Shown piece after piece: positions 1 through 32,000 of a stretch of 32,000 nt of DNA. Below the pieces are notes generated by a model, which was not told the origin of the DNA, did no database searches, and saw only the letters and a list, made by a program, of their open reading frames with translations. How positions within the stretch are numbered: position 1 is the first letter of the stretch; every line of letters starts with the position of its first letter. The position numbers and the translations under genes were made by a program. The stretch comes from an uncultured bacterium (GTDB lineage: Bacteria; Auribacterota; JACPWU01), in NCBI GenBank assembly GCA_964640155.1, contig CAZXEQ010000003.1, forward strand, positions 1 through 32,000, read 5' to 3'.

Positions 1-163
1 AGATGTACCGGTGAGACCAGATGTTCCTTCTGATACTGCAAGAGTGGATGCAGTTACTCCTGATGTTCCTATGGGGGATGTAGTAATTTCTCCAGATGTA
101 CCGGTGAGACCAGATGTTCCTTCTGATACTGCAAGAGTAGATGCGGTTACTCCTGATGTTCCT
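1..163 (+). repeat. In-frame 93-nt (31-aa) tandem repeat at the start of the truncated large ORF; probably continues upstream of the window
   Basis: Bases 1-70 and 94-163 match at 68 of 70 positions by direct comparison (mismatches 46/139 and 52/145). The encoded unit is RPDVPSDTARVDAVTPDVP... and the PDVP motif recurs five times. Confidence 0.85.
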
Positions 164-3130
164 CCAACGACAGAAGAGCCTCTTGCTACAACAGGTGCTG
201 TTTTATTAAGCGGGAGAACTTCAAATGTAGCTGGGATACCTACGTATTTCCCTATATCAACCTATGTAAGTGTTGCAGGAAGAAATGGTGCAACAGCGGT
301 GGTGGATTGGTTGGGAACTGATCGCTATCGTGTAAGAGGACATGTTGATATAAGAAATCCAAATTCCGTCGCTTACATTATAATACGCCCTTCAGAACCT
401 ACGCTGTTGGATGCAACTAGATTACCAAGAGATGAGATGTATTTTTCTTTTGAAGCTACATTAGTCAATGGTTTTGCTGTTGTGATGCAAGATGATTTGA
501 ATAGACGTTATGTTGGCCGTACGAATCCATTTGGTAGTGGACGTTGGGGGTATGGTGTTTATGGAAATAATCCTACAGATGTTCCAGGAAATGGATGGAG
601 AATGGCCAGTCCTCCAGCGACAGGTCGATGGAGACAAATACAGATCCAAATTACTCCTGCCAATGTTAATCCTGTGGGAGCTCCTCCCTTATTTATGCCT
701 GGGGATTTTGTAATTGAGAATATAGCCGGTTTAGTTCATGGGCCCTTTGCAGTAAAGACAGGGAAAGATGGATCTCAGAAGAAAGAAATAGGTTTTGGAG
801 CTGTAGTGAATGGAGTATTTACTCCTTCATCATCCGACTCACCAGCTGCGTCATATGCAGCTGCGATTAATCAAATGATAGAAGATGCTTACCCAGATGC
901 TGAAGCAAGAAGCAAAGTGAATATTTCTAGGCTTTCTGTCTATGATGATTTGGACACAGTGGCGAGAGTTTTAAGCGAGGATAACACCGCCCTTGATTCA
1001 GATTTACTTGCTGAGAATCCTATTAGTAGAAGACCTAAATATTCACCAAGCAGTCGAGCTTTATTCTTTAGGCATGAGCAGACAGAACATAAGAGTGAAA
1101 TCTTACCTATTCTTCGCAGTTTGTCAGACTTTGCAAATATGACATGGGATGAGAAGGTAGCACTGGTACGAGAAATTGGATTAAAAGATGAACTCATGCA
1201 GTTCATATTAAGAACATGGATGTTATCTCGAGACGAACAGATTGCCGCAGTAGTTGAGTTTATGGGAACAGCTAGATCTCGTTTTACAGGCGAACCACTT
1301 TTTGCAGCATCAGAGCAAGAAATGGCCAGAGCTTATAGAGCATCACATACAAATGCTCAGATTTCGGGAGATTTAAAGACCTTGGTAGGAGAACCTAGAG
1401 AAGTAGGGCCTGTAGGAGCCCTTGTTGGAAGAATTGCTGGAAAGATTTCAGGTTTTGCTCAGCCTGTTTATGCTAATGCTTGGACTAAATTGCTTAAATC
1501 TTATATAGCTCAAATATTGGAAGATGTTGCTACCGATAATCGAGCTTTAATACAGGAAATTAATCAAGCGGTAGATGGTATAGGCCGACCTGGTATGACA
1601 TTGAATGGCTTAAATGATTTGATTCAGAGAGTTGTGGAAGTGAGCATTGCCCAAGTTGAAACGACTTCTGGGGCGATCGAAAAAGAAGCAAGAACTCGTT
1701 TGAGTACGGATCGCACAAGAGGACTTTTGGCTATATTCCTACAAATGGCCGATATGCGCAGAGATCGAATTACTTCACCTGTTGCTATTTATAATTTTGT
1801 AGAAGGCTTATCAGAAGAAGCCATGGCAGAGCAAGGAGTAAGAACGCTTGAAAGTATTTTGGATGGACTTCCTCAAGCAAGAGGTGCTGTTACGGTTGAT
1901 AGGGCTTTAGGACAATCTAGAGAGAAGATGGGAGGATTGGCTAATCTTATTAATCTCTTCAATGCTCTTGAAGAACTTCGGGAAGGAAAAGTGACAGAGG
2001 GATTACAGACACTTCAATCTTTGATAGCTCAGGCTGCATCAGATGCTGATTTAGCAAAACTAGCACTTCAAATCCAATCTAAAGTGTTGATGTTAGATGA
2101 ATTTGGAAATATTCAAACAGGTGAAGGTAAATCATCCATCGATACGACTGGAAAATTAAAGTCATTGGTTGAAAGAGTGGGTGTTCGCACCATTAACTTA
2201 GCCTCTGCATGCGTAAGTCCGGCAAAATTTGAAAGATTGCTAGAGGCATTGGGAGAAGATGAGAATATTAAGGCTCTTTCGAAAACAGGAAGTATTGATA
2301 TTGCAGGATTCGAGGATGGGGCTGCATTAAGAGTTACAAAAATAGGAGATGTGTTACAAGTGAGCGTTATCTCGGAATTAGCTAGATACCGTGAGGTTTA
2401 TGATCAACGTCAAGATTCATTAAGAGAAGCTCAACAACAAAGAAGTCAACCTTTTACTCAAATACAAGATCAGGTGACTTTGGGGCTCAACGCAAAGGTT
2501 GTAGATGGACAAATCAAAATCACTGCAGAGGGTGGAGACTTTGTGACTTATTATAGAAATCTGATGAGTGGAGCTGATCCCAATAAGCCTAAAAATACCT
2601 TCTTAATTTCATGGGTTGTAGGAGAAGGAATCAGTGCAGAAGAGCTACAAGCAAAAGAAGAACAAATCTTAAGAGCCATCTTCGGCGCAGCTTATGATGA
2701 ACTTCACCCTTATATTGCAAAAAATGTGAAGGTTGTTGTGAGTGCTAAAAAGGTTACAGGACAAGAACTTATTACAAAAGCCCAAGATCTCTTCTACACG
2801 GGACATACCATTCGTCCAGATACGGATGTTGCATTTATTCTGTCTACCGATGAATTAAGAGCAGGTCATTATGAAGTTGATGTGAATCTCAGAAAAATTC
2901 TTTTGATGGTGGATGAACCACTCAATGCTAAGAGTTTGGCAATGTTGGCCAGAGGTTTGACTAAAGAAGGTTTGATGACTGAAGAGATTCGAAAATTGCT
3001 TGGAGAATTGAAAGATCCAGAGACCTTAGCAGCGTTTAATCAAGGTCAGCATATTCCAAACGCACGAAGCATGATGGAAGACATACAAGCAGGTATGGCA
3101 AGCCGACATGCGGCAGAGAGAATGGCGTAA
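2..3130 (+). CDS. Large hypothetical protein, C-terminal >=1042 aa (5' end outside window)
   Basis: The frame is open from the window edge: codons 2-10 are in frame with the listed ORF 11..3130. Stop is TAA at 3128-3130. The N-terminus has 31-aa repeats, followed by a beta-rich segment (about aa 60-250, ending ...GDFVIENIAG) and then ~800 aa of helix-rich sequence. I recognise no family motif. Confidence 0.75.
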   Translation, partial: DVPVRPDVPSDTARVDAVTPDVPMGDVVISPDVPVRPDVPSDTARVDAVTPDVPPTTEEPLATTGAVLLSGRTSNVAGIPTYFPISTYVSVAGRNGATAVVDWLGTDRYRVRGHVDIRNPNSVAYIIIRPSEPTLLDATRLPRDEMYFSFEATLVNGFAVVMQDDLNRRYVGRTNPFGSGRWGYGVYGNNPTDVPGNGWRMASPPATGRWRQIQIQITPANVNPVGAPPLFMPGDFVIENIAGLVHGPFAVKTGKDGSQKKEIGFGAVVNGVFTPSSSDSPAASYAAAINQMIEDAYPDAEARSKVNISRLSVYDDLDTVARVLSEDNTALDSDLLAENPISRRPKYSPSSRALFFRHEQTEHKSEILPILRSLSDFANMTWDEKVALVREIGLKDELMQFILRTWMLSRDEQIAAVVEFMGTARSRFTGEPLFAASEQEMARAYRASHTNAQISGDLKTLVGEPREVGPVGALVGRIAGKISGFAQPVYANAWTKLLKSYIAQILEDVATDNRALIQEINQAVDGIGRPGMTLNGLNDLIQRVVEVSIAQVETTSGAIEKEARTRLSTDRTRGLLAIFLQMADMRRDRITSPVAIYNFVEGLSEEAMAEQGVRTLESILDGLPQARGAVTVDRALGQSREKMGGLANLINLFNALEELREGKVTEGLQTLQSLIAQAASDADLAKLALQIQSKVLMLDEFGNIQTGEGKSSIDTTGKLKSLVERVGVRTINLASACVSPAKFERLLEALGEDENIKALSKTGSIDIAGFEDGAALRVTKIGDVLQVSVISELARYREVYDQRQDSLREAQQQRSQPFTQIQDQVTLGLNAKVVDGQIKITAEGGDFVTYYRNLMSGADPNKPKNTFLISWVVGEGISAEELQAKEEQILRAIFGAAYDELHPYIAKNVKVVVSAKKVTGQELITKAQDLFYTGHTIRPDTDVAFILSTDELRAGHYEVDVNLRKILLMVDEPLNAKSLAMLARGLTKEGLMTEEIRKLLGELKDPETLAAFNQGQHIPNARSMMEDIQAGMASRHAAERMA

Positions 3131-3281
3131 AAGCGGTATCCCCAAACAGGGACTATCTCCTTCGGAGACTATTTGTAGAAGCTTGTAAAAGCTTGTCTTG
3201 TGCTTTTAAATTGACAGTTTTCTTTTTACGTTTTAGATTAAACCAAAGATTCATCAAATTTAGATCTTATACTTCACTTGG

Positions 3282-5576
3282 GTGTTTGTGAACTTGGTTG
3301 AATTTGTGGCTCCATTAACAAATAAAATTTCCTTTAATCAATTGATAGGGACTCCATTTCTTAAGGAGAAAACCTTTCAAGACTTCACCTTAAGTTCTAC
3401 CTTTCAGAAAGCTAAAAAACTCCACGCGCAGGGCCTTCAAGAAGACCGGTTTGGTTATAAAAGTCGGAAGGCAGGCATTTTTGGCGAATCTTCAAAAAAA
3501 GATGTAAAAGCCATTTCTGATTTTCTTAAGCTAAAAAAATCTCAAGGAGCTCGTGTTTTAATTCATACGGGCATTGGGGGACAGGCTCTTGGAAATAGGG
3601 CTCAGATTGAGCCAGTTGGAGAAGCAGAAGGTTTTCGTGTGTATGTTTTGGAAAAACTGGGCATTGATTTTAAATCTCTTTTTGAAGAAATTGAAGTTCA
3701 AGGATATCAACCCAGCCAAATTCTGATTCATGCTAGCTCCAAGTCGGGTACGACGGATGAAACGATGATTAATTTCCAAGGTGCCTTGAAGTTTCTCATT
3801 CGCGGCTTAGCTTCAGAATGGAAAATGGATTCTCAGATTGCTAAAAGTCTTATTCAAAAATATGAAGGTGTATCAGATTTGTCAAAATCTTCATTGGTCT
3901 CTCTAAATCTTACCTCCGAAGAGAAAAAGCTTTTGCAATTAGCTTTTGATCGAGTGGTGTTCACCACAACAATCAATATCTCTAAGAGTAGAATTTATGC
4001 TCTTGCTAAAAGTAATTTTGTGAAAGAGTTGTCTCAAGAAGTTCATGGGCAATCAAGAGAGCTCACTACTTTTGCTATTCCTGACAATGTGGGAGGACGT
4101 TTTTCTCGTCGATGTCAGTCAGGTTTAATCAGTGCAGGTTTTTCAGGACGGGATATTTCACAGATTCAATCTGGGTCTGAACAGGTGCTTTCCTTTTTTG
4201 AATCTGATGATCCCCAAGTGAATCCTGCTTTGAAGTTGGCCATTGCTATCTATCTTTTAGAGTATGACTTTATTTCATTTTCTGTTCAAAATTCTAGTTT
4301 GATTGCTGTTGCAGATGCTTTTCGTCAACTTTTTCCTGAGAGTAATGGAAAAGACGGACAAGGACCCTTTGTTGTATCTTCCATAGGTCAAAAAGAACTC
4401 AATGATCGAGCTCAAGCGTCTTTTCAAACAATTTTTTTTATCCTTAATATTGAAAAGGATCAAAAAGGCCAATCTATTGTTCCATTAAGTTTGAAAGATG
4501 CTTCAAAGCCTGTATTTATTTATTCTCAGAACAGTCTTTCAGAAGTCGAGGAAGCTCAAAGAGATCTTTTCTTCGACGATTTTACTGTTTGGTATGGGTT
4601 GCTAAAAGCAGCTGAGATTACAGATCATATAAAGTCGCCTGAATATCAAAAAAGAGATCCTCAAAATCAGCCCTTTGTAGAGCATGGTAAAAAATTAATG
4701 GAAAAAGCGGCTGGTGAATTGAATCGATCTGAAGATGCTTTAAATAAGCGTTATCAAAGTGAATGGCAAAAGGTTGAAAAAGGGCCCACTCTTTCTTCAA
4801 TTGCTTCTTTTGAAAATAAAAAACATGTCAACAATCAGAAATTTAAAAATGATTTACAATCTTTAATTGATCAAGAAATAGAACCTTCTTTAAAAAAACT
4901 TAAGCGCAAGAGTTCTTTACGGGGTGATGAATTATTAAAAATATTAGAAGAAATTGAGTCAAAAAAGAAAAACAGACTTAGTCTGAAAACATTTAATGAG
5001 AAGAGAACTTTAGATGATGAGATTGGCAATCTTTTTGGTCAAATTATTTCGATAGGATTTGAGAAACAAACAGATTCTATTGAGAAAGAAGCAAAACAAT
5101 TGGCTGCTTTGATTTTGTATGCTTTGAAGTATAAAAAAATCATTCTTCCCGTTTTTTATAGTGCTGATGTACAAGCAGAAACTTTGGGAGAGTGGTGGAG
5201 AAGAATGACGGGCAGCTTATTGAGCGATTATGGATTAGGAACCAGAGAGCAACATTCCCATTTTCAAAGCCTTTTAGACGGAAAAGATGTTGTTTGGCCG
5301 CTTCTTGTTGATATGGTGAGCCCTTTATCTGAAATCATTCAAAGGGAAGAGCCTGTTTGTGCTTATGGATTAGCCAAAGATTATCTGGATGGTTTATATC
5401 CTGATGAAGTCAGGAGATTGTATTTGGAAGCAGAAGAGAAAACTTTTTTTGAGATTGCTTGTCGCAGTGTGGCTGTTTTAAAAATGAAAGGCCTTTCTTC
5501 GAAAGAAGCAAAGCTTGAGGCCTATCGTTATTTGGGAAGGGCTTTGGTTCTTGTTCAAGCTTGCACAGAAGTTTGA
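3282..5576 (+). CDS. Glucose-6-phosphate isomerase-like (SIS/PGI superfamily) protein, atypically long with rearranged or duplicated catalytic segment
   Basis: PGI hallmarks read in the translation: IHTGIGGQALG (aa 94-104), SKSGTTDET (153-161), VGGRFS (270-275), ESNGK (353-357), NQPFVEHGK (462-470), GTREQHSHFQ (653-662). The start is uncertain: GTG at 3282, with alternatives GTG 3288 and TTG 3294, and no clear SD. Confidence 0.7.
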   Translation: MFVNLVEFVAPLTNKISFNQLIGTPFLKEKTFQDFTLSSTFQKAKKLHAQGLQEDRFGYKSRKAGIFGESSKKDVKAISDFLKLKKSQGARVLIHTGIGGQALGNRAQIEPVGEAEGFRVYVLEKLGIDFKSLFEEIEVQGYQPSQILIHASSKSGTTDETMINFQGALKFLIRGLASEWKMDSQIAKSLIQKYEGVSDLSKSSLVSLNLTSEEKKLLQLAFDRVVFTTTINISKSRIYALAKSNFVKELSQEVHGQSRELTTFAIPDNVGGRFSRRCQSGLISAGFSGRDISQIQSGSEQVLSFFESDDPQVNPALKLAIAIYLLEYDFISFSVQNSSLIAVADAFRQLFPESNGKDGQGPFVVSSIGQKELNDRAQASFQTIFFILNIEKDQKGQSIVPLSLKDASKPVFIYSQNSLSEVEEAQRDLFFDDFTVWYGLLKAAEITDHIKSPEYQKRDPQNQPFVEHGKKLMEKAAGELNRSEDALNKRYQSEWQKVEKGPTLSSIASFENKKHVNNQKFKNDLQSLIDQEIEPSLKKLKRKSSLRGDELLKILEEIESKKKNRLSLKTFNEKRTLDDEIGNLFGQIISIGFEKQTDSIEKEAKQLAALILYALKYKKIILPVFYSADVQAETLGEWWRRMTGSLLSDYGLGTREQHSHFQSLLDGKDVVWPLLVDMVSPLSEIIQREEPVCAYGLAKDYLDGLYPDEVRRLYLEAEEKTFFEIACRSVAVLKMKGLSSKEAKLEAYRYLGRALVLVQACTEV

Positions 5577-5718
5577 AATAAGAAAAAGTTCTTTTTTGTT
5601 TTATTATGTAAGGGAATTCAGTAGAATTCCTTGCAGCGCAGTAGGTGATGGATCTCATTGCACTTCAACAAGTAAGATGAGAGCGTGTATTGTAACTTAA
5701 GAAAAGGATGGATGGATT

Positions 5719-6303
5719 ATGAAGATGAAAGCCATGATTTTGGGAGCAGTAGCCATTTTATCTATATGTTGGAGTGCGTCTAGTTTTGCAGCAGATCAGC
5801 TTTTAGTTCATGATTTTGATTTAGGAGAAAAACCTTCAGAAAATGCCTATGATTTTGGTGCTTGGAACAAAGACCCCAATGATACGACTCAAGGATGTAC
5901 AGAAAGCTTTGAGACAGCAGAGAGATTTGGCGATAAAGGTATGAGTCTTCGCCTTGATTTTGATGTAGATTCTCCAGCTCCTGCTTACAATGGAATGTGG
6001 ATGAAGCTTAAAGAATTGGATCTCTCCAAGTATAAATTCTTGAATTTCTATATTAAAGGAGATCCACAAAAGGGTTTTAGTAAAGTGGTCAAGCTCGAGC
6101 TTAAGAACCCCAATGAAGTAGGAAAGAATCTTTACACAGAAGTAACAGGTGAATGGAAATTGGCAAAAATTCCTTTGTCTGAATTTCGTGGATTGAAGGA
6201 TTTAACCAAGGCTACAGAATTTGTTTTGGTTTTCGATGATATGAATACGAAGCCTAAAACTGGAACGATTTATTTAGATAATATTTTCTTCTCGGCTGAA
6301 TAG
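5719..6303 (+). CDS. Secreted stand-alone carbohydrate-binding-like beta-sandwich protein (CBM11-like by motif impression)
   Basis: RBS aaggatgg lies upstream of the ATG. Signal peptide MKMKAMILGAVAILSICWSASSFA/AD. The mature part (LLVHDFD...DFDVDSPAPAYNGMWMKL...GTIYLDNIFFS) is paralogous to modules in the next three genes. Confidence 0.8.
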   Translation: MKMKAMILGAVAILSICWSASSFAADQLLVHDFDLGEKPSENAYDFGAWNKDPNDTTQGCTESFETAERFGDKGMSLRLDFDVDSPAPAYNGMWMKLKELDLSKYKFLNFYIKGDPQKGFSKVVKLELKNPNEVGKNLYTEVTGEWKLAKIPLSEFRGLKDLTKATEFVLVFDDMNTKPKTGTIYLDNIFFSAE

Positions 6304-6324
6304 CAGTTGATGTGATGCAAAAAT

Positions 6325-6368
6325 AACCCCCTTTTATCCTCCTTAGTTTAAGGGGGAAAGAGGGGGTT
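6325..6368 (+). terminator. Extended GC-rich hairpin between the stand-alone CBM gene and the next gene (partial terminator or mRNA-stabilising stem)
   Basis: Outer stem aaccccctttt (6325-6335) pairs with aaagagggggtt (6357-6368). Inner stem cctcctt pairs with aaggggg around the loop agttt. No T-tract follows, so this is not a canonical intrinsic terminator. Confidence 0.35.
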
Positions 6369-6468
6369 CATTATATCTGTACACTTTATTATCAATTCCA
6401 TTTAATATAATTCACAAAGATAATTCTTAGTCAGACTTTTAAAGCCCTGCAAAAGGAGATTTAATGCA

Positions 6469-8484
6469 ATGAGGAAGTTAGCATTTTTATTGTTGTTCTT
6501 TTTTGTTCAGAAGATTTCTTTTTTAGATGAACTTCCTCAACTTCTTGTTCATGATTTTAACTATGGAGAGTTGAACAATCCTTTGGGCGGTGGCTCAGGA
6601 GCCTGGTGTTTGAATCCCGATGATGCTGAGCAGTTCTGCAATGTTTCCTTGGATGTGGACGTTCGGCATGGTGAAAAAGGTTTTTCCCTGAAAGTAGATT
6701 ATGATTTAGATTCTCCTGAACAGGCTCAAGGTGGATTTTGGACTCAGCTTTTAAAGAAAAACTTAAAAGAATACGATCATCTTAACTTTTTTGTAAAGGG
6801 AGATGCCAAAGCAGGATATACCCATCGATTTAGAATTGAGTTTAAGAAGTCAAAAGCTCCTGATAGTTCTGAAAAGCTAGTAGGTGGTTTTACAGTTGAT
6901 GGAGTAGGAGATGATTGGAAAGAGGTTTCCATTCCTTTGAATAAAATGTCCGGTATTATCGATTGGAATGATATTGAGGAAATGGTCATTGTTTTAAAAG
7001 ATCGCTTGGTTGATAAAAAGGTTGGCACTCTTTATTTCGATGATTTTCGTTTAGTTCGTACAGGTGAACCCGGCCCCAGCATTACCGATTCTGTTCCTAA
7101 AAAAATAGCTAAAGAATCAGACAAGGTTGAGGGAGAAGAAAGAGCGCGCGTTTTAGTGGCGCGTTTAAAAGGTTTTCCTGCACAAGTTGTTCTCAATAAA
7201 AAATTTCCAGAAGATGATAAAGCTTTTTTAAAAGAAGTGGCAAAAGATTCATGGGGCTTTTTTAGAGACATTGTAGATAAAGAAACAAACTTGCCTTTGG
7301 ATAATATTGCTTTTCCCAAAGAGGCGACTTTAGACCCTAAAACTTTTATTGGGGATTACACCAATGTTACTAATGTGGGTCTTTATCTGATGTGTTTAGT
7401 TTCTGGTCTTGATTTTGGCTTTATTGATTCAAAAGAAGCAATCCAGAGAATTACAGGAGTTTTGAACACGATAGAAAAACTCGAATCTCATCATGATTTT
7501 CTTTATAACTATTATGATACGACAACGGGTGAACGCACCAGCAATTTTGTAAGCTATGTCGACGAGGGATGGCTTACAGTTGGACTTATTGTTGTGAAAA
7601 ATGCGTTTCCAAAAGAGTTAGGGGATCGTTGCCAAAAGTTGATTTCAAAAAGAGATTTTTCGTTTTTTTATGACTCTGTAGAAGGGCAAATGTTTCATGG
7701 TTTTTATACCAATGTGGATGTCTATGCAGAGTATCATTATGGGGCTTTTTATACGGAACCTCGTGCCATCAGTTATATGAGTATTGGTAGAGATCAAGCA
7801 CCTATTGAACATTGGTTCAAAATGGCAAGAACCTTGCCCAAGGAGTACACATGGCAAGCACAGGAACCTCAAAATCGTGTCAAAAAAGAGGTTTTGGGAC
7901 ATAAATTTTATGGAGGGTATTATATTTTTAAGGGGACGCCTATTGTTCCAAGTTGGGGAGGAAGTCTTTTTGAAGCTCTTATGCCCACCATGATTATTGA
8001 TGAAAAAGGGTTAGCTCCCAAAGGATTGGGTTTAAATGATGAAAGATATGTGAAAGGGCATATTTCTTATACAAAAGAAGATTTAGGTTATCCTGTTTGG
8101 GGAATGTCTCCTTGTTCTGTTCCTCCAGGTGATGGATATGCAGAGTATGGAGTTCCGGGATTAGGTTTAAAATCATATGGGCAAGGTGTGGTAACTCCTC
8201 ATGTCACTTTTCTTTCGCTTGAGTTTGCCCCTGAGGAATCCATTAAAAATTTGCGTAAAATGATAGAGCTTTATCCTATCTACGGAGAATATGGCTTTTA
8301 TGATGCTGTGGCTGTCAAAACAGGAATTGTTTCAACAAAATACCTTTGTTTAGATCAAGCCATGAGCTTTATTGCGTTAAACAATTATTTAAATGACGGT
8401 GCTATTCGTAAAAGATTTATGTCTGATCCCATTGCTCAGAAGGTGACGGGACTTTTAAAAGAAGAAAAACTTTTTGAGGAGTAA
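6469..8484 (+). CDS. Secreted CBM-like module + DUF3131-type (alpha/alpha)6 glucanase-like protein
   Basis: RBS aaggag lies 10 nt upstream. Hydrophobic N-terminus. Aa ~22-198 carry the shared module (LLVHDFNYGE...DYDLDSPEQAQGGFWTQL...GTLYFDDFRL). The C-terminal ~450 aa carry DYTNVTNVGLYL, SWGGSLFEALMP, YGFYDA and LDQAMSFIALNNYL. These resemble DUF3131 and the glucanase-like region of cyclic beta-1,2-glucan synthases. Confidence 0.8.
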   Translation: MRKLAFLLLFFFVQKISFLDELPQLLVHDFNYGELNNPLGGGSGAWCLNPDDAEQFCNVSLDVDVRHGEKGFSLKVDYDLDSPEQAQGGFWTQLLKKNLKEYDHLNFFVKGDAKAGYTHRFRIEFKKSKAPDSSEKLVGGFTVDGVGDDWKEVSIPLNKMSGIIDWNDIEEMVIVLKDRLVDKKVGTLYFDDFRLVRTGEPGPSITDSVPKKIAKESDKVEGEERARVLVARLKGFPAQVVLNKKFPEDDKAFLKEVAKDSWGFFRDIVDKETNLPLDNIAFPKEATLDPKTFIGDYTNVTNVGLYLMCLVSGLDFGFIDSKEAIQRITGVLNTIEKLESHHDFLYNYYDTTTGERTSNFVSYVDEGWLTVGLIVVKNAFPKELGDRCQKLISKRDFSFFYDSVEGQMFHGFYTNVDVYAEYHYGAFYTEPRAISYMSIGRDQAPIEHWFKMARTLPKEYTWQAQEPQNRVKKEVLGHKFYGGYYIFKGTPIVPSWGGSLFEALMPTMIIDEKGLAPKGLGLNDERYVKGHISYTKEDLGYPVWGMSPCSVPPGDGYAEYGVPGLGLKSYGQGVVTPHVTFLSLEFAPEESIKNLRKMIELYPIYGEYGFYDAVAVKTGIVSTKYLCLDQAMSFIALNNYLNDGAIRKRFMSDPIAQKVTGLLKEEKLFEE

Positions 8485-8487
8485 TCT

Positions 8488-11346
8488 ATGCGTTTTTTAA
8501 GACATTTCACGTGGGCATTGTTTTTACTCATTTCTATGCAAGGAATACTTTTTTCTGGAACAGCTTCTGATTCTAAAGTTCTTGTTGTGAATACTTTTGA
8601 TATGGGGCTTAATTTTAATAATTTAGGAGGACGTCAAGGAGGGGATCAAGAAGCTCCAGGGCTTTTGTTTCCTGGCATTCATTATATCTCTTCAGAAATG
8701 GGAGGAGGGCCTACAGGAGAATACCTAAAACTTGTCTATGACGTTCGAGCTGCCGGTAGTTTTTCTTTTTATTGGATGAAGGTGGGTCAACCTCTTGGAA
8801 CAGGTTTGGGAGAAAGCCTTCCTTTAAATCTATCTTCTTATGATTATCTTGGATTTTGGGTGAGAGGAGAGCAGGGACAAGAACGTTTTAAAATAGAAAT
8901 ACATCAAGATACGGACGACGATGGGCAATATACATCAGGGAAAGATATTTCAAGCTCGGTTTATATTGATCATTATTTAAAAAGTGGAATTCAGAAAAAG
9001 TGGGGCAAAGCCTATGTTCCTCTTAAAGAATTTCAAGTCATTACAGACTGGTCAAAAATTTTAGAAATTGTAATTACATTTGAAAATTCTGCCAACCTTC
9101 AAAAAGTAAGTTCTGTAGATTTAGATGATATTGTTTTTGGAAGGATTTCGGATGTTTCCGCTGAGGTAAAGGAAAATTTAAATTTAAAAAGAGAGTCTCT
9201 TTTTTTAGGAGAATCAAAAATAGAAGACGGAACTGTTTTAGATCGCTCCAAAACTTTTTCTCTTGTCTTAGGGGATGAGTTGAGAAATATAGAATCTGTT
9301 TGGTTGATGACCTCATCGGATGGACTTTTGTGGAAAGTGGTTGGGAAATCTTTTGTAAATGGAGAAAAAATAATCAATATTCCCTGGCAGAGCACATTTT
9401 TTAATGCCGAAGAAAGGTTTATGTTGGATGTATGGGTCTTTAACCCTTTGGGTGAAAAGAAGACTCTAGAAAAGCCTTTTCAAGGTCTTAAATTGCAGGC
9501 TTTAAATGATGACTCTTTTCTTGATGAAATAGAGAGACGAGCTTTTCAGTATTTTTGGCAAGAATGGAGTCCCAGAACAGGATTGTTTTCAGATGCAACA
9601 ACCAATGACTGTGCCAGTATTGCAGCCACTGGATTTGGATTGTCTGCTTATTGTGCTGCAGTTGAAAGAGGTTGGGTTGGCAAGGAAGAAGTACAAAAGC
9701 GTGTTTTAAAAACAATCGACACATTTTTAAATAAAGCTCAGAAGCGTTCAGGTTTTTTTTATCATTTCTTGAAAATGGAAGATGCAAGCCGATTTGGGAA
9801 TAGTGAGGTTTCAGTGGTTGATACAGCTATTCTTTTATGGGGGATGTTAACAGCTTCGGAGTATCTGGGTGGAGAAATTAAAACAAAAGTAGATCAGATT
9901 TATTCTGAAATTATTTGGAGTGATTTTTTAGTTCAAGAGAAAGATGACCTTCATTTTAATCAGTTTAGAATGGGGTGGAATCCAGAAGGAGGAGCTGAAG
10001 GAACATTTTTAGATGCATATTGGGATTATTATTCAGATGAAGCTATACTCATTACTTTACTTGCTGTTGCTTCTCCAACACATCCTGTTTCTGCAGATGT
10101 TTTTTATGCTTGGAAACGTGAAACTGCAAATTATGCGTCCGGTCGCCCTTTTATTCAATCTTGGCATGGGTCTCTTTTTGCTTATCAATACGCACATGCT
10201 TGGCTTGATTTTAAGGGTTTAAAAGATAAAAAGGGAATTAACTGGTGGTTGAACACAGTAGATGCCACAGTTGCAAACCGACAGTTTTGTATTGATGAAA
10301 TGGAAAAATTCAAAGGTTATGGCCCGCAAAGTTGGGGTGTTACCTCCATGGCTTATCCGAATGTATTAGAAGTTGAGGGGGTGGCTCATATAACAGAAGA
10401 TTATACGATGAGTTATGGAACTTTTCCTTGCGGTACAAATTTTGCTCTTCACGATGGTACGATTGCTGCGTCAGGTCCTGCCGGATCTTTCCCATTTTTG
10501 CCAGAAGTCATTTTACCCACTTTAAAGAAAATGGTTTCTCAGGTGCCTCAAAGTTGGGGAGAATTTGGTTTTAGATCTTCTTACAATCTTGATATGAATT
10601 GGTTTTCTACCAATTATTATGGGATTGATTTGGGTCCCACATTGATGGCAATAGAAAATTATCGTACGGGGTTTTTCTGGAATTTGATGAAGAAAAACGT
10701 TTATGTAAAAGAAGTTCTACAAAAGTGTGAATTTCAAGAGGATTCAACGATTTATGAATCTCCTAAGATTGAAGATAAGCCTACACCTAAAGAATTAAGC
10801 GTAGATCATTCTACCCATAACATTCAGAATCTCATTGTGGAAGATTTTGATGATATGGAGCATGTCAAAAAAGCCCTCGGCGTGAATTTTTCTTCTTGGA
10901 GTAAAGATCCTACAGACGAAACACAAAAAGCCTCTGCCCAGATTGATACGACTGAAAATTCTCATTCGAACGGTGCTTCCTTAAAAATTGATTATGATGT
11001 GGATTCACCACGACCTGCATTTAATGGATTTTGGTTAAAACTTAATAATATTAAAGTTTCTGCTTATTCTACTTTTGAGTTTTTAATTAAGGGTTCCCAG
11101 AAAGGTTTCCCTAATAGATTTAAAATAGAGCTTAAAGGGGACGGGAAAGTGGGTACAACCTATGTGAGCGGTATAGGCTCAGAGTGGAAAAGAATAAGTA
11201 TTCCTCTCTATGAATTTCATGGTTTATCAAATTGTAAAAAGTTTACAGAATTTACAATTGTTTTTGAAGATCATACCGTAGGACAGAAGGTAGGGACTGT
11301 TTATATTGATGATATTCAGTTTTCAGCTGGGGGAGTTCAAAAGTAA
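8488..11346 (+). CDS. Secreted CBM-like / PF10091 (putative glucoamylase, GH144-like) / CBM-like three-part protein
   Basis: Starts 3 nt after the previous stop, with RBS gaggag. Signal-like N-terminus. The central region has CASIAATGFGL, GFFYHFL, SVVDTAILL, SWHGSLFAYQY and GIDLGPTLMAIENYRTG. The C-terminal 174 aa (nt 10822-11343) are a second copy of the shared module (DYDVDSPRPAFNGFWLKL...GTVYIDDIQFS). Confidence 0.8.
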   Translation: MRFLRHFTWALFLLISMQGILFSGTASDSKVLVVNTFDMGLNFNNLGGRQGGDQEAPGLLFPGIHYISSEMGGGPTGEYLKLVYDVRAAGSFSFYWMKVGQPLGTGLGESLPLNLSSYDYLGFWVRGEQGQERFKIEIHQDTDDDGQYTSGKDISSSVYIDHYLKSGIQKKWGKAYVPLKEFQVITDWSKILEIVITFENSANLQKVSSVDLDDIVFGRISDVSAEVKENLNLKRESLFLGESKIEDGTVLDRSKTFSLVLGDELRNIESVWLMTSSDGLLWKVVGKSFVNGEKIINIPWQSTFFNAEERFMLDVWVFNPLGEKKTLEKPFQGLKLQALNDDSFLDEIERRAFQYFWQEWSPRTGLFSDATTNDCASIAATGFGLSAYCAAVERGWVGKEEVQKRVLKTIDTFLNKAQKRSGFFYHFLKMEDASRFGNSEVSVVDTAILLWGMLTASEYLGGEIKTKVDQIYSEIIWSDFLVQEKDDLHFNQFRMGWNPEGGAEGTFLDAYWDYYSDEAILITLLAVASPTHPVSADVFYAWKRETANYASGRPFIQSWHGSLFAYQYAHAWLDFKGLKDKKGINWWLNTVDATVANRQFCIDEMEKFKGYGPQSWGVTSMAYPNVLEVEGVAHITEDYTMSYGTFPCGTNFALHDGTIAASGPAGSFPFLPEVILPTLKKMVSQVPQSWGEFGFRSSYNLDMNWFSTNYYGIDLGPTLMAIENYRTGFFWNLMKKNVYVKEVLQKCEFQEDSTIYESPKIEDKPTPKELSVDHSTHNIQNLIVEDFDDMEHVKKALGVNFSSWSKDPTDETQKASAQIDTTENSHSNGASLKIDYDVDSPRPAFNGFWLKLNNIKVSAYSTFEFLIKGSQKGFPNRFKIELKGDGKVGTTYVSGIGSEWKRISIPLYEFHGLSNCKKFTEFTIVFEDHTVGQKVGTVYIDDIQFSAGGVQK

Positions 11347-11362
11347 ATTTTATTCAAAAATG

Positions 11363-13324
11363 TTATTTCCCTTTTTCTTCTGATTCAGGGTCAATCGTTT
11401 GAAACCCTGCCTTTGTCAAGGCTGTTTGAACGTTCTTATTTTGCATCATCATTTTCCAAACAAGTCCCGTTCGATAATTTTCAATCATGAGCAACATCAC
11501 CCCTTGATCAATTCCAATATGATCATGAGAAAACCAATTCATTTCTGGGTTAAAAGCACTTACAGGTCCATAGGTGCCCCAAATTTTTTCTCCATAAGTG
11601 AGCATCAAATTTTTAAAACTCTTAATGACAAGTTTGGGTGTGAAAGGTAAAGATGAAATGAGGGCATAAGGGGCTAATGTTCCATCATGTTGATTTTCCA
11701 TCGCTCCATAGGCGCGATAGCCTTTAGGGCCATCTGAAGCAGAAAGACCCCAACCCAAAGGACCATATCCTTTAAAATCAGACGCATGACGTATGCAGAA
11801 CTCTCGATTGGCAAGAATACACTTTTTAGAATTTTCCCAGTAATTTGTATGCGTGTCGTGTTTATTTCTAAAATCGATAAATGCTTGAGAGTAAAGCTGT
11901 GTAAACAGTGAGCGTTGAGGATCACTGATAAACTCAAAAGAACCTTCAACATATTTTTCTCTACGCCATTCATTCCAGGCGCTTGAGGCAACGGGATGAG
12001 TTGGAGAGCCTATGGCTAAAAGGTATAAAATCATTTGTTCTGCAGCCATATTCCAGACCAGTGATTTATCAAACCCTTGTTCTGGCTTCCAGGACATGTA
12101 CAAAAGCCCTTTTTCATTCGCACTCATCCAGTTCCACTCTACATTTTCATAAAGTTGATAAGCAAGGTGGCTGATATCAGAGTTTGGAAAATATTGGGCA
12201 ACAAAAAGAACTCCCGCCATCAGAAGTGCTGTATCAATGGATGAAACTTCACTATCCGCCCAGCGTTTTCCAGTTCTGGCATCTAAAAAGTGATAGAAAT
12301 AGCCATGTTCCTGATCTGCCTTTTGAAGTGTTTTTAATATGTCAGATACTTTTTTTTGCACTTCTACACGACTTAACCAACCACGTTTTTCTGCTATACA
12401 ATAGGCGATTAGGCCAAAGCCTGTTGCTGCAATGCTAGAGGGGCTACCTGGGGTGTTGCGATCTTTAATTAAACCCGTTTGGGAAGAGTATTGCTCAATA
12501 AAGTACTGAAAGATTTTATTTTGAAGGAAATCCAGAAGCAAATCGTTATTTCCTTCTAATAAATGAAGTAATTGATTATACGTTTCAACTTTAGCTTTGC
12601 GTTGTATTTGGTCATATTGTTTTTGAGATCCAATGAGTGCGAAATGGTCAAAATAGAGAGAGCCCACCTTAGCGTCAGCGATCTGGCTTTCAAAAACAAT
12701 GGTTAATTCCTCAACAGGAGAGATATTATTAGAATTAGAAAAATTTTTTAAAGGGATTGAAATTTCTTGCCAGCTGTCTCTAACCCCGATGACATAATAA
12801 ACTCTATTTCCGTGAGCTGTTTTTAACTCAATCTTAAAACGACGTGTAAAACCTGTTGTTGCGTCACCTCGAACACGAAAGTAAAGAAATTCAAAGGGTT
12901 TTAAGTCAATACCATTGAGTCTTGTCCAATAGCCATTATATGCAACCTGTTTGGATTCTACATCATAGGTGAGCCTTAATACTTTATTTTTATCTTTTTC
13001 TGAATGAGAATCATAAACAATTGCTTCAACACATGTTTCTTGGGGATCTAAAGGATCTTTCTCCCAAGCTCCAGAATTCCCACCTAAGTGATTCAAAATT
13101 GAGTTTTCGTCAAAGTTATCAATAAGAAAGATTAATTTATCATCCTTAACATTTGTAGTAGGAGAAAGAGAAGTAGCTGCTTGAGGTAGCCTTGGAATTG
13201 AAGGCTTCTTGATAGGGGCTTGACTTGAATCAACCTGAACTTCCAAATCTGCTCTTATTTGTACGCTAATAGGATTCAATAAGTAACAGACTAAAAATAT
13301 AACTGAAGCATAAATAGTTTTCAT
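11363..13324 (-). CDS. Secreted CBM-like module + PF10091/GH144-like glucanase-like protein
   Basis: Signal-like N-terminus MKTIYASVIFLVCYLL. Aa ~62-232 carry the shared module (TYDVESKQVAYNGYWTRL...GSLYFDHFAL). The catalytic-like part has PSSIAATGFGL, GYFYHFLDARTG, SSIDTALLMAG and GIDQGVMLLMIENYRTG. RBS aaggag upstream. Confidence 0.8.
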   Translation of the reverse strand: MKTIYASVIFLVCYLLNPISVQIRADLEVQVDSSQAPIKKPSIPRLPQAATSLSPTTNVKDDKLIFLIDNFDENSILNHLGGNSGAWEKDPLDPQETCVEAIVYDSHSEKDKNKVLRLTYDVESKQVAYNGYWTRLNGIDLKPFEFLYFRVRGDATTGFTRRFKIELKTAHGNRVYYVIGVRDSWQEISIPLKNFSNSNNISPVEELTIVFESQIADAKVGSLYFDHFALIGSQKQYDQIQRKAKVETYNQLLHLLEGNNDLLLDFLQNKIFQYFIEQYSSQTGLIKDRNTPGSPSSIAATGFGLIAYCIAEKRGWLSRVEVQKKVSDILKTLQKADQEHGYFYHFLDARTGKRWADSEVSSIDTALLMAGVLFVAQYFPNSDISHLAYQLYENVEWNWMSANEKGLLYMSWKPEQGFDKSLVWNMAAEQMILYLLAIGSPTHPVASSAWNEWRREKYVEGSFEFISDPQRSLFTQLYSQAFIDFRNKHDTHTNYWENSKKCILANREFCIRHASDFKGYGPLGWGLSASDGPKGYRAYGAMENQHDGTLAPYALISSLPFTPKLVIKSFKNLMLTYGEKIWGTYGPVSAFNPEMNWFSHDHIGIDQGVMLLMIENYRTGLVWKMMMQNKNVQTALTKAGFQTIDPESEEKGK

Positions 13325-13365
13325 GGGTGAAAAGCTCCTTTCTTAGGAAGCTTCCTCGTTCACCC
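13325..13365 (-). promoter_or_regulatory. 5'-UTR hairpin that pairs the SD and abuts the start codon of the 11363..13324 gene
   Basis: Minus-strand RNA reads gggtgaa-cgaggaagcttcctaagaaaggagctt-ttcaccc-AUG. The outer 7-bp stem is gggtgaa/ttcaccc. In the inner stem, aagcttcc pairs with ggagctt, which contains the SD. Confidence 0.3.
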
Positions 13366-13772
13366 AGTATCTTATTGCTAAAAATAATCATAAAAGTGCA
13401 TTTATGAACATTTTAATAAAAAATGGTTACTTGTTTAGGAAGGAATCATTTCTTATTTTGCCTACTTACCGAAGTCCCATGGATTTGCATCTGTGGAATA
13501 CCTCTGTAGCGGGATCATAAATTTTATTCTAGATCATCTTAAAGAGCAGCAAGATATAGAATATATTGTGCACAAAATTAAGATATTTGTCAATATTCTT
13601 TTAAAGTTAAAGGGTTAAAGGTAAAATAAAACAAATCTTTAAAAATACTTAAATAAAAAGTTTTATATCTCTATATTTCGTACATTTTTTAAATTATTTA
13701 TTTTTTGAACAAGTTTGTTGTTTTTTTTTATTTTTATTTTAAATAAATATATTTCTTTAAAAGGAGATAAAA

Positions 13773-15728
13773 ATGAAAAAAGTAGTTATTTTTTTTGTTT
13801 TAGGATTTTTTTGTAGTTTTTCAGGTATTTTTTCCTCTCAGGCTTCAGTTTTATCTCAAGAAGATCAAGTTTATCTAAAAAAAATCATGCAAGAAACTTG
13901 GGCATGTATTTCTGATCTTGTAGATGAGAAAAGTGGTATCCCTTTTGATAGTAGTGCAAAGCCAAATTACACCTCTATGAGTAATATTGGATTTTATCTG
14001 GCAAGTATTTTTGGAGCACAAGAAGCAGGATTGATTAATCAGAAGGAAGCAGAGGTTCAAATTAAAAAAGTTTTAGATTTTTTAGATCGTCTTGAAAAAT
14101 GGCGTGGTTTTCCCCCAAGTTGGTTGCAAGTTTATCAACCTATCAGTTTAGAAAAGATTATTTCTCCTGTGGATTCTGCAAATTTAGTAGCAGGCCTTCT
14201 CGTTATTCGACAAGGTTATCCTATTTTTAAGGATCAAATTACAAAACTAATCAATGCCATGGATTGGAAGGCTTTCTATGACAATAAGGCTAATTCTCTA
14301 AAAGGTGGATATAATCTTAGGAAAAAGAGAGAGCTCTCATTTCAATATAAAGATTTAGGAACTGAGCTTAGAATGGCATTTTTTCTGACAATTGCGACAA
14401 AAGCAGCTCCTTTAAAATTATGGACTGAATTGGACAAAATTCTTGAAGAACGTTATGACATTCAATATTTAGGGCCTGGCTGGAAAAATGGGGGACTTTT
14501 CCTTCAAGGAATGACAGGGTTATTTTTGGATGAAAGAGGAACCATGATGGGTAAATCTTTTGTGAATATGGCCTATGCTCAAATTTTACATGCAAAGCAA
14601 AAAAAATATCCTTTTTGGGGTTGGTCCGCTTGTTCTACTCCAGATGGAGGTTATTTAGGTGCTGGGAAGGTTATGGATCAAGTCGTAACTCCACATGCGT
14701 CAGTCTTGGCTATTTCCTATTACCCTCAACAAGTTGTTAAAAATCTCAAACAATTAGATCTCTATAAAATACGTAAGCCTTTTTATTCCAATCATGGACC
14801 TAAAAATTATGGATTTCGTGATGCCATTGATTTGAAATCAAAAAAAGTGACGGAACGTTATTTAATGATTGATCAGACCATGATTTTTTTGAGTTTAGTC
14901 AATTTTTTACACGAAGGAGTGATTTATAAGACATTTTCAAGAGATCCTATTGTGAAACAAGGTTTGGATCTTATTTCCGACTATAAAAACTCTTTTTTGC
15001 GTGAAGTCGAAGAAATTTGTCAAAAGAGAGACAAAGGATTAGAAGAAAAAATTCCTTTGGAGTTAGATTTATCAAATCCTATCATTAAACCTTTTGTAGA
15101 GTCTGTATATGTTGAAACAGTTGCAAAGCATGTAAAGCAGAAAGTAATGATCGATGGACATTTGTCCGAATGGTCTGAGGCAAAAGCAGAGACTTTTCCA
15201 TTAAGTAGAACTTTAGAATCAGGACTTGTTCAAAACACTCAAGATTTAGATGCAAAAGCCTATTTCTTATGGGATGAAAAATATCTTTTTTTTGCCATTG
15301 AGGTTATGGATGATGAAATAATAAATGATGAAGAGGCGAAGAATCTTTTTAAAGGAGATTGTATTGAGCTTTTTATTGATCCAGATAATGATGTTTTAAA
15401 ATGGGGAAGTCTACAAGATTTTCAAATAGGTTTTTCGGCTCCTACAAAAAATCAAACTGCTAAGATTTGGGCATGGTTTCAATCACGAGCTCCTAAGTCA
15501 AACGAAATTCAATTTGGTGTAAGTTCGTTTGATGAAGCACGGAGAAAGGGTTATCGTGTTGAAGCTGCTATTGCTTGGAAGTTCTTGAAAGTTGAACCTA
15601 AGGCAGGCCGGATTTTAGGCATTTCTCCAGCGGTGCATGATATAGATTTAGATCAATCAGCCGAGACAAAACTAAATTGGTGCTATTTATCTGAAGGGAA
15701 GTTAGGTGGATTGAAACTAGAACAGTAA
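13773..15728 (+). CDS. Secreted DUF3131-type glucanase-like protein with C-terminal CBM9-like domain
   Basis: RBS aaggag lies 7 nt upstream. Signal peptide MKKVVIFFVLGFFCSFSGIFSSQA. Motifs YTSMSNIGFYLAS, GWSACSTPDGGY, YGFRDAIDL and LMIDQTMIFLSLVNFL are paralogous to 6469..8484. The C-terminal ~190 aa (IDGHLSEWSEA...YFLWDEKYLFFAIEVMDDE...GDCIELFIDPDND...GYRVEAAIAW) resemble CBM9. Confidence 0.8.
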   Translation: MKKVVIFFVLGFFCSFSGIFSSQASVLSQEDQVYLKKIMQETWACISDLVDEKSGIPFDSSAKPNYTSMSNIGFYLASIFGAQEAGLINQKEAEVQIKKVLDFLDRLEKWRGFPPSWLQVYQPISLEKIISPVDSANLVAGLLVIRQGYPIFKDQITKLINAMDWKAFYDNKANSLKGGYNLRKKRELSFQYKDLGTELRMAFFLTIATKAAPLKLWTELDKILEERYDIQYLGPGWKNGGLFLQGMTGLFLDERGTMMGKSFVNMAYAQILHAKQKKYPFWGWSACSTPDGGYLGAGKVMDQVVTPHASVLAISYYPQQVVKNLKQLDLYKIRKPFYSNHGPKNYGFRDAIDLKSKKVTERYLMIDQTMIFLSLVNFLHEGVIYKTFSRDPIVKQGLDLISDYKNSFLREVEEICQKRDKGLEEKIPLELDLSNPIIKPFVESVYVETVAKHVKQKVMIDGHLSEWSEAKAETFPLSRTLESGLVQNTQDLDAKAYFLWDEKYLFFAIEVMDDEIINDEEAKNLFKGDCIELFIDPDNDVLKWGSLQDFQIGFSAPTKNQTAKIWAWFQSRAPKSNEIQFGVSSFDEARRKGYRVEAAIAWKFLKVEPKAGRILGISPAVHDIDLDQSAETKLNWCYLSEGKLGGLKLEQ

Positions 15729-15756
15729 TAAGACATCAGTGGTAGGTCGTAAGTAA

Positions 15757-16108
15757 TCAATCGATATGGAGCAGTTTTTTATGAAACGCGCAAAGCATTT
15801 TACCAATCTCATCACATTGATTCATTAGAGATTCAAAGGCATTTTTTGACAAGTAATTTAAATCATAAGCAAGTAAAATATGATACTTTGTCTCTTCCAA
15901 GGATCCTTCTGAAATATTAATAAAATGTGCATAGTCTTTCTTGCTTCTTCCTTTAAACCCTTCGGCAATATTTGTTGGGATAGAAGCAGAGGATCTTCTT
16001 AATTGATTTATAAGCCCATATTTCTCATCTTCTGGAAAGAGCTTTGTGGTTTTGAACGAGTTGATGAGATTTTTGCCAGACTATTAAATCTCTAAACGTT
16101 TTTATCAT
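15757..16108 (-). pseudogene. Frameshifted four-helix-bundle protein gene (23S rRNA intervening-sequence protein / Avd-like family)
   Basis: On the minus strand, ATG at 16108 gives MIKTFRDLIVWQKSHQLVQNHKALSRR*, with the stop at 16025-16027. A second frame continues KTTKLFPEDEKYGLINQLRRSSASIPTNIAEGFKGRSKKDYAHFINISEGSLEETKYHILLAYDLNYL...HID*, with the stop at 15757-15759. The span is 352 nt, which is not a multiple of 3. The break lies near the a/t run at about 16045-16060. Confidence 0.55.
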
Positions 16109-16147
16109 CGTCTTCTTACGACTTAACACTTATGACTTATAACTAGA

Positions 16148-19100
16148 TTAGATGTCTCCCGTCAAGCGGATGAAGAACTTATGAGCATTGTCTTCTGCGC
16201 CTGTTCTAAGATCATCTGAGAAGTCTGTGAAGTTATATCCTGCTCCTAAACGAATATGATCGATCACTTGTCGATCCACTTCGACCAAAAATCCTGATTT
16301 GCGATCGCCTGTTTCAGTTTCTTTTAAGATTCGATATTCCCCGGCAAGATCCCATTTCTTCGTGATGTGGAAGTTGATACGGTTAATCCAAAGATGATTC
16401 TTAACTTCGATAAAATCACTGTCTAGGACGCTGACTTCACCAAATTTAAACGCATATTTTTCTACCAACTGGAACCAACGATTAATGTCGTAAGCTCCTT
16501 CAATAGAGGCAAGATGTGATCTTTCCAAAATATTCAGACCAAAATCAGACTGAGCTTCAGGATCATCATCACTTAAATAAGAATATTTACCAATAAAATT
16601 AAGTCTGTCTGCATAGACGGGACGGTAGGCAAAGCCGGTACCAGCTTCATAGAAGCAAGCTGCATCAATATCTGATGAGCGATTTTCTGTGAGTCCATAA
16701 TTAACTCTACCTAACCATTGTAAGTCTTCTGTTAGTTGCCACTTGATTAAGTTTTGAGTCAAATATTGACGCAAGGTGACATCCGAAAAGCCTTCGTCTT
16801 GGCGGAATTCAAACTTTGTGGAGGCGTTTAACCAATTCCATTTGGAGTAGGAGAGTGTACCTGAAACAGCGTCTCTACTTAAATCATCATCACTATCAAT
16901 ACGTTCATATGTAGATCCAAAAGACCATCCTTTTTGGAGACGTGTTTCATAACCAAAGAGGCTAGATTCTAACTGGCCTTTTCTGTAGTTTGTATACTGT
17001 TTTTCGGTGGTGAAATTGCTTCTTTCATCAATGTCAGTTCGTGTTCCAAATGTGGTTCGAGAAGCTCTTCCTAATGAATGATCCGTGCCCATCATTTGAT
17101 TGATATACATACGTGTTTTCTCACTGGTTTGCGCTTGAACACCTACCAAAGTTGAATTCCCACGTGTTCCAACCGTTTCTTGTCCTTGTAGCCAAATCTT
17201 TTCTGTGACTTTGACATCTGCTCCAACAGAGGTTTGATGATTATCTGGACCGGCAACAGTCACTTGTTGAGCAATAAAGGGGATAAATCTTCCACTCCAA
17301 TGATAACGAGCTTTTGCAGCAAGCGTGTCAGAAGACTCGTTAGTGAATTGGAAAAAGCCCGAAAGAGGATCATCAAAGGTTAAAGGATCTTCAATTTCAC
17401 GATGTTGATATTCGCCAGTCAATTCCCATTTTCCAATGTCATGGGTTAATTGGGCTGAAGTAGTGTGACTTCTGCTTCCATCAACCAATGAAGAGGAAAG
17501 GGGATTGGGTCCACCAATGGTAGTAGGGGAATAAAGACCCACAGAACGTATAGGATCATTTAATAATTTTTGAGTGTCATGACGAACATTTAAGAAAGTA
17601 GTGGCAGCTAGCTTCAGACTTGCTTCCACACCCATTTTTTGTGTGCCTTCTTCGAGGAGAGAAGAGGTGTTGGAAAATCCTGGAGCAATATATGTGTAAT
17701 AAGCTTTGGTTTTTAGGCGATCAGAAAAAGCTGTTTGTGCTTTTAAGCTGTAGGCCTGTTCATAATCCAGATTTGTGTTGAGATAATCTTGAGGGCTAAT
17801 GGCTTTATATTCATCCAAAGTTACATTGATGCTTCGGGTGTTCCCCTGAATGGTTCTAAAATAGGTGGGATCCGAAGCGTTAAAAGAAATACCCCCATCT
17901 TGTGAATAGCGTGTTCCAGATTGATCCCCTCGAGATTGAGCATATTCTGCAATGAATTTTGTCCATTTGCCAAGTTTCATCAAGATATCTCCACCGAGCA
18001 TCTTGTAATCAGGTCCTTGCCGATCTTCTTGAACAAATGTTCCACCGACACGCACATTGTCTAGGACTTGCTGATAGCCTCGAACAGCACGTGTAGGATT
18101 CTCAAATGGGGAAGAGGATAAATGCTCATAATCCACAACAAGAGAAGATGTATTTCCAGGTAAAATATTAGACGAAACAATACTATTAGAACCTGTTACA
18201 GAGGAGAGGGGTTTAGTAAGAATAATTCTTCCACTTCTGTAGTCCATTTCATAGTCAAGTCCTTCCGTCAAATCGATACGTGATGAAACACGCCCTGTTA
18301 CTCGGTCCCGTGTAACGACTTGCACTTTTTCACTTCCTTCTACGACTTGGTTGTATTTTAGATAATAAAGAGAACCACCAGTTCCTAAGAATTCGTCATG
18401 ACCTGCATTAGTTCCATCTTCAGCATAAAAACCTGTAATTCCTCCATAAGGATCACCGTAGGTATTGGTTTTTTCTCTTTGGGCATGAAGTTTTGCTCCG
18501 GATAAAGTTCTATTGTAAGTTGCAAGATCAAGATCAGTTAATCCGGTTTCAAAGCTACCCCATTGAAAATAGGATTTATCCATTTCAAGGAGCAAGAAAA
18601 GATTATTTCGTGTGTCCGTGGCTCTATAATCAATCACCGAACCATCCCCATAAACAGGATAATAACGATCAGGATCCAAATTAGTAAAAAATTTGGTGTT
18701 ATTCGAGCGGGATGTATCCAAAGAAGACGTGATTAAATAACGTCCCTTCACTTTTGCCTTCAAATAATAGGCAATACGCCCATTTTCATAAAAACCATCA
18801 TCAAATTCATCTTCATCTGAAACAGATTCAAGATGAGACGTAACATCTTTTCCGCCTAATTCACCTTCTGCCATACCCACCATGAAGAAATAATTATCTT
18901 GAACATCTAGCTCTCGAACATAAGTAATCGTTTTTCCCTTGGCATCAGTGTTGCTAATTTTTACAACCTGAACTCCTGGGGGAAGAAGGACTTCTTTTTC
19001 AAAAGTTCCATCTTCATGAACATAGGTGTCTTGGCCATTAATTTTAATCGTAGTCCCTGCTTCTGCATGACCTCGAACCATCACGCTGTTTTTATTTGTT

Positions 19101-21655
19101 ACAGGGATAGATTGATGGGGACGTTCGTTATCGTCTAATTGCACAAAAGAAGAACGTTCCACAACTGAAGCGATTTTCTTTTTATGAGTTGGGCGAAGAG
19201 TTTTAGTTACAGTCCAATCTTCATGCGTACCATCTGTTACAAAAAGTTGATAATAATACTCTTTCCCAGCTTCAATGGATGTTCCTTCATCCGTTTTTCC
19301 ATCCCATGAGGTGCGAGAGGGGACAGTAGGCCCCCCTTCTAAGGTTTTAATGGTTTTACCTTTATGATCACGAATTTCAATTTTCCATCCGGTAACCGTA
19401 TCCAAGTAGTTTCCATCCATATAGAAATACAAGGGTTCAAGCCATTTGTCTGAAAGGATTTGAGGTTCATTATTGCTGGCTTGCACATCGAGTTTAGGTG
19501 TGAATTTGTCATATTGCTGCGTGACATGAACTTCAATTTTGTCTTTATAGGCTTCTGGAATTGAAGTATCTGCAGGAACGCTCACAGCAAAATTGGCTTT
19601 GGATAAAATACCTTCAGTTGTTCTGACTAAAAAGGATTCTTCAGTCACAAAAGTTGATCCTGGTGGGAGGCTATGACGATCCACTTTGATTAAATGACGG
19701 CCTGGTTTGACGCCGGGGACATGATAGCGACCATAACGATCAGTATAAACAACGGTTCCTTCTTCCGTCGCTAAACGCACATCAGGAATTCCAAGTTCAC
19801 CTTTATCTTGTTTCCCATTTTTATTTTGATCATTAAATACTTTACCAATAATAGTGCCCAAATCAAAAGTGGGATCACCCAGCACAATGGTTTGTGTTGT
19901 GGACGTATTAGACAATTGAATGTTTAAATTTGAACTACGTGCAACAGCAGGGGAAATATATCTTCTTCCAAGCTCACTTCGTGTTCCTGTTTGAGTAACA
20001 TAGCTAATGGTGACTTCTTCTGAGCCTTGAATGGTTCCTAAATTAAAAGTAAGAGGAGAGTTTCTGGTTGGATCTGTGATTCTCTCACCGTTTCTTTGAG
20101 CTGTTCCATTACGATATTCAAAAGCTTCAGGAAGTTCATCGATTAAAAGTACATTATTGATGGCAAAGGTTGAATTATTTTTAAGATGTAGTTTATAGAC
20201 TAGTAAATCTCCTCGTGAAGCCTGCTTTTTATTTACATCCTTTCTCAAGACAAGGGGATAGCCAGGATCCATAGGAAGAGAGATTTTGGTATCAACCACA
20301 GCGCTAAAAAGCTCTCCATGATCACCCCCAACGACAGCATCATTGATTCGAGAAGGGAAGGTATAGCCTTCAGCAATGGCTCTTAAAGAACGAGAGGATC
20401 CATTTGGAACAATGAATTGAAAGGGGTTATCGGAATCTGTTGCAATCACACGCCCTGAAGCATCTAATAATTCAACGCGTGTTCCTGGAATCAATTGACC
20501 ATTGGTTGAACTGAAAACATCTCCTGTGATTTTTACAGGACCATTATCAAAAGTGGCACAAGCACGATCAAAAACAATATCCCCACCCCCTCCAGCGCCG
20601 GCATCTCCTAAAATGACAAGTACCGCAAAAGCTGTACCCGCAGGCGCTTTTCCAGAAACAGAAAATTGTTTGTATTCACCAAAGGCATTTGCGCTTGTAA
20701 TTTCATCGGAAAGAACTTCTTCGAGCAAATGATCATTAGCATCTTTAAATTCGATTTTAAGTTGGCCAAAAGCTCCTCCAGCCATATTGTCTGTTCGCGC
20801 ATAAATGCTGAAATCTATTTCAGCATCAGGAAGAACACCCCCAATGATTTGAAAAATTCCTGTAAACATGCCTCCAAAAATACCCATTTGAATGGCTCGG
20901 CTTCCATCCAGAGCTGAATGAGCCAATGTGGCGTTATCCCGTTGAGTCACTAGAGCAGATCCCAAAGGAAAACGTGTCCAACCTGGAAGAATTTCTTCTC
21001 CACTGGCTCCTGTTCTTTCAAAGCTAGAGTTGCTTGGAAAGTTGCAACTGGAAGCCGAAACACCGCTGGATATAATTGCAGAAACATCATCAACGAAATA
21101 TTCTGAAGATGAAGCTCCATTCATAGAATGAACAATGGTAAAGCGAATACTTGTGGTTCCAGTAGGAACTGTTCCTGAGATGGTGCTTGCAGAATAAGTG
21201 GATGACGTAGCAATGTTAGTGGAGCTTTCGACGGGTGCACTTGCGCTTCCTATAAATTCTATTTTGAGATGAAGGAAAGACAAAGTGTCTACACCTGTTT
21301 TTTTTGCATATGCTTGAAAGACGACAGTATCTCCAACGGAAAAGCCACTTGTTACATCTTGAAAAGCTCCAGAAAATAAAACTCCAGGACCTCCGAAGGA
21401 AGCTAGTTTTAAATAACCAGATCCAGTTCTGGCACTTCCATTTCCAAATGCAACATTCCACCATTCCGCAGCAGCTGTTGTAACCCCTGCTGTTCCGAAT
21501 TCTGTCCAGCTATCTGCGTTAAAAGTAGGCATTCCTGATTCAAAGCCCTTGTTGTCCAGAACTTCAGCAGCCTGGGCGGGAGTACTAAAAAAAATAAGTC
21601 CAAGTAAAAAGAGGGAGAGTTTCAGAGAATGTGTGTATGAAAGAGTCTTCTTCAA
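16148..21655 (-). CDS. Giant (1835 aa) outer-membrane-type protein: 2 CBM4_9-like modules + adhesin-type Ig-like repeats + large C-terminal beta-barrel-like region
   Basis: TTG start with gagg 6 nt upstream. Signal peptide ...FFSTPAQA/AE. Two CBM-like modules (NKGFESG...YFVDDVSA and NSSFERTG...GDIVFDRA). A DUF11-type repeat (GDLLVYKLHLKNNSTFAINNVLLIDELPEAFEY). An SdrD-B-like repeat (GKVFNDQNKNGKQDKGELGIPDVRL...GRYHVPGVKPG). A FlgD-Ig-like segment (WDGKTDEG...YYYQLFV). The last ~900 aa show alternating amphipathic strand patterns up to ...GAGYNFTDFSDDL. Confidence 0.85.
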   Translation of the reverse strand: MKKTLSYTHSLKLSLFLLGLIFFSTPAQAAEVLDNKGFESGMPTFNADSWTEFGTAGVTTAAAEWWNVAFGNGSARTGSGYLKLASFGGPGVLFSGAFQDVTSGFSVGDTVVFQAYAKKTGVDTLSFLHLKIEFIGSASAPVESSTNIATSSTYSASTISGTVPTGTTSIRFTIVHSMNGASSSEYFVDDVSAIISSGVSASSCNFPSNSSFERTGASGEEILPGWTRFPLGSALVTQRDNATLAHSALDGSRAIQMGIFGGMFTGIFQIIGGVLPDAEIDFSIYARTDNMAGGAFGQLKIEFKDANDHLLEEVLSDEITSANAFGEYKQFSVSGKAPAGTAFAVLVILGDAGAGGGGDIVFDRACATFDNGPVKITGDVFSSTNGQLIPGTRVELLDASGRVIATDSDNPFQFIVPNGSSRSLRAIAEGYTFPSRINDAVVGGDHGELFSAVVDTKISLPMDPGYPLVLRKDVNKKQASRGDLLVYKLHLKNNSTFAINNVLLIDELPEAFEYRNGTAQRNGERITDPTRNSPLTFNLGTIQGSEEVTISYVTQTGTRSELGRRYISPAVARSSNLNIQLSNTSTTQTIVLGDPTFDLGTIIGKVFNDQNKNGKQDKGELGIPDVRLATEEGTVVYTDRYGRYHVPGVKPGRHLIKVDRHSLPPGSTFVTEESFLVRTTEGILSKANFAVSVPADTSIPEAYKDKIEVHVTQQYDKFTPKLDVQASNNEPQILSDKWLEPLYFYMDGNYLDTVTGWKIEIRDHKGKTIKTLEGGPTVPSRTSWDGKTDEGTSIEAGKEYYYQLFVTDGTHEDWTVTKTLRPTHKKKIASVVERSSFVQLDDNERPHQSIPVTNKNSVMVRGHAEAGTTIKINGQDTYVHEDGTFEKEVLLPPGVQVVKISNTDAKGKTITYVRELDVQDNYFFMVGMAEGELGGKDVTSHLESVSDEDEFDDGFYENGRIAYYLKAKVKGRYLITSSLDTSRSNNTKFFTNLDPDRYYPVYGDGSVIDYRATDTRNNLFLLLEMDKSYFQWGSFETGLTDLDLATYNRTLSGAKLHAQREKTNTYGDPYGGITGFYAEDGTNAGHDEFLGTGGSLYYLKYNQVVEGSEKVQVVTRDRVTGRVSSRIDLTEGLDYEMDYRSGRIILTKPLSSVTGSNSIVSSNILPGNTSSLVVDYEHLSSSPFENPTRAVRGYQQVLDNVRVGGTFVQEDRQGPDYKMLGGDILMKLGKWTKFIAEYAQSRGDQSGTRYSQDGGISFNASDPTYFRTIQGNTRSINVTLDEYKAISPQDYLNTNLDYEQAYSLKAQTAFSDRLKTKAYYTYIAPGFSNTSSLLEEGTQKMGVEASLKLAATTFLNVRHDTQKLLNDPIRSVGLYSPTTIGGPNPLSSSLVDGSRSHTTSAQLTHDIGKWELTGEYQHREIEDPLTFDDPLSGFFQFTNESSDTLAAKARYHWSGRFIPFIAQQVTVAGPDNHQTSVGADVKVTEKIWLQGQETVGTRGNSTLVGVQAQTSEKTRMYINQMMGTDHSLGRASRTTFGTRTDIDERSNFTTEKQYTNYRKGQLESSLFGYETRLQKGWSFGSTYERIDSDDDLSRDAVSGTLSYSKWNWLNASTKFEFRQDEGFSDVTLRQYLTQNLIKWQLTEDLQWLGRVNYGLTENRSSDIDAACFYEAGTGFAYRPVYADRLNFIGKYSYLSDDDPEAQSDFGLNILERSHLASIEGAYDINRWFQLVEKYAFKFGEVSVLDSDFIEVKNHLWINRINFHITKKWDLAGEYRILKETETGDRKSGFLVEVDRQVIDHIRLGAGYNFTDFSDDLRTGAEDNAHKFFIRLTGDI

Positions 21656-21804
21656 AATTGCCTCGCTATGGTTTACATTTAAGAAAGATTTTTTCCCCTC
21701 TTAGATTATCCCTAAGGGACTAGAAGATCTTGCGAGGGAATGGGGAATTACCTGATAATACATTAACCCCTATCGCTCCCCTTAATCACAGGGGAGAAAA
21801 GAAA

Positions 21805-23277
21805 CTAAAATCTGTTGATGTCAATCTTCACACCGACTCTGAAATCCCAATCGGGTTGATCACCATCAGGTTCATCTTTAAAATGATCAATCATATGATC
21901 GTATTCTGCAAAAATTTTAAAATTATATAGCCATTCATTTTTTTCAAAACGAGTTGTGTGAAAGGGCATATAGCGAGCTCCAAAACCTGCAAAAGCTCTA
22001 TTTTGAAAGAAAAATTCTCTTTGAGTAGATGTAAGCTCAACCTTAGCATAAGGCATTAACGGTGGGATATTGCCTATCCACGGAAATTTAACACCAAGCC
22101 AAGCAACATCTGTCCAAGTGAAACTTTCATAATCTTCACTGTTAAAGTCGGTTTTCTTCCATACATTCTCCATGAAAAGTTCACCCCAGAGATAATCAGA
22201 AAAACCTTCTCTTTCTTTATCAAAGGGTTTATCCCAACCCCATGCTTTATAAAGGCCCATTCCTGCTCGCCAATCATAAGTAGGAGCAGCAGAGTCAGTG
22301 TCTCGTAAATGAGAAAGATCCATATATTGTCCGAATAAGCGAAAATTACGAAGCCAATCTAGCCAAGGTGTTTGTTTTAAAAATCCAACACTTTCAAGAA
22401 GGTAATATTCTAATCCTGCTGCACCTACAAACTTATTTTCAAACGGGGTGTCATTGGAGCTGAGTGAAACGGTGCCTTCAATAAAAGGATTAAGGGTAGG
22501 CCATCCTTCTTTGAAGTGAAGTCCCTTCATAATAATTCTAAGTGAATGGAAACCAACAATATCATTAAAATAATCTGGATTTGAGATGGTATTGGGTGAA
22601 TCAAAGTTAGTTCTTCTCCAACTAAACTCGCCGAAAGTTTGATAATCGAATCGATCAGTCTCGTTTTTAAGCTCTGTGCCTGGAATAGCAACTCGTTGAA
22701 TCTTTTCATCTAAATGTAAAGGATAAGCTGATTTAGGTTTGAGTGAAGAAGGTGCAGTTTCGTTAGTAGATGAAGATACATTTTCTGGGACGACAGGGGT
22801 TTCTGATATTGCTTCAGTCTTTTCTTCAGAATGAAGCTTGATGCCTTCAGCCGAAGCTTTTTCTGCTACCTGCTTTGCTTGATCTAAAGTTGTATAAGAT
22901 TGATGTCCCACCCAGAAAAGGGAAGTCAATGAACCATCAACTGAAGGAAGTTCAAGTTCACGAATGCTCCCTCCTTGATGGATCTTAAGATGTTCATCAA
23001 TGAATTTTTGAGCAGAATCAAGATCTCGTGTTCCTATGAGGGGTTGGGATTCAACAACAGTCCCTTCAAAAGTTGAAACAACAGAGTATTGAGAGTTTTC
23101 TTGAGCGTTTTCAAAGAGGAGAAAGTCTTGATAAGAAGTTAAGCCTAATTTTTCTTGTAACCAAGAAGGAATCTGGAAAGAATCCTGCGCTTTTGAGGAT
23201 GAGGTGATTGCTAAAAAAAATCCCATCATCAAAAACAGACGAACAATATGATGAGCCGCCCCCTTCGTGTTTCTCAT
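21805..23277 (-). CDS. Secreted 490-aa protein with C-terminal beta-barrel-like region (putative outer-membrane protein)
   Basis: RBS aagga lies 5 nt upstream. Signal-like MRNTKGAAHHIVRLFLMMGFFLAITSSSKA/QD. The C-terminal half is rich in aromatic/alternating strands and ends ...VGVKIDINRF, a terminal Phe typical of OMP beta-signals. Confidence 0.75.
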   Translation of the reverse strand: MRNTKGAAHHIVRLFLMMGFFLAITSSSKAQDSFQIPSWLQEKLGLTSYQDFLLFENAQENSQYSVVSTFEGTVVESQPLIGTRDLDSAQKFIDEHLKIHQGGSIRELELPSVDGSLTSLFWVGHQSYTTLDQAKQVAEKASAEGIKLHSEEKTEAISETPVVPENVSSSTNETAPSSLKPKSAYPLHLDEKIQRVAIPGTELKNETDRFDYQTFGEFSWRRTNFDSPNTISNPDYFNDIVGFHSLRIIMKGLHFKEGWPTLNPFIEGTVSLSSNDTPFENKFVGAAGLEYYLLESVGFLKQTPWLDWLRNFRLFGQYMDLSHLRDTDSAAPTYDWRAGMGLYKAWGWDKPFDKEREGFSDYLWGELFMENVWKKTDFNSEDYESFTWTDVAWLGVKFPWIGNIPPLMPYAKVELTSTQREFFFQNRAFAGFGARYMPFHTTRFEKNEWLYNFKIFAEYDHMIDHFKDEPDGDQPDWDFRVGVKIDINRF

Positions 23278-23394
23278 CGTATCCTTACTGAAAAGGTGAG
23301 AACTAAAAACAATAGGGACATACTAATAAAGCGTACGTTTTTGTGCAAGGAAAATTTTAGAAAGATTAAGATTTCTAAATTTGCTGATAAAAAA

Positions 23395-23829
23395 TTATTG
23401 AATCAGTTCTTGAACATTATCATCAAATTCAATATTCACCAAAGTCCAATCCACGTTTTTATAGAAAAGAAATGTCCATCGCAAAGGATAATTTGTGTGT
23501 TTGGAAAGAAAGATAACTTTGCACAAGGTATCGGCTGTTGTAGAAGAGGAGACATAGACGCTTCCTTGTACTGAGCCATAAAGAGAAATTGCATTGGTGG
23601 TTTGGCCAATCAAATTTTCGACTTGGGCAGGATTTTTACCAATGGCGCCTCCTTCAATGATTTTTTGAATAGCAGGTTGAACTTGGCCATTTTGAAGTTG
23701 AGTAAAGAAGGCGTGAATTTTTTCTTGAACAGTAGAAGGAAGAGTTTCTGCGTTTGTGGTCTTTGAAAAGCTTAAGAAACTTGTTAATGCCAATAAACTT
23801 AAAACGATAGAAGTTTTACGTGTTTTCAT
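23395..23829 (-). CDS. Small (144 aa) secreted protein of unknown function
   Basis: An internal ATG at 23829 is preceded by aaggag. It gives MKTRKTSIVLSLLALTSFLSFSKTTNA/ET, a clean signal peptide. The longer listed ORF start at 23886 has no RBS and adds a non-signal extension. Confidence 0.7.
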   Translation of the reverse strand: MKTRKTSIVLSLLALTSFLSFSKTTNAETLPSTVQEKIHAFFTQLQNGQVQPAIQKIIEGGAIGKNPAQVENLIGQTTNAISLYGSVQGSVYVSSSTTADTLCKVIFLSKHTNYPLRWTFLFYKNVDWTLVNIEFDDNVQELIQ

Positions 23830-23897
23830 AATATGTCTCCTTAATATGATGTGAGTTGTAATCCCATAACGGGTATTATCGCACAAACCTGACCTTT

Positions 23898-23927
23898 TTG
23901 AATAGACTCTTATGATCCCGTTATATA
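23898..23927 (+). promoter_or_regulatory. Sigma-70-like promoter candidate for the GC-rich structured element
   Basis: TTGAAT (23898-23903), 18-nt spacer, TATATA (22-27 within 239xx). This places the predicted start at about the first bases of the closing stem (aaaGTGTGTCC). Confidence 0.3.
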
Positions 23928-24052
23928 AAGTGTGTCCTCTAGATAAGAGACGGGGCCTGCCACTCGTCAGGCCCCATCGTGCTCATGAAAAATTGCGCGC
24001 GGCGGGGCTCCTCGTCGAGTGTCCCCCGTATTTATGAAGGACACACTTTTTT
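23927..24052 (+). ncRNA. Candidate ~125-nt structured RNA (unknown class; sRNA or riboswitch/attenuator upstream of the exporter operon)
   Basis: A 12-bp terminal stem: aaagtgtgtcct (23927-23938) pairs with aggacacacttt (24038-24049), followed by a T6 tract. It encloses the hairpin ggggcctg-ccactcgt-caggcccc (23952-23975) and a second G4/C4 hairpin (24003-24028). By hand count about 54 of 80 nt are G+C at 23951-24030, in an otherwise AT-rich window. Confidence 0.4.
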
Positions 24053-24118
24053 GCATACGATCATTCTTATTGTCTTTTGTATTATCCGTTTACTCTATAC
24101 AGTCAATGTCATAAAATC

Positions 24119-24823
24119 ATGCTCATGAGAAATAAAATTTTTATCGTTTTTATATTTTTATCTATTTCAGGTCTGACTTTTGCCATGAGTTTAGGAAAAT
24201 GGAGAGACGACCGATTAAAATTTTCAGGGACATTGGAGTTAACTGAATATAGTTTGGGCTCTCGAGTGTCTGGAAGGATAAGTCAAATAAATATAGAAGA
24301 AGGAGATGAAATTAAGAAGGGAGATCTTGTTGCAACTTTAGATCGTTATGATCAAGCTAAGCGGGATTATGAACGCACATTAGGTCTTTTTAAAAATAAC
24401 GCCGTTTCACAGCAGGCGCTTGAACAAGCCGAATTGTCTTTAGAGGATCAGTGTATTGTGGCGCCTGTCGATGGTGTGGTTCTTGTGAAGGTTCATGAAT
24501 CAGGGGAAGTCGTTGCGTCGGGTTCTCCTGTTATTGTGATGGGTGATCATCAAAATTTATGGGTTCGTATTTATGTCCCAGAATCACTTCTTTATCAAAT
24601 TAAACTTCATCAAGAAGCTGATGTTAAAGTAGACGGTCTGGATAAAACTTTTCCAGGTCATGTTACTTTTATTGCAACGAAAGCCGAATTTACTCCTCGC
24701 AATGTACAAACTCCTGAAGAACGTGCCTCACAAACTTTTGCTGTTAAAGTGATGTTGGATCATCCCGATTCTTCTTTGAGACCGGGAGTTGGTGCAGATG
24801 TTGTTTTTCATGTAGATAGATAA
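24119..24823 (+). CDS. HlyD-family membrane-fusion / periplasmic adaptor protein
   Basis: N-terminal TM segment (IFIVFIFLSISGLTFA). Lipoyl-like hairpin motifs (GRISQINIEEGDEIKKGDLVATLD and APVDGVVLVKVHESGEVV). TPRNVQT motif typical of YbhG/HlyD_D23 adaptors. I chose the first ATG (24119) over the listed TTG at 24077. Confidence 0.8.
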   Translation: MLMRNKIFIVFIFLSISGLTFAMSLGKWRDDRLKFSGTLELTEYSLGSRVSGRISQINIEEGDEIKKGDLVATLDRYDQAKRDYERTLGLFKNNAVSQQALEQAELSLEDQCIVAPVDGVVLVKVHESGEVVASGSPVIVMGDHQNLWVRIYVPESLLYQIKLHQEADVKVDGLDKTFPGHVTFIATKAEFTPRNVQTPEERASQTFAVKVMLDHPDSSLRPGVGADVVFHVDR

Positions 24824-24826
24824 AAT

Positions 24827-25759
24827 ATGAATCCTATCGCCATTGATGTTCAAAATCTAACACGCCGATTTGGAGATTTTGTCGCGGTTCATCAGGTGAC
24901 ATTTCAAATTCGTTATGGAGAGATTTTTGGGTTTCTGGGGCCCAACGGTGCAGGGAAAAGTACGACGGTTCGTATGCTTTGCGGCATTCTTGAACCCACC
25001 GAAGGAACAGCCAAAGTTGCTGGATTTGACGTAAACACAGATTCAGAACGAGTGAAAGAATCCATCGGTTATGTTTCTCAACGCTTTAGTCTTTATACGG
25101 ATTTAACTGTGGAAGAGAATCTGGCTTTTTATGGTCGAATTTATAATTTATCGAAAAATATTTTAAACAAAAGAATTCAAGAAGTCTTGCAATTGACTCA
25201 TTTGGAAGATTTTCGAAAACGAAAGGCAGGAGAACTTTCTGGAGGATGGAAGCAGCGTTTGGCGATTGCGAATGCCTTTCTTCATCAACCTAAAATTTTA
25301 TTCTTAGACGAACCTACCGCAGGCCTAGATCCAGTTTCGCGCAGAGACTTGTGGGAGATGCTTTATCAATTGGCCGATCAAGGTGTGGCTCTTTTTGTGA
25401 CCACGCATTATATGGAAGAGGCGGAGCGTTGTCACAACATAGCTTTCATTAGCCAAGGTTCTCTTTTGCGTTTGGGAGAGCCTACGACTTTGAGAAATTC
25501 TATTCCAGGCAAGGCCTTTGAAATAGAATGCCAACCCCTCATGAAAGCTTCTCGACTTTTTCATTCAGTCCTCGGCGTGACGAGCGTAACGGCCTATGGA
25601 ACACATCTTCATGTGATTGTTCAAGAAGAGAAAGTGGTGCAAGATTTAAGGAAGATCGCAGAAGAAGGGCAGATCAAAATTTTTTCGATGAAGTCTATTT
25701 CTGCTTCTTTGGAAGATGTATTTGCGACATTGACAGAGGCGGCTTATGAAAAGAATTAG
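24827..25759 (+). CDS. ABC transporter ATP-binding protein (ABC-2 / drug-exporter type)
   Basis: Walker A GPNGAGKST, Q-loop SQRF, signature LSGGWKQRL, Walker B ILFLDEPTAGLD, H-loop TTHYMEE. Starts 3 nt after the adaptor stop. Confidence 0.9.
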   Translation: MNPIAIDVQNLTRRFGDFVAVHQVTFQIRYGEIFGFLGPNGAGKSTTVRMLCGILEPTEGTAKVAGFDVNTDSERVKESIGYVSQRFSLYTDLTVEENLAFYGRIYNLSKNILNKRIQEVLQLTHLEDFRKRKAGELSGGWKQRLAIANAFLHQPKILFLDEPTAGLDPVSRRDLWEMLYQLADQGVALFVTTHYMEEAERCHNIAFISQGSLLRLGEPTTLRNSIPGKAFEIECQPLMKASRLFHSVLGVTSVTAYGTHLHVIVQEEKVVQDLRKIAEEGQIKIFSMKSISASLEDVFATLTEAAYEKN

Positions 25760-26849
25760 TGCTGTTGCAAGAAAAGAATTTTTGCATGTTTTGAGGGATA
25801 AGCGCACGTTGATGCTGATTATTTTTATGCCTCTTTTTCAATTGATTCTCTATGGTTATGGCATTAACAACGATGTCAAACATTTGGCGACAGGTGTCAT
25901 TGATGAAGATCAAACATCTCTCAGTCGTCGGTTGATCAGTGCTTTTGAACAATCAGAATATTTTGATGTTAAGAGAAAAACTTTTTCTTCAAAAGATTTA
26001 CGTCATGATTTGGATAAAGGAGTGGTGAGGGTAGGGCTTCATATTCCACCTGACTTTACTAAAGATTTATATGCTGGGCGAAGTGTGCCTCTTCAATTGA
26101 TTATTGATGGAACAGATTCAAATCCTGCCAATACGGCTCTCAATACCAGTCGAGCGATTATTCAAGCTTTTATGCAGAAAGAAGAATTGATTCCTATTGA
26201 TGTCTTGCCCATCGATTTCAGACCTCGACTTTGGTATAACCCCGATTTAAAAAGTTCTTTTTTTATGGTTCCAGGGCTTGTAGGTCTTTTACTTCAAGTG
26301 TTGATTCCAATGATTACAGCAAGTGCTATTGTTCGTGAGAAAGAACGGGGGAATATTGAACAGTTGCTTGTGACTCCTATTAAATCTCATGAACTGATGA
26401 TTGGAAAATTGGTTCCCTATATTTGTATTGGTTTGTTGATATCTTTTTCTATTATCTTTGCATCAAGATTCATTTTCTCTATTCCAATATTAGGGAGTCC
26501 TTTAACCTTGTTAGGGCTCACATTCCTTTTTCTGGTTGTCTGTTTGGGCTATGGTCTTTTTGCTTCTACGATTGCCGACAATCAGCAACAAGCATCTCAG
26601 ATTGTGATGTTTGTTGTTCCGCCTTCCATTCTTTTGTCAGGCTATATTTTCCCAAGAGAAGGGATGCCGTGGCCTATTTATGGAGTTAGCTTTCTTATTC
26701 CCCTGACGTATTATGTCAAAATTGTGAGAGGAATTCTTTTGAAGGGATTAGACCTTCGTGATTTGTGGGATCAAGTGCTGCCACTTTTAGCGATGGCAAT
26801 TGCAGTTGTAAGTATTAGTATTTTAAAATTTAGAAAACGTATTGCCTAA
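25746..26849 (+). CDS. ABC-2 type transporter permease
   Basis: Overlaps the ATPase gene by 14 nt. One N-terminal TM segment, a ~140-aa periplasmic loop, then five or so hydrophobic segments. This is the typical YbhS/YbhR-like ABC-2 layout. Confidence 0.85.
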   Translation: MKRISAVARKEFLHVLRDKRTLMLIIFMPLFQLILYGYGINNDVKHLATGVIDEDQTSLSRRLISAFEQSEYFDVKRKTFSSKDLRHDLDKGVVRVGLHIPPDFTKDLYAGRSVPLQLIIDGTDSNPANTALNTSRAIIQAFMQKEELIPIDVLPIDFRPRLWYNPDLKSSFFMVPGLVGLLLQVLIPMITASAIVREKERGNIEQLLVTPIKSHELMIGKLVPYICIGLLISFSIIFASRFIFSIPILGSPLTLLGLTFLFLVVCLGYGLFASTIADNQQQASQIVMFVVPPSILLSGYIFPREGMPWPIYGVSFLIPLTYYVKIVRGILLKGLDLRDLWDQVLPLLAMAIAVVSISILKFRKRIA

Positions 26850-26867
26850 GACAAGAGAGAATAAAAT

Positions 26868-28085
26868 TTATAAAGAAATTGTTTCTCCTTCATTTTCAAG
26901 ACTGAGCATAAGCAAAATATAATCTCTTAAATGTCGTGTGATGAGAAAATTTTGACGAACATGTTCTTTTCCGTTTTTACCAAGTTTTTCTGCAAAACTA
27001 GGATTTTGTAAAATTTGTTTGGTGTAATAAGCTGTTCCTTCAATGGTATGGGAAAGTAAGCCCGTATATCCATGTGATATTTGTAAGGTAATACCTCCTA
27101 CAGCGGAAGCCACAACAGGCTTTGATTTCCATAGAGCTTCTGCAACAGTCAGTCCAAAGCCTTCTCTTAAAGATTTCTGAAGAACCACTTGAGAAGCCCG
27201 TTGTAATGCATTAATTTCAATGTCGGAAGAGGGAGGTAGAAATAAAACATGAATATCGGGATCATTTTTTGCTTCTTCTTCAACCATTTCTAAGATTTTT
27301 GCTCCTTCAGGATCATCTGTAGCTCCTCCTCCCGCAAGAATCAATTGGCAATCAATGGCTTTTTTCACCAATCGATAAACTTTGATGACTCCGAGAGGAT
27401 CTTTTTGATAATCGAAGCGTGAGATTTGACTCATAATAGGTTTATTAGTTTCGATTTTTAATTTTTTGAGTACATCACTGATAATTTCAGGAGATAAATC
27501 TTTATTTTTATCACTGAGAGGATCGATAGAAGGACTGATGAGTACTTGCCGTATAGGAAGGGGTTTTGAAAAGGAGGGTGCAGAGAAAATAACAGCATCA
27601 TAATGTTTAATGTATCCTTCCAAATAAGTCCAAAGGAGGGGATCTGAAGAAGCAGAATCAATATGGCATCGCCATACCCATTTTTTGCCAATGCGAGATT
27701 TTTTTTCAATAAGTCCAATGGGTTGGGGATCATGAATAAAAAAATGGTCACTTGAAAGATCCATCTCAAGTAAATTTTGGCGGTTTACTTCTTCAAAATG
27801 ATCGAGTTCGTCTCGACTTAACTCATCTTTTCTTCCATGAAGCATGTTGTGAATTTTCTTTGTAACGGAAAAGAATTTTTCGCCTCCTTTAATTACATCC
27901 CATTTAGCATTAATGCCCACTTCGCCGAAGAGGGGAATCATGCGATTTAATATTTCAGCAACTCCACCTCCGACAGCTGTAGAATTAACATGTTGCATGT
28001 TGCGACCTTTTAAGCGACTGGCCAAAAAGCGGATTTCATCCACAGTGGATTTTCCAATAAAAGGAATATATTGATCTAGAATCAT
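26868..28085 (-). CDS. treT: GT4 glycosyltransferase, trehalose glycosyltransferring synthase (TreT)-like
   Basis: HVNSTAVGGGVAEIL, WVWRCHID, SPSIDPLSDKN, SRFDYQKDP, ATDDPEG, SLREGFGLTVAEALWKSKPVVASAVGGI and NFLITRHLRDY match my recollection of archaeal/bacterial TreT proteins along the whole length. Confidence 0.7.
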   Translation of the reverse strand: MILDQYIPFIGKSTVDEIRFLASRLKGRNMQHVNSTAVGGGVAEILNRMIPLFGEVGINAKWDVIKGGEKFFSVTKKIHNMLHGRKDELSRDELDHFEEVNRQNLLEMDLSSDHFFIHDPQPIGLIEKKSRIGKKWVWRCHIDSASSDPLLWTYLEGYIKHYDAVIFSAPSFSKPLPIRQVLISPSIDPLSDKNKDLSPEIISDVLKKLKIETNKPIMSQISRFDYQKDPLGVIKVYRLVKKAIDCQLILAGGGATDDPEGAKILEMVEEEAKNDPDIHVLFLPPSSDIEINALQRASQVVLQKSLREGFGLTVAEALWKSKPVVASAVGGITLQISHGYTGLLSHTIEGTAYYTKQILQNPSFAEKLGKNGKEHVRQNFLITRHLRDYILLMLSLENEGETISL

Positions 28086-28750
28086 AACTGCATCCTTCCT
28101 TTAATAAGCGAGCAAATATAACTACGTAATTCTTCTAAGGTGTAGGTGTAAGGATCTAAACGAGAAATTTTTGAAGCAAGCTCCTTTTCTTCCAGAGAGG
28201 TCCGCAGCCATGAAGAAAAGTCATTGTCATTTTTTCCTAGTCTTAATTTAGAGTCAAACATATGAAAATAAATGGAATGGACAGTAACTTCTTTTAAGAT
28301 TTGATAAAACTCTTCTAAATTATGGGCCTCATAGGGGAGAGAAAGAATAATATGAATAGACTTCAGAAAATAGAGTTCTTGACCACTCGATGCAAATCTT
28401 GTGAGCACTTCTGGATTTGAATTTACATGCTCCTCAAGGGTGTGAATGAGTTCTTTTCTTAATTCTTCAATATGGGCAAATTGAAGAATATCAATTGAAA
28501 AAAGTTTTTCGCCTAAGACACGATCTGCTAAGACATTTCGAGCCCAATACCCAAAATCATTTGAAGGTTCTGGAGAAAGATATTGATGTTGTTGAAGAAA
28601 ATGGTGGGTATGATAGTAAACAGAAGATTCTGGAACTTCTTTTAAGTTGGTAATTAATTCAGGTATATTTTTAGCTTTTCGGCCTAAACTTTCAGTTAGG
28701 TAAAGACATGTCGAAAATTTAAAAGGAGTAGAGGCAGCGCTTTTACTCAT
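28082..28750 (-). CDS. Hypothetical 222-aa protein with internal duplication, translationally coupled to the treT-like gene
   Basis: ATGA start/stop overlap with the downstream gene (28082-28085). The two halves align: FKFS..L...A.NIPELITNLKEVPESSVYYHTHHF...NDFGYWARNVL versus LYFL..L...AHNLEEFYQILKEVTVHSIYFHMFDS...NDFSSWLRTSL. RBS aaggagat upstream. Confidence 0.7.
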   Translation of the reverse strand: MSKSAASTPFKFSTCLYLTESLGRKAKNIPELITNLKEVPESSVYYHTHHFLQQHQYLSPEPSNDFGYWARNVLADRVLGEKLFSIDILQFAHIEELRKELIHTLEEHVNSNPEVLTRFASSGQELYFLKSIHIILSLPYEAHNLEEFYQILKEVTVHSIYFHMFDSKLRLGKNDNDFSSWLRTSLEEKELASKISRLDPYTYTLEELRSYICSLIKGRMQL

Positions 28751-28880
28751 GCAAAAATCTCCTTTTTTGTCTCAAAAGAAGCTAGCTGTAATATTTCTTG
28801 TCTTTTTAGTTATCTTTGAGAAAAGTATATAAAGAACACAATTAAAGCGAGGTTAAAATTAGATTAGAAAAAACTAATTT

Positions 28881-29009
28881 TCAGTGAAGTAAACCCACAA
28901 CCCCTATTAAAATGAGATAAAGGGCAATAATATAATTAAGAAGGGTGGGCATGATTAAAATTAAAATGCCCGCAATAATAGAAAATATAGGCTCGATTGC
29001 TAATTGCAT
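28881..29009 (-). CDS. 42-aa membrane mini-protein (DUF3096-like), absent from the ORF track
   Basis: On the minus strand, ggagga lies 4 nt before the ATG at 29009. Translation checked codon by codon: MQLAIEPIFSIIAGILILIMPTLLNYIIALYLILIGVVGLLH, stop TGA at 28881-28883. The pattern (...AGILILI.P.LLNYI.A.YLI..G..GL) matches my memory of DUF3096. Confidence 0.55.
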   Translation of the reverse strand: MQLAIEPIFSIIAGILILIMPTLLNYIIALYLILIGVVGLLH

Positions 29010-29026
29010 GATTTCCTCCTTATGGT

Positions 29027-29455
29027 TTAATTGACCATTTCAGTTGATGTATCAATCATGGCTTTCTCTTTGATTTTTTGAAGTATGGTTTGTGATGTTG
29101 GTTGATCTCCAAACGTGCCTACCCGAATGCCTATTTCTGTGAATGATTCAGATTCTTTTTTGAGATTGATGAGTATTCTTCTATTTTTACTGTCTCGGAG
29201 TATCAAACCAGCTGAAAATGAATTCTTTTGCTCTTTAATGACAAGAAATCCCAATTCTTCAGTAGTTGCTAATGTTGCACTCCAAGCTAAATCAAAGGGA
29301 ATGGCGTGAGTTGATTTTAATTCACCTCTTACAAATGCGACTGTACCTCCTAAACCTGCGGCTGCTCCTCCTATAAGAACAACAGCACAACCTTGATTTA
29401 AAAATAATAAAGCGCTGATACAAAGACTTAATAGTGTTTGATGTAGAGACTTCAT
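29027..29455 (-). CDS. Small secreted/lipoprotein-like protein (DUF3568-like impression)
   Basis: Signal-like ...LSLCISALLFLNQGC, followed by the Gly/Ala-rich VLIGGAAAGLGGTVAFVRGELK. The start is probably the second ATG (29455), given gaaagg spacing. The listed start is 29461. Confidence 0.65.
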   Translation of the reverse strand: MKSLHQTLLSLCISALLFLNQGCAVVLIGGAAAGLGGTVAFVRGELKSTHAIPFDLAWSATLATTEELGFLVIKEQKNSFSAGLILRDSKNRRILINLKKESESFTEIGIRVGTFGDQPTSQTILQKIKEKAMIDTSTEMVN

Positions 29456-29475
29456 AATCATCCTTTCTTAAAAAA

Positions 29476-30963
29476 TTATTGAGTTAATGGAAAGATAATA
29501 TTAAAAGTGGTGCCTTGTCCTAAAATACTTTTGACTTCAATTTTGCCTTGATGTGCTTCAACGATAGATTTAGCAATGCTTAAACCTAAACCAATTCCAT
29601 AACTTCCTTGACGGGCCTTATCAGCTCGATAAAAACGATTAAAAATATAAGGTAAATCGGCGGGAGAAATTCCTATTCCATTATCAGAAATTTCGACTTT
29701 AGCTCTTCCGTCTCCATTATTTACTTTGATAGTAACTTGCCCGCCAGGGTGATTATATTTAATGCCATTTTCAAGCAAATTAGAAAACAATTGCCGAAGT
29801 TGAAAGGGATTACCTTTTAAAATAAGTTTTGCAGAATCCGTAAAAGAGAGTTGGACCTCTTTTGATTTTGCGAGTGGGTGAATATCCTCAATAATAGAAC
29901 GGATTAAATCACCTAGCTGAATACTCTCCATTTCATCGACAAATTTTTGTGTTTCTAACTGAGCTAATGCCATGATTTCATCAATGATTCTTTTTATTTT
30001 TTCAACTTCTTCCAGATTGCTAAATAAAACGTTTTTGTATTGCTCGGGGGAGCGAGGTTTAGATAAAGCTAGTTGTAATTGGCCTTTAATAATGGTTAAA
30101 GGAGTTCTTAATTCATGAGAAATATCTTGAAGCATTTGTTGTTGAGACATAAATGATTTTTCCAGGCGTTCTAAGGTCTCATTGAACGTATGGGCGAGTC
30201 GACTGATTTCATCGCTCGAAGGAGAAACGGGTAAGCGTAATGTCAGATTGTTTGATTTAATTTCGCGAATGGTTTTAACCATTTCATCAATAGGCTTTAA
30301 TGTTACTTTGACTAGTGAATAAGCTGTAATTCCTGCAATTAAAACAGCAATAGGAAGAAACGTAAAAAACACTTTTTTTAAACGATGGATTTCAGTTATA
30401 ACAGGTGAAAGGGAAGCAATAACTTGAACAATACATTTGACTTGGCTTTGATTTCGAATCAACTTGGTAAGAATGCGAACGGGGACCTTTTTCCCTTCGT
30501 TTATTGTGATATTTAAATCGTCAAAACGAGTATTTTGCAAAGGCCTTGCCATGAGTTTCTTTCTTAGAAAAGAGACCTCAGGAAATTCTCGTGATGAGGC
30601 AATAAGTTCGCCCGTCGGATCTACAATATCTACATGCATCCCTGTAATTTCTAGTTCATCTCGTATTTTGTCATTGGCTAAATAATCAGCAATTCTCTCA
30701 AATTTAATATCTTTTTCTCCTGAAAAAACATTGGATGTAAACCAGTCTCTTGTTACATCCATATTTTGTGTTTGCCAATAAGTTCGGATGGAATTTTCTA
30801 TTCCTTCAGCCTTGAGTAAAATAAGGGCGTCAATTTTTTCGTATAAACTATTGGTAAATCGACGTTGAATGGAAATGCAGAAAATAAGGAAAAGACTCAC
30901 TAAGGTGAGTAAACAGAGAACAATGATTTTAAATCGTACTGATTTAAGAAAAAATCTATCCAT
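29476..30963 (-). CDS. Sensor histidine kinase (two TM segments, periplasmic sensor, HAMP, HisKA, HATPase_c)
   Basis: TM1 FKIIVLCLLTLVSLFLIFCISI, TM2 FFTFLPIAVLIAGITAYSLV, H-box DISHELRTPLT, N-box LLENGIKYN, G1 SDNGIGI, G2 GIGLGLSIAKS. Confidence 0.9.
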   Translation of the reverse strand: MDRFFLKSVRFKIIVLCLLTLVSLFLIFCISIQRRFTNSLYEKIDALILLKAEGIENSIRTYWQTQNMDVTRDWFTSNVFSGEKDIKFERIADYLANDKIRDELEITGMHVDIVDPTGELIASSREFPEVSFLRKKLMARPLQNTRFDDLNITINEGKKVPVRILTKLIRNQSQVKCIVQVIASLSPVITEIHRLKKVFFTFLPIAVLIAGITAYSLVKVTLKPIDEMVKTIREIKSNNLTLRLPVSPSSDEISRLAHTFNETLERLEKSFMSQQQMLQDISHELRTPLTIIKGQLQLALSKPRSPEQYKNVLFSNLEEVEKIKRIIDEIMALAQLETQKFVDEMESIQLGDLIRSIIEDIHPLAKSKEVQLSFTDSAKLILKGNPFQLRQLFSNLLENGIKYNHPGGQVTIKVNNGDGRAKVEISDNGIGISPADLPYIFNRFYRADKARQGSYGIGLGLSIAKSIVEAHQGKIEVKSILGQGTTFNIIFPLTQ

Positions 30964-30964
30964 A

Positions 30965-31630
30965 TTACTCCTGGAGCAAGTAGCCTCTGCCTCGAATGGT
31001 CTGAATTAATTTTTTCTTATGTCCTTCATCAATCTTTTTTCTTAAATAATTAATATAGACATCAATAACATTTGAAGACACATCGAAATTGATATCCCAA
31101 GCATGTTCTGAAATCATAGTACGGGTAATAATAGTTCCCGCATTACGCATTAAATACTCCAGAAGAATAAATTCTTTTGGAGTTAATATAATTTCTTGAC
31201 CCGCTCTTTCAACTTTATGCGTCAGTAAGTTAGCGATAAGATCTCCCACTTGAAGTTGAGTAGATGATGATTCTTTTTTTCTAAGATGGGCTCGGGTTCT
31301 TGCGAGTAGTTCTTGAAAATCAAAAGGTTTGGTAATGTAATCATCAGCTCCTATATCGAGCCCTTTGATTTTGTCTTTTACATCTCCCTTGGCTGTTAAC
31401 ATAATGATAGGAGTTGTAATCTTTTCTTCTCGGATTTTTTTACAAACGCTCATTCCATCTAATTTAGGAAGCATGAGATCAAGGATAATTAAATCAAAAT
31501 CATTGGTGGTTGCAATAAAATGTCCTTCTTCTCCATCATAAGCAACATCAACGACGTATCCCTCTTCTTTAAGACCCCTTTTGATAAATGAAGCGATTTT
31601 TTTCTCATCTTCAATTACAAGAATGCGCAT
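30965..31630 (-). CDS. OmpR-family response regulator
   Basis: Receiver motifs MRILVIEDE, DLIILDLMLP, LTAKG. C-terminal winged-helix LTPKEFILLEYLMRN...RGRGYLL. Its stop lies 1 nt before the kinase start. Confidence 0.9.
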   Translation of the reverse strand: MRILVIEDEKKIASFIKRGLKEEGYVVDVAYDGEEGHFIATTNDFDLIILDLMLPKLDGMSVCKKIREEKITTPIIMLTAKGDVKDKIKGLDIGADDYITKPFDFQELLARTRAHLRKKESSSTQLQVGDLIANLLTHKVERAGQEIILTPKEFILLEYLMRNAGTIITRTMISEHAWDINFDVSSNVIDVYINYLRKKIDEGHKKKLIQTIRGRGYLLQE

Positions 31631-31845
31631 CGTATAAATCCTCCTTTATCATTTATCTGTATTTAAACCCCAAGTTAAGAGGGGAGGGTATAACAAATAC
31701 AGGAAAACCTTTAGATGATTATGATTAACTTTAACTTTGTTTAGGGAAACATGACTTAAAAAACGTTCTGTTATAGTAACATTTTTTTTAAACCATGTCT
31801 TTTGCTTTGAATAGGAGGAAAATTATTATAAGTGGTTATCCTAAA

Positions 31846-32000
31846 TTTAATGCATTTTGTTTGGCTTCATAGCGATTTTCAACTTCTTCCCAATGAATGT
31901 CATTCCAAAATGCTTGAATATAACCATCGCGTTTGACTCCATAGTCTTTAATAAACGCATGTTCAAAAACGTCCATCACTAGAAGCGGAATGGTTCCCGC
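31846..32000 (-). CDS. Fe/Mn superoxide dismutase, C-terminal 51 aa (5' part outside window)
   Basis: Minus-strand translation checked by hand: ...GTIPLLVMDVFEHAFIKDYGVKRDGYIQAFWNDIHWEEVENRYEAKQNALNLG*. It has the D-x-[WF]-E-H-A metal-ligand motif and the AFWN..W..V..RY tail of Fe/Mn SODs. Too short to appear in the ORF track. Confidence 0.8.

Follow-up and report, generated by a model that had tools for sequence, protein, structure and literature searches.

The window, the 32,000-nucleotide stretch of DNA analysed here, carries between positions 3282 and 23829 a run of genes that an earlier note had read as one locus for capturing and degrading a glycan. All of the genes lie where that note had placed them. 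The DNA belongs to a MAG of the PVC group, for whose relatives the label "Chlamydiae" is uncertain.

3282-5576, + strand: PGI-superfamily protein of 764 aa without a signal peptide, first gene of the conserved enzyme block (Pfam PGI, 24 bits)
5719-6303, + strand: free-standing, predicted secreted CBM11/CBM30-like module of 194 aa (Pfam CBM_11, E 1.5e-4, below the cut-off)
6469-8484, + strand: 671-aa protein with a CBM11/30-like module and a DUF3131/GH189-like (alpha/alpha)6 domain without the nucleophile (PDB matches)
8488-11346, + strand: GH144 enzyme of 952 aa with a CBM11/30-like module at each end (PF10091, 203 bits; CBM30, 35.6 bits, above the cut-off)
11363-13324, - strand: GH144 enzyme of 653 aa with an N-terminal CBM11/30-like module (PDB 8xul (XcSGL), 1e-62; 5gzh (CpSGL), 7e-61)
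13773-15728, + strand: 651-aa protein with a DUF3131/GH189-like (alpha/alpha)6 domain without the nucleophile and a C-terminal CBM9 (8wy1, 4.9e-30; CBM9_1, 70 bits; DUF3131, 26.7 bits)
15757-16129, - strand: frameshifted remnant of a PF05635 four-helix-bundle ('23S rRNA IVP') gene (tblastn)
16151-18829, - strand: giant protein, residues 943-1835 (893 aa), conserved C-terminal very large beta-barrel (AF2)
18830-20539, - strand: giant protein, residues 373-942, stalk of CarboxypepD_reg-like, DUF11/CLIPPER, SdrD_B, FlgD_ig and Glucodextran_B Ig-like domains (Pfam, NCBIfam)
20540-21568, - strand: giant protein, residues 30-372, two beta-sandwich modules of ~170 aa each (hhalign)
21805-23277, - strand: predicted secreted 490-aa protein, conserved partner of the giant and probable outer-membrane protein (C-terminal beta-signal)
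23395-23829, - strand: predicted secreted orphan of 144 aa, or 163 aa from an upstream TTG (no family match)

A hydrophobic signal-like N terminus is present in all of the predicted secreted proteins, as read from the translations. Pfam HMM searches matched PF10091 in all four of the proposed (alpha/alpha)6 glucanase-like enzymes (79, 203, 233 and 61 bits; cut-off, 27), which fall into the two paralogous types described earlier, GH144-like (8488-11346 and 11363-13324) and DUF3131/GH189-like (6469-8484 and 13773-15728). The 952- and 653-aa proteins are clear members of GH144 by sequence, sharing with the characterized endo-beta-1,2-glucanases CpSGL of Chitinophaga pinensis (5gzh/5gzk) and XcSGL (XCC2207) of Xanthomonas campestris (8xul) the (alpha/alpha)6 catalytic domain (E ~1e-62), the acid Glu (E211/E239) and an acidic residue at the E142 position (PMC12102758). 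Alignment places E429 of the 653-aa enzyme at CpSGL E211 (acid) and D364 at E142 (candidate base) (PMC12102758), and paralogy with this enzyme puts E518 and D445 of the 952-aa protein within the motifs that hold the acid and the candidate base of GH144. Unlike CpSGL and XcSGL, both have one or two CBM11/30-like modules attached, and their genes have no SusC/SusD, GH3, GH94 or ABC importer genes beside them.

The likeness of the second type to Cgs, proposed from DUF3131 and a GSLFE.LMP motif, extends to the fold and the acid/base but not to the nucleophile. The best match of both proteins was the GH189 domain of TiCGS (8wy1; 6.5e-38 for the 671-aa protein, which also matched Cgs 8rf9 at 1.7e-37 and GH192 8xuj at 3e-20), and both retain its 'VD' motif and, as E430 and E198 in the 671- and 651-aa proteins, respectively, its acid/base E1356; the nucleophile E1442 is replaced by P548 and A286 (alignment to GH189; PMC10834661). 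Since Pro or Ala stands in place of the nucleophile Glu, as at the equivalent position of GH144, retaining transglycosylation is unexpected, and with the acid/base Glu kept the two proteins are probably hydrolases rather than transglycosylases. They further differ from the TiCGS domain in being stand-alone, secreted and CBM-fused and in lacking its ~165-residue insertion.

Counting the free-standing one, the enzyme set has six carbohydrate-binding modules on five proteins, five CBM11/CBM30-like and one CBM9. The free-standing binding module noticed earlier is the 194-aa protein, a paralogue of the four CBM11/30-like modules within the enzymes with orthologs of 60-85% identity; the family profile matched structures of CBM30 (1wmx/2c24, 1.6e-5) and CBM11 (1v0a, 0.06). 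The PGI-like gene at the upstream edge encodes PGI motifs (GIGG, SKSGTTDET, VGGRFS and ESNGK) that align to solved PGIs, but its product scored at most 74 bits against NCBIfam PGI equivalogs, far below their cut-offs of 350-712 (443 where 74 was scored), and only 5 full-length homologs were found among 5.8 billion proteins. It adjoins the same CBM and GH genes at L089/L090 and L091; its Auribacterota homolog L092 does not have these neighbours.

Clustering of several SGL-clan genes is also seen in the Listeria innocua SOGP, Ignavibacterium album SGL and Bacteroides SGL clusters (PMC8861115). Known beta-1,2-glucan clusters include a GH3 beta-glucosidase and/or a GH94 phosphorylase and a Sopn-binding ABC transporter, to which I. 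album adds a TonB-dependent transporter, whereas none of these parts occurs in the window or the relatives' flanks (PMC8861115). The reported absences were confirmed within 3282-23829, where no SusC/SusD, TonB plug, sugar ABC importer, GH3, GH1 or GH94 enzyme or regulator was found.

Downstream of the enzymes, three co-directional genes for proteins of 144/163, 490 and 1,835 aa form the giant-protein operon. It takes up 7.7 kb of the 20 kb that the earlier note described as almost entirely carbohydrate-related, a description not confirmed for this part. The barrel-like C terminus ascribed to the giant was recovered as a very large beta-barrel of ~30-36 long strands (AF2; pLDDT 81, pTM 0.78), with SlpA, MtrB, SprA and LptD as top Foldseek matches. 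The best fold match, Deinococcus radiodurans SlpA (8ae1, 7zgx, 8agd; E 3e-9, TM-score ~0.27), is a 30-strand barrel bridging outer membrane and cell wall, and likewise combines an N-terminal non-barrel region with a very large C-terminal barrel; the giant, however, lacks an SLH domain, shows no detectable similarity to SlpA in sequence and has CLIPPER, SdrD and Ig domains at its N terminus. No Pfam model covers the barrel module, which had 2,947 matching cluster representatives, the full-length matches listed extending to the C terminus. As in SlpA, some members of the family carry a peptidoglycan-binding domain, here OmpA, N-terminal to the barrel (five of five tested), which suggests that the N-terminal region is periplasmic and counts against a surface capture arm. 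The barrel belongs to a widespread, unnamed family of envelope proteins that nearly everywhere else occurs without enzymes of the kind encoded here.

Chlamydial OmcB is a DUF11 envelope protein. The DUF11/CLIPPER and SdrD_B domains of the giant, CLIPPER being an isopeptide stalk domain (PMC12617251), are shared with fibrillar-adhesin stalks (PMC12617251, PMC9210967) and with OmcB; unlike the giant, neither OmcB nor classical fibrillar adhesins have a terminal outer-membrane barrel module of ~890 aa. The two N-terminal modules are paralogous (94.5% probability, E 8e-8; hhalign) and showed no relationship to the CBMs of the enzymes (probability <3%; hhalign). The claim of CBM-like modules in the giant stands at the level of the fold, with CBM22, SGBP-B, CBM4 and CBM16 as the top folds of a low-confidence model (pLDDT 55), but not at that of sequence: no CBM HMM matched the giant even at an E of 5, and the modules had no Pfam match. 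They are confined to the clade of the window, and all three lineages that carry them also carry the enzyme block, a non-independent observation because these lineages are closely related.

The 490-aa protein ends in a conserved GVK[FI]..RF beta-signal, the sole basis for the barrel nature assigned to it, and Pfam, NCBIfam and PDB searches returned no match. Its homologs lie directly upstream of a giant homolog at L002 and in at least 10 Omnitrophota loci, where the pair sits among the housekeeping genes dap, uvrA and ftsH. The 144-aa protein had no homolog among 87 loci besides the window's own Logan copy.

Comparison of neighbourhoods separated the two gene sets. The order and orientation of the PGI-like, CBM, GH189-like, GH144 and GH144 genes are kept at L089/L090 and L091 (54-85% identity), and in two related lineages this five-gene block lies on contigs other than those bearing the giant. 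The closest relative (72% identity) has the block on a separate contig of the same sample and no glucanase within 10 kb downstream of the giant. The relatives' contigs are short, with breaks at RHS repeats, and the linkage comparison reaches 10 kb. Outside the clade of the window, none of 80 barrel loci from about ten phyla, including Omnitrophota, Nitrospirota, Acidobacteriota, Planctomycetota and Proteobacteria, had a GH144 or GH189 homolog within that distance of the barrel module. Synteny of the giant with PF10091/DUF3131 genes, a check proposed earlier, was found in part: only the GH189-like+CBM9 gene stays beside it, in two relatives (61-62% identity), convergent and with other genes between (L003-5, an ortholog of 54.5% identity; L006, a fragment).

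The reading that we favour, at somewhat better than even, is that two independent things stand side by side in the window, a beta-1,2-glucan toolkit and a general envelope module made up of the 490-aa protein and the giant. Judged by homology, which agrees with the target suggested earlier, the secreted enzyme block most likely cuts beta-1,2-glucan. It would be a Sec-exported set of depolymerizing enzymes, with the GH189-like+CBM9 gene as a sixth gene nearby: the GH144 pair would act as inverting endo-beta-1,2-glucanases; the GH189-like pair, which keeps the clan acid Glu and has lost the retaining transglycosylase nucleophile of the synthase, would most likely hydrolyse as well; the CBM11/30-like and CBM9 modules may keep the enzymes on glucan chains; and sophoro-oligosaccharide products would have to be dealt with by genes in other parts of the genome. 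The envelope module is spread over many Gram-negative phyla, and the giant would be a structural outer-membrane protein, a tether or pore comparable to SlpA or OmcB rather than a dedicated glucan receptor, its large C-terminal barrel bearing a stalk of Ig-like, CLIPPER and SdrD domains and, within this clade alone, two putative N-terminal jelly-roll modules.

It is unlikely that the enzymes instead trim or turn over the cell's own periplasmic osmoregulated or cyclic beta-1,2-glucans, as OpgG/OpgD do in the periplasm of E. coli, a kind of processing with which XCC2207 and OpgD of Xanthomonas are associated. A biosynthetic role has been described for some periplasmic beta-1,2-glucanases (PMC10514313, PMC11228985), Sec-type signals alone make the periplasm the default location in a diderm, an importer, beta-glucosidase and phosphorylase are absent nearby, both in the window and in the relatives' flanks, and one relative of the GH189-like pair is a domain of the glucan synthase itself. 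However, no Cgs/NdvB or OpgH synthase was found in the window or related loci, the transglycosylase nucleophile is gone and a cytoplasmic PGI-like gene is conserved as the first of the block. Six CBMs spread over five proteins are moreover typical equipment of enzymes directed at exogenous polymers. The sole Cgs that turned up (L093) lies on an unrelated contig.

Slightly less credible still is the single uptake system of the earlier note, in which the giant would capture external beta-1,2-glucan and import it through its barrel with help from the 490-aa protein, independently of TonB and Sus, for degradation by Sec-exported glucanases in the periplasm. The window has the two gene sets side by side, the GH189-like+CBM9 gene lies beside the giant in L003-5 and L006, the best fold matches of the clade-specific tandem modules are CBM22, SGBP-B, CBM4 and CBM16, the barrel is comparable in size to those of SlpA, SprA and LptD and could in principle pass oligosaccharides above the porin limit, and the enzymes have Sec-type signals only, with no other importer nearby. 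Nevertheless, such a system is not supported by this analysis, because the barrel family occurs nearly everywhere else without glucanases (all 80 of the loci from outside the clade). The separate contigs in two relatives, the closest relative's giant without a glucanase neighbour, the OmpA domains N-terminal to the barrel and the poorly modelled N terminus without a CBM HMM match also count against it, and the giant and its adjacent enzyme gene are convergent and hence not co-transcribed.

CBM11, CBM30 and CBM9 are families associated with reducing ends and with glucans of beta-1,4 or mixed linkage. A target of that kind, reached through a PF10091/DUF3131 specificity yet to be characterized, is similarly improbable: the modules match these families, SGL-clan Group 4 has no known substrate and the GH189-like pair departs from all characterized GH189 enzymes at the nucleophile position, but the CBM matches are weak and mostly below Pfam cut-offs, the GH144 pair scores >200 bits to characterized beta-1,2-specific enzymes with clan-defining residues kept, and every SGL-clan enzyme of known substrate is beta-1,2-specific (PMC12102758).

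Two minor features remain. The PF05635 remnant, with fragmented ORFs and 36% identity to the intact L003 gene (E 9e-7; tblastn), has no part in any glycan function. Past the right border, at a distance of 5.6 kb, a histidine kinase is paired with an OmpR-type regulator.

Our ORF map of the window agrees with the gene order of the earlier note and comprises the following features:

3282-5576, + strand: PGI-like protein of 764 aa, bearing a Lys/Glu-rich insertion
5719-6303, + strand: secreted module of 194 aa
6469-8484, + strand: large, secreted GH189-like protein of 671 aa
8488-11346, + strand: large, secreted GH144 protein of 952 aa
11363-13324, - strand: large, secreted GH144 protein of 653 aa
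13773-15728, + strand: large, secreted GH189-like+CBM9 protein of 651 aa
23829/23886 down to 16148, - strand: three co-directional genes for proteins of 144/163, 490 and 1835 aa

All of these proteins except the PGI-like one begin with a signal-peptide-like hydrophobic stretch, as read from the translations. The absence of SusC/SusD, a TonB plug and a sugar importer, as previously noted from sequence, was borne out by Pfam and NCBIfam searches of every ORF in the window, which also returned no GH1, GH3 or GH94 enzyme. The locus thus lacks the pairing of SusC (a TonB-dependent receptor with plug) and SusD that marks a Sus-type utilization locus. It also differs from known beta-1,2-glucan clusters, in which GH144 occurs with an ABC importer, with GH3 or GH94 and, in some, with a TonB-dependent transporter (PMC8861115).

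In the HMM check, PF10091 was matched above the cut-off by all four large enzymes. The 952- and 653-aa proteins (203 and 233 bits, respectively) belong to the GH144 catalytic-domain family close to CpSGL and XcSGL, with the 653-aa protein aligning to XcSGL (8xul) at 1e-62 and to CpSGL (5gzh) at 7e-61. The general acid of GH144 is CpSGL E211/XcSGL E239, and the most plausible general base occupies the position of CpSGL E142 (PMC12102758). In the printed PDB alignment, CpSGL E211 corresponds to E429 of the 653-aa protein; in the 8xul chain, a Gln at position E239 is aligned with E429 (we read this chain as the inactive E239Q variant), and CpSGL E142 corresponds to D364, within an SS[IV]DTALLM motif common with XcSGL. 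In the 952-aa paralog these motifs contain E518 and D445, as placed through paralogy, so that the acid Glu and an acidic residue at the E142 position are both present. The suggestion of the earlier note that the enzymes act on beta-1,2-glucan is supported by homology: given the strength of the GH144 match and the retention of the acid and the candidate base, beta-1,2-glucan is well supported as their predicted target, and action on a different substrate is rather improbable.

The 671- and 651-aa proteins resemble the cyclization domain of the synthase Cgs (671 aa, 6.5e-38 against 8wy1 and 1.7e-37 against Cgs 8rf9; 651 aa, 4.9e-30 against 8wy1); the match of the 671-aa protein to GH192 EeSGL1 (8xuj; 3e-20) is weaker than its GH189 match. 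The acid/base residue TiCGS E1356, the Glu of LASEAR, is conserved as E430 in the 671-aa protein and as E198 in the 651-aa protein. The GH189 nucleophile, E1442 in the motif WGISE (PMC10834661), is replaced in both, by P548 (WGMSP) in the 671-aa protein and by A286 (WGWSA) in the 651-aa protein. Because this Glu is missing, we did not file the two proteins as GH189 transglycosylases. Ala also occupies the nucleophile position in GH144 enzymes. We infer that both would be inverting hydrolases of the GH189/GH144 clan; their exact family may be GH189-related, GH192-like or Group 4. Both are related to the GH189 domain of the synthase but are secreted, fused to CBMs and devoid of the nucleophile, and they offer a direct test of the interconversion between retaining transglycosylases and inverting hydrolases in clan GH-S. 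A metagenome scan with the GH189-like+CBM9 protein returned only one true Cgs (L093, 5066-13849), unrelated to the window's clade, and gave no synteny information.

Five segments of approximately 170 aa are clearly paralogous. They comprise the 194-aa protein, the C-terminal part of the 952-aa protein and one N-terminal segment each in the 671-, 952- and 653-aa proteins. The profile of this module family matched CBM30 structures at 1.6e-5 and CBM11 at 0.06. The N-terminal module of the 952-aa protein scored 35.6 bits against CBM30 (cut-off, 27), and the other copies in the window fell below the Pfam cut-offs, the best CBM_11 E-value being 2.1e-9 among seven copies scanned (two of them orthologs from related lineages). 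A CBM9 (70 bits) forms the C-terminus of the 651-aa enzyme. The enzyme-borne CBM11/30-like modules and the CBM9 are predicted carbohydrate binders.

The order of five genes (PGI-like, free-standing CBM, GH189-like, GH144 and convergent GH144) is kept in two places: contig 3 of GCA_016178055.1 together with a Logan contig (L089/L090; 54-71% identity) and a contig of SRR22387960 (L091; 61-85% identity). Past the last GH144 gene, neither runs on into the GH189-like+CBM9 gene and the 1835-aa giant; the block is followed in L089 by a pilin-like protein and a secreted 539-aa protein, and in L091 by an immunity protein and an RHS toxin tip. RHS/YD-repeat toxin and immunity-like genes border the block or the giant in relatives (L091 11438-12321 and, at two loci with giant orthologs, L003 1-5273 and L004 1-2582); the RHS genes fall at contig ends, so the assemblies probably break there. 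The first protein of the block carries the PGI motifs and belongs to the superfamily; it falls short of the equivalog cut-off for glucose-6-phosphate isomerase and of the full-length architecture (best NCBIfam equivalog score, 74 bits; cut-off, 443; aligned residues only ~90-370). Only five full-length homologs were found in 5.8 billion proteins. The one homolog from outside the clade (Auribacterota, L092; 36% identity) lies among folE, GT2, CMP-sugar and NeuB genes with no glucanases; because it sits apart from glucanases, the tie of the PGI-like gene to the block is clade-level synteny and not functional proof.

The giant protein consists of N-terminal modules, an Ig-like stalk and a C-terminal barrel module. 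Its Pfam matches are confined to the middle (CarboxypepD_reg, DUF11/CLIPPER, SdrD_B, FlgD_ig and Glucodextran_B), and these domains are of stalk type (PMC12617251, PMC9210967). No Pfam model matched the C-terminal 893 aa (window 16151-18829, - strand). At E-value limits of 1e-3 and 1e-30, the barrel-module family comprises 2,947 and 896 cluster representatives (50% identity), respectively, and among the full-length matches checked, the barrel match reaches the C-terminus of proteins of ~900 to 7,600 aa. AlphaFold2 (64-sequence alignment; pLDDT 81, pTM 0.78) modelled the module as all-beta, a smaller beta domain of ~200 aa preceding ~30-36 long strands; the model may hold one barrel or two, with or without a plug. 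Foldseek ranked Deinococcus SlpA, MtrB, SprA and LptD highest, outer-membrane barrels of the largest size known, at a low TM of ~0.27. At the level of predicted fold, both programs confirmed the previously proposed barrel-like C-terminus. We rejected a TonB-dependent transporter or Sus receptor identity: neither the plug nor the 22-strand TonB_dep_Rec barrel had a Pfam match in the giant, even at E of 5, and TonB-dependent transporter structures are weak fold matches of the barrel, ranked behind SlpA, MtrB, SprA and LptD. A type V autotransporter identity was also rejected, as the 12-strand PF03797 barrel was unmatched and the model has ~30-36 long strands. The family occurs in cultured Lysobacter, Luteimonas, Kangiella, Colwellia, Neisseria sp. 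and Orbus, and one member is mis-named 'TonB-dependent receptor'. No published description of the family was found in the literature searched. Very large, confidently modelled and spread from Omnitrophota to Lysobacter and Neisseria without a Pfam model or a described function, the family may outrank the enzyme block as a lead.

Residues 30-372 of the giant form two paralogous modules (hhalign, 94.5%) that are confined to the window's clade. Their model, built from four sequences only (pLDDT 55), gave tandem CBM22, SGBP-B, CBM4 and CBM16 as top folds, and hhalign found no relation between these modules and the CBMs of the enzymes. Of the earlier description of the giant as CBM-bearing, what stands is a hint, and no more, of a CBM-like fold. 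A peptidoglycan-binding OmpA domain (PF00691) is present in five members of the family (P0007, P0079, P0095, P0246 and P0285), and in each of them it precedes the barrel on the N-terminal side, in the company of DUF11 and Ig domains. OmpA domains are periplasmic, and therefore the N-terminal region is periplasmic in these members, which suggests a tether between outer membrane and cell wall. The arrangement can be likened to the N-terminal region of SlpA and to chlamydial OmcB. The giant in the window matches the SlpA-like connectors at the fold level of the barrel and has no SLH or OmpA domain. By analogy, the position of OmpA in these family members somewhat weakens the case for an outward-facing capture arm in the window's giant.

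The 490-aa protein (window 21805-23277, - strand) had no Pfam, NCBIfam or PDB match and showed no relation to the giant barrel by hhalign. Homologs are the immediate upstream neighbours of the giant in L002 (the relative at 72%) and in at least 10 Omnitrophota loci, where the pair sits between dapF/dapA/dapB and uvrA/ftsH. Throughout the Omnitrophota loci L009, L011, L013-L016, L018-L020 and L022, the 490-aa family always precedes a giant homolog. Its C-terminus carries a conserved beta-signal, GVK[FI]..RF (also written GVKF..RRF). No homolog of the 144-aa protein was found in any locus examined.

Scanning GTDB species genomes for giant homologs yielded 80 loci, from Omnitrophota (32-38% identity), Nitrospirota, Acidobacteriota, Planctomycetota and Alpha-, Gamma- and Delta-proteobacteria; in none of these loci did a homolog of GH144 or GH189 lie within 10 kb of the giant homolog. 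Among the loci with giant orthologs, L003-L005 (62%) carry an ortholog of the GH189-like+CBM9 gene convergent to the giant, past a small PF05635 gene; L006 (61%) retains a fragment of this ortholog past an inserted ATPase gene; and L002 (72%) has no glucanase within 10 kb downstream of the giant. The GH189-like+CBM9 gene is the only enzyme gene to travel with the giant, in one clade only and convergently, and the five-gene block is found elsewhere. The fusion of enzyme block and giant operon into one system, proposed in the earlier note, is not supported: 0 of the 80 loci have a glucanase within 10 kb, and the block is conserved apart from the giant. Together, the giant and the 490-aa protein form a separate envelope module that is widespread and had no description in the literature searched.

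In Proteobacteria, beta-1,2-glucans serve in signalling and osmoprotection. To our knowledge, few loci for their degradation are known, and all couple GH144 to GH3/GH94 and a dedicated transporter. Processing of an endogenous periplasmic glucan by the enzymes is unlikely. Integrated uptake by the giant together with the glucanases could draw on the convergent GH189-like+CBM9 gene and is set against the 80 loci; we consider it quite improbable. A further reading is a long shot: the widespread barrel would have been recruited in a PVC-group lineage by the addition of two N-terminal jelly-roll, glycan-binding modules, forming a TonB-independent gate that would admit beta-1,2-glucan chains of other bacteria to the periplasm for degradation there by the CBM-bearing GH144 and nucleophile-less GH189-like hydrolases. 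If true, this would be a new 'selfish' route of polysaccharide uptake; extended to the whole barrel family, with its ~2,900 clusters, the reading would imply a general pore for macromolecules.

The enzyme block would be the first beta-1,2-glucanase block of this kind to be reported from an uncultured lineage of the PVC group. We found no literature on GH144 in Omnitrophota or Chlamydiae. The MAGs of relatives carry the NCBI name "Chlamydiae bacterium", and the homologs that come next in similarity belong to Auribacterota and Omnitrophota; we regard the source as an uncultured member of the PVC group whose phylum is uncertain. We did not rely on an obligately intracellular, chlamydial way of life for it, as the label comes from NCBI names only and the relatives' contigs bear complex I, RHS toxins and pilin-like genes.

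To the right of the locus (window 24077-28750) lie an HlyD/ABC/ABC-2 exporter operon and a TreT trehalose synthase with DUF5752; no link of the exporter and TreT genes to the glucanases was found. Further right-hand genes encode a DUF3568 protein and a pair of histidine kinase and OmpR-type regulator. At the left edge, an ORF of 1039 aa (window 11-3130, + strand), which the window edge may truncate, has imperfect Pro-rich repeats of 42 bp (14 aa) at its N-terminus (repeats at 20-163), no family match and no homolog in related loci. An Rfam search gave zero matches, the promoter and terminator scan was uninformative (counts equal to shuffled expectation), and the search for an operator shared by eight intergenic regions found only two 11-mers in common, about the number that we estimate for chance. 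Between the divergent 144-aa gene and hlyD lies a GC-rich hairpin (window 23949-23978, - strand; 11 pairs, 8 of them G-C) with no T-run or Rfam match. Between the GH189-like+CBM9 gene and the giant, window 15757-16129 (- strand) holds a frameshifted remnant of a PF05635 gene ('23S rRNA intervening sequence protein', a four-helix bundle), which is intact at the same position in L003-L005.

Follow-up and report, generated by a model that had tools for sequence, protein, structure and literature searches.

Layout of the locus

The window, by which we mean the whole stretch of DNA that was analyzed (32,000 nucleotides), carries on its forward strand an open reading frame, 3282..5576, for a 764-aa rearranged PGI-like protein composed of a body, a linker and a C-terminal module (Table 1). 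The database copy of this ORF, P0001, starts 2 codons downstream. The motif coordinates listed in an earlier note on this DNA proved to be exact in every case when we rechecked them. Along the chain the catalytic motifs follow one another in the order Glu, Lys, His, with ~290 residues still to come after the Lys motif NQPFVEHGK. A scan for promoters and terminators found a TTGACA-17-TAGATT site at 3211-3239, with overall site counts not above those of shuffles. Linkage of the gene to the downstream beta-1,2-glucanase cluster was found in close relatives only and was absent in P0005.

Table 1. Coordinates in the window of the parts and motifs of the 764-aa protein and of neighboring genes
Feature	Residues (aa)	Position	Strand	Remarks
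N-terminal region	1-85	3282..3536	+	Holds family-conserved DRFGYKS...GIFG motif
PGI-like body	~86-475	3537..4706	+	Found by HMMER, hhalign and Foldseek
SKSGTT	153-158	3738..3755	+	Phosphate-binding; S153, K154, T158 invariant
GGRFS	271-275	4092..4106	+	R273 invariant
ESNGK	353-357	4338..4352	+	Catalytic Glu353; Q349, E353, K357 invariant
Asn374 codon	374	4401..4403	+	Sits in canonical catalytic-His column
NQPFVEHGK	462-470	4665..4691	+	Catalytic Lys470; Q463, V466, K470 invariant
Linker	476-597	4707..5072	+	No PGI homology, poorly conserved
C-terminal module	598-764	5073..5573	+	Partial second PGI large domain
TGSLL	643-647			Stands where the earlier note expected ES.GK
EQHS	656-659	5247..5258	+	H658 aligned on catalytic His of solved PGIs
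Hook-equivalent segment (YGLAKDYLDGLYPDEVRRLYLEAE)	680-726	5319..5459	+	Aligned on PGI hook 'DGL--NYLAGKTIDEV'
CBM11-like gene		5719-6303	+	Context 5719..15728, conserved in close relatives
GH144-type beta-1,2-glucanase homologue		6469-8484	+	Conserved in close relatives
GH144-type beta-1,2-glucanase homologue		8488-11346	+	Conserved in close relatives
GH144-type beta-1,2-glucanase homologue		11363-13324	-	Conserved in close relatives
GH144-type beta-1,2-glucanase homologue		13773-15728	+	Conserved in close relatives

The body and the linker

In an ordinary PGI active site the phosphate-binding Ser/Thr, the Arg, the Gln, the Glu that acts as proton-transfer base and the Lys all come from one subunit. 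The body contains both SIS subdomains and every residue that a PGI subunit gives to its own site. The stretch SKSGTTDET (aa 153-161) has the form of the PGI phosphate motif, and S153, K154, T158 and R273 were invariant among 18 cassettes; the Glu lies in a Q-x3-ES-x-GK motif and the Lys in a motif of the (D/N)QPGVE-x-x-K type. All of the top 50 Foldseek matches were PGIs, with target-normalised TM values of 0.71-0.76 against the short bacterial PGIs 2q8n, 3ifs, 1zzg and 1c7r, and hhalign matched aa 300-475 to PGI at 99.2%. The Pfam PGI model gave 24 bits (cut-off 22) and covered aa 91-191 only, and the best NCBIfam PGI equivalog, for which the cut-off is 443, gave 74 bits. The NCBIfam PGI models, the PGIs in the PDB and Foldseek were concordant in identifying the body as PGI; given scores so far under the curated cut-offs, its substrate specificity could differ from that of PGI.

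No His occurs anywhere in aa 358-392 of the protein. Asn374 was placed in the catalytic-His column by three independent alignments, made with phmmer, hmmsearch and hhalign; in the phmmer alignment with PDB PGIs the 'kelN' of the body fell on 'tdlH', and the hmmsearch assignment used the canonical PGI profile. The PGI arrangement, with the His ~20-30 residues after the Glu in the same large domain, was not found in the body, and the catalytic-His column held a His in 0 of 27 family bodies. The proposal in the earlier note that the first copy of the segment keeps the Glu and loses the His was thus borne out, since ESNGK is intact and the profile alignments gave Asn374, and no His, for the canonical column between aa 360 and 390. 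The hhalign comparison also showed the body to be without ~28 columns of the hook with which a PGI subunit embraces its partner.

The linker comprises 122 aa, is rich in K, L, E and S and is predicted to be mostly helical, in agreement with the Lys/Glu-rich and probably helical stretch described earlier. It is poorly conserved (30%/20% identity) and varies in length across the family from 37 to 175 aa. An origin of the linker from PGI was considered and rejected, as comparison with PGI gave no homology.

The C-terminal module

The module matched columns ~256-416 of the PGI profile, the second half of the large domain, and has a hook and the protein's only His in an equivalent motif (H658), without the Glu and without the Lys. 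No stretch of the whole protein is better conserved than the helix around H658 (91% and 56% identity to close and distant members, respectively), and Q657 and H658 were invariant in 26 diverse modules. When the close-family C-terminal alignment was compared with the canonical PGI profile it scored 38.4, relative to 15.5 +/- 2.4 (maximum 21.8) for 60 column shuffles and 14.9 for the reversed alignment. For the extended family, hhalign matched the module to PGI at 97% probability with an E-value of 1.1e-10 over 152 columns (shuffles 15.7 +/- 2.8), and the canonical PGI HMM matched the modules of the intermediate relatives P0142 (38.5 bits, 1e-12) and P0139 (27.8 bits, 2e-9). The best PDB matches of the module profile were PGIs only, again with H658 on the catalytic His.

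The second copy reported in the earlier note is therefore real, but it spans aa ~598-762 and is larger than the 619-680 assigned to it; of the C-terminal 270 aa for which PGI homology was in question, the last ~165 aa have it and the ~120-aa linker does not. The second copy had been described as having the His and no ES.GK, and in 31 of 31 complete modules the QH was kept and ES.GK was absent. The complementary loss goes further than was proposed, because the hook too is mostly lost in the first copy and kept in the second. With the module compared to its own body, the close family gave no signal and the extended family a marginal one (score 18.9 versus a shuffle maximum of 18.4). The module thus resembles canonical PGIs clearly and its own body marginally, so that it may have arisen either by internal duplication or by fusion to a piece of a second PGI gene.

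Distribution, conservation and fusion partners

An exhaustive search found ~30 relatives in Auribacterota, in groundwater 'Chlamydiae' MAGs and in Omnitrophota. The body-linker-module layout was common to the window protein and all complete matches, and body and module lay in one chain in all complete cases. SKSGxTDE, GGR and Q..ES.GK were present in 27 of 27 bodies, as was QP.VE..K where that region aligned; Glu and Lys lay in the body and His in the module throughout the ~27 bodies and 31 modules compared, even at identities as low as 23%. Among the 18 cassettes, which also extend to 23% identity, the residues that never varied were in essence those of the PGI active site, together with Q657/H658. 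The ratio dN/dS was 0.06 for the body, 0.08 for the module and 0.27 for the linker, and the module evolves under purifying selection. We concluded that the family is rare and unannotated. Two candidates for natural stand-alone modules, P0125 and P0133, were rejected as assembly fragments, since one is a contig of 742 bp and the other a contig of low coverage with a chain of frameshifted ORFs; P0146 and P0152 were discarded as relatives because they are spurious tandem-repeat proteins. A literature search found no described single-chain or pseudo-dimeric PGI and no PGM-PGI fusion.

In Omnitrophota the cassette often lies inside giant proteins, polypeptides of 2,000-6,000 aa. In nine proteins it is fused, on either side, to PGM/PMM (phosphoglucomutase/phosphomannomutase), and in P0127 it additionally occurs with a GH130 mannoside-phosphorylase-type domain. 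Sugar-nucleotide epimerase or dehydratase domains are further partners, and a response-regulator receiver or PTS-HPr domain is present in some of the giant fusions; the partners are mostly enzymes of adjacent metabolic steps. The neighbors of the gene in the window (the upstream 1039-aa ORF, the GH144-like genes and the TreT gene) had no matches inside the giant proteins. Annotated PGIs were present in 67 of 176 complete Omnitrophota genomes, leaving 109 of the 176 without one.

Structure model and proposed mechanism

In the PGI dimer the ring-opening His is donated by the partner, on which the hook also packs (PMC8354745), so that the premise of the earlier note, that the His of a PGI comes from the neighboring subunit, is confirmed in the literature. 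In PGI chemistry the Glu is the base and the His the ring opener (PMC9436075). An AlphaFold2 run with five close homologues only gave a pLDDT of 52 and was replaced by one built from an alignment of the 18 cassettes, which gave a single compact chain with a pLDDT of 92.1 and a pTM of 0.92, the hook coil and the linker included among the confident parts.

We propose, with a probability of roughly 0.6, that the gene product is a cytosolic aldose-ketose isomerase, a member of the PGI superfamily, and that its composite active site has been rebuilt in one polypeptide. The body keeps all of its own-subunit residues, with the His gone and the hook mostly lost, and the C-terminal module carries the His helix and the hook on a variable helical tether. 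In the proposed mechanism the module would dock on the body as a partner subunit does and so bring H658 into the active site, giving one active site per chain. We infer that the 764-aa protein has isomerase activity and that H658 reaches the E353/K470 site, in cis or via a partner chain; delivery in cis fits the compact and confident predicted model. The most likely reaction would be the conversion of glucose-6-phosphate to fructose-6-phosphate, with mannose-6-phosphate possibly used also or instead.

More tentatively, an obligate-dimer enzyme may have been made into a self-sufficient single chain, with the partial duplicate serving as second subunit and supplying the His in cis. If this is true, the cassette would be a dimerisation-independent unit and therefore 'fusion-ready', which would be why it was built into giant Omnitrophota proteins beside PGM/PMM. 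As part of the same tentative proposal, the cassette would be the 'missing' PGI of the many Omnitrophota genomes (109 of the 176 complete ones) and of the Auribacterota genomes that are without an annotated one.

Alternative interpretations

An unlikely alternative, though one that retains an isomerase, is that the module acts in trans, in a dimer or domain swap in which the H658 of chain B serves the body of chain A and each dimer has two sites. In canonical PGIs, which are dimers, the His acts in trans, a long flexible linker could permit swapping, and AlphaFold, when run on a monomer, tends to return swapped elements to a cis position, so that a pTM of 0.92 is compatible with this arrangement. 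Against it, the body has little left of the hook by which canonical dimers are stabilised, symmetric dimerisation would be harder for a cassette buried in polypeptides of thousands of residues, and the single-chain model was confident throughout. We also considered it rather improbable that the main substrate is another one, either mannose-6-phosphate (making the protein a PMI or bifunctional PGI/PMI) or some other sugar phosphate. The residues of the glucose/fructose-6-phosphate PGI site are all invariant, the window neighbors degrade glucan and not mannan, and the scarcity of annotated PGIs in complete Omnitrophota genomes (67/176) leaves a PGI-shaped gap; these observations outweighed the marked divergence of the sequence from the PGI equivalog models, the ability of the fused PGM/PMM-type mutases to use mannose phosphates, the GH130 domain in P0127, and the sugar-nucleotide epimerase/dehydratase domains in other fusions.

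That the protein is a PGI-derived, non-catalytic SIS-type binder of sugar phosphates, a sensor or regulator in which the module is purely structural or regulatory, is in our judgment very improbable. The canonical position has no His, receiver or PTS-HPr domains occur in some of the giant fusions, and the Pfam match is weak, all of which would suit such a binder; the invariance of E353, K470, R273, Q349 and Q657/H658 down to 23% identity would be unexpected for one, and the fusion partners are mostly enzymes of adjacent metabolic steps. The earlier note had raised a non-isomerase SIS paralogue as its alternative, which appears unlikely because the catalytic residues are invariant. It had also raised an assembly chimera or frameshift. 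An artefact, be it a chimera, two genes joined by a frameshift or a C-terminus that resembles PGI by chance, has a negligible probability: the initial HMMER scores of the second copy were weak (3-8 bits) and we found no other support for it, whereas more than 25 independent assemblies, drawn from several phyla, have this architecture without interruption, the shuffle and reversal controls were negative, and the module is under purifying selection.

Significance and comparison with known systems

If the proposed mechanism holds, the protein is a clean natural case of an enzyme with an inter-subunit site becoming a single chain via partial duplication and complementary degeneration, and the changed order of the catalytic motifs follows from the duplication route. 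A single-chain PGI would be relevant to enzyme evolution and to the engineering of monomeric PGIs. PGI annotation models give the cassette scores far under their thresholds, so that a gap at the glucose-6-phosphate/fructose-6-phosphate step may be reported in error when the metabolism of Auribacterota and Omnitrophota is reconstructed. A function is proposed for a recurrent ~750-aa block of giant Omnitrophota proteins, and its fusion to PGM/PMM suggests channelling from glucose-1-phosphate (or mannose-1-phosphate) to fructose-6-phosphate.

The short bacterial PGIs (PF00342; Thermotoga maritima 2Q8N, Geobacillus 1B0Z/2PGI, Thermus 1ZZG, Bdellovibrio 7NSS) share the two-SIS-subdomain fold and have the phosphate-binding, Arg, Gln, Glu and Lys motifs in common with the body, in identical order; a His helix and a hook like theirs are recognisable in the module sequence. 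Unlike them, the protein described here bears its His and hook on an additional, incomplete large-domain copy ~280 residues downstream, and is ~750 aa long as compared with ~410-450 aa; unlike canonical PGIs in general, it is probably independent of homodimerisation. Bifunctional transaldolase/PGI fusions (NCBIfam NF007080) likewise hold a PGI unit within a larger multi-enzyme chain of the same pathway, but there the unit is canonical and dimeric with the His in place, whereas here the unit itself is rearranged.

Proteins of the archaeal/bacterial PGI/PMI family are divergent within the PGI superfamily and have a broadened specificity; they are ~300 aa in length and dimeric, with the canonical motif order; they bear on the question of the substrate and differ from the protein here in being shorter and in their canonical order. 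The closest conceptual precedent is the monomeric dUTPase of herpesviruses, an enzyme with an inter-subunit site that was turned into a single chain by duplication, with complementary motif loss, a new motif order and one active site per chain. Its fold and chemistry are unrelated to those of PGI, and the duplicated extent in the dUTPase is a whole domain, as compared with about one third of the protein here.

Catalytic motifs of the PGI-like protein

The ORF at 3282..5576 (+) encodes a PGI-like protein of 764 aa, whose translation contained all the motifs of an earlier note exactly at its coordinates. We refer to aa ~86-475 as the body, aa 476-597 as the linker and aa ~598-764 as the module, together forming the cassette. 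The Pfam PGI match was short (aa 91-191, 24 bits; cut-off 22), and the best score with NCBIfam PGI equivalogs was 74 bits, far under their cut-offs of 350-712. Searches of PDB sequences with phmmer returned only PGIs, spanning query aa ~88-374 and ending with query KELN over PGI TDLH. A canonical PGI profile, made from 115 sequences among the database matches of a word-indexed search, agreed with hhalign in placing Asn374 in the catalytic-His column, and aa 358-392 contained no His at all, which confirms that the motifs run in the order Glu, Lys, His.

Features of the PGI-like protein (aa) and of the window (nt)
Feature	Position	Remark
SKSGTT	aa 153-158	body
GGRFS	aa 271-275	body
ESNGK	aa 353-357	body
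NQPFVEHGK	aa 462-470	body
TGSLL	aa 643-647	module
EQHS	aa 656-659	module
1039-aa ORF	11..3130 (+)	no match in Pfam or PDB
42-nt tandem repeat (x3.2)	20-163	in 1039-aa ORF; encodes repeated 'RPDVPSDTARVDAVTPDVP'
Weak hairpin and T-run	3156-3168	past upstream ORF; total counts not above shuffled expectation
Sigma-70-like TTGACA-17-TAGATT	3211..3239 (+)	43 nt 5' of GTG start of PGI-like gene; total counts not above shuffled expectation
CBM11-like secreted protein and four GH144-type (PF10091) beta-1,2-glucanase homologues	5719..15728	some with CBM30/CBM9
GC down to 0.29	13324..13773	intergenic; flanked by two divergently oriented GH144-like genes
1835-aa surface-type protein	16148..21655 (-)	SdrD_B, DUF11, Glucodextran_B, FlgD-Ig-like domains
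TreT-type trehalose synthase (GT4), then DUF5752 protein	26868..28750 (-)	

The module as a second, complementary PGI copy

With an unfiltered canonical PGI profile, each of five close family members gave a fourth weak match, of aa ~600-712 to profile positions ~250-365, which aa ~320-380 had already matched. In profile-profile comparison the C-terminal 190 aa were collinear with canonical PGIs over 112 columns, with a score of 38.4 (60 column shuffles, 15.5 +/- 2.4, maximum 21.8; reversed alignment, 14.9). For the enlarged family, hhalign placed the module on PGI profile 256-416 (97% probability, E 1.1e-10, 152 columns; shuffles, 15.7 +/- 2.8), and the canonical PGI HMM directly matched the modules of two intermediate relatives, P0142 (aa 843-1006 on profile 248-410, 38.5 bits, 1e-12) and P0139 (27.8 bits, 2e-9). 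When a profile of 26 diverse modules was compared with the PDB, the best matches were all PGIs (3ff1 aa 238-390, E 6e-4; 1b0z aa 232-382), H658 aligning with their catalytic His and YGL.kdYL.GLYPDEV with 'DGL--NYLAGKTIDEV'. Judged from these last three sequence comparisons, the homology of the module to PGI is settled, and the second copy that had been noticed in the C-terminus is real. No homology to PGI was detected for the ~120-aa linker. The module was clearly PGI-like, but its similarity to its own body was marginal; it may have arisen by internal duplication or may be a fragment captured from another PGI gene.

Body aa 300-475 aligned with PGI profile 245-438 (hhalign, 99.2% probability) with a gap of ~28 columns after the His helix and before the last strand, and exactly these columns were kept in the module. 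The module lacked the terminal Lys helix and the Glu, having Ser645 in the Glu column, so that Asn374, H658 and Ser645 bear out the earlier proposal that the first copy keeps the Glu without the His and the second the reverse. In canonical PGIs the Glu is the proton-transfer base and the His the ring opener (PMC9436075); this His comes from the dimer partner, and a hook of residues 306-348, 21-63 residues past the His, packs on the partner subunit (PMC8354745). Set against these roles, the His column and the ~28 hook columns indicate that what the body has lost is exactly the pair of elements directed at the partner, and that the module keeps exactly this pair.

Family members and conserved residues

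Full-length relatives numbered just four in the word-indexed search; at 69-37% identity, they come from Aureabacteria and from groundwater MAGs labelled 'Chlamydiae'. When the module by itself was searched exhaustively with HMMER against 1.84 billion representatives, 35 matches were obtained. Two of the 35 were spurious repeat proteins; P0146, rejected as spurious, is 487 aa of near-perfect 51-aa tandem repeats, nine stretches of which matched the module profile. Short matches traced as possible natural stand-alone modules were assembly fragments instead. All complete matches shared one cassette of PGI-like body, 37-175-aa linker and module, many lying inside proteins of 1,300-6,218 aa from Candidatus Omnitrophota. 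Source records name family members 'hypothetical protein'. By genome scan, the family occurs in Candidatus Auribacterota and Omnitrophota and in a small number of MAGs labelled PVC; one Auribacterota locus encoded a module 85% identical to that of the window, which therefore probably derives from this phylum. MAG CAYOMI01 has two separate module loci (L009 and L013), and thus paralogues exist inside one genome. Among family members, the linker is shortest in P0142 (37 aa) and P0139 (61 aa), which also come closest to PGI in both body and module; the two are candidate early-branching intermediates useful for reconstructing the origin of the rearrangement.

SKSGxTDE, GGR and Q..ES.GK were kept in 27/27 bodies, as was QP.VE..K where that region aligned, and none of the 27 had a His in the His column; all 31 complete modules kept QH and none had ES.GK. 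Across 18 cassettes with identities as low as 23%, the invariant residues were G97, G99, G100, S153, K154, G156, T158, D159, E160, G272, R273, Q349, E353, S354, G356, K357, G439, Q463, V466 and K470 of the body and Y626, Q657, H658, Q662, G667 and G696 of the module. This set amounts essentially to the PGI active site, divided over two parts of the chain.

Conservation of the cassette
Part	Identity, close/distant members	dN/dS vs relative P0002
Body	62% / 34%	0.06
Module	60% / 37%	0.08
Linker	30% / 20%	0.27
His helix	91% / 56%	not computable (dS saturated)

Fusions and gene neighborhood

PGM/PMM domains occurred in nine cassette-bearing proteins, preceding the cassette in seven of them and following it in the other two. 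Among giant Omnitrophota proteins, P0127 joins the cassette to a GH130 phosphorylase, CBM30 and PGM, P0126 to PGM and a response-regulator receiver, P0123 to PTS-HPr and P0124 to a Polysacc_synt_2/epimerase domain, and P0130 carries the source name GalE; all five have the look of sugar-metabolism megaproteins that combine several enzymes. Besides P0127, further cassette-bearing proteins have sugar-nucleotide epimerase/dehydratase, PTS-HPr or receiver domains. A preprint on 176 complete Omnitrophota genomes (10.64898/2026.06.07.730766) reports an annotated G6P isomerase in only 67 and names PGM/PMM as a domain that recurs in giant proteins of sugar metabolism; the cassette would escape such annotation because its NCBIfam PGI scores lie far under the cut-offs.

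Downstream of the gene, both the window and its three closest relatives have a CBM11-like gene together with GH144-type beta-1,2-glucanase homologues, three or four in number (5gzh_A match, E 7e-61), a cluster kept behind the PGI-like gene at loci L001-L004 and L006. The neighbors of the more distant P0005 differ, and therefore this linkage is only weak evidence. Upstream of the homologue P0004 (L003/L004) lies a no-Pfam protein also of exactly 1039 aa, with a small TPR gene in between. Auribacterota MAGs have been reported to synthesize trehalose (PMC9324843), in agreement with the TreT-type gene of the window.

Predicted structure and proposed mechanism

AlphaFold2 gave pLDDT 52 with five sequences as input; the final model, from the 18-cassette alignment, reached pLDDT 92.1 and pTM 0.92, with linker, module and hook coil each confidently predicted. 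The module is helix-strand-helix-(His helix)-strand-hook-helix-strand-helix, which parallels body aa 315-443, and the top 50 Foldseek matches were all PGIs (target-normalised TM 0.71-0.76 for the short bacterial type).

We propose, with a probability of about 0.6, that the protein is catalytically active as a PGI-type isomerase, its partial large-domain copy taking the place of the dimer partner and, through H658, providing the ring-opening His. In this reading H658 would sit in the E353/K470 pocket. The whole-chain pTM implies that the modeled module packs on the body in a defined way. Fusion to an adjacent-step enzyme, in both orders, argues for the cassette being a genuine sugar-phosphate isomerase. 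Delivery of the His in trans inside a dimer appears unlikely, and a different main substrate, such as mannose-6-P, less likely again; we regard a non-catalytic binder as very improbable and an artefact as scarcely credible.

We found no account of such a rearranged PGI architecture in the literature. The protein belongs to the PGI superfamily but departs from canonical PGIs in where the His lies, which is one of their defining features. The nearest conceptual precedent known to us is the monomeric dUTPase of herpesviruses, the product of a duplication in which complementary motifs were lost.

Follow-up and report, generated by a model that had tools for sequence, protein, structure and literature searches.

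The window, which is the whole stretch of 32,000 nucleotides analysed here, encodes one module of about 170 amino acids five times, and we consider it probable that this module represents a divergent subfamily of carbohydrate-binding modules (CBMs) of the CBM11/CBM30 type, serving four Sec-exported enzymes of the β-1,2-glucanase (SGL) clan in what is probably a Candidatus Auribacterota genome. Its repetition and fold, the family of its host enzymes with their retained catalytic residues, the signal-like N-termini, the conserved order of the genes, the age of the paralogs and the later gain of one copy are observed directly; what we infer is carbohydrate binding, β-1,2-glucan as the ligand, the cellular location and the co-transcription of the genes.

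Five copies of one module in a cluster of exported proteins

The first gene of the cluster (5719..6303, plus strand) encodes a free-standing protein of 194 amino acids, in which a signal peptide (residues 1-24, MKMKAMILGAVAILSICWSASSFA) is followed by a single CBM11-like module, M1 (nucleotides 5791-6300), making up the whole mature protein. On the same strand, the 671-amino-acid exported enzyme (6469..8484) is composed of an N-terminal M2 (6532-7062), a charged linker of about 50 residues and an (α/α)6 domain of the SGL clan that is nearest to GH189. The 952-amino-acid exported enzyme (8488..11346, plus strand) begins with a divergent copy, M3 (8572-9147), and continues with a β-rich spacer of about 100 residues, a GH144-like catalytic domain (about 9475-10797), a linker rich in Pro, Glu, Lys and Ser, and a C-terminal M4 (10822-11343). 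The 653-amino-acid exported enzyme is encoded on the minus strand (11363..13324) and carries M5 at its N-terminus (12629-13141), followed by a GH144-like catalytic domain (about 11393-12550). The remaining exported enzyme, of 651 amino acids (13773..15728, plus strand), is without the module; its SGL-clan domain (about 13836-15002) is again nearest to GH189 and is followed by a C-terminal CBM9 (about 15150-15680). Upstream of the free-standing gene, on the same strand and separated by 142 bp, lies the gene of a cytoplasmic PGI-like protein of 764 amino acids (3282..5576, plus strand; PF00342 at 24 bits). The free-standing protein and the four enzymes all start with a basic n-region and then a hydrophobic stretch, and no anchoring or secretion domains are evident in these five exported proteins. 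Scans for promoters and terminators gave scores no better than those of shuffles.

All six reading frames of the window were searched with an HMM of the five copies. This search returned the five modules with domain scores of 203-261 bits (M1 261, M2 250, M3 203 and M4 253 bits), whereas no sixth copy rose above noise and the 651-amino-acid enzyme gave no match. The HMM envelopes agree within a few codons with the positions given in an earlier note on this DNA, whose positions, strands and lengths of the five open reading frames were also correct. BLASTP among the five segments, for a nominal database size of 1e8, found all ten pairs significant at 24-44% identity. The closest pair was M1 and M4 (E=4e-43, 44% identity), as that note had proposed; the other pairs among M1, M2, M4 and M5 gave E values of 1e-24 to 4e-33 (33-38% identity), and the divergent M3 matched the other copies at 2e-8 to 1e-5 (24-29% identity). 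The similarity thus goes far beyond chance and is not due to low complexity, and the five-fold repetition is real. The family signature reads GAW..DP.D..Q, DYDVDSP..NG.W and K.E.K.

The repeats had been attributed to local duplication and shuffling, and here the outcome is divided. As a recent event, local duplication does not hold: in a tree, M1, M2, M3 and M5 each cluster with the positional ortholog of two other genomes (bootstrap 82-100), and similarity between copies at the DNA level is confined to 54 nt at 70-74%. Moreover, Omnitrophota already have 952-type enzymes that bear a module of the M3 type, so the paralogs must be old. Genuine shuffling is seen only in the C-terminal M4, the single copy gained later, which is present in locus L083 and absent from the 773-amino-acid ortholog in locus L001. 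M4 as a recent copy of M1 was ruled out, since M1 shares 50-60% identity with free-standing orthologs outside the window but only 44% with M4. The copies are therefore paralogs of long standing in a widespread family of CBM11-like modules, which makes them a fairly ordinary case of modular enzyme architecture.

Fold and family placement of the module

The AF2 model of the 194-amino-acid protein (pLDDT 91.7) is an all-β structure, a β-sandwich. Its top fold match in the PDB, obtained with Foldseek, is the glycan-binding CBM11 of C. thermocellum (1v0a/6r31; E=1e-8, rmsd 3.0-3.4 Å, about 18% identity, and a target-normalised TM of 0.71), and the module within the model of the 653-amino-acid enzyme matched CBM11 best as well (target-normalised TM 0.70). 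The CIA30/NDUFAF1 structure 7zkp was also matched by the model of the 194-amino-acid protein (E=3e-6, TM 0.56 normalised to the query). Thus, the β-sandwich of CBM11/CIA30/galactose-binding-like kind that the earlier note had expected was found by Foldseek as well as by Pfam and profile searches, and the best structural match (TM 0.71) is to a family that binds glycans.

By sequence, the module can be placed on the border of CBM11, CBM30 and CIA30. Relatedness to these families was supported, but the window copies stayed under the cut-offs of both CBM_11 and CIA30, the models to which the earlier note had pointed. For CBM_11 (PF03425, cut-off 27 bits), M1 reached 22.3 bits and M5 18.1 bits, and M2, M3 and M4 gave no match at E<0.1; as 43 of 57 family members do match this model at E<0.01 (best 2e-12), the copies appear to represent a subfamily at its edge. 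For CIA30 (PF08547, cut-off 24 bits) the scores were 16.1 and 16.3 bits, and the CIA30 chains of the PDB matched the five-copy profile at E=0.13. Several homologs are named 'CIA30 family protein' by NCBI, and two family members show a weak match to the SGBP_B xyloglucan-binding domain model. The CBM11 structure was matched at E=4e-3, in a weak profile alignment of 18 bits. The CBM30 model (PF21582, cut-off 27 bits) scored 35.6 bits in the 952-amino-acid protein, summed over two partial stretches in M3 and M4, and matched none of the other window copies; it is matched by only 7 of 57 free-standing-type members, and its cut-off is passed by many multi-copy relatives. Among 53 free-standing members W49, W94 and W146 are invariant or almost so.

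The module family is large, comprising 2,523 clusters at 50% identity (419 at E<1e-30). Close relatives (E<1e-50) are also found with GH2_C/GH72-like TIM barrels, β-helix/NosD, PKD, cohesin/dockerin and Ser/Thr kinase domains, and fusion to an SGL domain occurs in only 9 of the best 150 representatives. The family is thus not specific to β-1,2-glucan enzymes, and β-1,2-glucan can be named only as the presumed ligand.

The host enzymes and the free-standing protein

The host genes had been described as glucanase-like, and their products indeed belong to the SGL clan, two of them being GH144-like and two nearest to GH189. PF10091 was matched by the 671-, 952- and 653-amino-acid enzymes at E values of 4e-22, 4.7e-60 and 3.5e-69, respectively, and by the 651-amino-acid enzyme, which also matches DUF3131, at 60.6 bits. 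In phmmer searches XcSGL of GH144 (8xul) was matched by the 952-amino-acid enzyme at E=4.9e-60 and by the 653-amino-acid enzyme at 1e-62; the latter also matched CpSGL (5gzh) at 7e-61 and superposed on GH144 structures in Foldseek with TM 0.82-0.89 normalised to the target (0.85-0.89 at 30-34% identity). Its E429 corresponds to the general acid E211 of CpSGL and its D364 to the base candidate E142, the equivalent D and E are present in the 952-amino-acid enzyme, and the catalytic Asp and Glu columns are kept in an alignment of all four enzymes. Both GH144-like proteins are presumably endo-β-1,2-glucanases. The best PDB sequence matches of the 671-amino-acid enzyme are the cyclization domain of TiCGS (8wy1, 6.5e-38) and the Cgs middle domain (1.7e-37), and that of the 651-amino-acid enzyme is 8wy1 (4.9e-30). 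Being nearest to GH189, these two would be either β-1,2-glucanotransferases or hydrolases, alternatives that are not separable by sequence. The CBM9-like C-terminus foreseen for the 651-amino-acid enzyme was recognised as well (residues 460-636; PF06452 CBM9_1 at 70.1 bits, where the cut-off is 23.4; TmCBM9-2, 1i82, E=1.9e-7).

The 194-amino-acid protein has 123 homologs, mostly of 190-260 amino acids. The earlier note had read it as a secreted, non-catalytic binder, and the exported, non-catalytic single-module form is conserved in more than 100 sequence clusters, with binding as its putative function. The family of exported proteins of about 190-260 amino acids is large and occurs in Ca. Auribacterota and Omnitrophota. 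In 42 of 76 genome loci an SGL-clan gene lies within 10 kb of the free-standing homolog, and other neighbours are a solute-binding protein (29 loci), GH94 (27) and a ROK regulator (26), while in about 28 of the 76 none of these four kinds of genes is nearby. Where an SGL gene is present in the locus, the free-standing gene is almost always on the strand of the nearest one (53 of 54) and in 23 of the 54 cases lies no more than 500 bp from it. Within these loci the module is carried by all five 952-type and by 23 of 33 671-type SGL genes. The order of the PGI-like gene, the free-standing module, the 671-type, the 952-type and the convergent 653-type gene is kept in L001 and L083, and a PGI-like neighbour also occurs in L007, L024 and L026. 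The earlier note had called the free-standing gene the first cistron, which it may be, but this conserved PGI-like gene lies ahead of it on its strand.

Proposed role, alternatives and known systems

We propose that the N-terminal module of three of the enzymes most likely keeps the glucan chain near the (α/α)6 barrel. In the full-length AF2 model of the 653-amino-acid enzyme (pLDDT 88.9, pTM 0.77, about 56 disordered N-terminal residues) a continuous helix of 24 residues (234-257) connects the last β-strand of the module to the barrel, with no flexible linker; the module is thus probably a rigid extension of the substrate-binding surface. M4, on its linker, would behave like a classical tethered CBM. 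The 194-amino-acid protein most likely captures glucan outside the cytoplasm, either soluble or surface-associated, and would cooperate with the presumably co-transcribed enzymes. A bolder form of this proposal is that the module is the first CBM family specific for β-1,2-glucan, and that its free-standing form captures this glucan together with GH144/GH189-like enzymes, so that Auribacterota and Omnitrophota would gather cyclic or linear β-1,2-glucans from the periplasm of other Gram-negatives; this we regard as tentative and, on balance, doubtful.

It seems rather unlikely that the module binds another glucan (β-1,4 or β-1,3-1,4) or a co-occurring polymer and directs the proteins not to the enzymes' own substrate but to some composite, for instance debris of cells or of their walls. 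Such a role would agree with its nearest relatives in fold and sequence, as CBM11 and CBM30 have β-1,4 and β-1,3-1,4 glucans as ligands, and with the many non-SGL catalytic domains that carry related modules. It would also suit the CBM9 of the fourth enzyme, a domain carried by many GH144-like homologs too; the characterised CBM9 member recognises β-1,4 glycans at their reducing ends. In the Omnitrophota loci the GH94 protein is closest to cellobiose phosphorylase, which would fit as well, but it resembles the GH94 domain of Cgs to the same degree and so does not fix the substrate. However, the M2, M3 and M5 lineages track particular SGL enzyme types across phyla, and most ligand residues of CtCBM11 are replaced in the module. 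We take the ligand residues of its concave face to be Tyr22, Tyr53, Tyr129, Asp99, His102, Arg126 and Asp128; in the weak HMM alignment (18 bits) Tyr53 corresponds to Y90, the conserved Tyr of 'AYNG(F/M)W', and Asp128 to D161, whereas a Leu stands opposite both Arg126 and Tyr129, and neither Asp99 nor His102 is kept. Moreover, characterised SGL-clan enzymes all act on β-1,2-glucan only (PMC12102758), and CBMs usually match the substrate of their enzyme.

The N-terminal copies could also be structural parts of the enzymes, shaping or capping the cleft and setting endo or exo action, product length or oligomerisation, with the free-standing protein as a detached docking subunit; we find this improbable. 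The module strand that runs into helix 234-257 would fit it, as would the pTM reached despite the disordered residues. So would M3, which retains only 20 of 36 family-consensus residues, having lost most of the polar and aromatic signature residues, yet was kept with 952-type enzymes across phyla. CIA30/NDUFAF1, to which the module is related in structure, likewise serves in protein assembly. Against this, M4 lies at the opposite end of its enzyme on a linker that by eye looks flexible, and the family is highly mobile over unrelated architectures and mostly free-standing, as autonomous binding modules typically are. In addition, BDI_3064 (5z06) has a different N-terminal domain arrangement, and its N-terminal domain does not superpose (rmsd 14.6 Å).

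That the cluster remodels the cell's own periplasmic, osmoregulated-periplasmic-glucan-like β-1,2-glucan, with the GH189-like proteins as transglycosylases or cyclases and a periplasmic glucan holder in the free-standing module, is very improbable. In its favour, two enzymes are nearest to the GH189 cyclization domain of cyclic β-1,2-glucan synthase, the five proteins combine export signals with no evident anchoring or secretion domains, and Ca. Auribacterota bins have been described as GH-poor fermenters (PMC9324843). Against it, the search for a glucan synthase of the GT84/Cgs or OpgH type in the window gave no match, the Omnitrophota loci have a catabolic uptake layout (solute-binding protein, ROK regulator, GH94 phosphorylase) and the cluster is linked to a PGI-like gene whose product is cytoplasmic.

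On the favoured reading of a CBM that serves the SGL-clan enzymes, the module is a new subfamily of an already known CBM type. The enzymology of β-1,2-glucan has recently been much enlarged (GH144, GH162, GH189, GH192-194), and our literature search found no paper on a module that binds this polymer specifically. A large family, easy expression of a single domain of about 170 residues and repeated linkage to the SGL clan make the module a concrete candidate for β-1,2-glucan binding. If this is true, it would provide a reagent for detecting and affinity-binding β-1,2-glucans, both cyclic and linear, which act as factors in symbiosis and virulence, and would help to annotate the chief system of exported enzymes for glycan degradation in the little-known phyla Auribacterota and Omnitrophota. 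The bolder form of the proposal would further imply dedicated feeding on the envelope glucans of neighbours by GH-poor, small-genome and possibly host-dependent lineages. If the ligand is an ordinary β-glucan, we simply deal with the well-documented modular reuse of CBMs.

Among known systems, the CBM11 module of Lic26A-Cel5E has the same β-jelly-roll fold and size, and a weak but real sequence similarity, and its ligand-stacking Tyr53 falls opposite an aromatic residue of the module in the weak alignment. It differs in its GH5/GH26 context, whereas the present family accompanies SGL-clan enzymes, is mostly free-standing, has its own signature and occurs in bins of Auribacterota, Omnitrophota and Elusimicrobiota. 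The CBM30 module of C. thermocellum CelJ is the closest solved relative by sequence of the five-copy profile (2c24/1wmx, E=2.6e-5), although the alignment spans only the C-terminal 100 or so residues. CIA30/NDUFAF1 has a related β-sandwich but is a mitochondrial protein-assembly factor, in contrast to exported bacterial proteins in glycan-enzyme operons. On the enzyme side, the (α/α)6 barrels of GH144 (CpSGL 5gzh/5gzk, XcSGL 8xul) superpose on that of the 653-amino-acid enzyme, the GH189 cyclization domain (TiCGS 8wy1) is the other known relative, and the general acid and candidate base are kept in all four window enzymes. Characterised members of GH144, GH189 and GH192-194 are without a CBM11-like module, the domains listed for them being Ig-like, β-propeller and unnamed 'putative carbohydrate-binding' ones (PMC12102758). 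Finally, the 194-amino-acid protein, a single domain of about 170 residues with no evident lipobox or SusC/D partners, differs in this from the surface glycan-binding proteins of Bacteroidota, which it may nevertheless resemble in function as an exported non-catalytic binder beside the enzymes that it presumably assists.

Module copies and their fold

The cluster comprises a gene for a free-standing module protein of 194 aa (5719-6303, plus strand) and genes for four enzymes of 671 aa (6469-8484, plus), 952 aa (8488-11346, plus), 653 aa (11363-13324, minus) and 651 aa (13773-15728, plus), all five ORFs lying where the earlier note had placed them. The ~170-aa module is found in the 194-aa protein (M1), in the 671-aa enzyme (M2), at the N- and C-terminus of the 952-aa enzyme (M3 and M4) and in the 653-aa enzyme (M5). 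In pairwise BLASTP of these segments (search space 1e8), M1 matched M4 at E=4e-43 with 44% identity, pairs within M1, M2, M4 and M5 otherwise gave E=1e-24 to 4e-33, and the divergent M3 matched the other copies at E=2e-8 to 1e-5. When the whole 32-kb window was translated in six frames and searched with an HMM of the five copies, exactly these five domains rose above noise level; neither the 1835-aa neighbour nor any other part contains a sixth. Since these E-values and the five HMM domains agree, the repetition claimed in that note is real, and the module boundaries it drew are correct within a few codons.

For the window copies, CBM_11 scores of 22.3 and 18.1 bits and CIA30 scores of 16 bits stayed below the respective Pfam cut-offs of 27 and 24, the 952-aa protein reached 35.6 bits with the CBM30 model as a sum of two partial stretches, and NCBIfam assigned no family to any of the five proteins. 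The five-copy profile matched the CBM30 of C. thermocellum CelJ (2c24/1wmx) at E=2.6e-5 and CIA30 weakly, while a deeper profile of 57 sequences reached C. thermocellum CBM11 (CtCBM11, 1v0a) at E=4e-3. Among these 57 family members, 43 matched Pfam CBM_11 at E<0.01 (best 2e-12), 16 matched CIA30 and 7 CBM30. The AlphaFold2 model of the 194-aa protein, computed on the 57-sequence alignment (mean pLDDT 91.7, pTM 0.83), is an 11-strand β-sandwich after a disordered signal peptide. Foldseek against the PDB placed CtCBM11 (1v0a/6r31) at the top (E=1e-8, target-normalised TM 0.71, 18% identity), followed by NDUFAF1/CIA30, a mannanase CBM, MAM and CBM4/27/28/29-type modules. The profile, fold and Pfam matches thus bear out the earlier suspicion of a CBM11/CIA30-like domain, and we conclude that the module is a divergent subfamily within the known CBM11/CBM30/CIA30 β-sandwich superfamily.

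Aligned to 1v0a by profile, the family's conserved Tyr of 'AYNG(F/M)W' coincides with CtCBM11 Tyr53, a ligand-stacking residue, and D161 with Asp128; Arg126, Tyr129, Asp99 and His102 of CtCBM11 are not kept. The module family has its own near-invariant set, namely W49, D52, D55, Q58, D82-V-D-S85, N91, G92, W94, K125, E127, K129, W146, K180 and D187. M3 has lost W49, D52, D55, Q58, D84, S85, N91 and G92 and agrees with the consensus at 20 of 36 positions, where the other four agree at 29-35.

Host enzymes and the history of the copies

All four enzymes carry PF10091, the 'putative glucoamylase' family, which corresponds to the β-1,2-glucanase (SGL) clan. The 952-aa and 653-aa proteins are nearest to XcSGL (8xul), classed as GH144 (PMC12102758), and to CpSGL (5gzh), also GH144, at E=1e-60 to 1e-62. 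For the 671-aa and 651-aa proteins the nearest structure is 8wy1 (E=6.5e-38 and 4.9e-30, respectively), in which cyclic β-1,2-glucan synthase is represented by its GH189 cyclization domain. All four keep the general-acid Glu (CpSGL E211) as well as an acidic residue at the position of the candidate base, which is E142 in CpSGL and Asp in other SGL families. By eye, each of the five proteins begins with a basic n-region and a hydrophobic stretch resembling a Sec signal. The 651-aa enzyme is without the module; its C-terminal end, earlier described as CBM9-like, is a genuine CBM9 (70.1 bits). A ~830-aa architecture recurring in Elusimicrobiota and Omnitrophota (matches P0273-P0294) has an N-terminal module, a GH144-like domain and a C-terminal CBM9, and so unites in one protein two accessory modules that the window spreads over different enzymes. 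Two inverted DNA repeats (9783-9833/12222-12272 and 10651-10697/11439-11485, 71-79% complementary) are no regulatory hairpins; they reflect SEVS..DTA and IENYRTG, conserved catalytic motifs shared by the two convergent GH144-like paralogs.

To place the copies, we took 140 module domains from the fetched genome loci, compared their distances and built a neighbour-joining tree of 86 sequences with 100 bootstraps. The closest genome match is a Ca. Auribacterota bin at 95% identity. Two related contigs, L083 and the 'Chlamydiae'-labelled L001 (85% and 60% identical to M1, respectively), keep the order of the PGI-like, free-standing module, 671-type, 952-type and convergent 653-type genes. M1, M2, M3 and M5 each cluster with their positional orthologs in these two loci (sister support 100, 82+17, 99 and 99), and none of them with another window copy. 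At the DNA level, the copies share at most one stretch of 54 nt with 70-74% identity. The ortholog grouping and this limited similarity rule out recent tandem duplication. Of the 'local duplication and shuffling' proposed earlier, duplication as a recent event therefore falls, while shuffling stands, for M4 as for the family at large. The M3 lineage includes N-terminal modules of Omnitrophota 952-type enzymes, so that this fusion is old. M4 clusters with its L083 counterpart (61%), beside the free-standing clade; it is a later domain gain, since L001 lacks it in the 773-aa ortholog and, of all 140 domains, it alone sits C-terminally on an SGL enzyme.

The phylum labels of two syntenic bins are inconsistent, L001 (GCA_016178055.1) being 'Chlamydiae bacterium' and L007 (JAYRIK01) 'Candidatus Auribacterota' at NCBI. 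In L083, the ortholog of the 653-aa enzyme (8168-10711, minus) is called as 847 aa, with the module beginning ~60 residues later and the call overlapping the end of the adjoining 951-aa gene; either an extended N-terminus or a wrongly called start would account for this.

Distribution of the family and its genomic surroundings

We detected 123 homologs of the 194-aa protein, nearly all of 190-260 aa, in bins that carry labels such as Chlamydiota and Ca. Omnitrophota. When the profile was searched exhaustively against 1.84 billion representatives, 2,523 proteins matched at E<1e-3, 419 of them at E<1e-30. Among the best 150 of the 2,523, free-standing proteins make up 85, tandem doublets 8 and SGL fusions 9; 22 are proteins of 300-460 aa with one copy and extra sequence, and 26 are large multidomain proteins without SGL. 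Partners in the large proteins include GH2_C/GH72-like TIM barrels, β-helix/NosD domains, PKD, cohesin with dockerin, and F5/8 type C. Because the partners are many and unrelated and SGL fusions make up only 9 of these 150, the family as a whole is a mobile, general-purpose domain of a binding type. One protein of 911 aa (P0188) combines a Ser/Thr protein kinase and TPR repeats with one copy at residues ~569-737, and here the module may act as an extracytoplasmic sensor domain too.

Linkage was counted in 76 genome loci, each holding a free-standing homolog. An SGL-clan ORF lies within 10 kb of it in 42 of the 76, which we infer to be a strong enrichment on the assumption that SGL-clan genes are probably few per genome. 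GH94 occurs in 27 loci, a solute-binding protein in 29, a ROK regulator in 26 and a GH35/42-like gene in 12; about 28 loci, some on short contigs, have none of these five. For 54 free-standing genes with an SGL gene in the locus, 53 are on the same strand as the nearest one and 23 are within 500 bp of it. Multi-copy clusters recur in L014, L033 and L047, with 5-7 copies over 4-5 adjoining genes, two-copy proteins and SGL fusions included. The bins of these three loci are labelled Clostridia and their architecture parallels that of the window; the different label suggests mis-binning or lateral transfer.

A 764-aa cytoplasmic PGI-like protein (3282-5576, plus), whose PGI match is weak (24 bits) and confined to the N-terminal third, is encoded upstream of the 194-aa gene; in both L001 and L083 such a gene directly precedes that of the free-standing module, and it also occurs in L007, L024 and L026. 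Just upstream of the cluster lies a large orphan ORF of 1039 aa (11-3130, plus, GTG start). It has no Pfam match at E<0.01, no PDB sequence match and no counterpart at the matching position in L001; its candidacy as a synthase or phosphorylase was dropped in view of the missing Pfam and PDB matches. On the other side, the glucanase cluster adjoins the gene of an exported giant of 1835 aa (16148-21655, minus). Its domains include SdrD_B, DUF11, Glucodextran_B and FlgD_ig, to which inspection by eye adds a pair of CBM4/22-like jelly-roll repeats at the N-terminus and, towards the C-terminus, a long stretch resembling a β-barrel. Further along, genes for a TreT-like GT4 glycosyltransferase (PF21269 and Glycos_transf_1) and a DUF5752 protein (26868-28750, minus) form a conserved-looking pair, possibly for trehalose-type compatible-solute synthesis. 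The AT-rich gap of 448 bp between the divergent 653-aa and 651-aa genes (13325-13772) is probably a shared regulatory region; the 1-kb bin that holds it (13001-14000) has a GC of 0.29 against ~0.37 elsewhere, and the consensus promoter scan was uninformative. Promoter-like sites (32 against a shuffle mean of 32.4) and terminator-like sites (7 against 7.7) showed no excess over the shuffled controls, which leaves the operon structure, and the earlier placing of the 194-aa gene as first cistron, tentative.

Possible role of the module

We lean towards reading the module as a carbohydrate-binding module in a glucan system. The cluster would then be an exported system acting on β-1,2-glucan, in which the GH144-like enzymes would cleave the polymer and the GH189-like ones would cleave or transglycosylate it. 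N-terminal modules would hold the chain near the barrel, M4 would be a tethered second binder, and the free-standing module would capture or retain glucan outside the cytoplasm. A route into glycolysis would fit the linked cytoplasmic PGI-like gene. As published Ca. Auribacterota bins are poor in glycoside hydrolases, with 3-9 each (PMC9324843), the cluster would be a major part of the repertoire.

That β-1,2-glucan itself is the ligand is a tentative proposal and rather doubtful; such specificity is plausible, judging from gene context, only for lineages co-evolving with SGL enzymes. A less likely reading than that of a glucan system built on this polymer is that the module binds a different glucan. 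The Omnitrophota locus L003, ordered as free-standing module, GH35/42-like, module with SGL, ROK, solute-binding protein, GH94 and second free-standing module, is not decisive here: its GH94 leaves the substrate unfixed because it is about equally close to cellobiose phosphorylase (1e-157) and to the GH94 domain of Cgs (1e-153).

Alternatively, the N-terminal copies could be integral structural parts of the enzymes. In the full-length AlphaFold2 model of the 653-aa enzyme (pLDDT 88.9, pTM 0.77), which superposes on GH144 crystal structures with a target-normalised TM of 0.82-0.89 and rmsd of ~2 Å, the last β-strand of the module continues directly into a 24-residue helix (234-257) entering the barrel, and this predicted arrangement argues for a fixed rather than flexibly tethered module. 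The N-terminal domain of the same model again has CBM11 (1v0a) as its best match, and in the wider family the copy most often stands alone. Against the weakest alternative, that the system remodels the cell's own periplasmic glucan, speaks L003, whose genes are arranged like an operon for catabolic uptake.

Our literature search found no description of the subfamily's signature, of its free-standing exported predominance in Auribacterota and Omnitrophota, of its linkage to SGL-clan genes or of any CBM for β-1,2-glucan. The N-terminal domain of the GH144 enzyme BDI_3064 (5z06) was considered as the same module and rejected: it shows no sequence match and differs from the window module in that the two do not superpose, the full-length superposition being no better than that of the barrel alone. 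The fold and kind of the module are already known, and its homologs stand in databases as 'carbohydrate binding domain-containing' or 'CIA30 family' proteins.

Follow-up and report, generated by a model that had tools for sequence, protein, structure and literature searches.

A lectin-like secreted protein possibly displayed through a giant predicted outer-membrane barrel in an uncultured Auribacterota bacterium

Introduction

The window considered here, a stretch of 32,000 nucleotides (positions 1 to 32,000 of contig CAZXEQ010000003.1, assembly GCA_964640155.1, from an uncultured bacterium of the Auribacterota), encodes an 1835-aa secreted protein that joins two modules resembling carbohydrate-binding modules (CBMs), several adhesin-type domains and a very large C-terminal domain in a single chain. 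The question raised by this locus is what a chain so composed does. A preliminary description, made from the sequence, had proposed the capture and import of glycans. The reading we favor, with a probability of about 0.5, is that the protein is a fibrillar-adhesin-like lectin displayed at the surface, with a new giant outer-membrane barrel through which it would be threaded and which would serve as its anchor.

Gene and domain architecture

The gene has a TTG start with GAGG about 5 nt upstream, and inspection of the upstream sequence found no in-frame ATG ahead of the signal peptide (KK...LSLFLLGLIFF...AQA/AE in the translation). Both the start and the signal peptide are as preliminarily described. 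NCBI has a protein identical to the 1835-aa product (P0001), encoded on a contig of 357 kb. Promoter and terminator scans around this gene and the 490-aa gene preceding it yielded no more than the shuffled expectation. From the N- to the C-terminus, the protein consists of a signal peptide, two jelly-roll modules, stalk domains and a 921-aa C-terminal domain, located in the window as follows:

16148..21655, minus strand: whole gene of a secreted multidomain protein, 1835 aa, TTG start (open reading frame and translation)
21569..21655, minus strand: Sec signal peptide, aa 1-29, …STPAQA/AE (read from the sequence; orthologues likewise)
21050..21568, minus strand: CBM-like jelly-roll module 1, aa 30-202 (paralogy, Foldseek, Omnitrophota homologues)
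20516..21049, minus strand: CBM-like jelly-roll module 2, aa 203-380 (paralogy, Foldseek, Omnitrophota homologues)
20255..20515, minus strand: CarboxypepD_reg-like beta-sandwich, about aa 381-467, limits approximate (putative placement from the sequence)
19889..20254, minus strand: DUF11/CLIPPER stalk domain, aa 468-589 (PF01345, 30.5 bits with a cut-off of 24.6, and TIGR01451)
19649..19843, minus strand: SdrD_B-like domain, aa 605-669 (PF17210, 36.4 bits with a cut-off of 29.7)
19244..19387, minus strand: FlgD-Ig-like domain core, aa 757-804 (PF13860, below cut-off)
18902..19102, minus strand: Ig-like domain of Glucodextran_B type, aa 852-918, directly N-terminal of the barrel (PF09136, 35.2 bits with a cut-off of 27)
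16151..18913, minus strand: C-terminal giant beta-barrel-like domain, aa 915-1835, 921 aa, of an undescribed family (AlphaFold2, Foldseek, family profile)
18158..18382, minus strand: small conserved beta insert of 75 aa, domain residues 178-252 (DSSP elements at 182-232, invariant columns)

When Pfam was run on the segments, the domain-by-domain reading of the preliminary description proved correct: SdrD_B, DUF11 and Ig domains were matched, and CarboxypepD_reg and FlgD_ig more weakly. PF13620 (CarboxypepD_reg) was found in two stretches, below cut-off (27.1 vs 32.3 bits), and the best listed stretch, aa 630-662, lies within the SdrD_B region. The stalk is made of single, differing domains and not of a long tandem array. 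Several of these domains recur across the giant-barrel family: SdrD_B is found in most members, the Glucodextran_B-type Ig domain occupies the same position in homologues, and the FlgD-Ig-like domain is kept beside the barrel across alignment A1, with the barrel-family profile weakly matching FlgD (3osv).

Fibrillar adhesins are described as having CLIPPER domains in their stalks (PMC12617251), and the combination by which that source defines such adhesins is present here, namely a signal peptide together with CLIPPER/DUF11, SdrD_B and Ig-like domains. SLH, LysM and OmpA domains are absent from the 1835-aa protein according to Pfam.

N-terminal modules

The two N-terminal modules are paralogues of each other (30% identity over 125 aa, E 4e-7), and both contain the N.(G/S)FE...W and F(V)DD motifs. 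The model of the two modules has a pLDDT of 63 overall, which is moderate confidence, with module cores mostly at 70-87. Foldseek matched this model to a tandem CBM22 (4xup, E 7e-11), to CBM16 (TM 0.70, target-normalised) and to CBM4, and aa 30-380 have the beta-jelly-roll CBM fold in the prediction. In terms of sequence, Pfam on aa 29-380 at E<=10 returned no CBM family, including CBM_4_9 (PF02018), and a profile built from 26 modules found nothing significant among PDB sequences, with CBM16 at E 0.3. A word-based homologue search with the modules gave a single weak match, and the weak link to a PF02018 protein (E 9e-3) comes from the same search. By local iterative search, about 58 Omnitrophota homologues have one copy of the module, placed immediately behind the signal peptide.

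Hence, the CBM4_9/CBM22-type assignment made preliminarily stands with regard to motifs, paralogy and predicted fold, but not as a family match by sequence. The modules share with CBM4/9, CBM16 and CBM22 the jelly-roll fold and, as with CBM22-1/CBM22-2 of Xyn10C, the tandem arrangement; they differ from them in the absence of a significant family match and in not being attached to an enzyme.

C-terminal domain

No family or relative of the 921-aa domain was matched in Pfam, NCBIfam or PDB sequences. The family built on it has 2986 cluster representatives, and its profile matches the KdgM porin with E 2e-6; in homologues, OMP_b-brl and Porin_4 exceed the Pfam cut-off inside the domain. The AlphaFold2 model of the domain is almost entirely beta, with a pLDDT of 81.9 and a pTM of 0.81. 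DSSP assigns 48 strand elements to it, 43 of them outside the 75-aa insert, which corresponds to about 43 long antiparallel strands, and the strands are amphipathic with period 2 across 262 family members. The insert (LGTGGSLYYL…DYEMDY…GRIILTKPL) has invariant columns at T178, G179, Y184, G193, D220 and Y221, and it is a candidate for a plug or cap.

Among the matches listed by Foldseek, almost all are outer-membrane barrels (SlpA, MtrB, LptD, TonB receptors, SprA and FimD), the best being Deinococcus SlpA with E 6e-10 and TM 0.26. Query-normalised TM-scores range from 0.11 to 0.19 for structures of TonB-dependent transporters (TBDT) and from 0.15 to 0.20 for LptD, and the scores for SprA from 0.12 to 0.23. 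Given that none of the 16-36-strand barrels among the matches listed superposes on the model above TM 0.30, this suggests the barrel has a size different from 16-36 strands. The preliminary view of the C-terminal ~900 aa is supported by AlphaFold2 and Foldseek: the segment resembles a membrane barrel far above porin size, not a solenoid or propeller. From the model, a conservative count predicts at least ~28 strands in the wall, or ~40-44 if one wall holds all the long strands.

The first 345 residues may not belong to the barrel wall, however, and could instead form a soluble plug or cap. In its strongest form, this would make the giant barrel partly a prediction artefact, with the C-terminal ~540 aa forming an ordinary 26-30-strand barrel and the first ~345 aa a separate, beta-rich soluble domain. 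These residues are clearly the best conserved of the domain (2.38 vs 1.75 bits per column), and a HMMER split falls at residues 345/386. Coevolution between the first and last strands, analysed by mean-field DCA (reduced alphabet, 262 aligned domains, Neff 249), does not speak against such a division: the analysis had no power to show closure, given that the adjacent hairpins used as positive control rose barely above background. Yet the pTM of 0.81 indicates a confident overall arrangement, barrels of 16-30 strands in particular fail to superpose above TM 0.30, and the first (YFFMVG…) and last strands are both strongly conserved, which would fit their pairing in the closure of a single barrel. 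We consider the artefact quite unlikely.

With respect to the C-terminus, the last residue is aromatic in 199 of 220 family members (...GK[Y/F/W]). The ...FFIRLTGDI end reported preliminarily is present and is an exception in the family: this copy ends in GDI through real substitutions, and the preceding FFIRLTG strand is intact.

The barrel is nearly always C-terminal (median tail of 0 aa), preceded by mutually unrelated N-terminal regions of 1 to 6719 aa that contain CLIPPER, CLIPPER_2, SdrD_B, SpaA, Big and Cadherin-like domains. Members are found in named genera with isolates, such as Cocleimonas sp. KMM 6892 and Leucothrix sargassi. Relatives also occur in MAGs labelled Chlamydiae/Chlamydiota. 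The family is undescribed, though widespread in environmental bacteria: the literature searched for the family and for 38-48-strand barrels, including papers on giant Omnitrophota proteins, yielded no description of it. The only precedent is a mention, in PMC9388160, of three AlphaFold-predicted 38-strand barrels of Deinococcus radiodurans. The arrangement was preliminarily said to be unrecognised among characterised systems, and indeed no characterised family holds it, but it is not unique to this protein.

Gene neighborhoods

The surroundings of the gene in the window include a conserved upstream gene and several secreted enzymes:

21805..23277, minus strand: unannotated, conserved gene of the putative partner, upstream of the giant gene; 490 aa with a signal peptide and the C-terminus …KIDINRF (synteny)
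13773..15728, plus strand: convergent neighbor, secreted GH144-like/DUF3131 enzyme with CBM9 (Pfam)
5719..13324, mixed strands: cluster of secreted PF10091 (GH144 endo-beta-1,2-glucanase-like) proteins with CBM11- and CBM30-like modules (Pfam, signal peptides); genes at 5719-6303, 6469-8484 and 8488-11346 (plus) and 11363-13324 (minus)

Searches of Pfam, NCBIfam and PDB with the partner protein, both singly and as a profile, returned nothing. A homologue of the partner lies directly upstream of the giant gene in locus L004 (45% identity) and likewise in six Omnitrophota genomes (~30% identity, E down to 2e-59), and a homologue of 84% identity is present in a Candidatus Auribacterota MAG. The two genes form a cassette whose adjacency is kept across phyla. 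In the six Omnitrophota genomes the cassette belongs to a dapF-dapA-dapB-partner-giant-uvrA block, and the orthologues there have a uniform length of ~1550 aa and the same plan of tip, stalk and barrel. This housekeeping setting suits a core function in the envelope no less well than adhesion.

All four of the short members examined that consist of the barrel only (L007 of Leucothrix sargassi, L015 of Cocleimonas sp. KMM 6892, L016 and L018) have a giant adhesin-type gene immediately ahead of them in the same orientation. L016 has a second barrel gene, which lies instead before the gene of a CLIPPER protein of 3205 aa, and L017 is a fused ORF broken by an assembly gap.

The split loci, in which the adhesin is a separate polypeptide, would be expected if barrel and partner were mainly a secretion pore for other cargo, whether proteins or polysaccharide, with the N-terminal domains as periplasmic or lumenal accessories, as in SprA-PorV or BcsC/PgaA. 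In predicted size the barrel is comparable with SprA, and the conserved OMP-like partner recalls SprA with PorV or Plug. We regard this as improbable, given that the candidate cargo is covalently fused to the barrel in most members, that Pfam gives no T9SS, BcsC, PgaA or TPR signatures, and that no synthase or export ATPase consistently adjoins the family genes in the loci examined.

As regards the enzymes, the product of 13773..15728 has PDB relatives 8wy1, cyclic beta-1,2-glucan synthase and 5gzh, and the PF10091 cluster matches the endo-beta-1,2-glucanase 5gzh with E 7e-61. These genes favor the capture and import of glycans, where the CBM-like modules would catch a polysaccharide, perhaps a GH144-like substrate, and the giant barrel would be the uptake channel. 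Five secreted GH144-like or CBM-bearing proteins are encoded within 11 kb of the giant gene, the GH144-like/CBM9 neighbor is retained beside orthologue P0003 (though not P0002), the tip modules have a predicted CBM-type fold, and the barrel is predicted to be very wide. However, the protein has no TonB box, and Pfam finds no TonB-receptor, Plug or SusC-type signature in it. No glycan enzymes are encoded near the closest orthologue (72% identity), the Omnitrophota orthologues with the tip module are in the housekeeping block, and the nearby ABC system is, by Pfam, of the ABC-2/HlyD exporter type and not an importer. Moreover, the barrel is a general C-terminal module, whose ~3000 cluster representatives carry unrelated N-terminal regions and track adhesin genes rather than CAZyme loci; homologues in adhesion-type loci unrelated to glycan enzymes are what the preliminary description itself had named as undercutting its proposal. 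Uptake is hence highly improbable. The neighboring GH144-like enzymes may still act on the same glycan as the tip modules, but this link is weak.

The Omnitrophota block would fit a periplasmic role, in which the protein would connect the outer membrane to the cell wall in the manner of SlpA, OmpM or OmpA: an Ig-like stalk of ~20 nm would span the periplasm and the jelly rolls would bind peptidoglycan or another periplasmic glycan, with no part exposed at the surface. Constant length and a place among dapF-dapA-dapB…uvrA are as expected of a core envelope gene, and SlpA, the best Foldseek match, is likewise composed of an N-terminal wall-binding domain, a spacer and a barrel (of 30 strands). 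Some homologues also carry an OmpA-type peptidoglycan-binding domain ahead of their Ig domains and barrel (P0100 aa 97-200, P0007 aa 780-883), so that at least the barrel-proximal region is periplasmic, and the whole N-terminus could be. On the other hand, this domain sits at the junction of stalk and barrel, which is also compatible with a threaded topology. N-terminal regions of up to 6719 aa, adhesin repeats that the barrel carries or follows, are too large to be housed in the periplasm, which favors a surface-stalk anchor, and CLIPPER and SdrD_B are known from cell-surface stalks. The present protein lacks the wall-binding SLH, LysM and OmpA domains, and CBM4/16/22-like folds are not known to bind peptidoglycan. 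Such a connector is unlikely, though it is the chief alternative.

Proposed mechanism

The family architecture and the adjacency to giant adhesin genes suggest surface exposure and an adhesive role. In the favored reading, the lectin would be exported by Sec through its signal peptide, as read from the sequence. The C-terminal 921 aa are then predicted to form a very large outer-membrane beta-barrel, probably inserted by BAM using the GK[F/Y/W] beta-signal of the family. The FlgD-Ig-like and Ig-like domains, conserved beside the barrel, would remain at or in it, while SdrD_B, CLIPPER, the CarboxypepD_reg-like sandwich and the two jelly rolls would pass through the lumen to the surface. There the tip modules, judging from their fold, may bind a glycan on a surface, a partner cell or a polymer. 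Given its synteny, the 490-aa protein, which looks OMP-like, may be its dedicated partner and might serve as plug, gate or assembly factor. Against this reading count the missing terminal aromatic residue in this copy, and the lack of a CBM sequence match together with the pLDDT of 63 of the module model.

A broader and more tentative suggestion, which we think somewhat unlikely to hold as a whole, is that the family is an undescribed display or secretion system: a barrel of 40 or more strands in one chain, exceeding the 36 of SprA, would work with a dedicated OMP-like partner to thread and hold folded Ig-like stalks, either fused to it or encoded upstream. The system would occur widely, both in Omnitrophota, there as a core component of the envelope, and in other PVC-group lineages, Desulfobacterota-type MAGs and Thiotrichales.

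If correct, threading and anchoring by such a barrel would explain how many Gram-negative "fibrillar adhesins" without a recognised secretion signal arrive at the surface and are attached there, and would add a new size class of barrel for BAM to assemble. Omnitrophota members include episymbionts and predators, and the conserved lectin-tipped version in their core gene block could be a means of attaching to hosts or prey. Since isolates of Cocleimonas and Leucothrix carry family members, the hypothesis looks directly testable.

Comparison with known systems

Several known systems were considered as a home for the protein and rejected. A classical autotransporter was discarded given the ~43 strands and no PF03797 at E<=1 for the whole protein or E<=10 for the C-terminal domain; more generally, Pfam finds no Autotransporter, POTRA or ShlB-type domain in the protein. 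A TonB-dependent or SusC-type importer (no Plug or TonB_dep_Rec match), LptD (no OstA_N or LptD/OstA_C match in Pfam) and an usher or T9SS component (no sequence signature) all combine missing matches with low TM-scores. Membership in SlpA/OmpM was set aside, as no SLH match was obtained, the N-terminal part matches only beta-sandwich/Ig-type families and the tip models are beta. In the case of chlamydial OmcB, the protein has one DUF11 domain, no Chlam_OMP6 and three cysteines, counted by eye.

Among outer-membrane barrels, the combination of anchoring with export of surface proteins is known only from small ones, the 12- to 16-strand barrels of type V secretion. The inverse autotransporters (type Ve; intimin, invasin) resemble the present protein in joining a barrel, an Ig-like stalk and a lectin-like tip in one chain. 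Intimin has a periplasmic peptidoglycan-binding domain at its barrel, much as an OmpA-like domain occupies the stalk-barrel junction in some relatives here. However, the order is reversed here, with the tip N-terminal and the barrel C-terminal; there is a conserved partner gene; the barrel has ~920 aa and ~40 predicted strands as against 12; and Pfam reveals no sequence relation. Classical autotransporters and two-partner secretion (types Va and Vb) share the C-terminal barrel, the N-terminal passenger and the existence of fused and split versions, yet the passenger here is of Ig-like sandwiches and not a beta-helix, and the barrel is far above 12 or 16 strands.

The SlpA/OmpM connectors likewise begin with a binding module, continue with a long spacer and end in a very large barrel, with a beta-signal such as the giant-barrel family has. 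In comparison with them, the protein studied here has no SLH domain or coiled coil, more predicted strands, ties to adhesin repeats and a TM of 0.26. SprA, the type 9 translocon, is with 36 strands the largest single-chain barrel solved, and the predicted scale is comparable; a dedicated outer-membrane partner, as SprA has, is plausible here. Nevertheless, there is no sequence similarity, no T9SS genes lie nearby, and the cargo of SprA is not fused to it.

The last comparison is with the CLIPPER fibrillar adhesins, among them B9T28_05395 of Acinetobacter silvestris, which is described as anchored by an OmpA-like domain (PMC12617251). Although the anchor predicted here is a giant barrel, on which that survey is silent, the plan is otherwise shared: a signal peptide, an adhesive tip, a CLIPPER/Ig-like stalk and an anchoring region.

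Domain organization of the giant protein

The TTG start and signal peptide proposed in the preliminary description are borne out by the reading frame and its upstream sequence: GAGG lies just 5' of the TTG, and no in-frame ATG precedes the signal peptide. Most of the stalk domains proposed there are recovered above the Pfam cut-off, the other two falling below it.

Features of the giant gene and its product
16148-21655, minus strand: giant ORF, 1835 aa, TTG start
N-terminus, minus strand: typical Sec signal peptide, read from the sequence, ending …LSLFLLGLIFFSTPAQA and followed by AE
aa 468-589: DUF11, above the Pfam cut-off; TIGR01451 agrees
aa 605-669: SdrD_B, above the cut-off
aa 852-918: Glucodextran_B-type Ig domain, above the cut-off
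aa 757-804: FlgD_ig, below the cut-off
middle part: CarboxypepD_reg, below the cut-off

The N-terminal modules (aa 30-202 and aa 203-380) are paralogous (30% identity, E 4e-7), and the sequence motifs described for them are present in both. They gave no match to CBM families in Pfam at E<=10, and a profile of 26 tip-module sequences found nothing significant among PDB sequences. For aa 29-380, AlphaFold2 was run on a shallow alignment (5 sequences) and gave a model with an overall pLDDT of 63 and module cores mostly at 70-87. In Foldseek this model is closest to the tandem CBM22-1/CBM22-2 pair in Xyn10C (4xup, E 7e-11), followed in order by CBM-like domains of Vip3 toxins, CBM16 (target-normalised TM 0.70), CBM4 and a surface glycan-binding protein from Bacteroides. 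Given structural matches to CBMs without a sequence-family match, the earlier term "CBM-like" stands for the fold and not for the family.

A word-based homologue search apparently limited the modules to four close orthologues. By a local iterative search, about 58 Omnitrophota proteins (about 1550 aa) that share the C-terminal domain have one module copy behind their signal peptide, so the tip-stalk-barrel plan marks an orthologous group and not a one-off fusion.

The C-terminal barrel-like domain

Residues 915-1835 were searched against 1.84 billion cluster representatives, yielding 2986 proteins at E<=1e-3, of which 947 also pass E<=1e-30. Named sources of the matches include Omnitrophota, MAGs labelled Chlamydiae, Deltaproteobacteria-type MAGs, Thermodesulfovibrionia and Thiotrichales (Cocleimonas, Leucothrix). 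The full domain is present in 262 of the 285 family proteins examined; in these it forms the protein end (median tail 0 aa) and is preceded by 1 to 6719 aa. The last 921 aa of the giant protein matched no model in Pfam (2025 copy) or NCBIfam (2026) and no PDB sequence; the family profile matched the KdgM porin at E 2e-6, and two homologues carry OMP_b-brl and Porin_4 above the Pfam cut-off within the domain. These matches, the two-faced strands and the terminal motif (both below) support, from the sequences, an outer-membrane protein nature.

The AlphaFold2 model of the domain (92-sequence alignment) has a pLDDT of 81.9 and a pTM of 0.81. DSSP assigns it 48 strand elements: 43 long strands, connected by short turns, and a remainder that makes up a beta insert of about 75 aa (domain residues 178-252). 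Across the family, the strands have one hydrophobic and one polar face. The Foldseek matches listed from the PDB are almost only outer-membrane barrels: SlpA (30 strands, E 6e-10), SprA (36 strands), MtrB, LptD, many TonB-dependent receptors and the FimD usher. All listed matches have TM <= 0.30; we read this result as an outer-membrane-barrel kind of fold that differs in size from the matched structures. The predicted strand number is about 40-44 if one wall holds all long strands, and at least about 28 for domain residues 385-921 alone. Conservation is highest in the first 345 residues, which might form a plug or cap instead of wall.

The terminal motif …G[W/P/F]F[V/I/L][R/N][L/V/M]xGK[Y/F/W] is found in 199 of 220 family members. 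The window copy (16148-16180, minus strand) ends …FFIRLTGDI, and the earlier remark that it lacks a terminal aromatic residue is correct, though it is an exception in a family with a canonical beta-signal: …GK[F/Y/W] is the ending in its three orthologues and in 90% of family members, and the change arose by plain substitutions, not by frameshift.

Barrel-only relatives

In all four cases examined, the gene for a short barrel-only member (about 1200 aa) directly follows, in the same orientation, one for a giant adhesin-type protein.

Adhesin-type proteins encoded upstream of barrel-only genes
L007:1-7911: >6829 aa, CLIPPER_2
L015:1-3789: Big_6, Big_13, CshA_repeat, SdrD_B
L016:3130-9867: CshA_repeat, Big_9
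L018:134-9910: 3258 aa; CarboxypepD_reg, SdrD_B and SpaA repeats

In L016, a second barrel gene adjoins a 3205-aa CLIPPER protein; paralogous barrel genes (P0101 and P0135) flank a MacB-type ABC transporter with membrane-fusion protein there (L016:13736-20764), which may be linked to export of the adhesins.

These four upstream proteins share an SdrD_B-type end motif (…TTENPRVLR.TG…INFGVKLP), followed by an apparent degenerate OmpA-like domain; of the three proteins scanned with Pfam, two gave sub-threshold matches to it and one gave none, and in L018 it was judged by eye. Fused relatives carry an OmpA domain at the same stalk-barrel junction (P0007 aa 780-883). The homologue P0097 has its OmpA domain from residue 11, without a signal peptide, and a run of N (L017:9960-10000) separates it from a 2686-aa ORF; this assembly gap probably splits a single fused protein of about 3900 aa. 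The barrel domain is a general C-terminal module, fused to or encoded just after very long adhesin-type repeat proteins.

Partner gene and gene neighbourhoods

The partner gene (21805-23277, minus strand), upstream of the giant gene, encodes an unannotated protein of 490 aa with a signal peptide and the end …INRF, for which Pfam, NCBIfam and PDB sequences gave no match in the same releases. It is the neighbour conserved across the phyla in which it was found: a homologue at 45% identity immediately precedes the giant gene in L004, and Omnitrophota loci have one in the same position (30% identity over 486 aa, E 2e-59).

Partner homologues
L004:1339-2892
L006:6413-7996
L008:5277-7934
L010-L013: about 8001-9400

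The adjacency is absent in the loci of the orthologue P0003, in L005 and in Thiotrichales-type loci. A genome search with the partner gave five further loci with sufficient flank, one of them on the same contig as L008, and all five have a barrel gene downstream. Partner and giant barrel gene form a conserved two-gene cassette extending from the PVC-group lineage of the window to Omnitrophota. In six Omnitrophota genomes (L006, L008/L014, L010, L011, L012, L013) the order is dapF-dapA-dapB-partner-giant-(130-aa ORF)-uvrA, with the giant proteins in most sharing just 37-40% identity; there the pair behaves like a core gene.

Convergent with the giant gene is a secreted GH144-like/DUF3131 protein with CBM9 (13773-15728, plus strand). 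Beyond it come three further PF10091 proteins, with CBM11- or CBM30-like modules (Pfam). Relatives of the PF10091 proteins are endo-beta-1,2-glucanase 5gzh (E 7e-61) and a cyclic beta-1,2-glucan synthase region. The stretch looks like a beta-1,2-glucan locus of a PVC-group MAG. The CBM9 enzyme is retained beside P0003 (62% identity to the giant protein) and absent beside the closer orthologue P0002 (72%). The GH144-like neighbours and the CBM fold of the tip lend solely local support to the glycan capture/import role first proposed for the giant protein, which is contradicted by the absence of TonB-receptor features and by homologue neighbourhoods. We regard this role as highly improbable.

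Other observations in the window and in the P0003 loci
11-3130, plus strand: 1039-aa ORF with proline-rich near-repeats (PDVPSDTARVDAVTPDVP…) at its start near the window edge, by which it may be cut off; no Pfam match
5719-15728: five clustered secreted proteins, four with PF10091 (GH144 endo-beta-1,2-glucanase-like) and CBM9-, CBM11- or CBM30-type modules
13773-15728: likeness to the glucanotransferase region of cyclic beta-1,2-glucan synthases (8wy1, 8rf9)
23395-23886, minus strand: 163-aa ORF 5' of the partner on the same strand, with a signal peptide if it starts at an internal Met (MKTRKTSIVLSLLALTSFLSF…); no family match, no homologue seen in other loci
24077-26849, plus strand: HlyD-type adaptor, ABC ATPase and ABC-2 permease of exporter type, on the strand opposite to the cassette, just past it and ORF 23395-23886
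26868-28750, minus strand: trehalose-synthase-like GT4 glycosyltransferase (TreT_GT1), with a 4-nt overlap with a DUF5752 gene
29027-31630, minus strand: small DUF3568 ORF and OmpR-type two-component system
L001/L002 (P0003 loci): RHS/YD-repeat fragments in the partner's place 5' of the giant gene; 23S rRNA intervening-sequence protein gene between the giant and GH144-like/CBM9 genes

Proposed topology and comparison with known systems

N-terminal regions several thousand residues long cannot be periplasmic. In the simplest model, the chain would be threaded through the barrel and then held by it, while the barrel-proximal Ig-like domains, and the OmpA-like domain where present, would remain periplasmic. 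In the giant protein, the two CBM-type modules would then sit at the far end of a short stalk built from unlike domains. We give a probability of about 0.5 to this threaded, barrel-anchored layout with CBM-type modules at the tip, which would correspond to the fibrillar adhesin layout as defined in PMC12617251. The main rival, a fully periplasmic SlpA/OmpM-like connector from the outer membrane to the cell wall, draws on the fold match to SlpA, the relatives bearing an OmpA domain and the housekeeping synteny in Omnitrophota; we consider it unlikely.

The kinds of component are already known (outer-membrane barrel, Ig-like stalk domains, CBM-like tip); new are the barrel size class, the systematic tie to giant adhesins and the partner gene, and no description of the barrel domain or partner was found in the searchable literature. 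SprA, with 36 strands, is cited as the largest known barrel, and three AlphaFold-predicted 38-strand barrels of D. radiodurans are mentioned in the literature. It is a tentative proposal, with the odds leaning against it, that the family is a system of its own for display or secretion, with a single-chain barrel larger than any seen so far. The threading model resembles a reversed intimin, but the barrel here is much larger, and the fused and split forms of the barrel family parallel type Va and Vb secretion.
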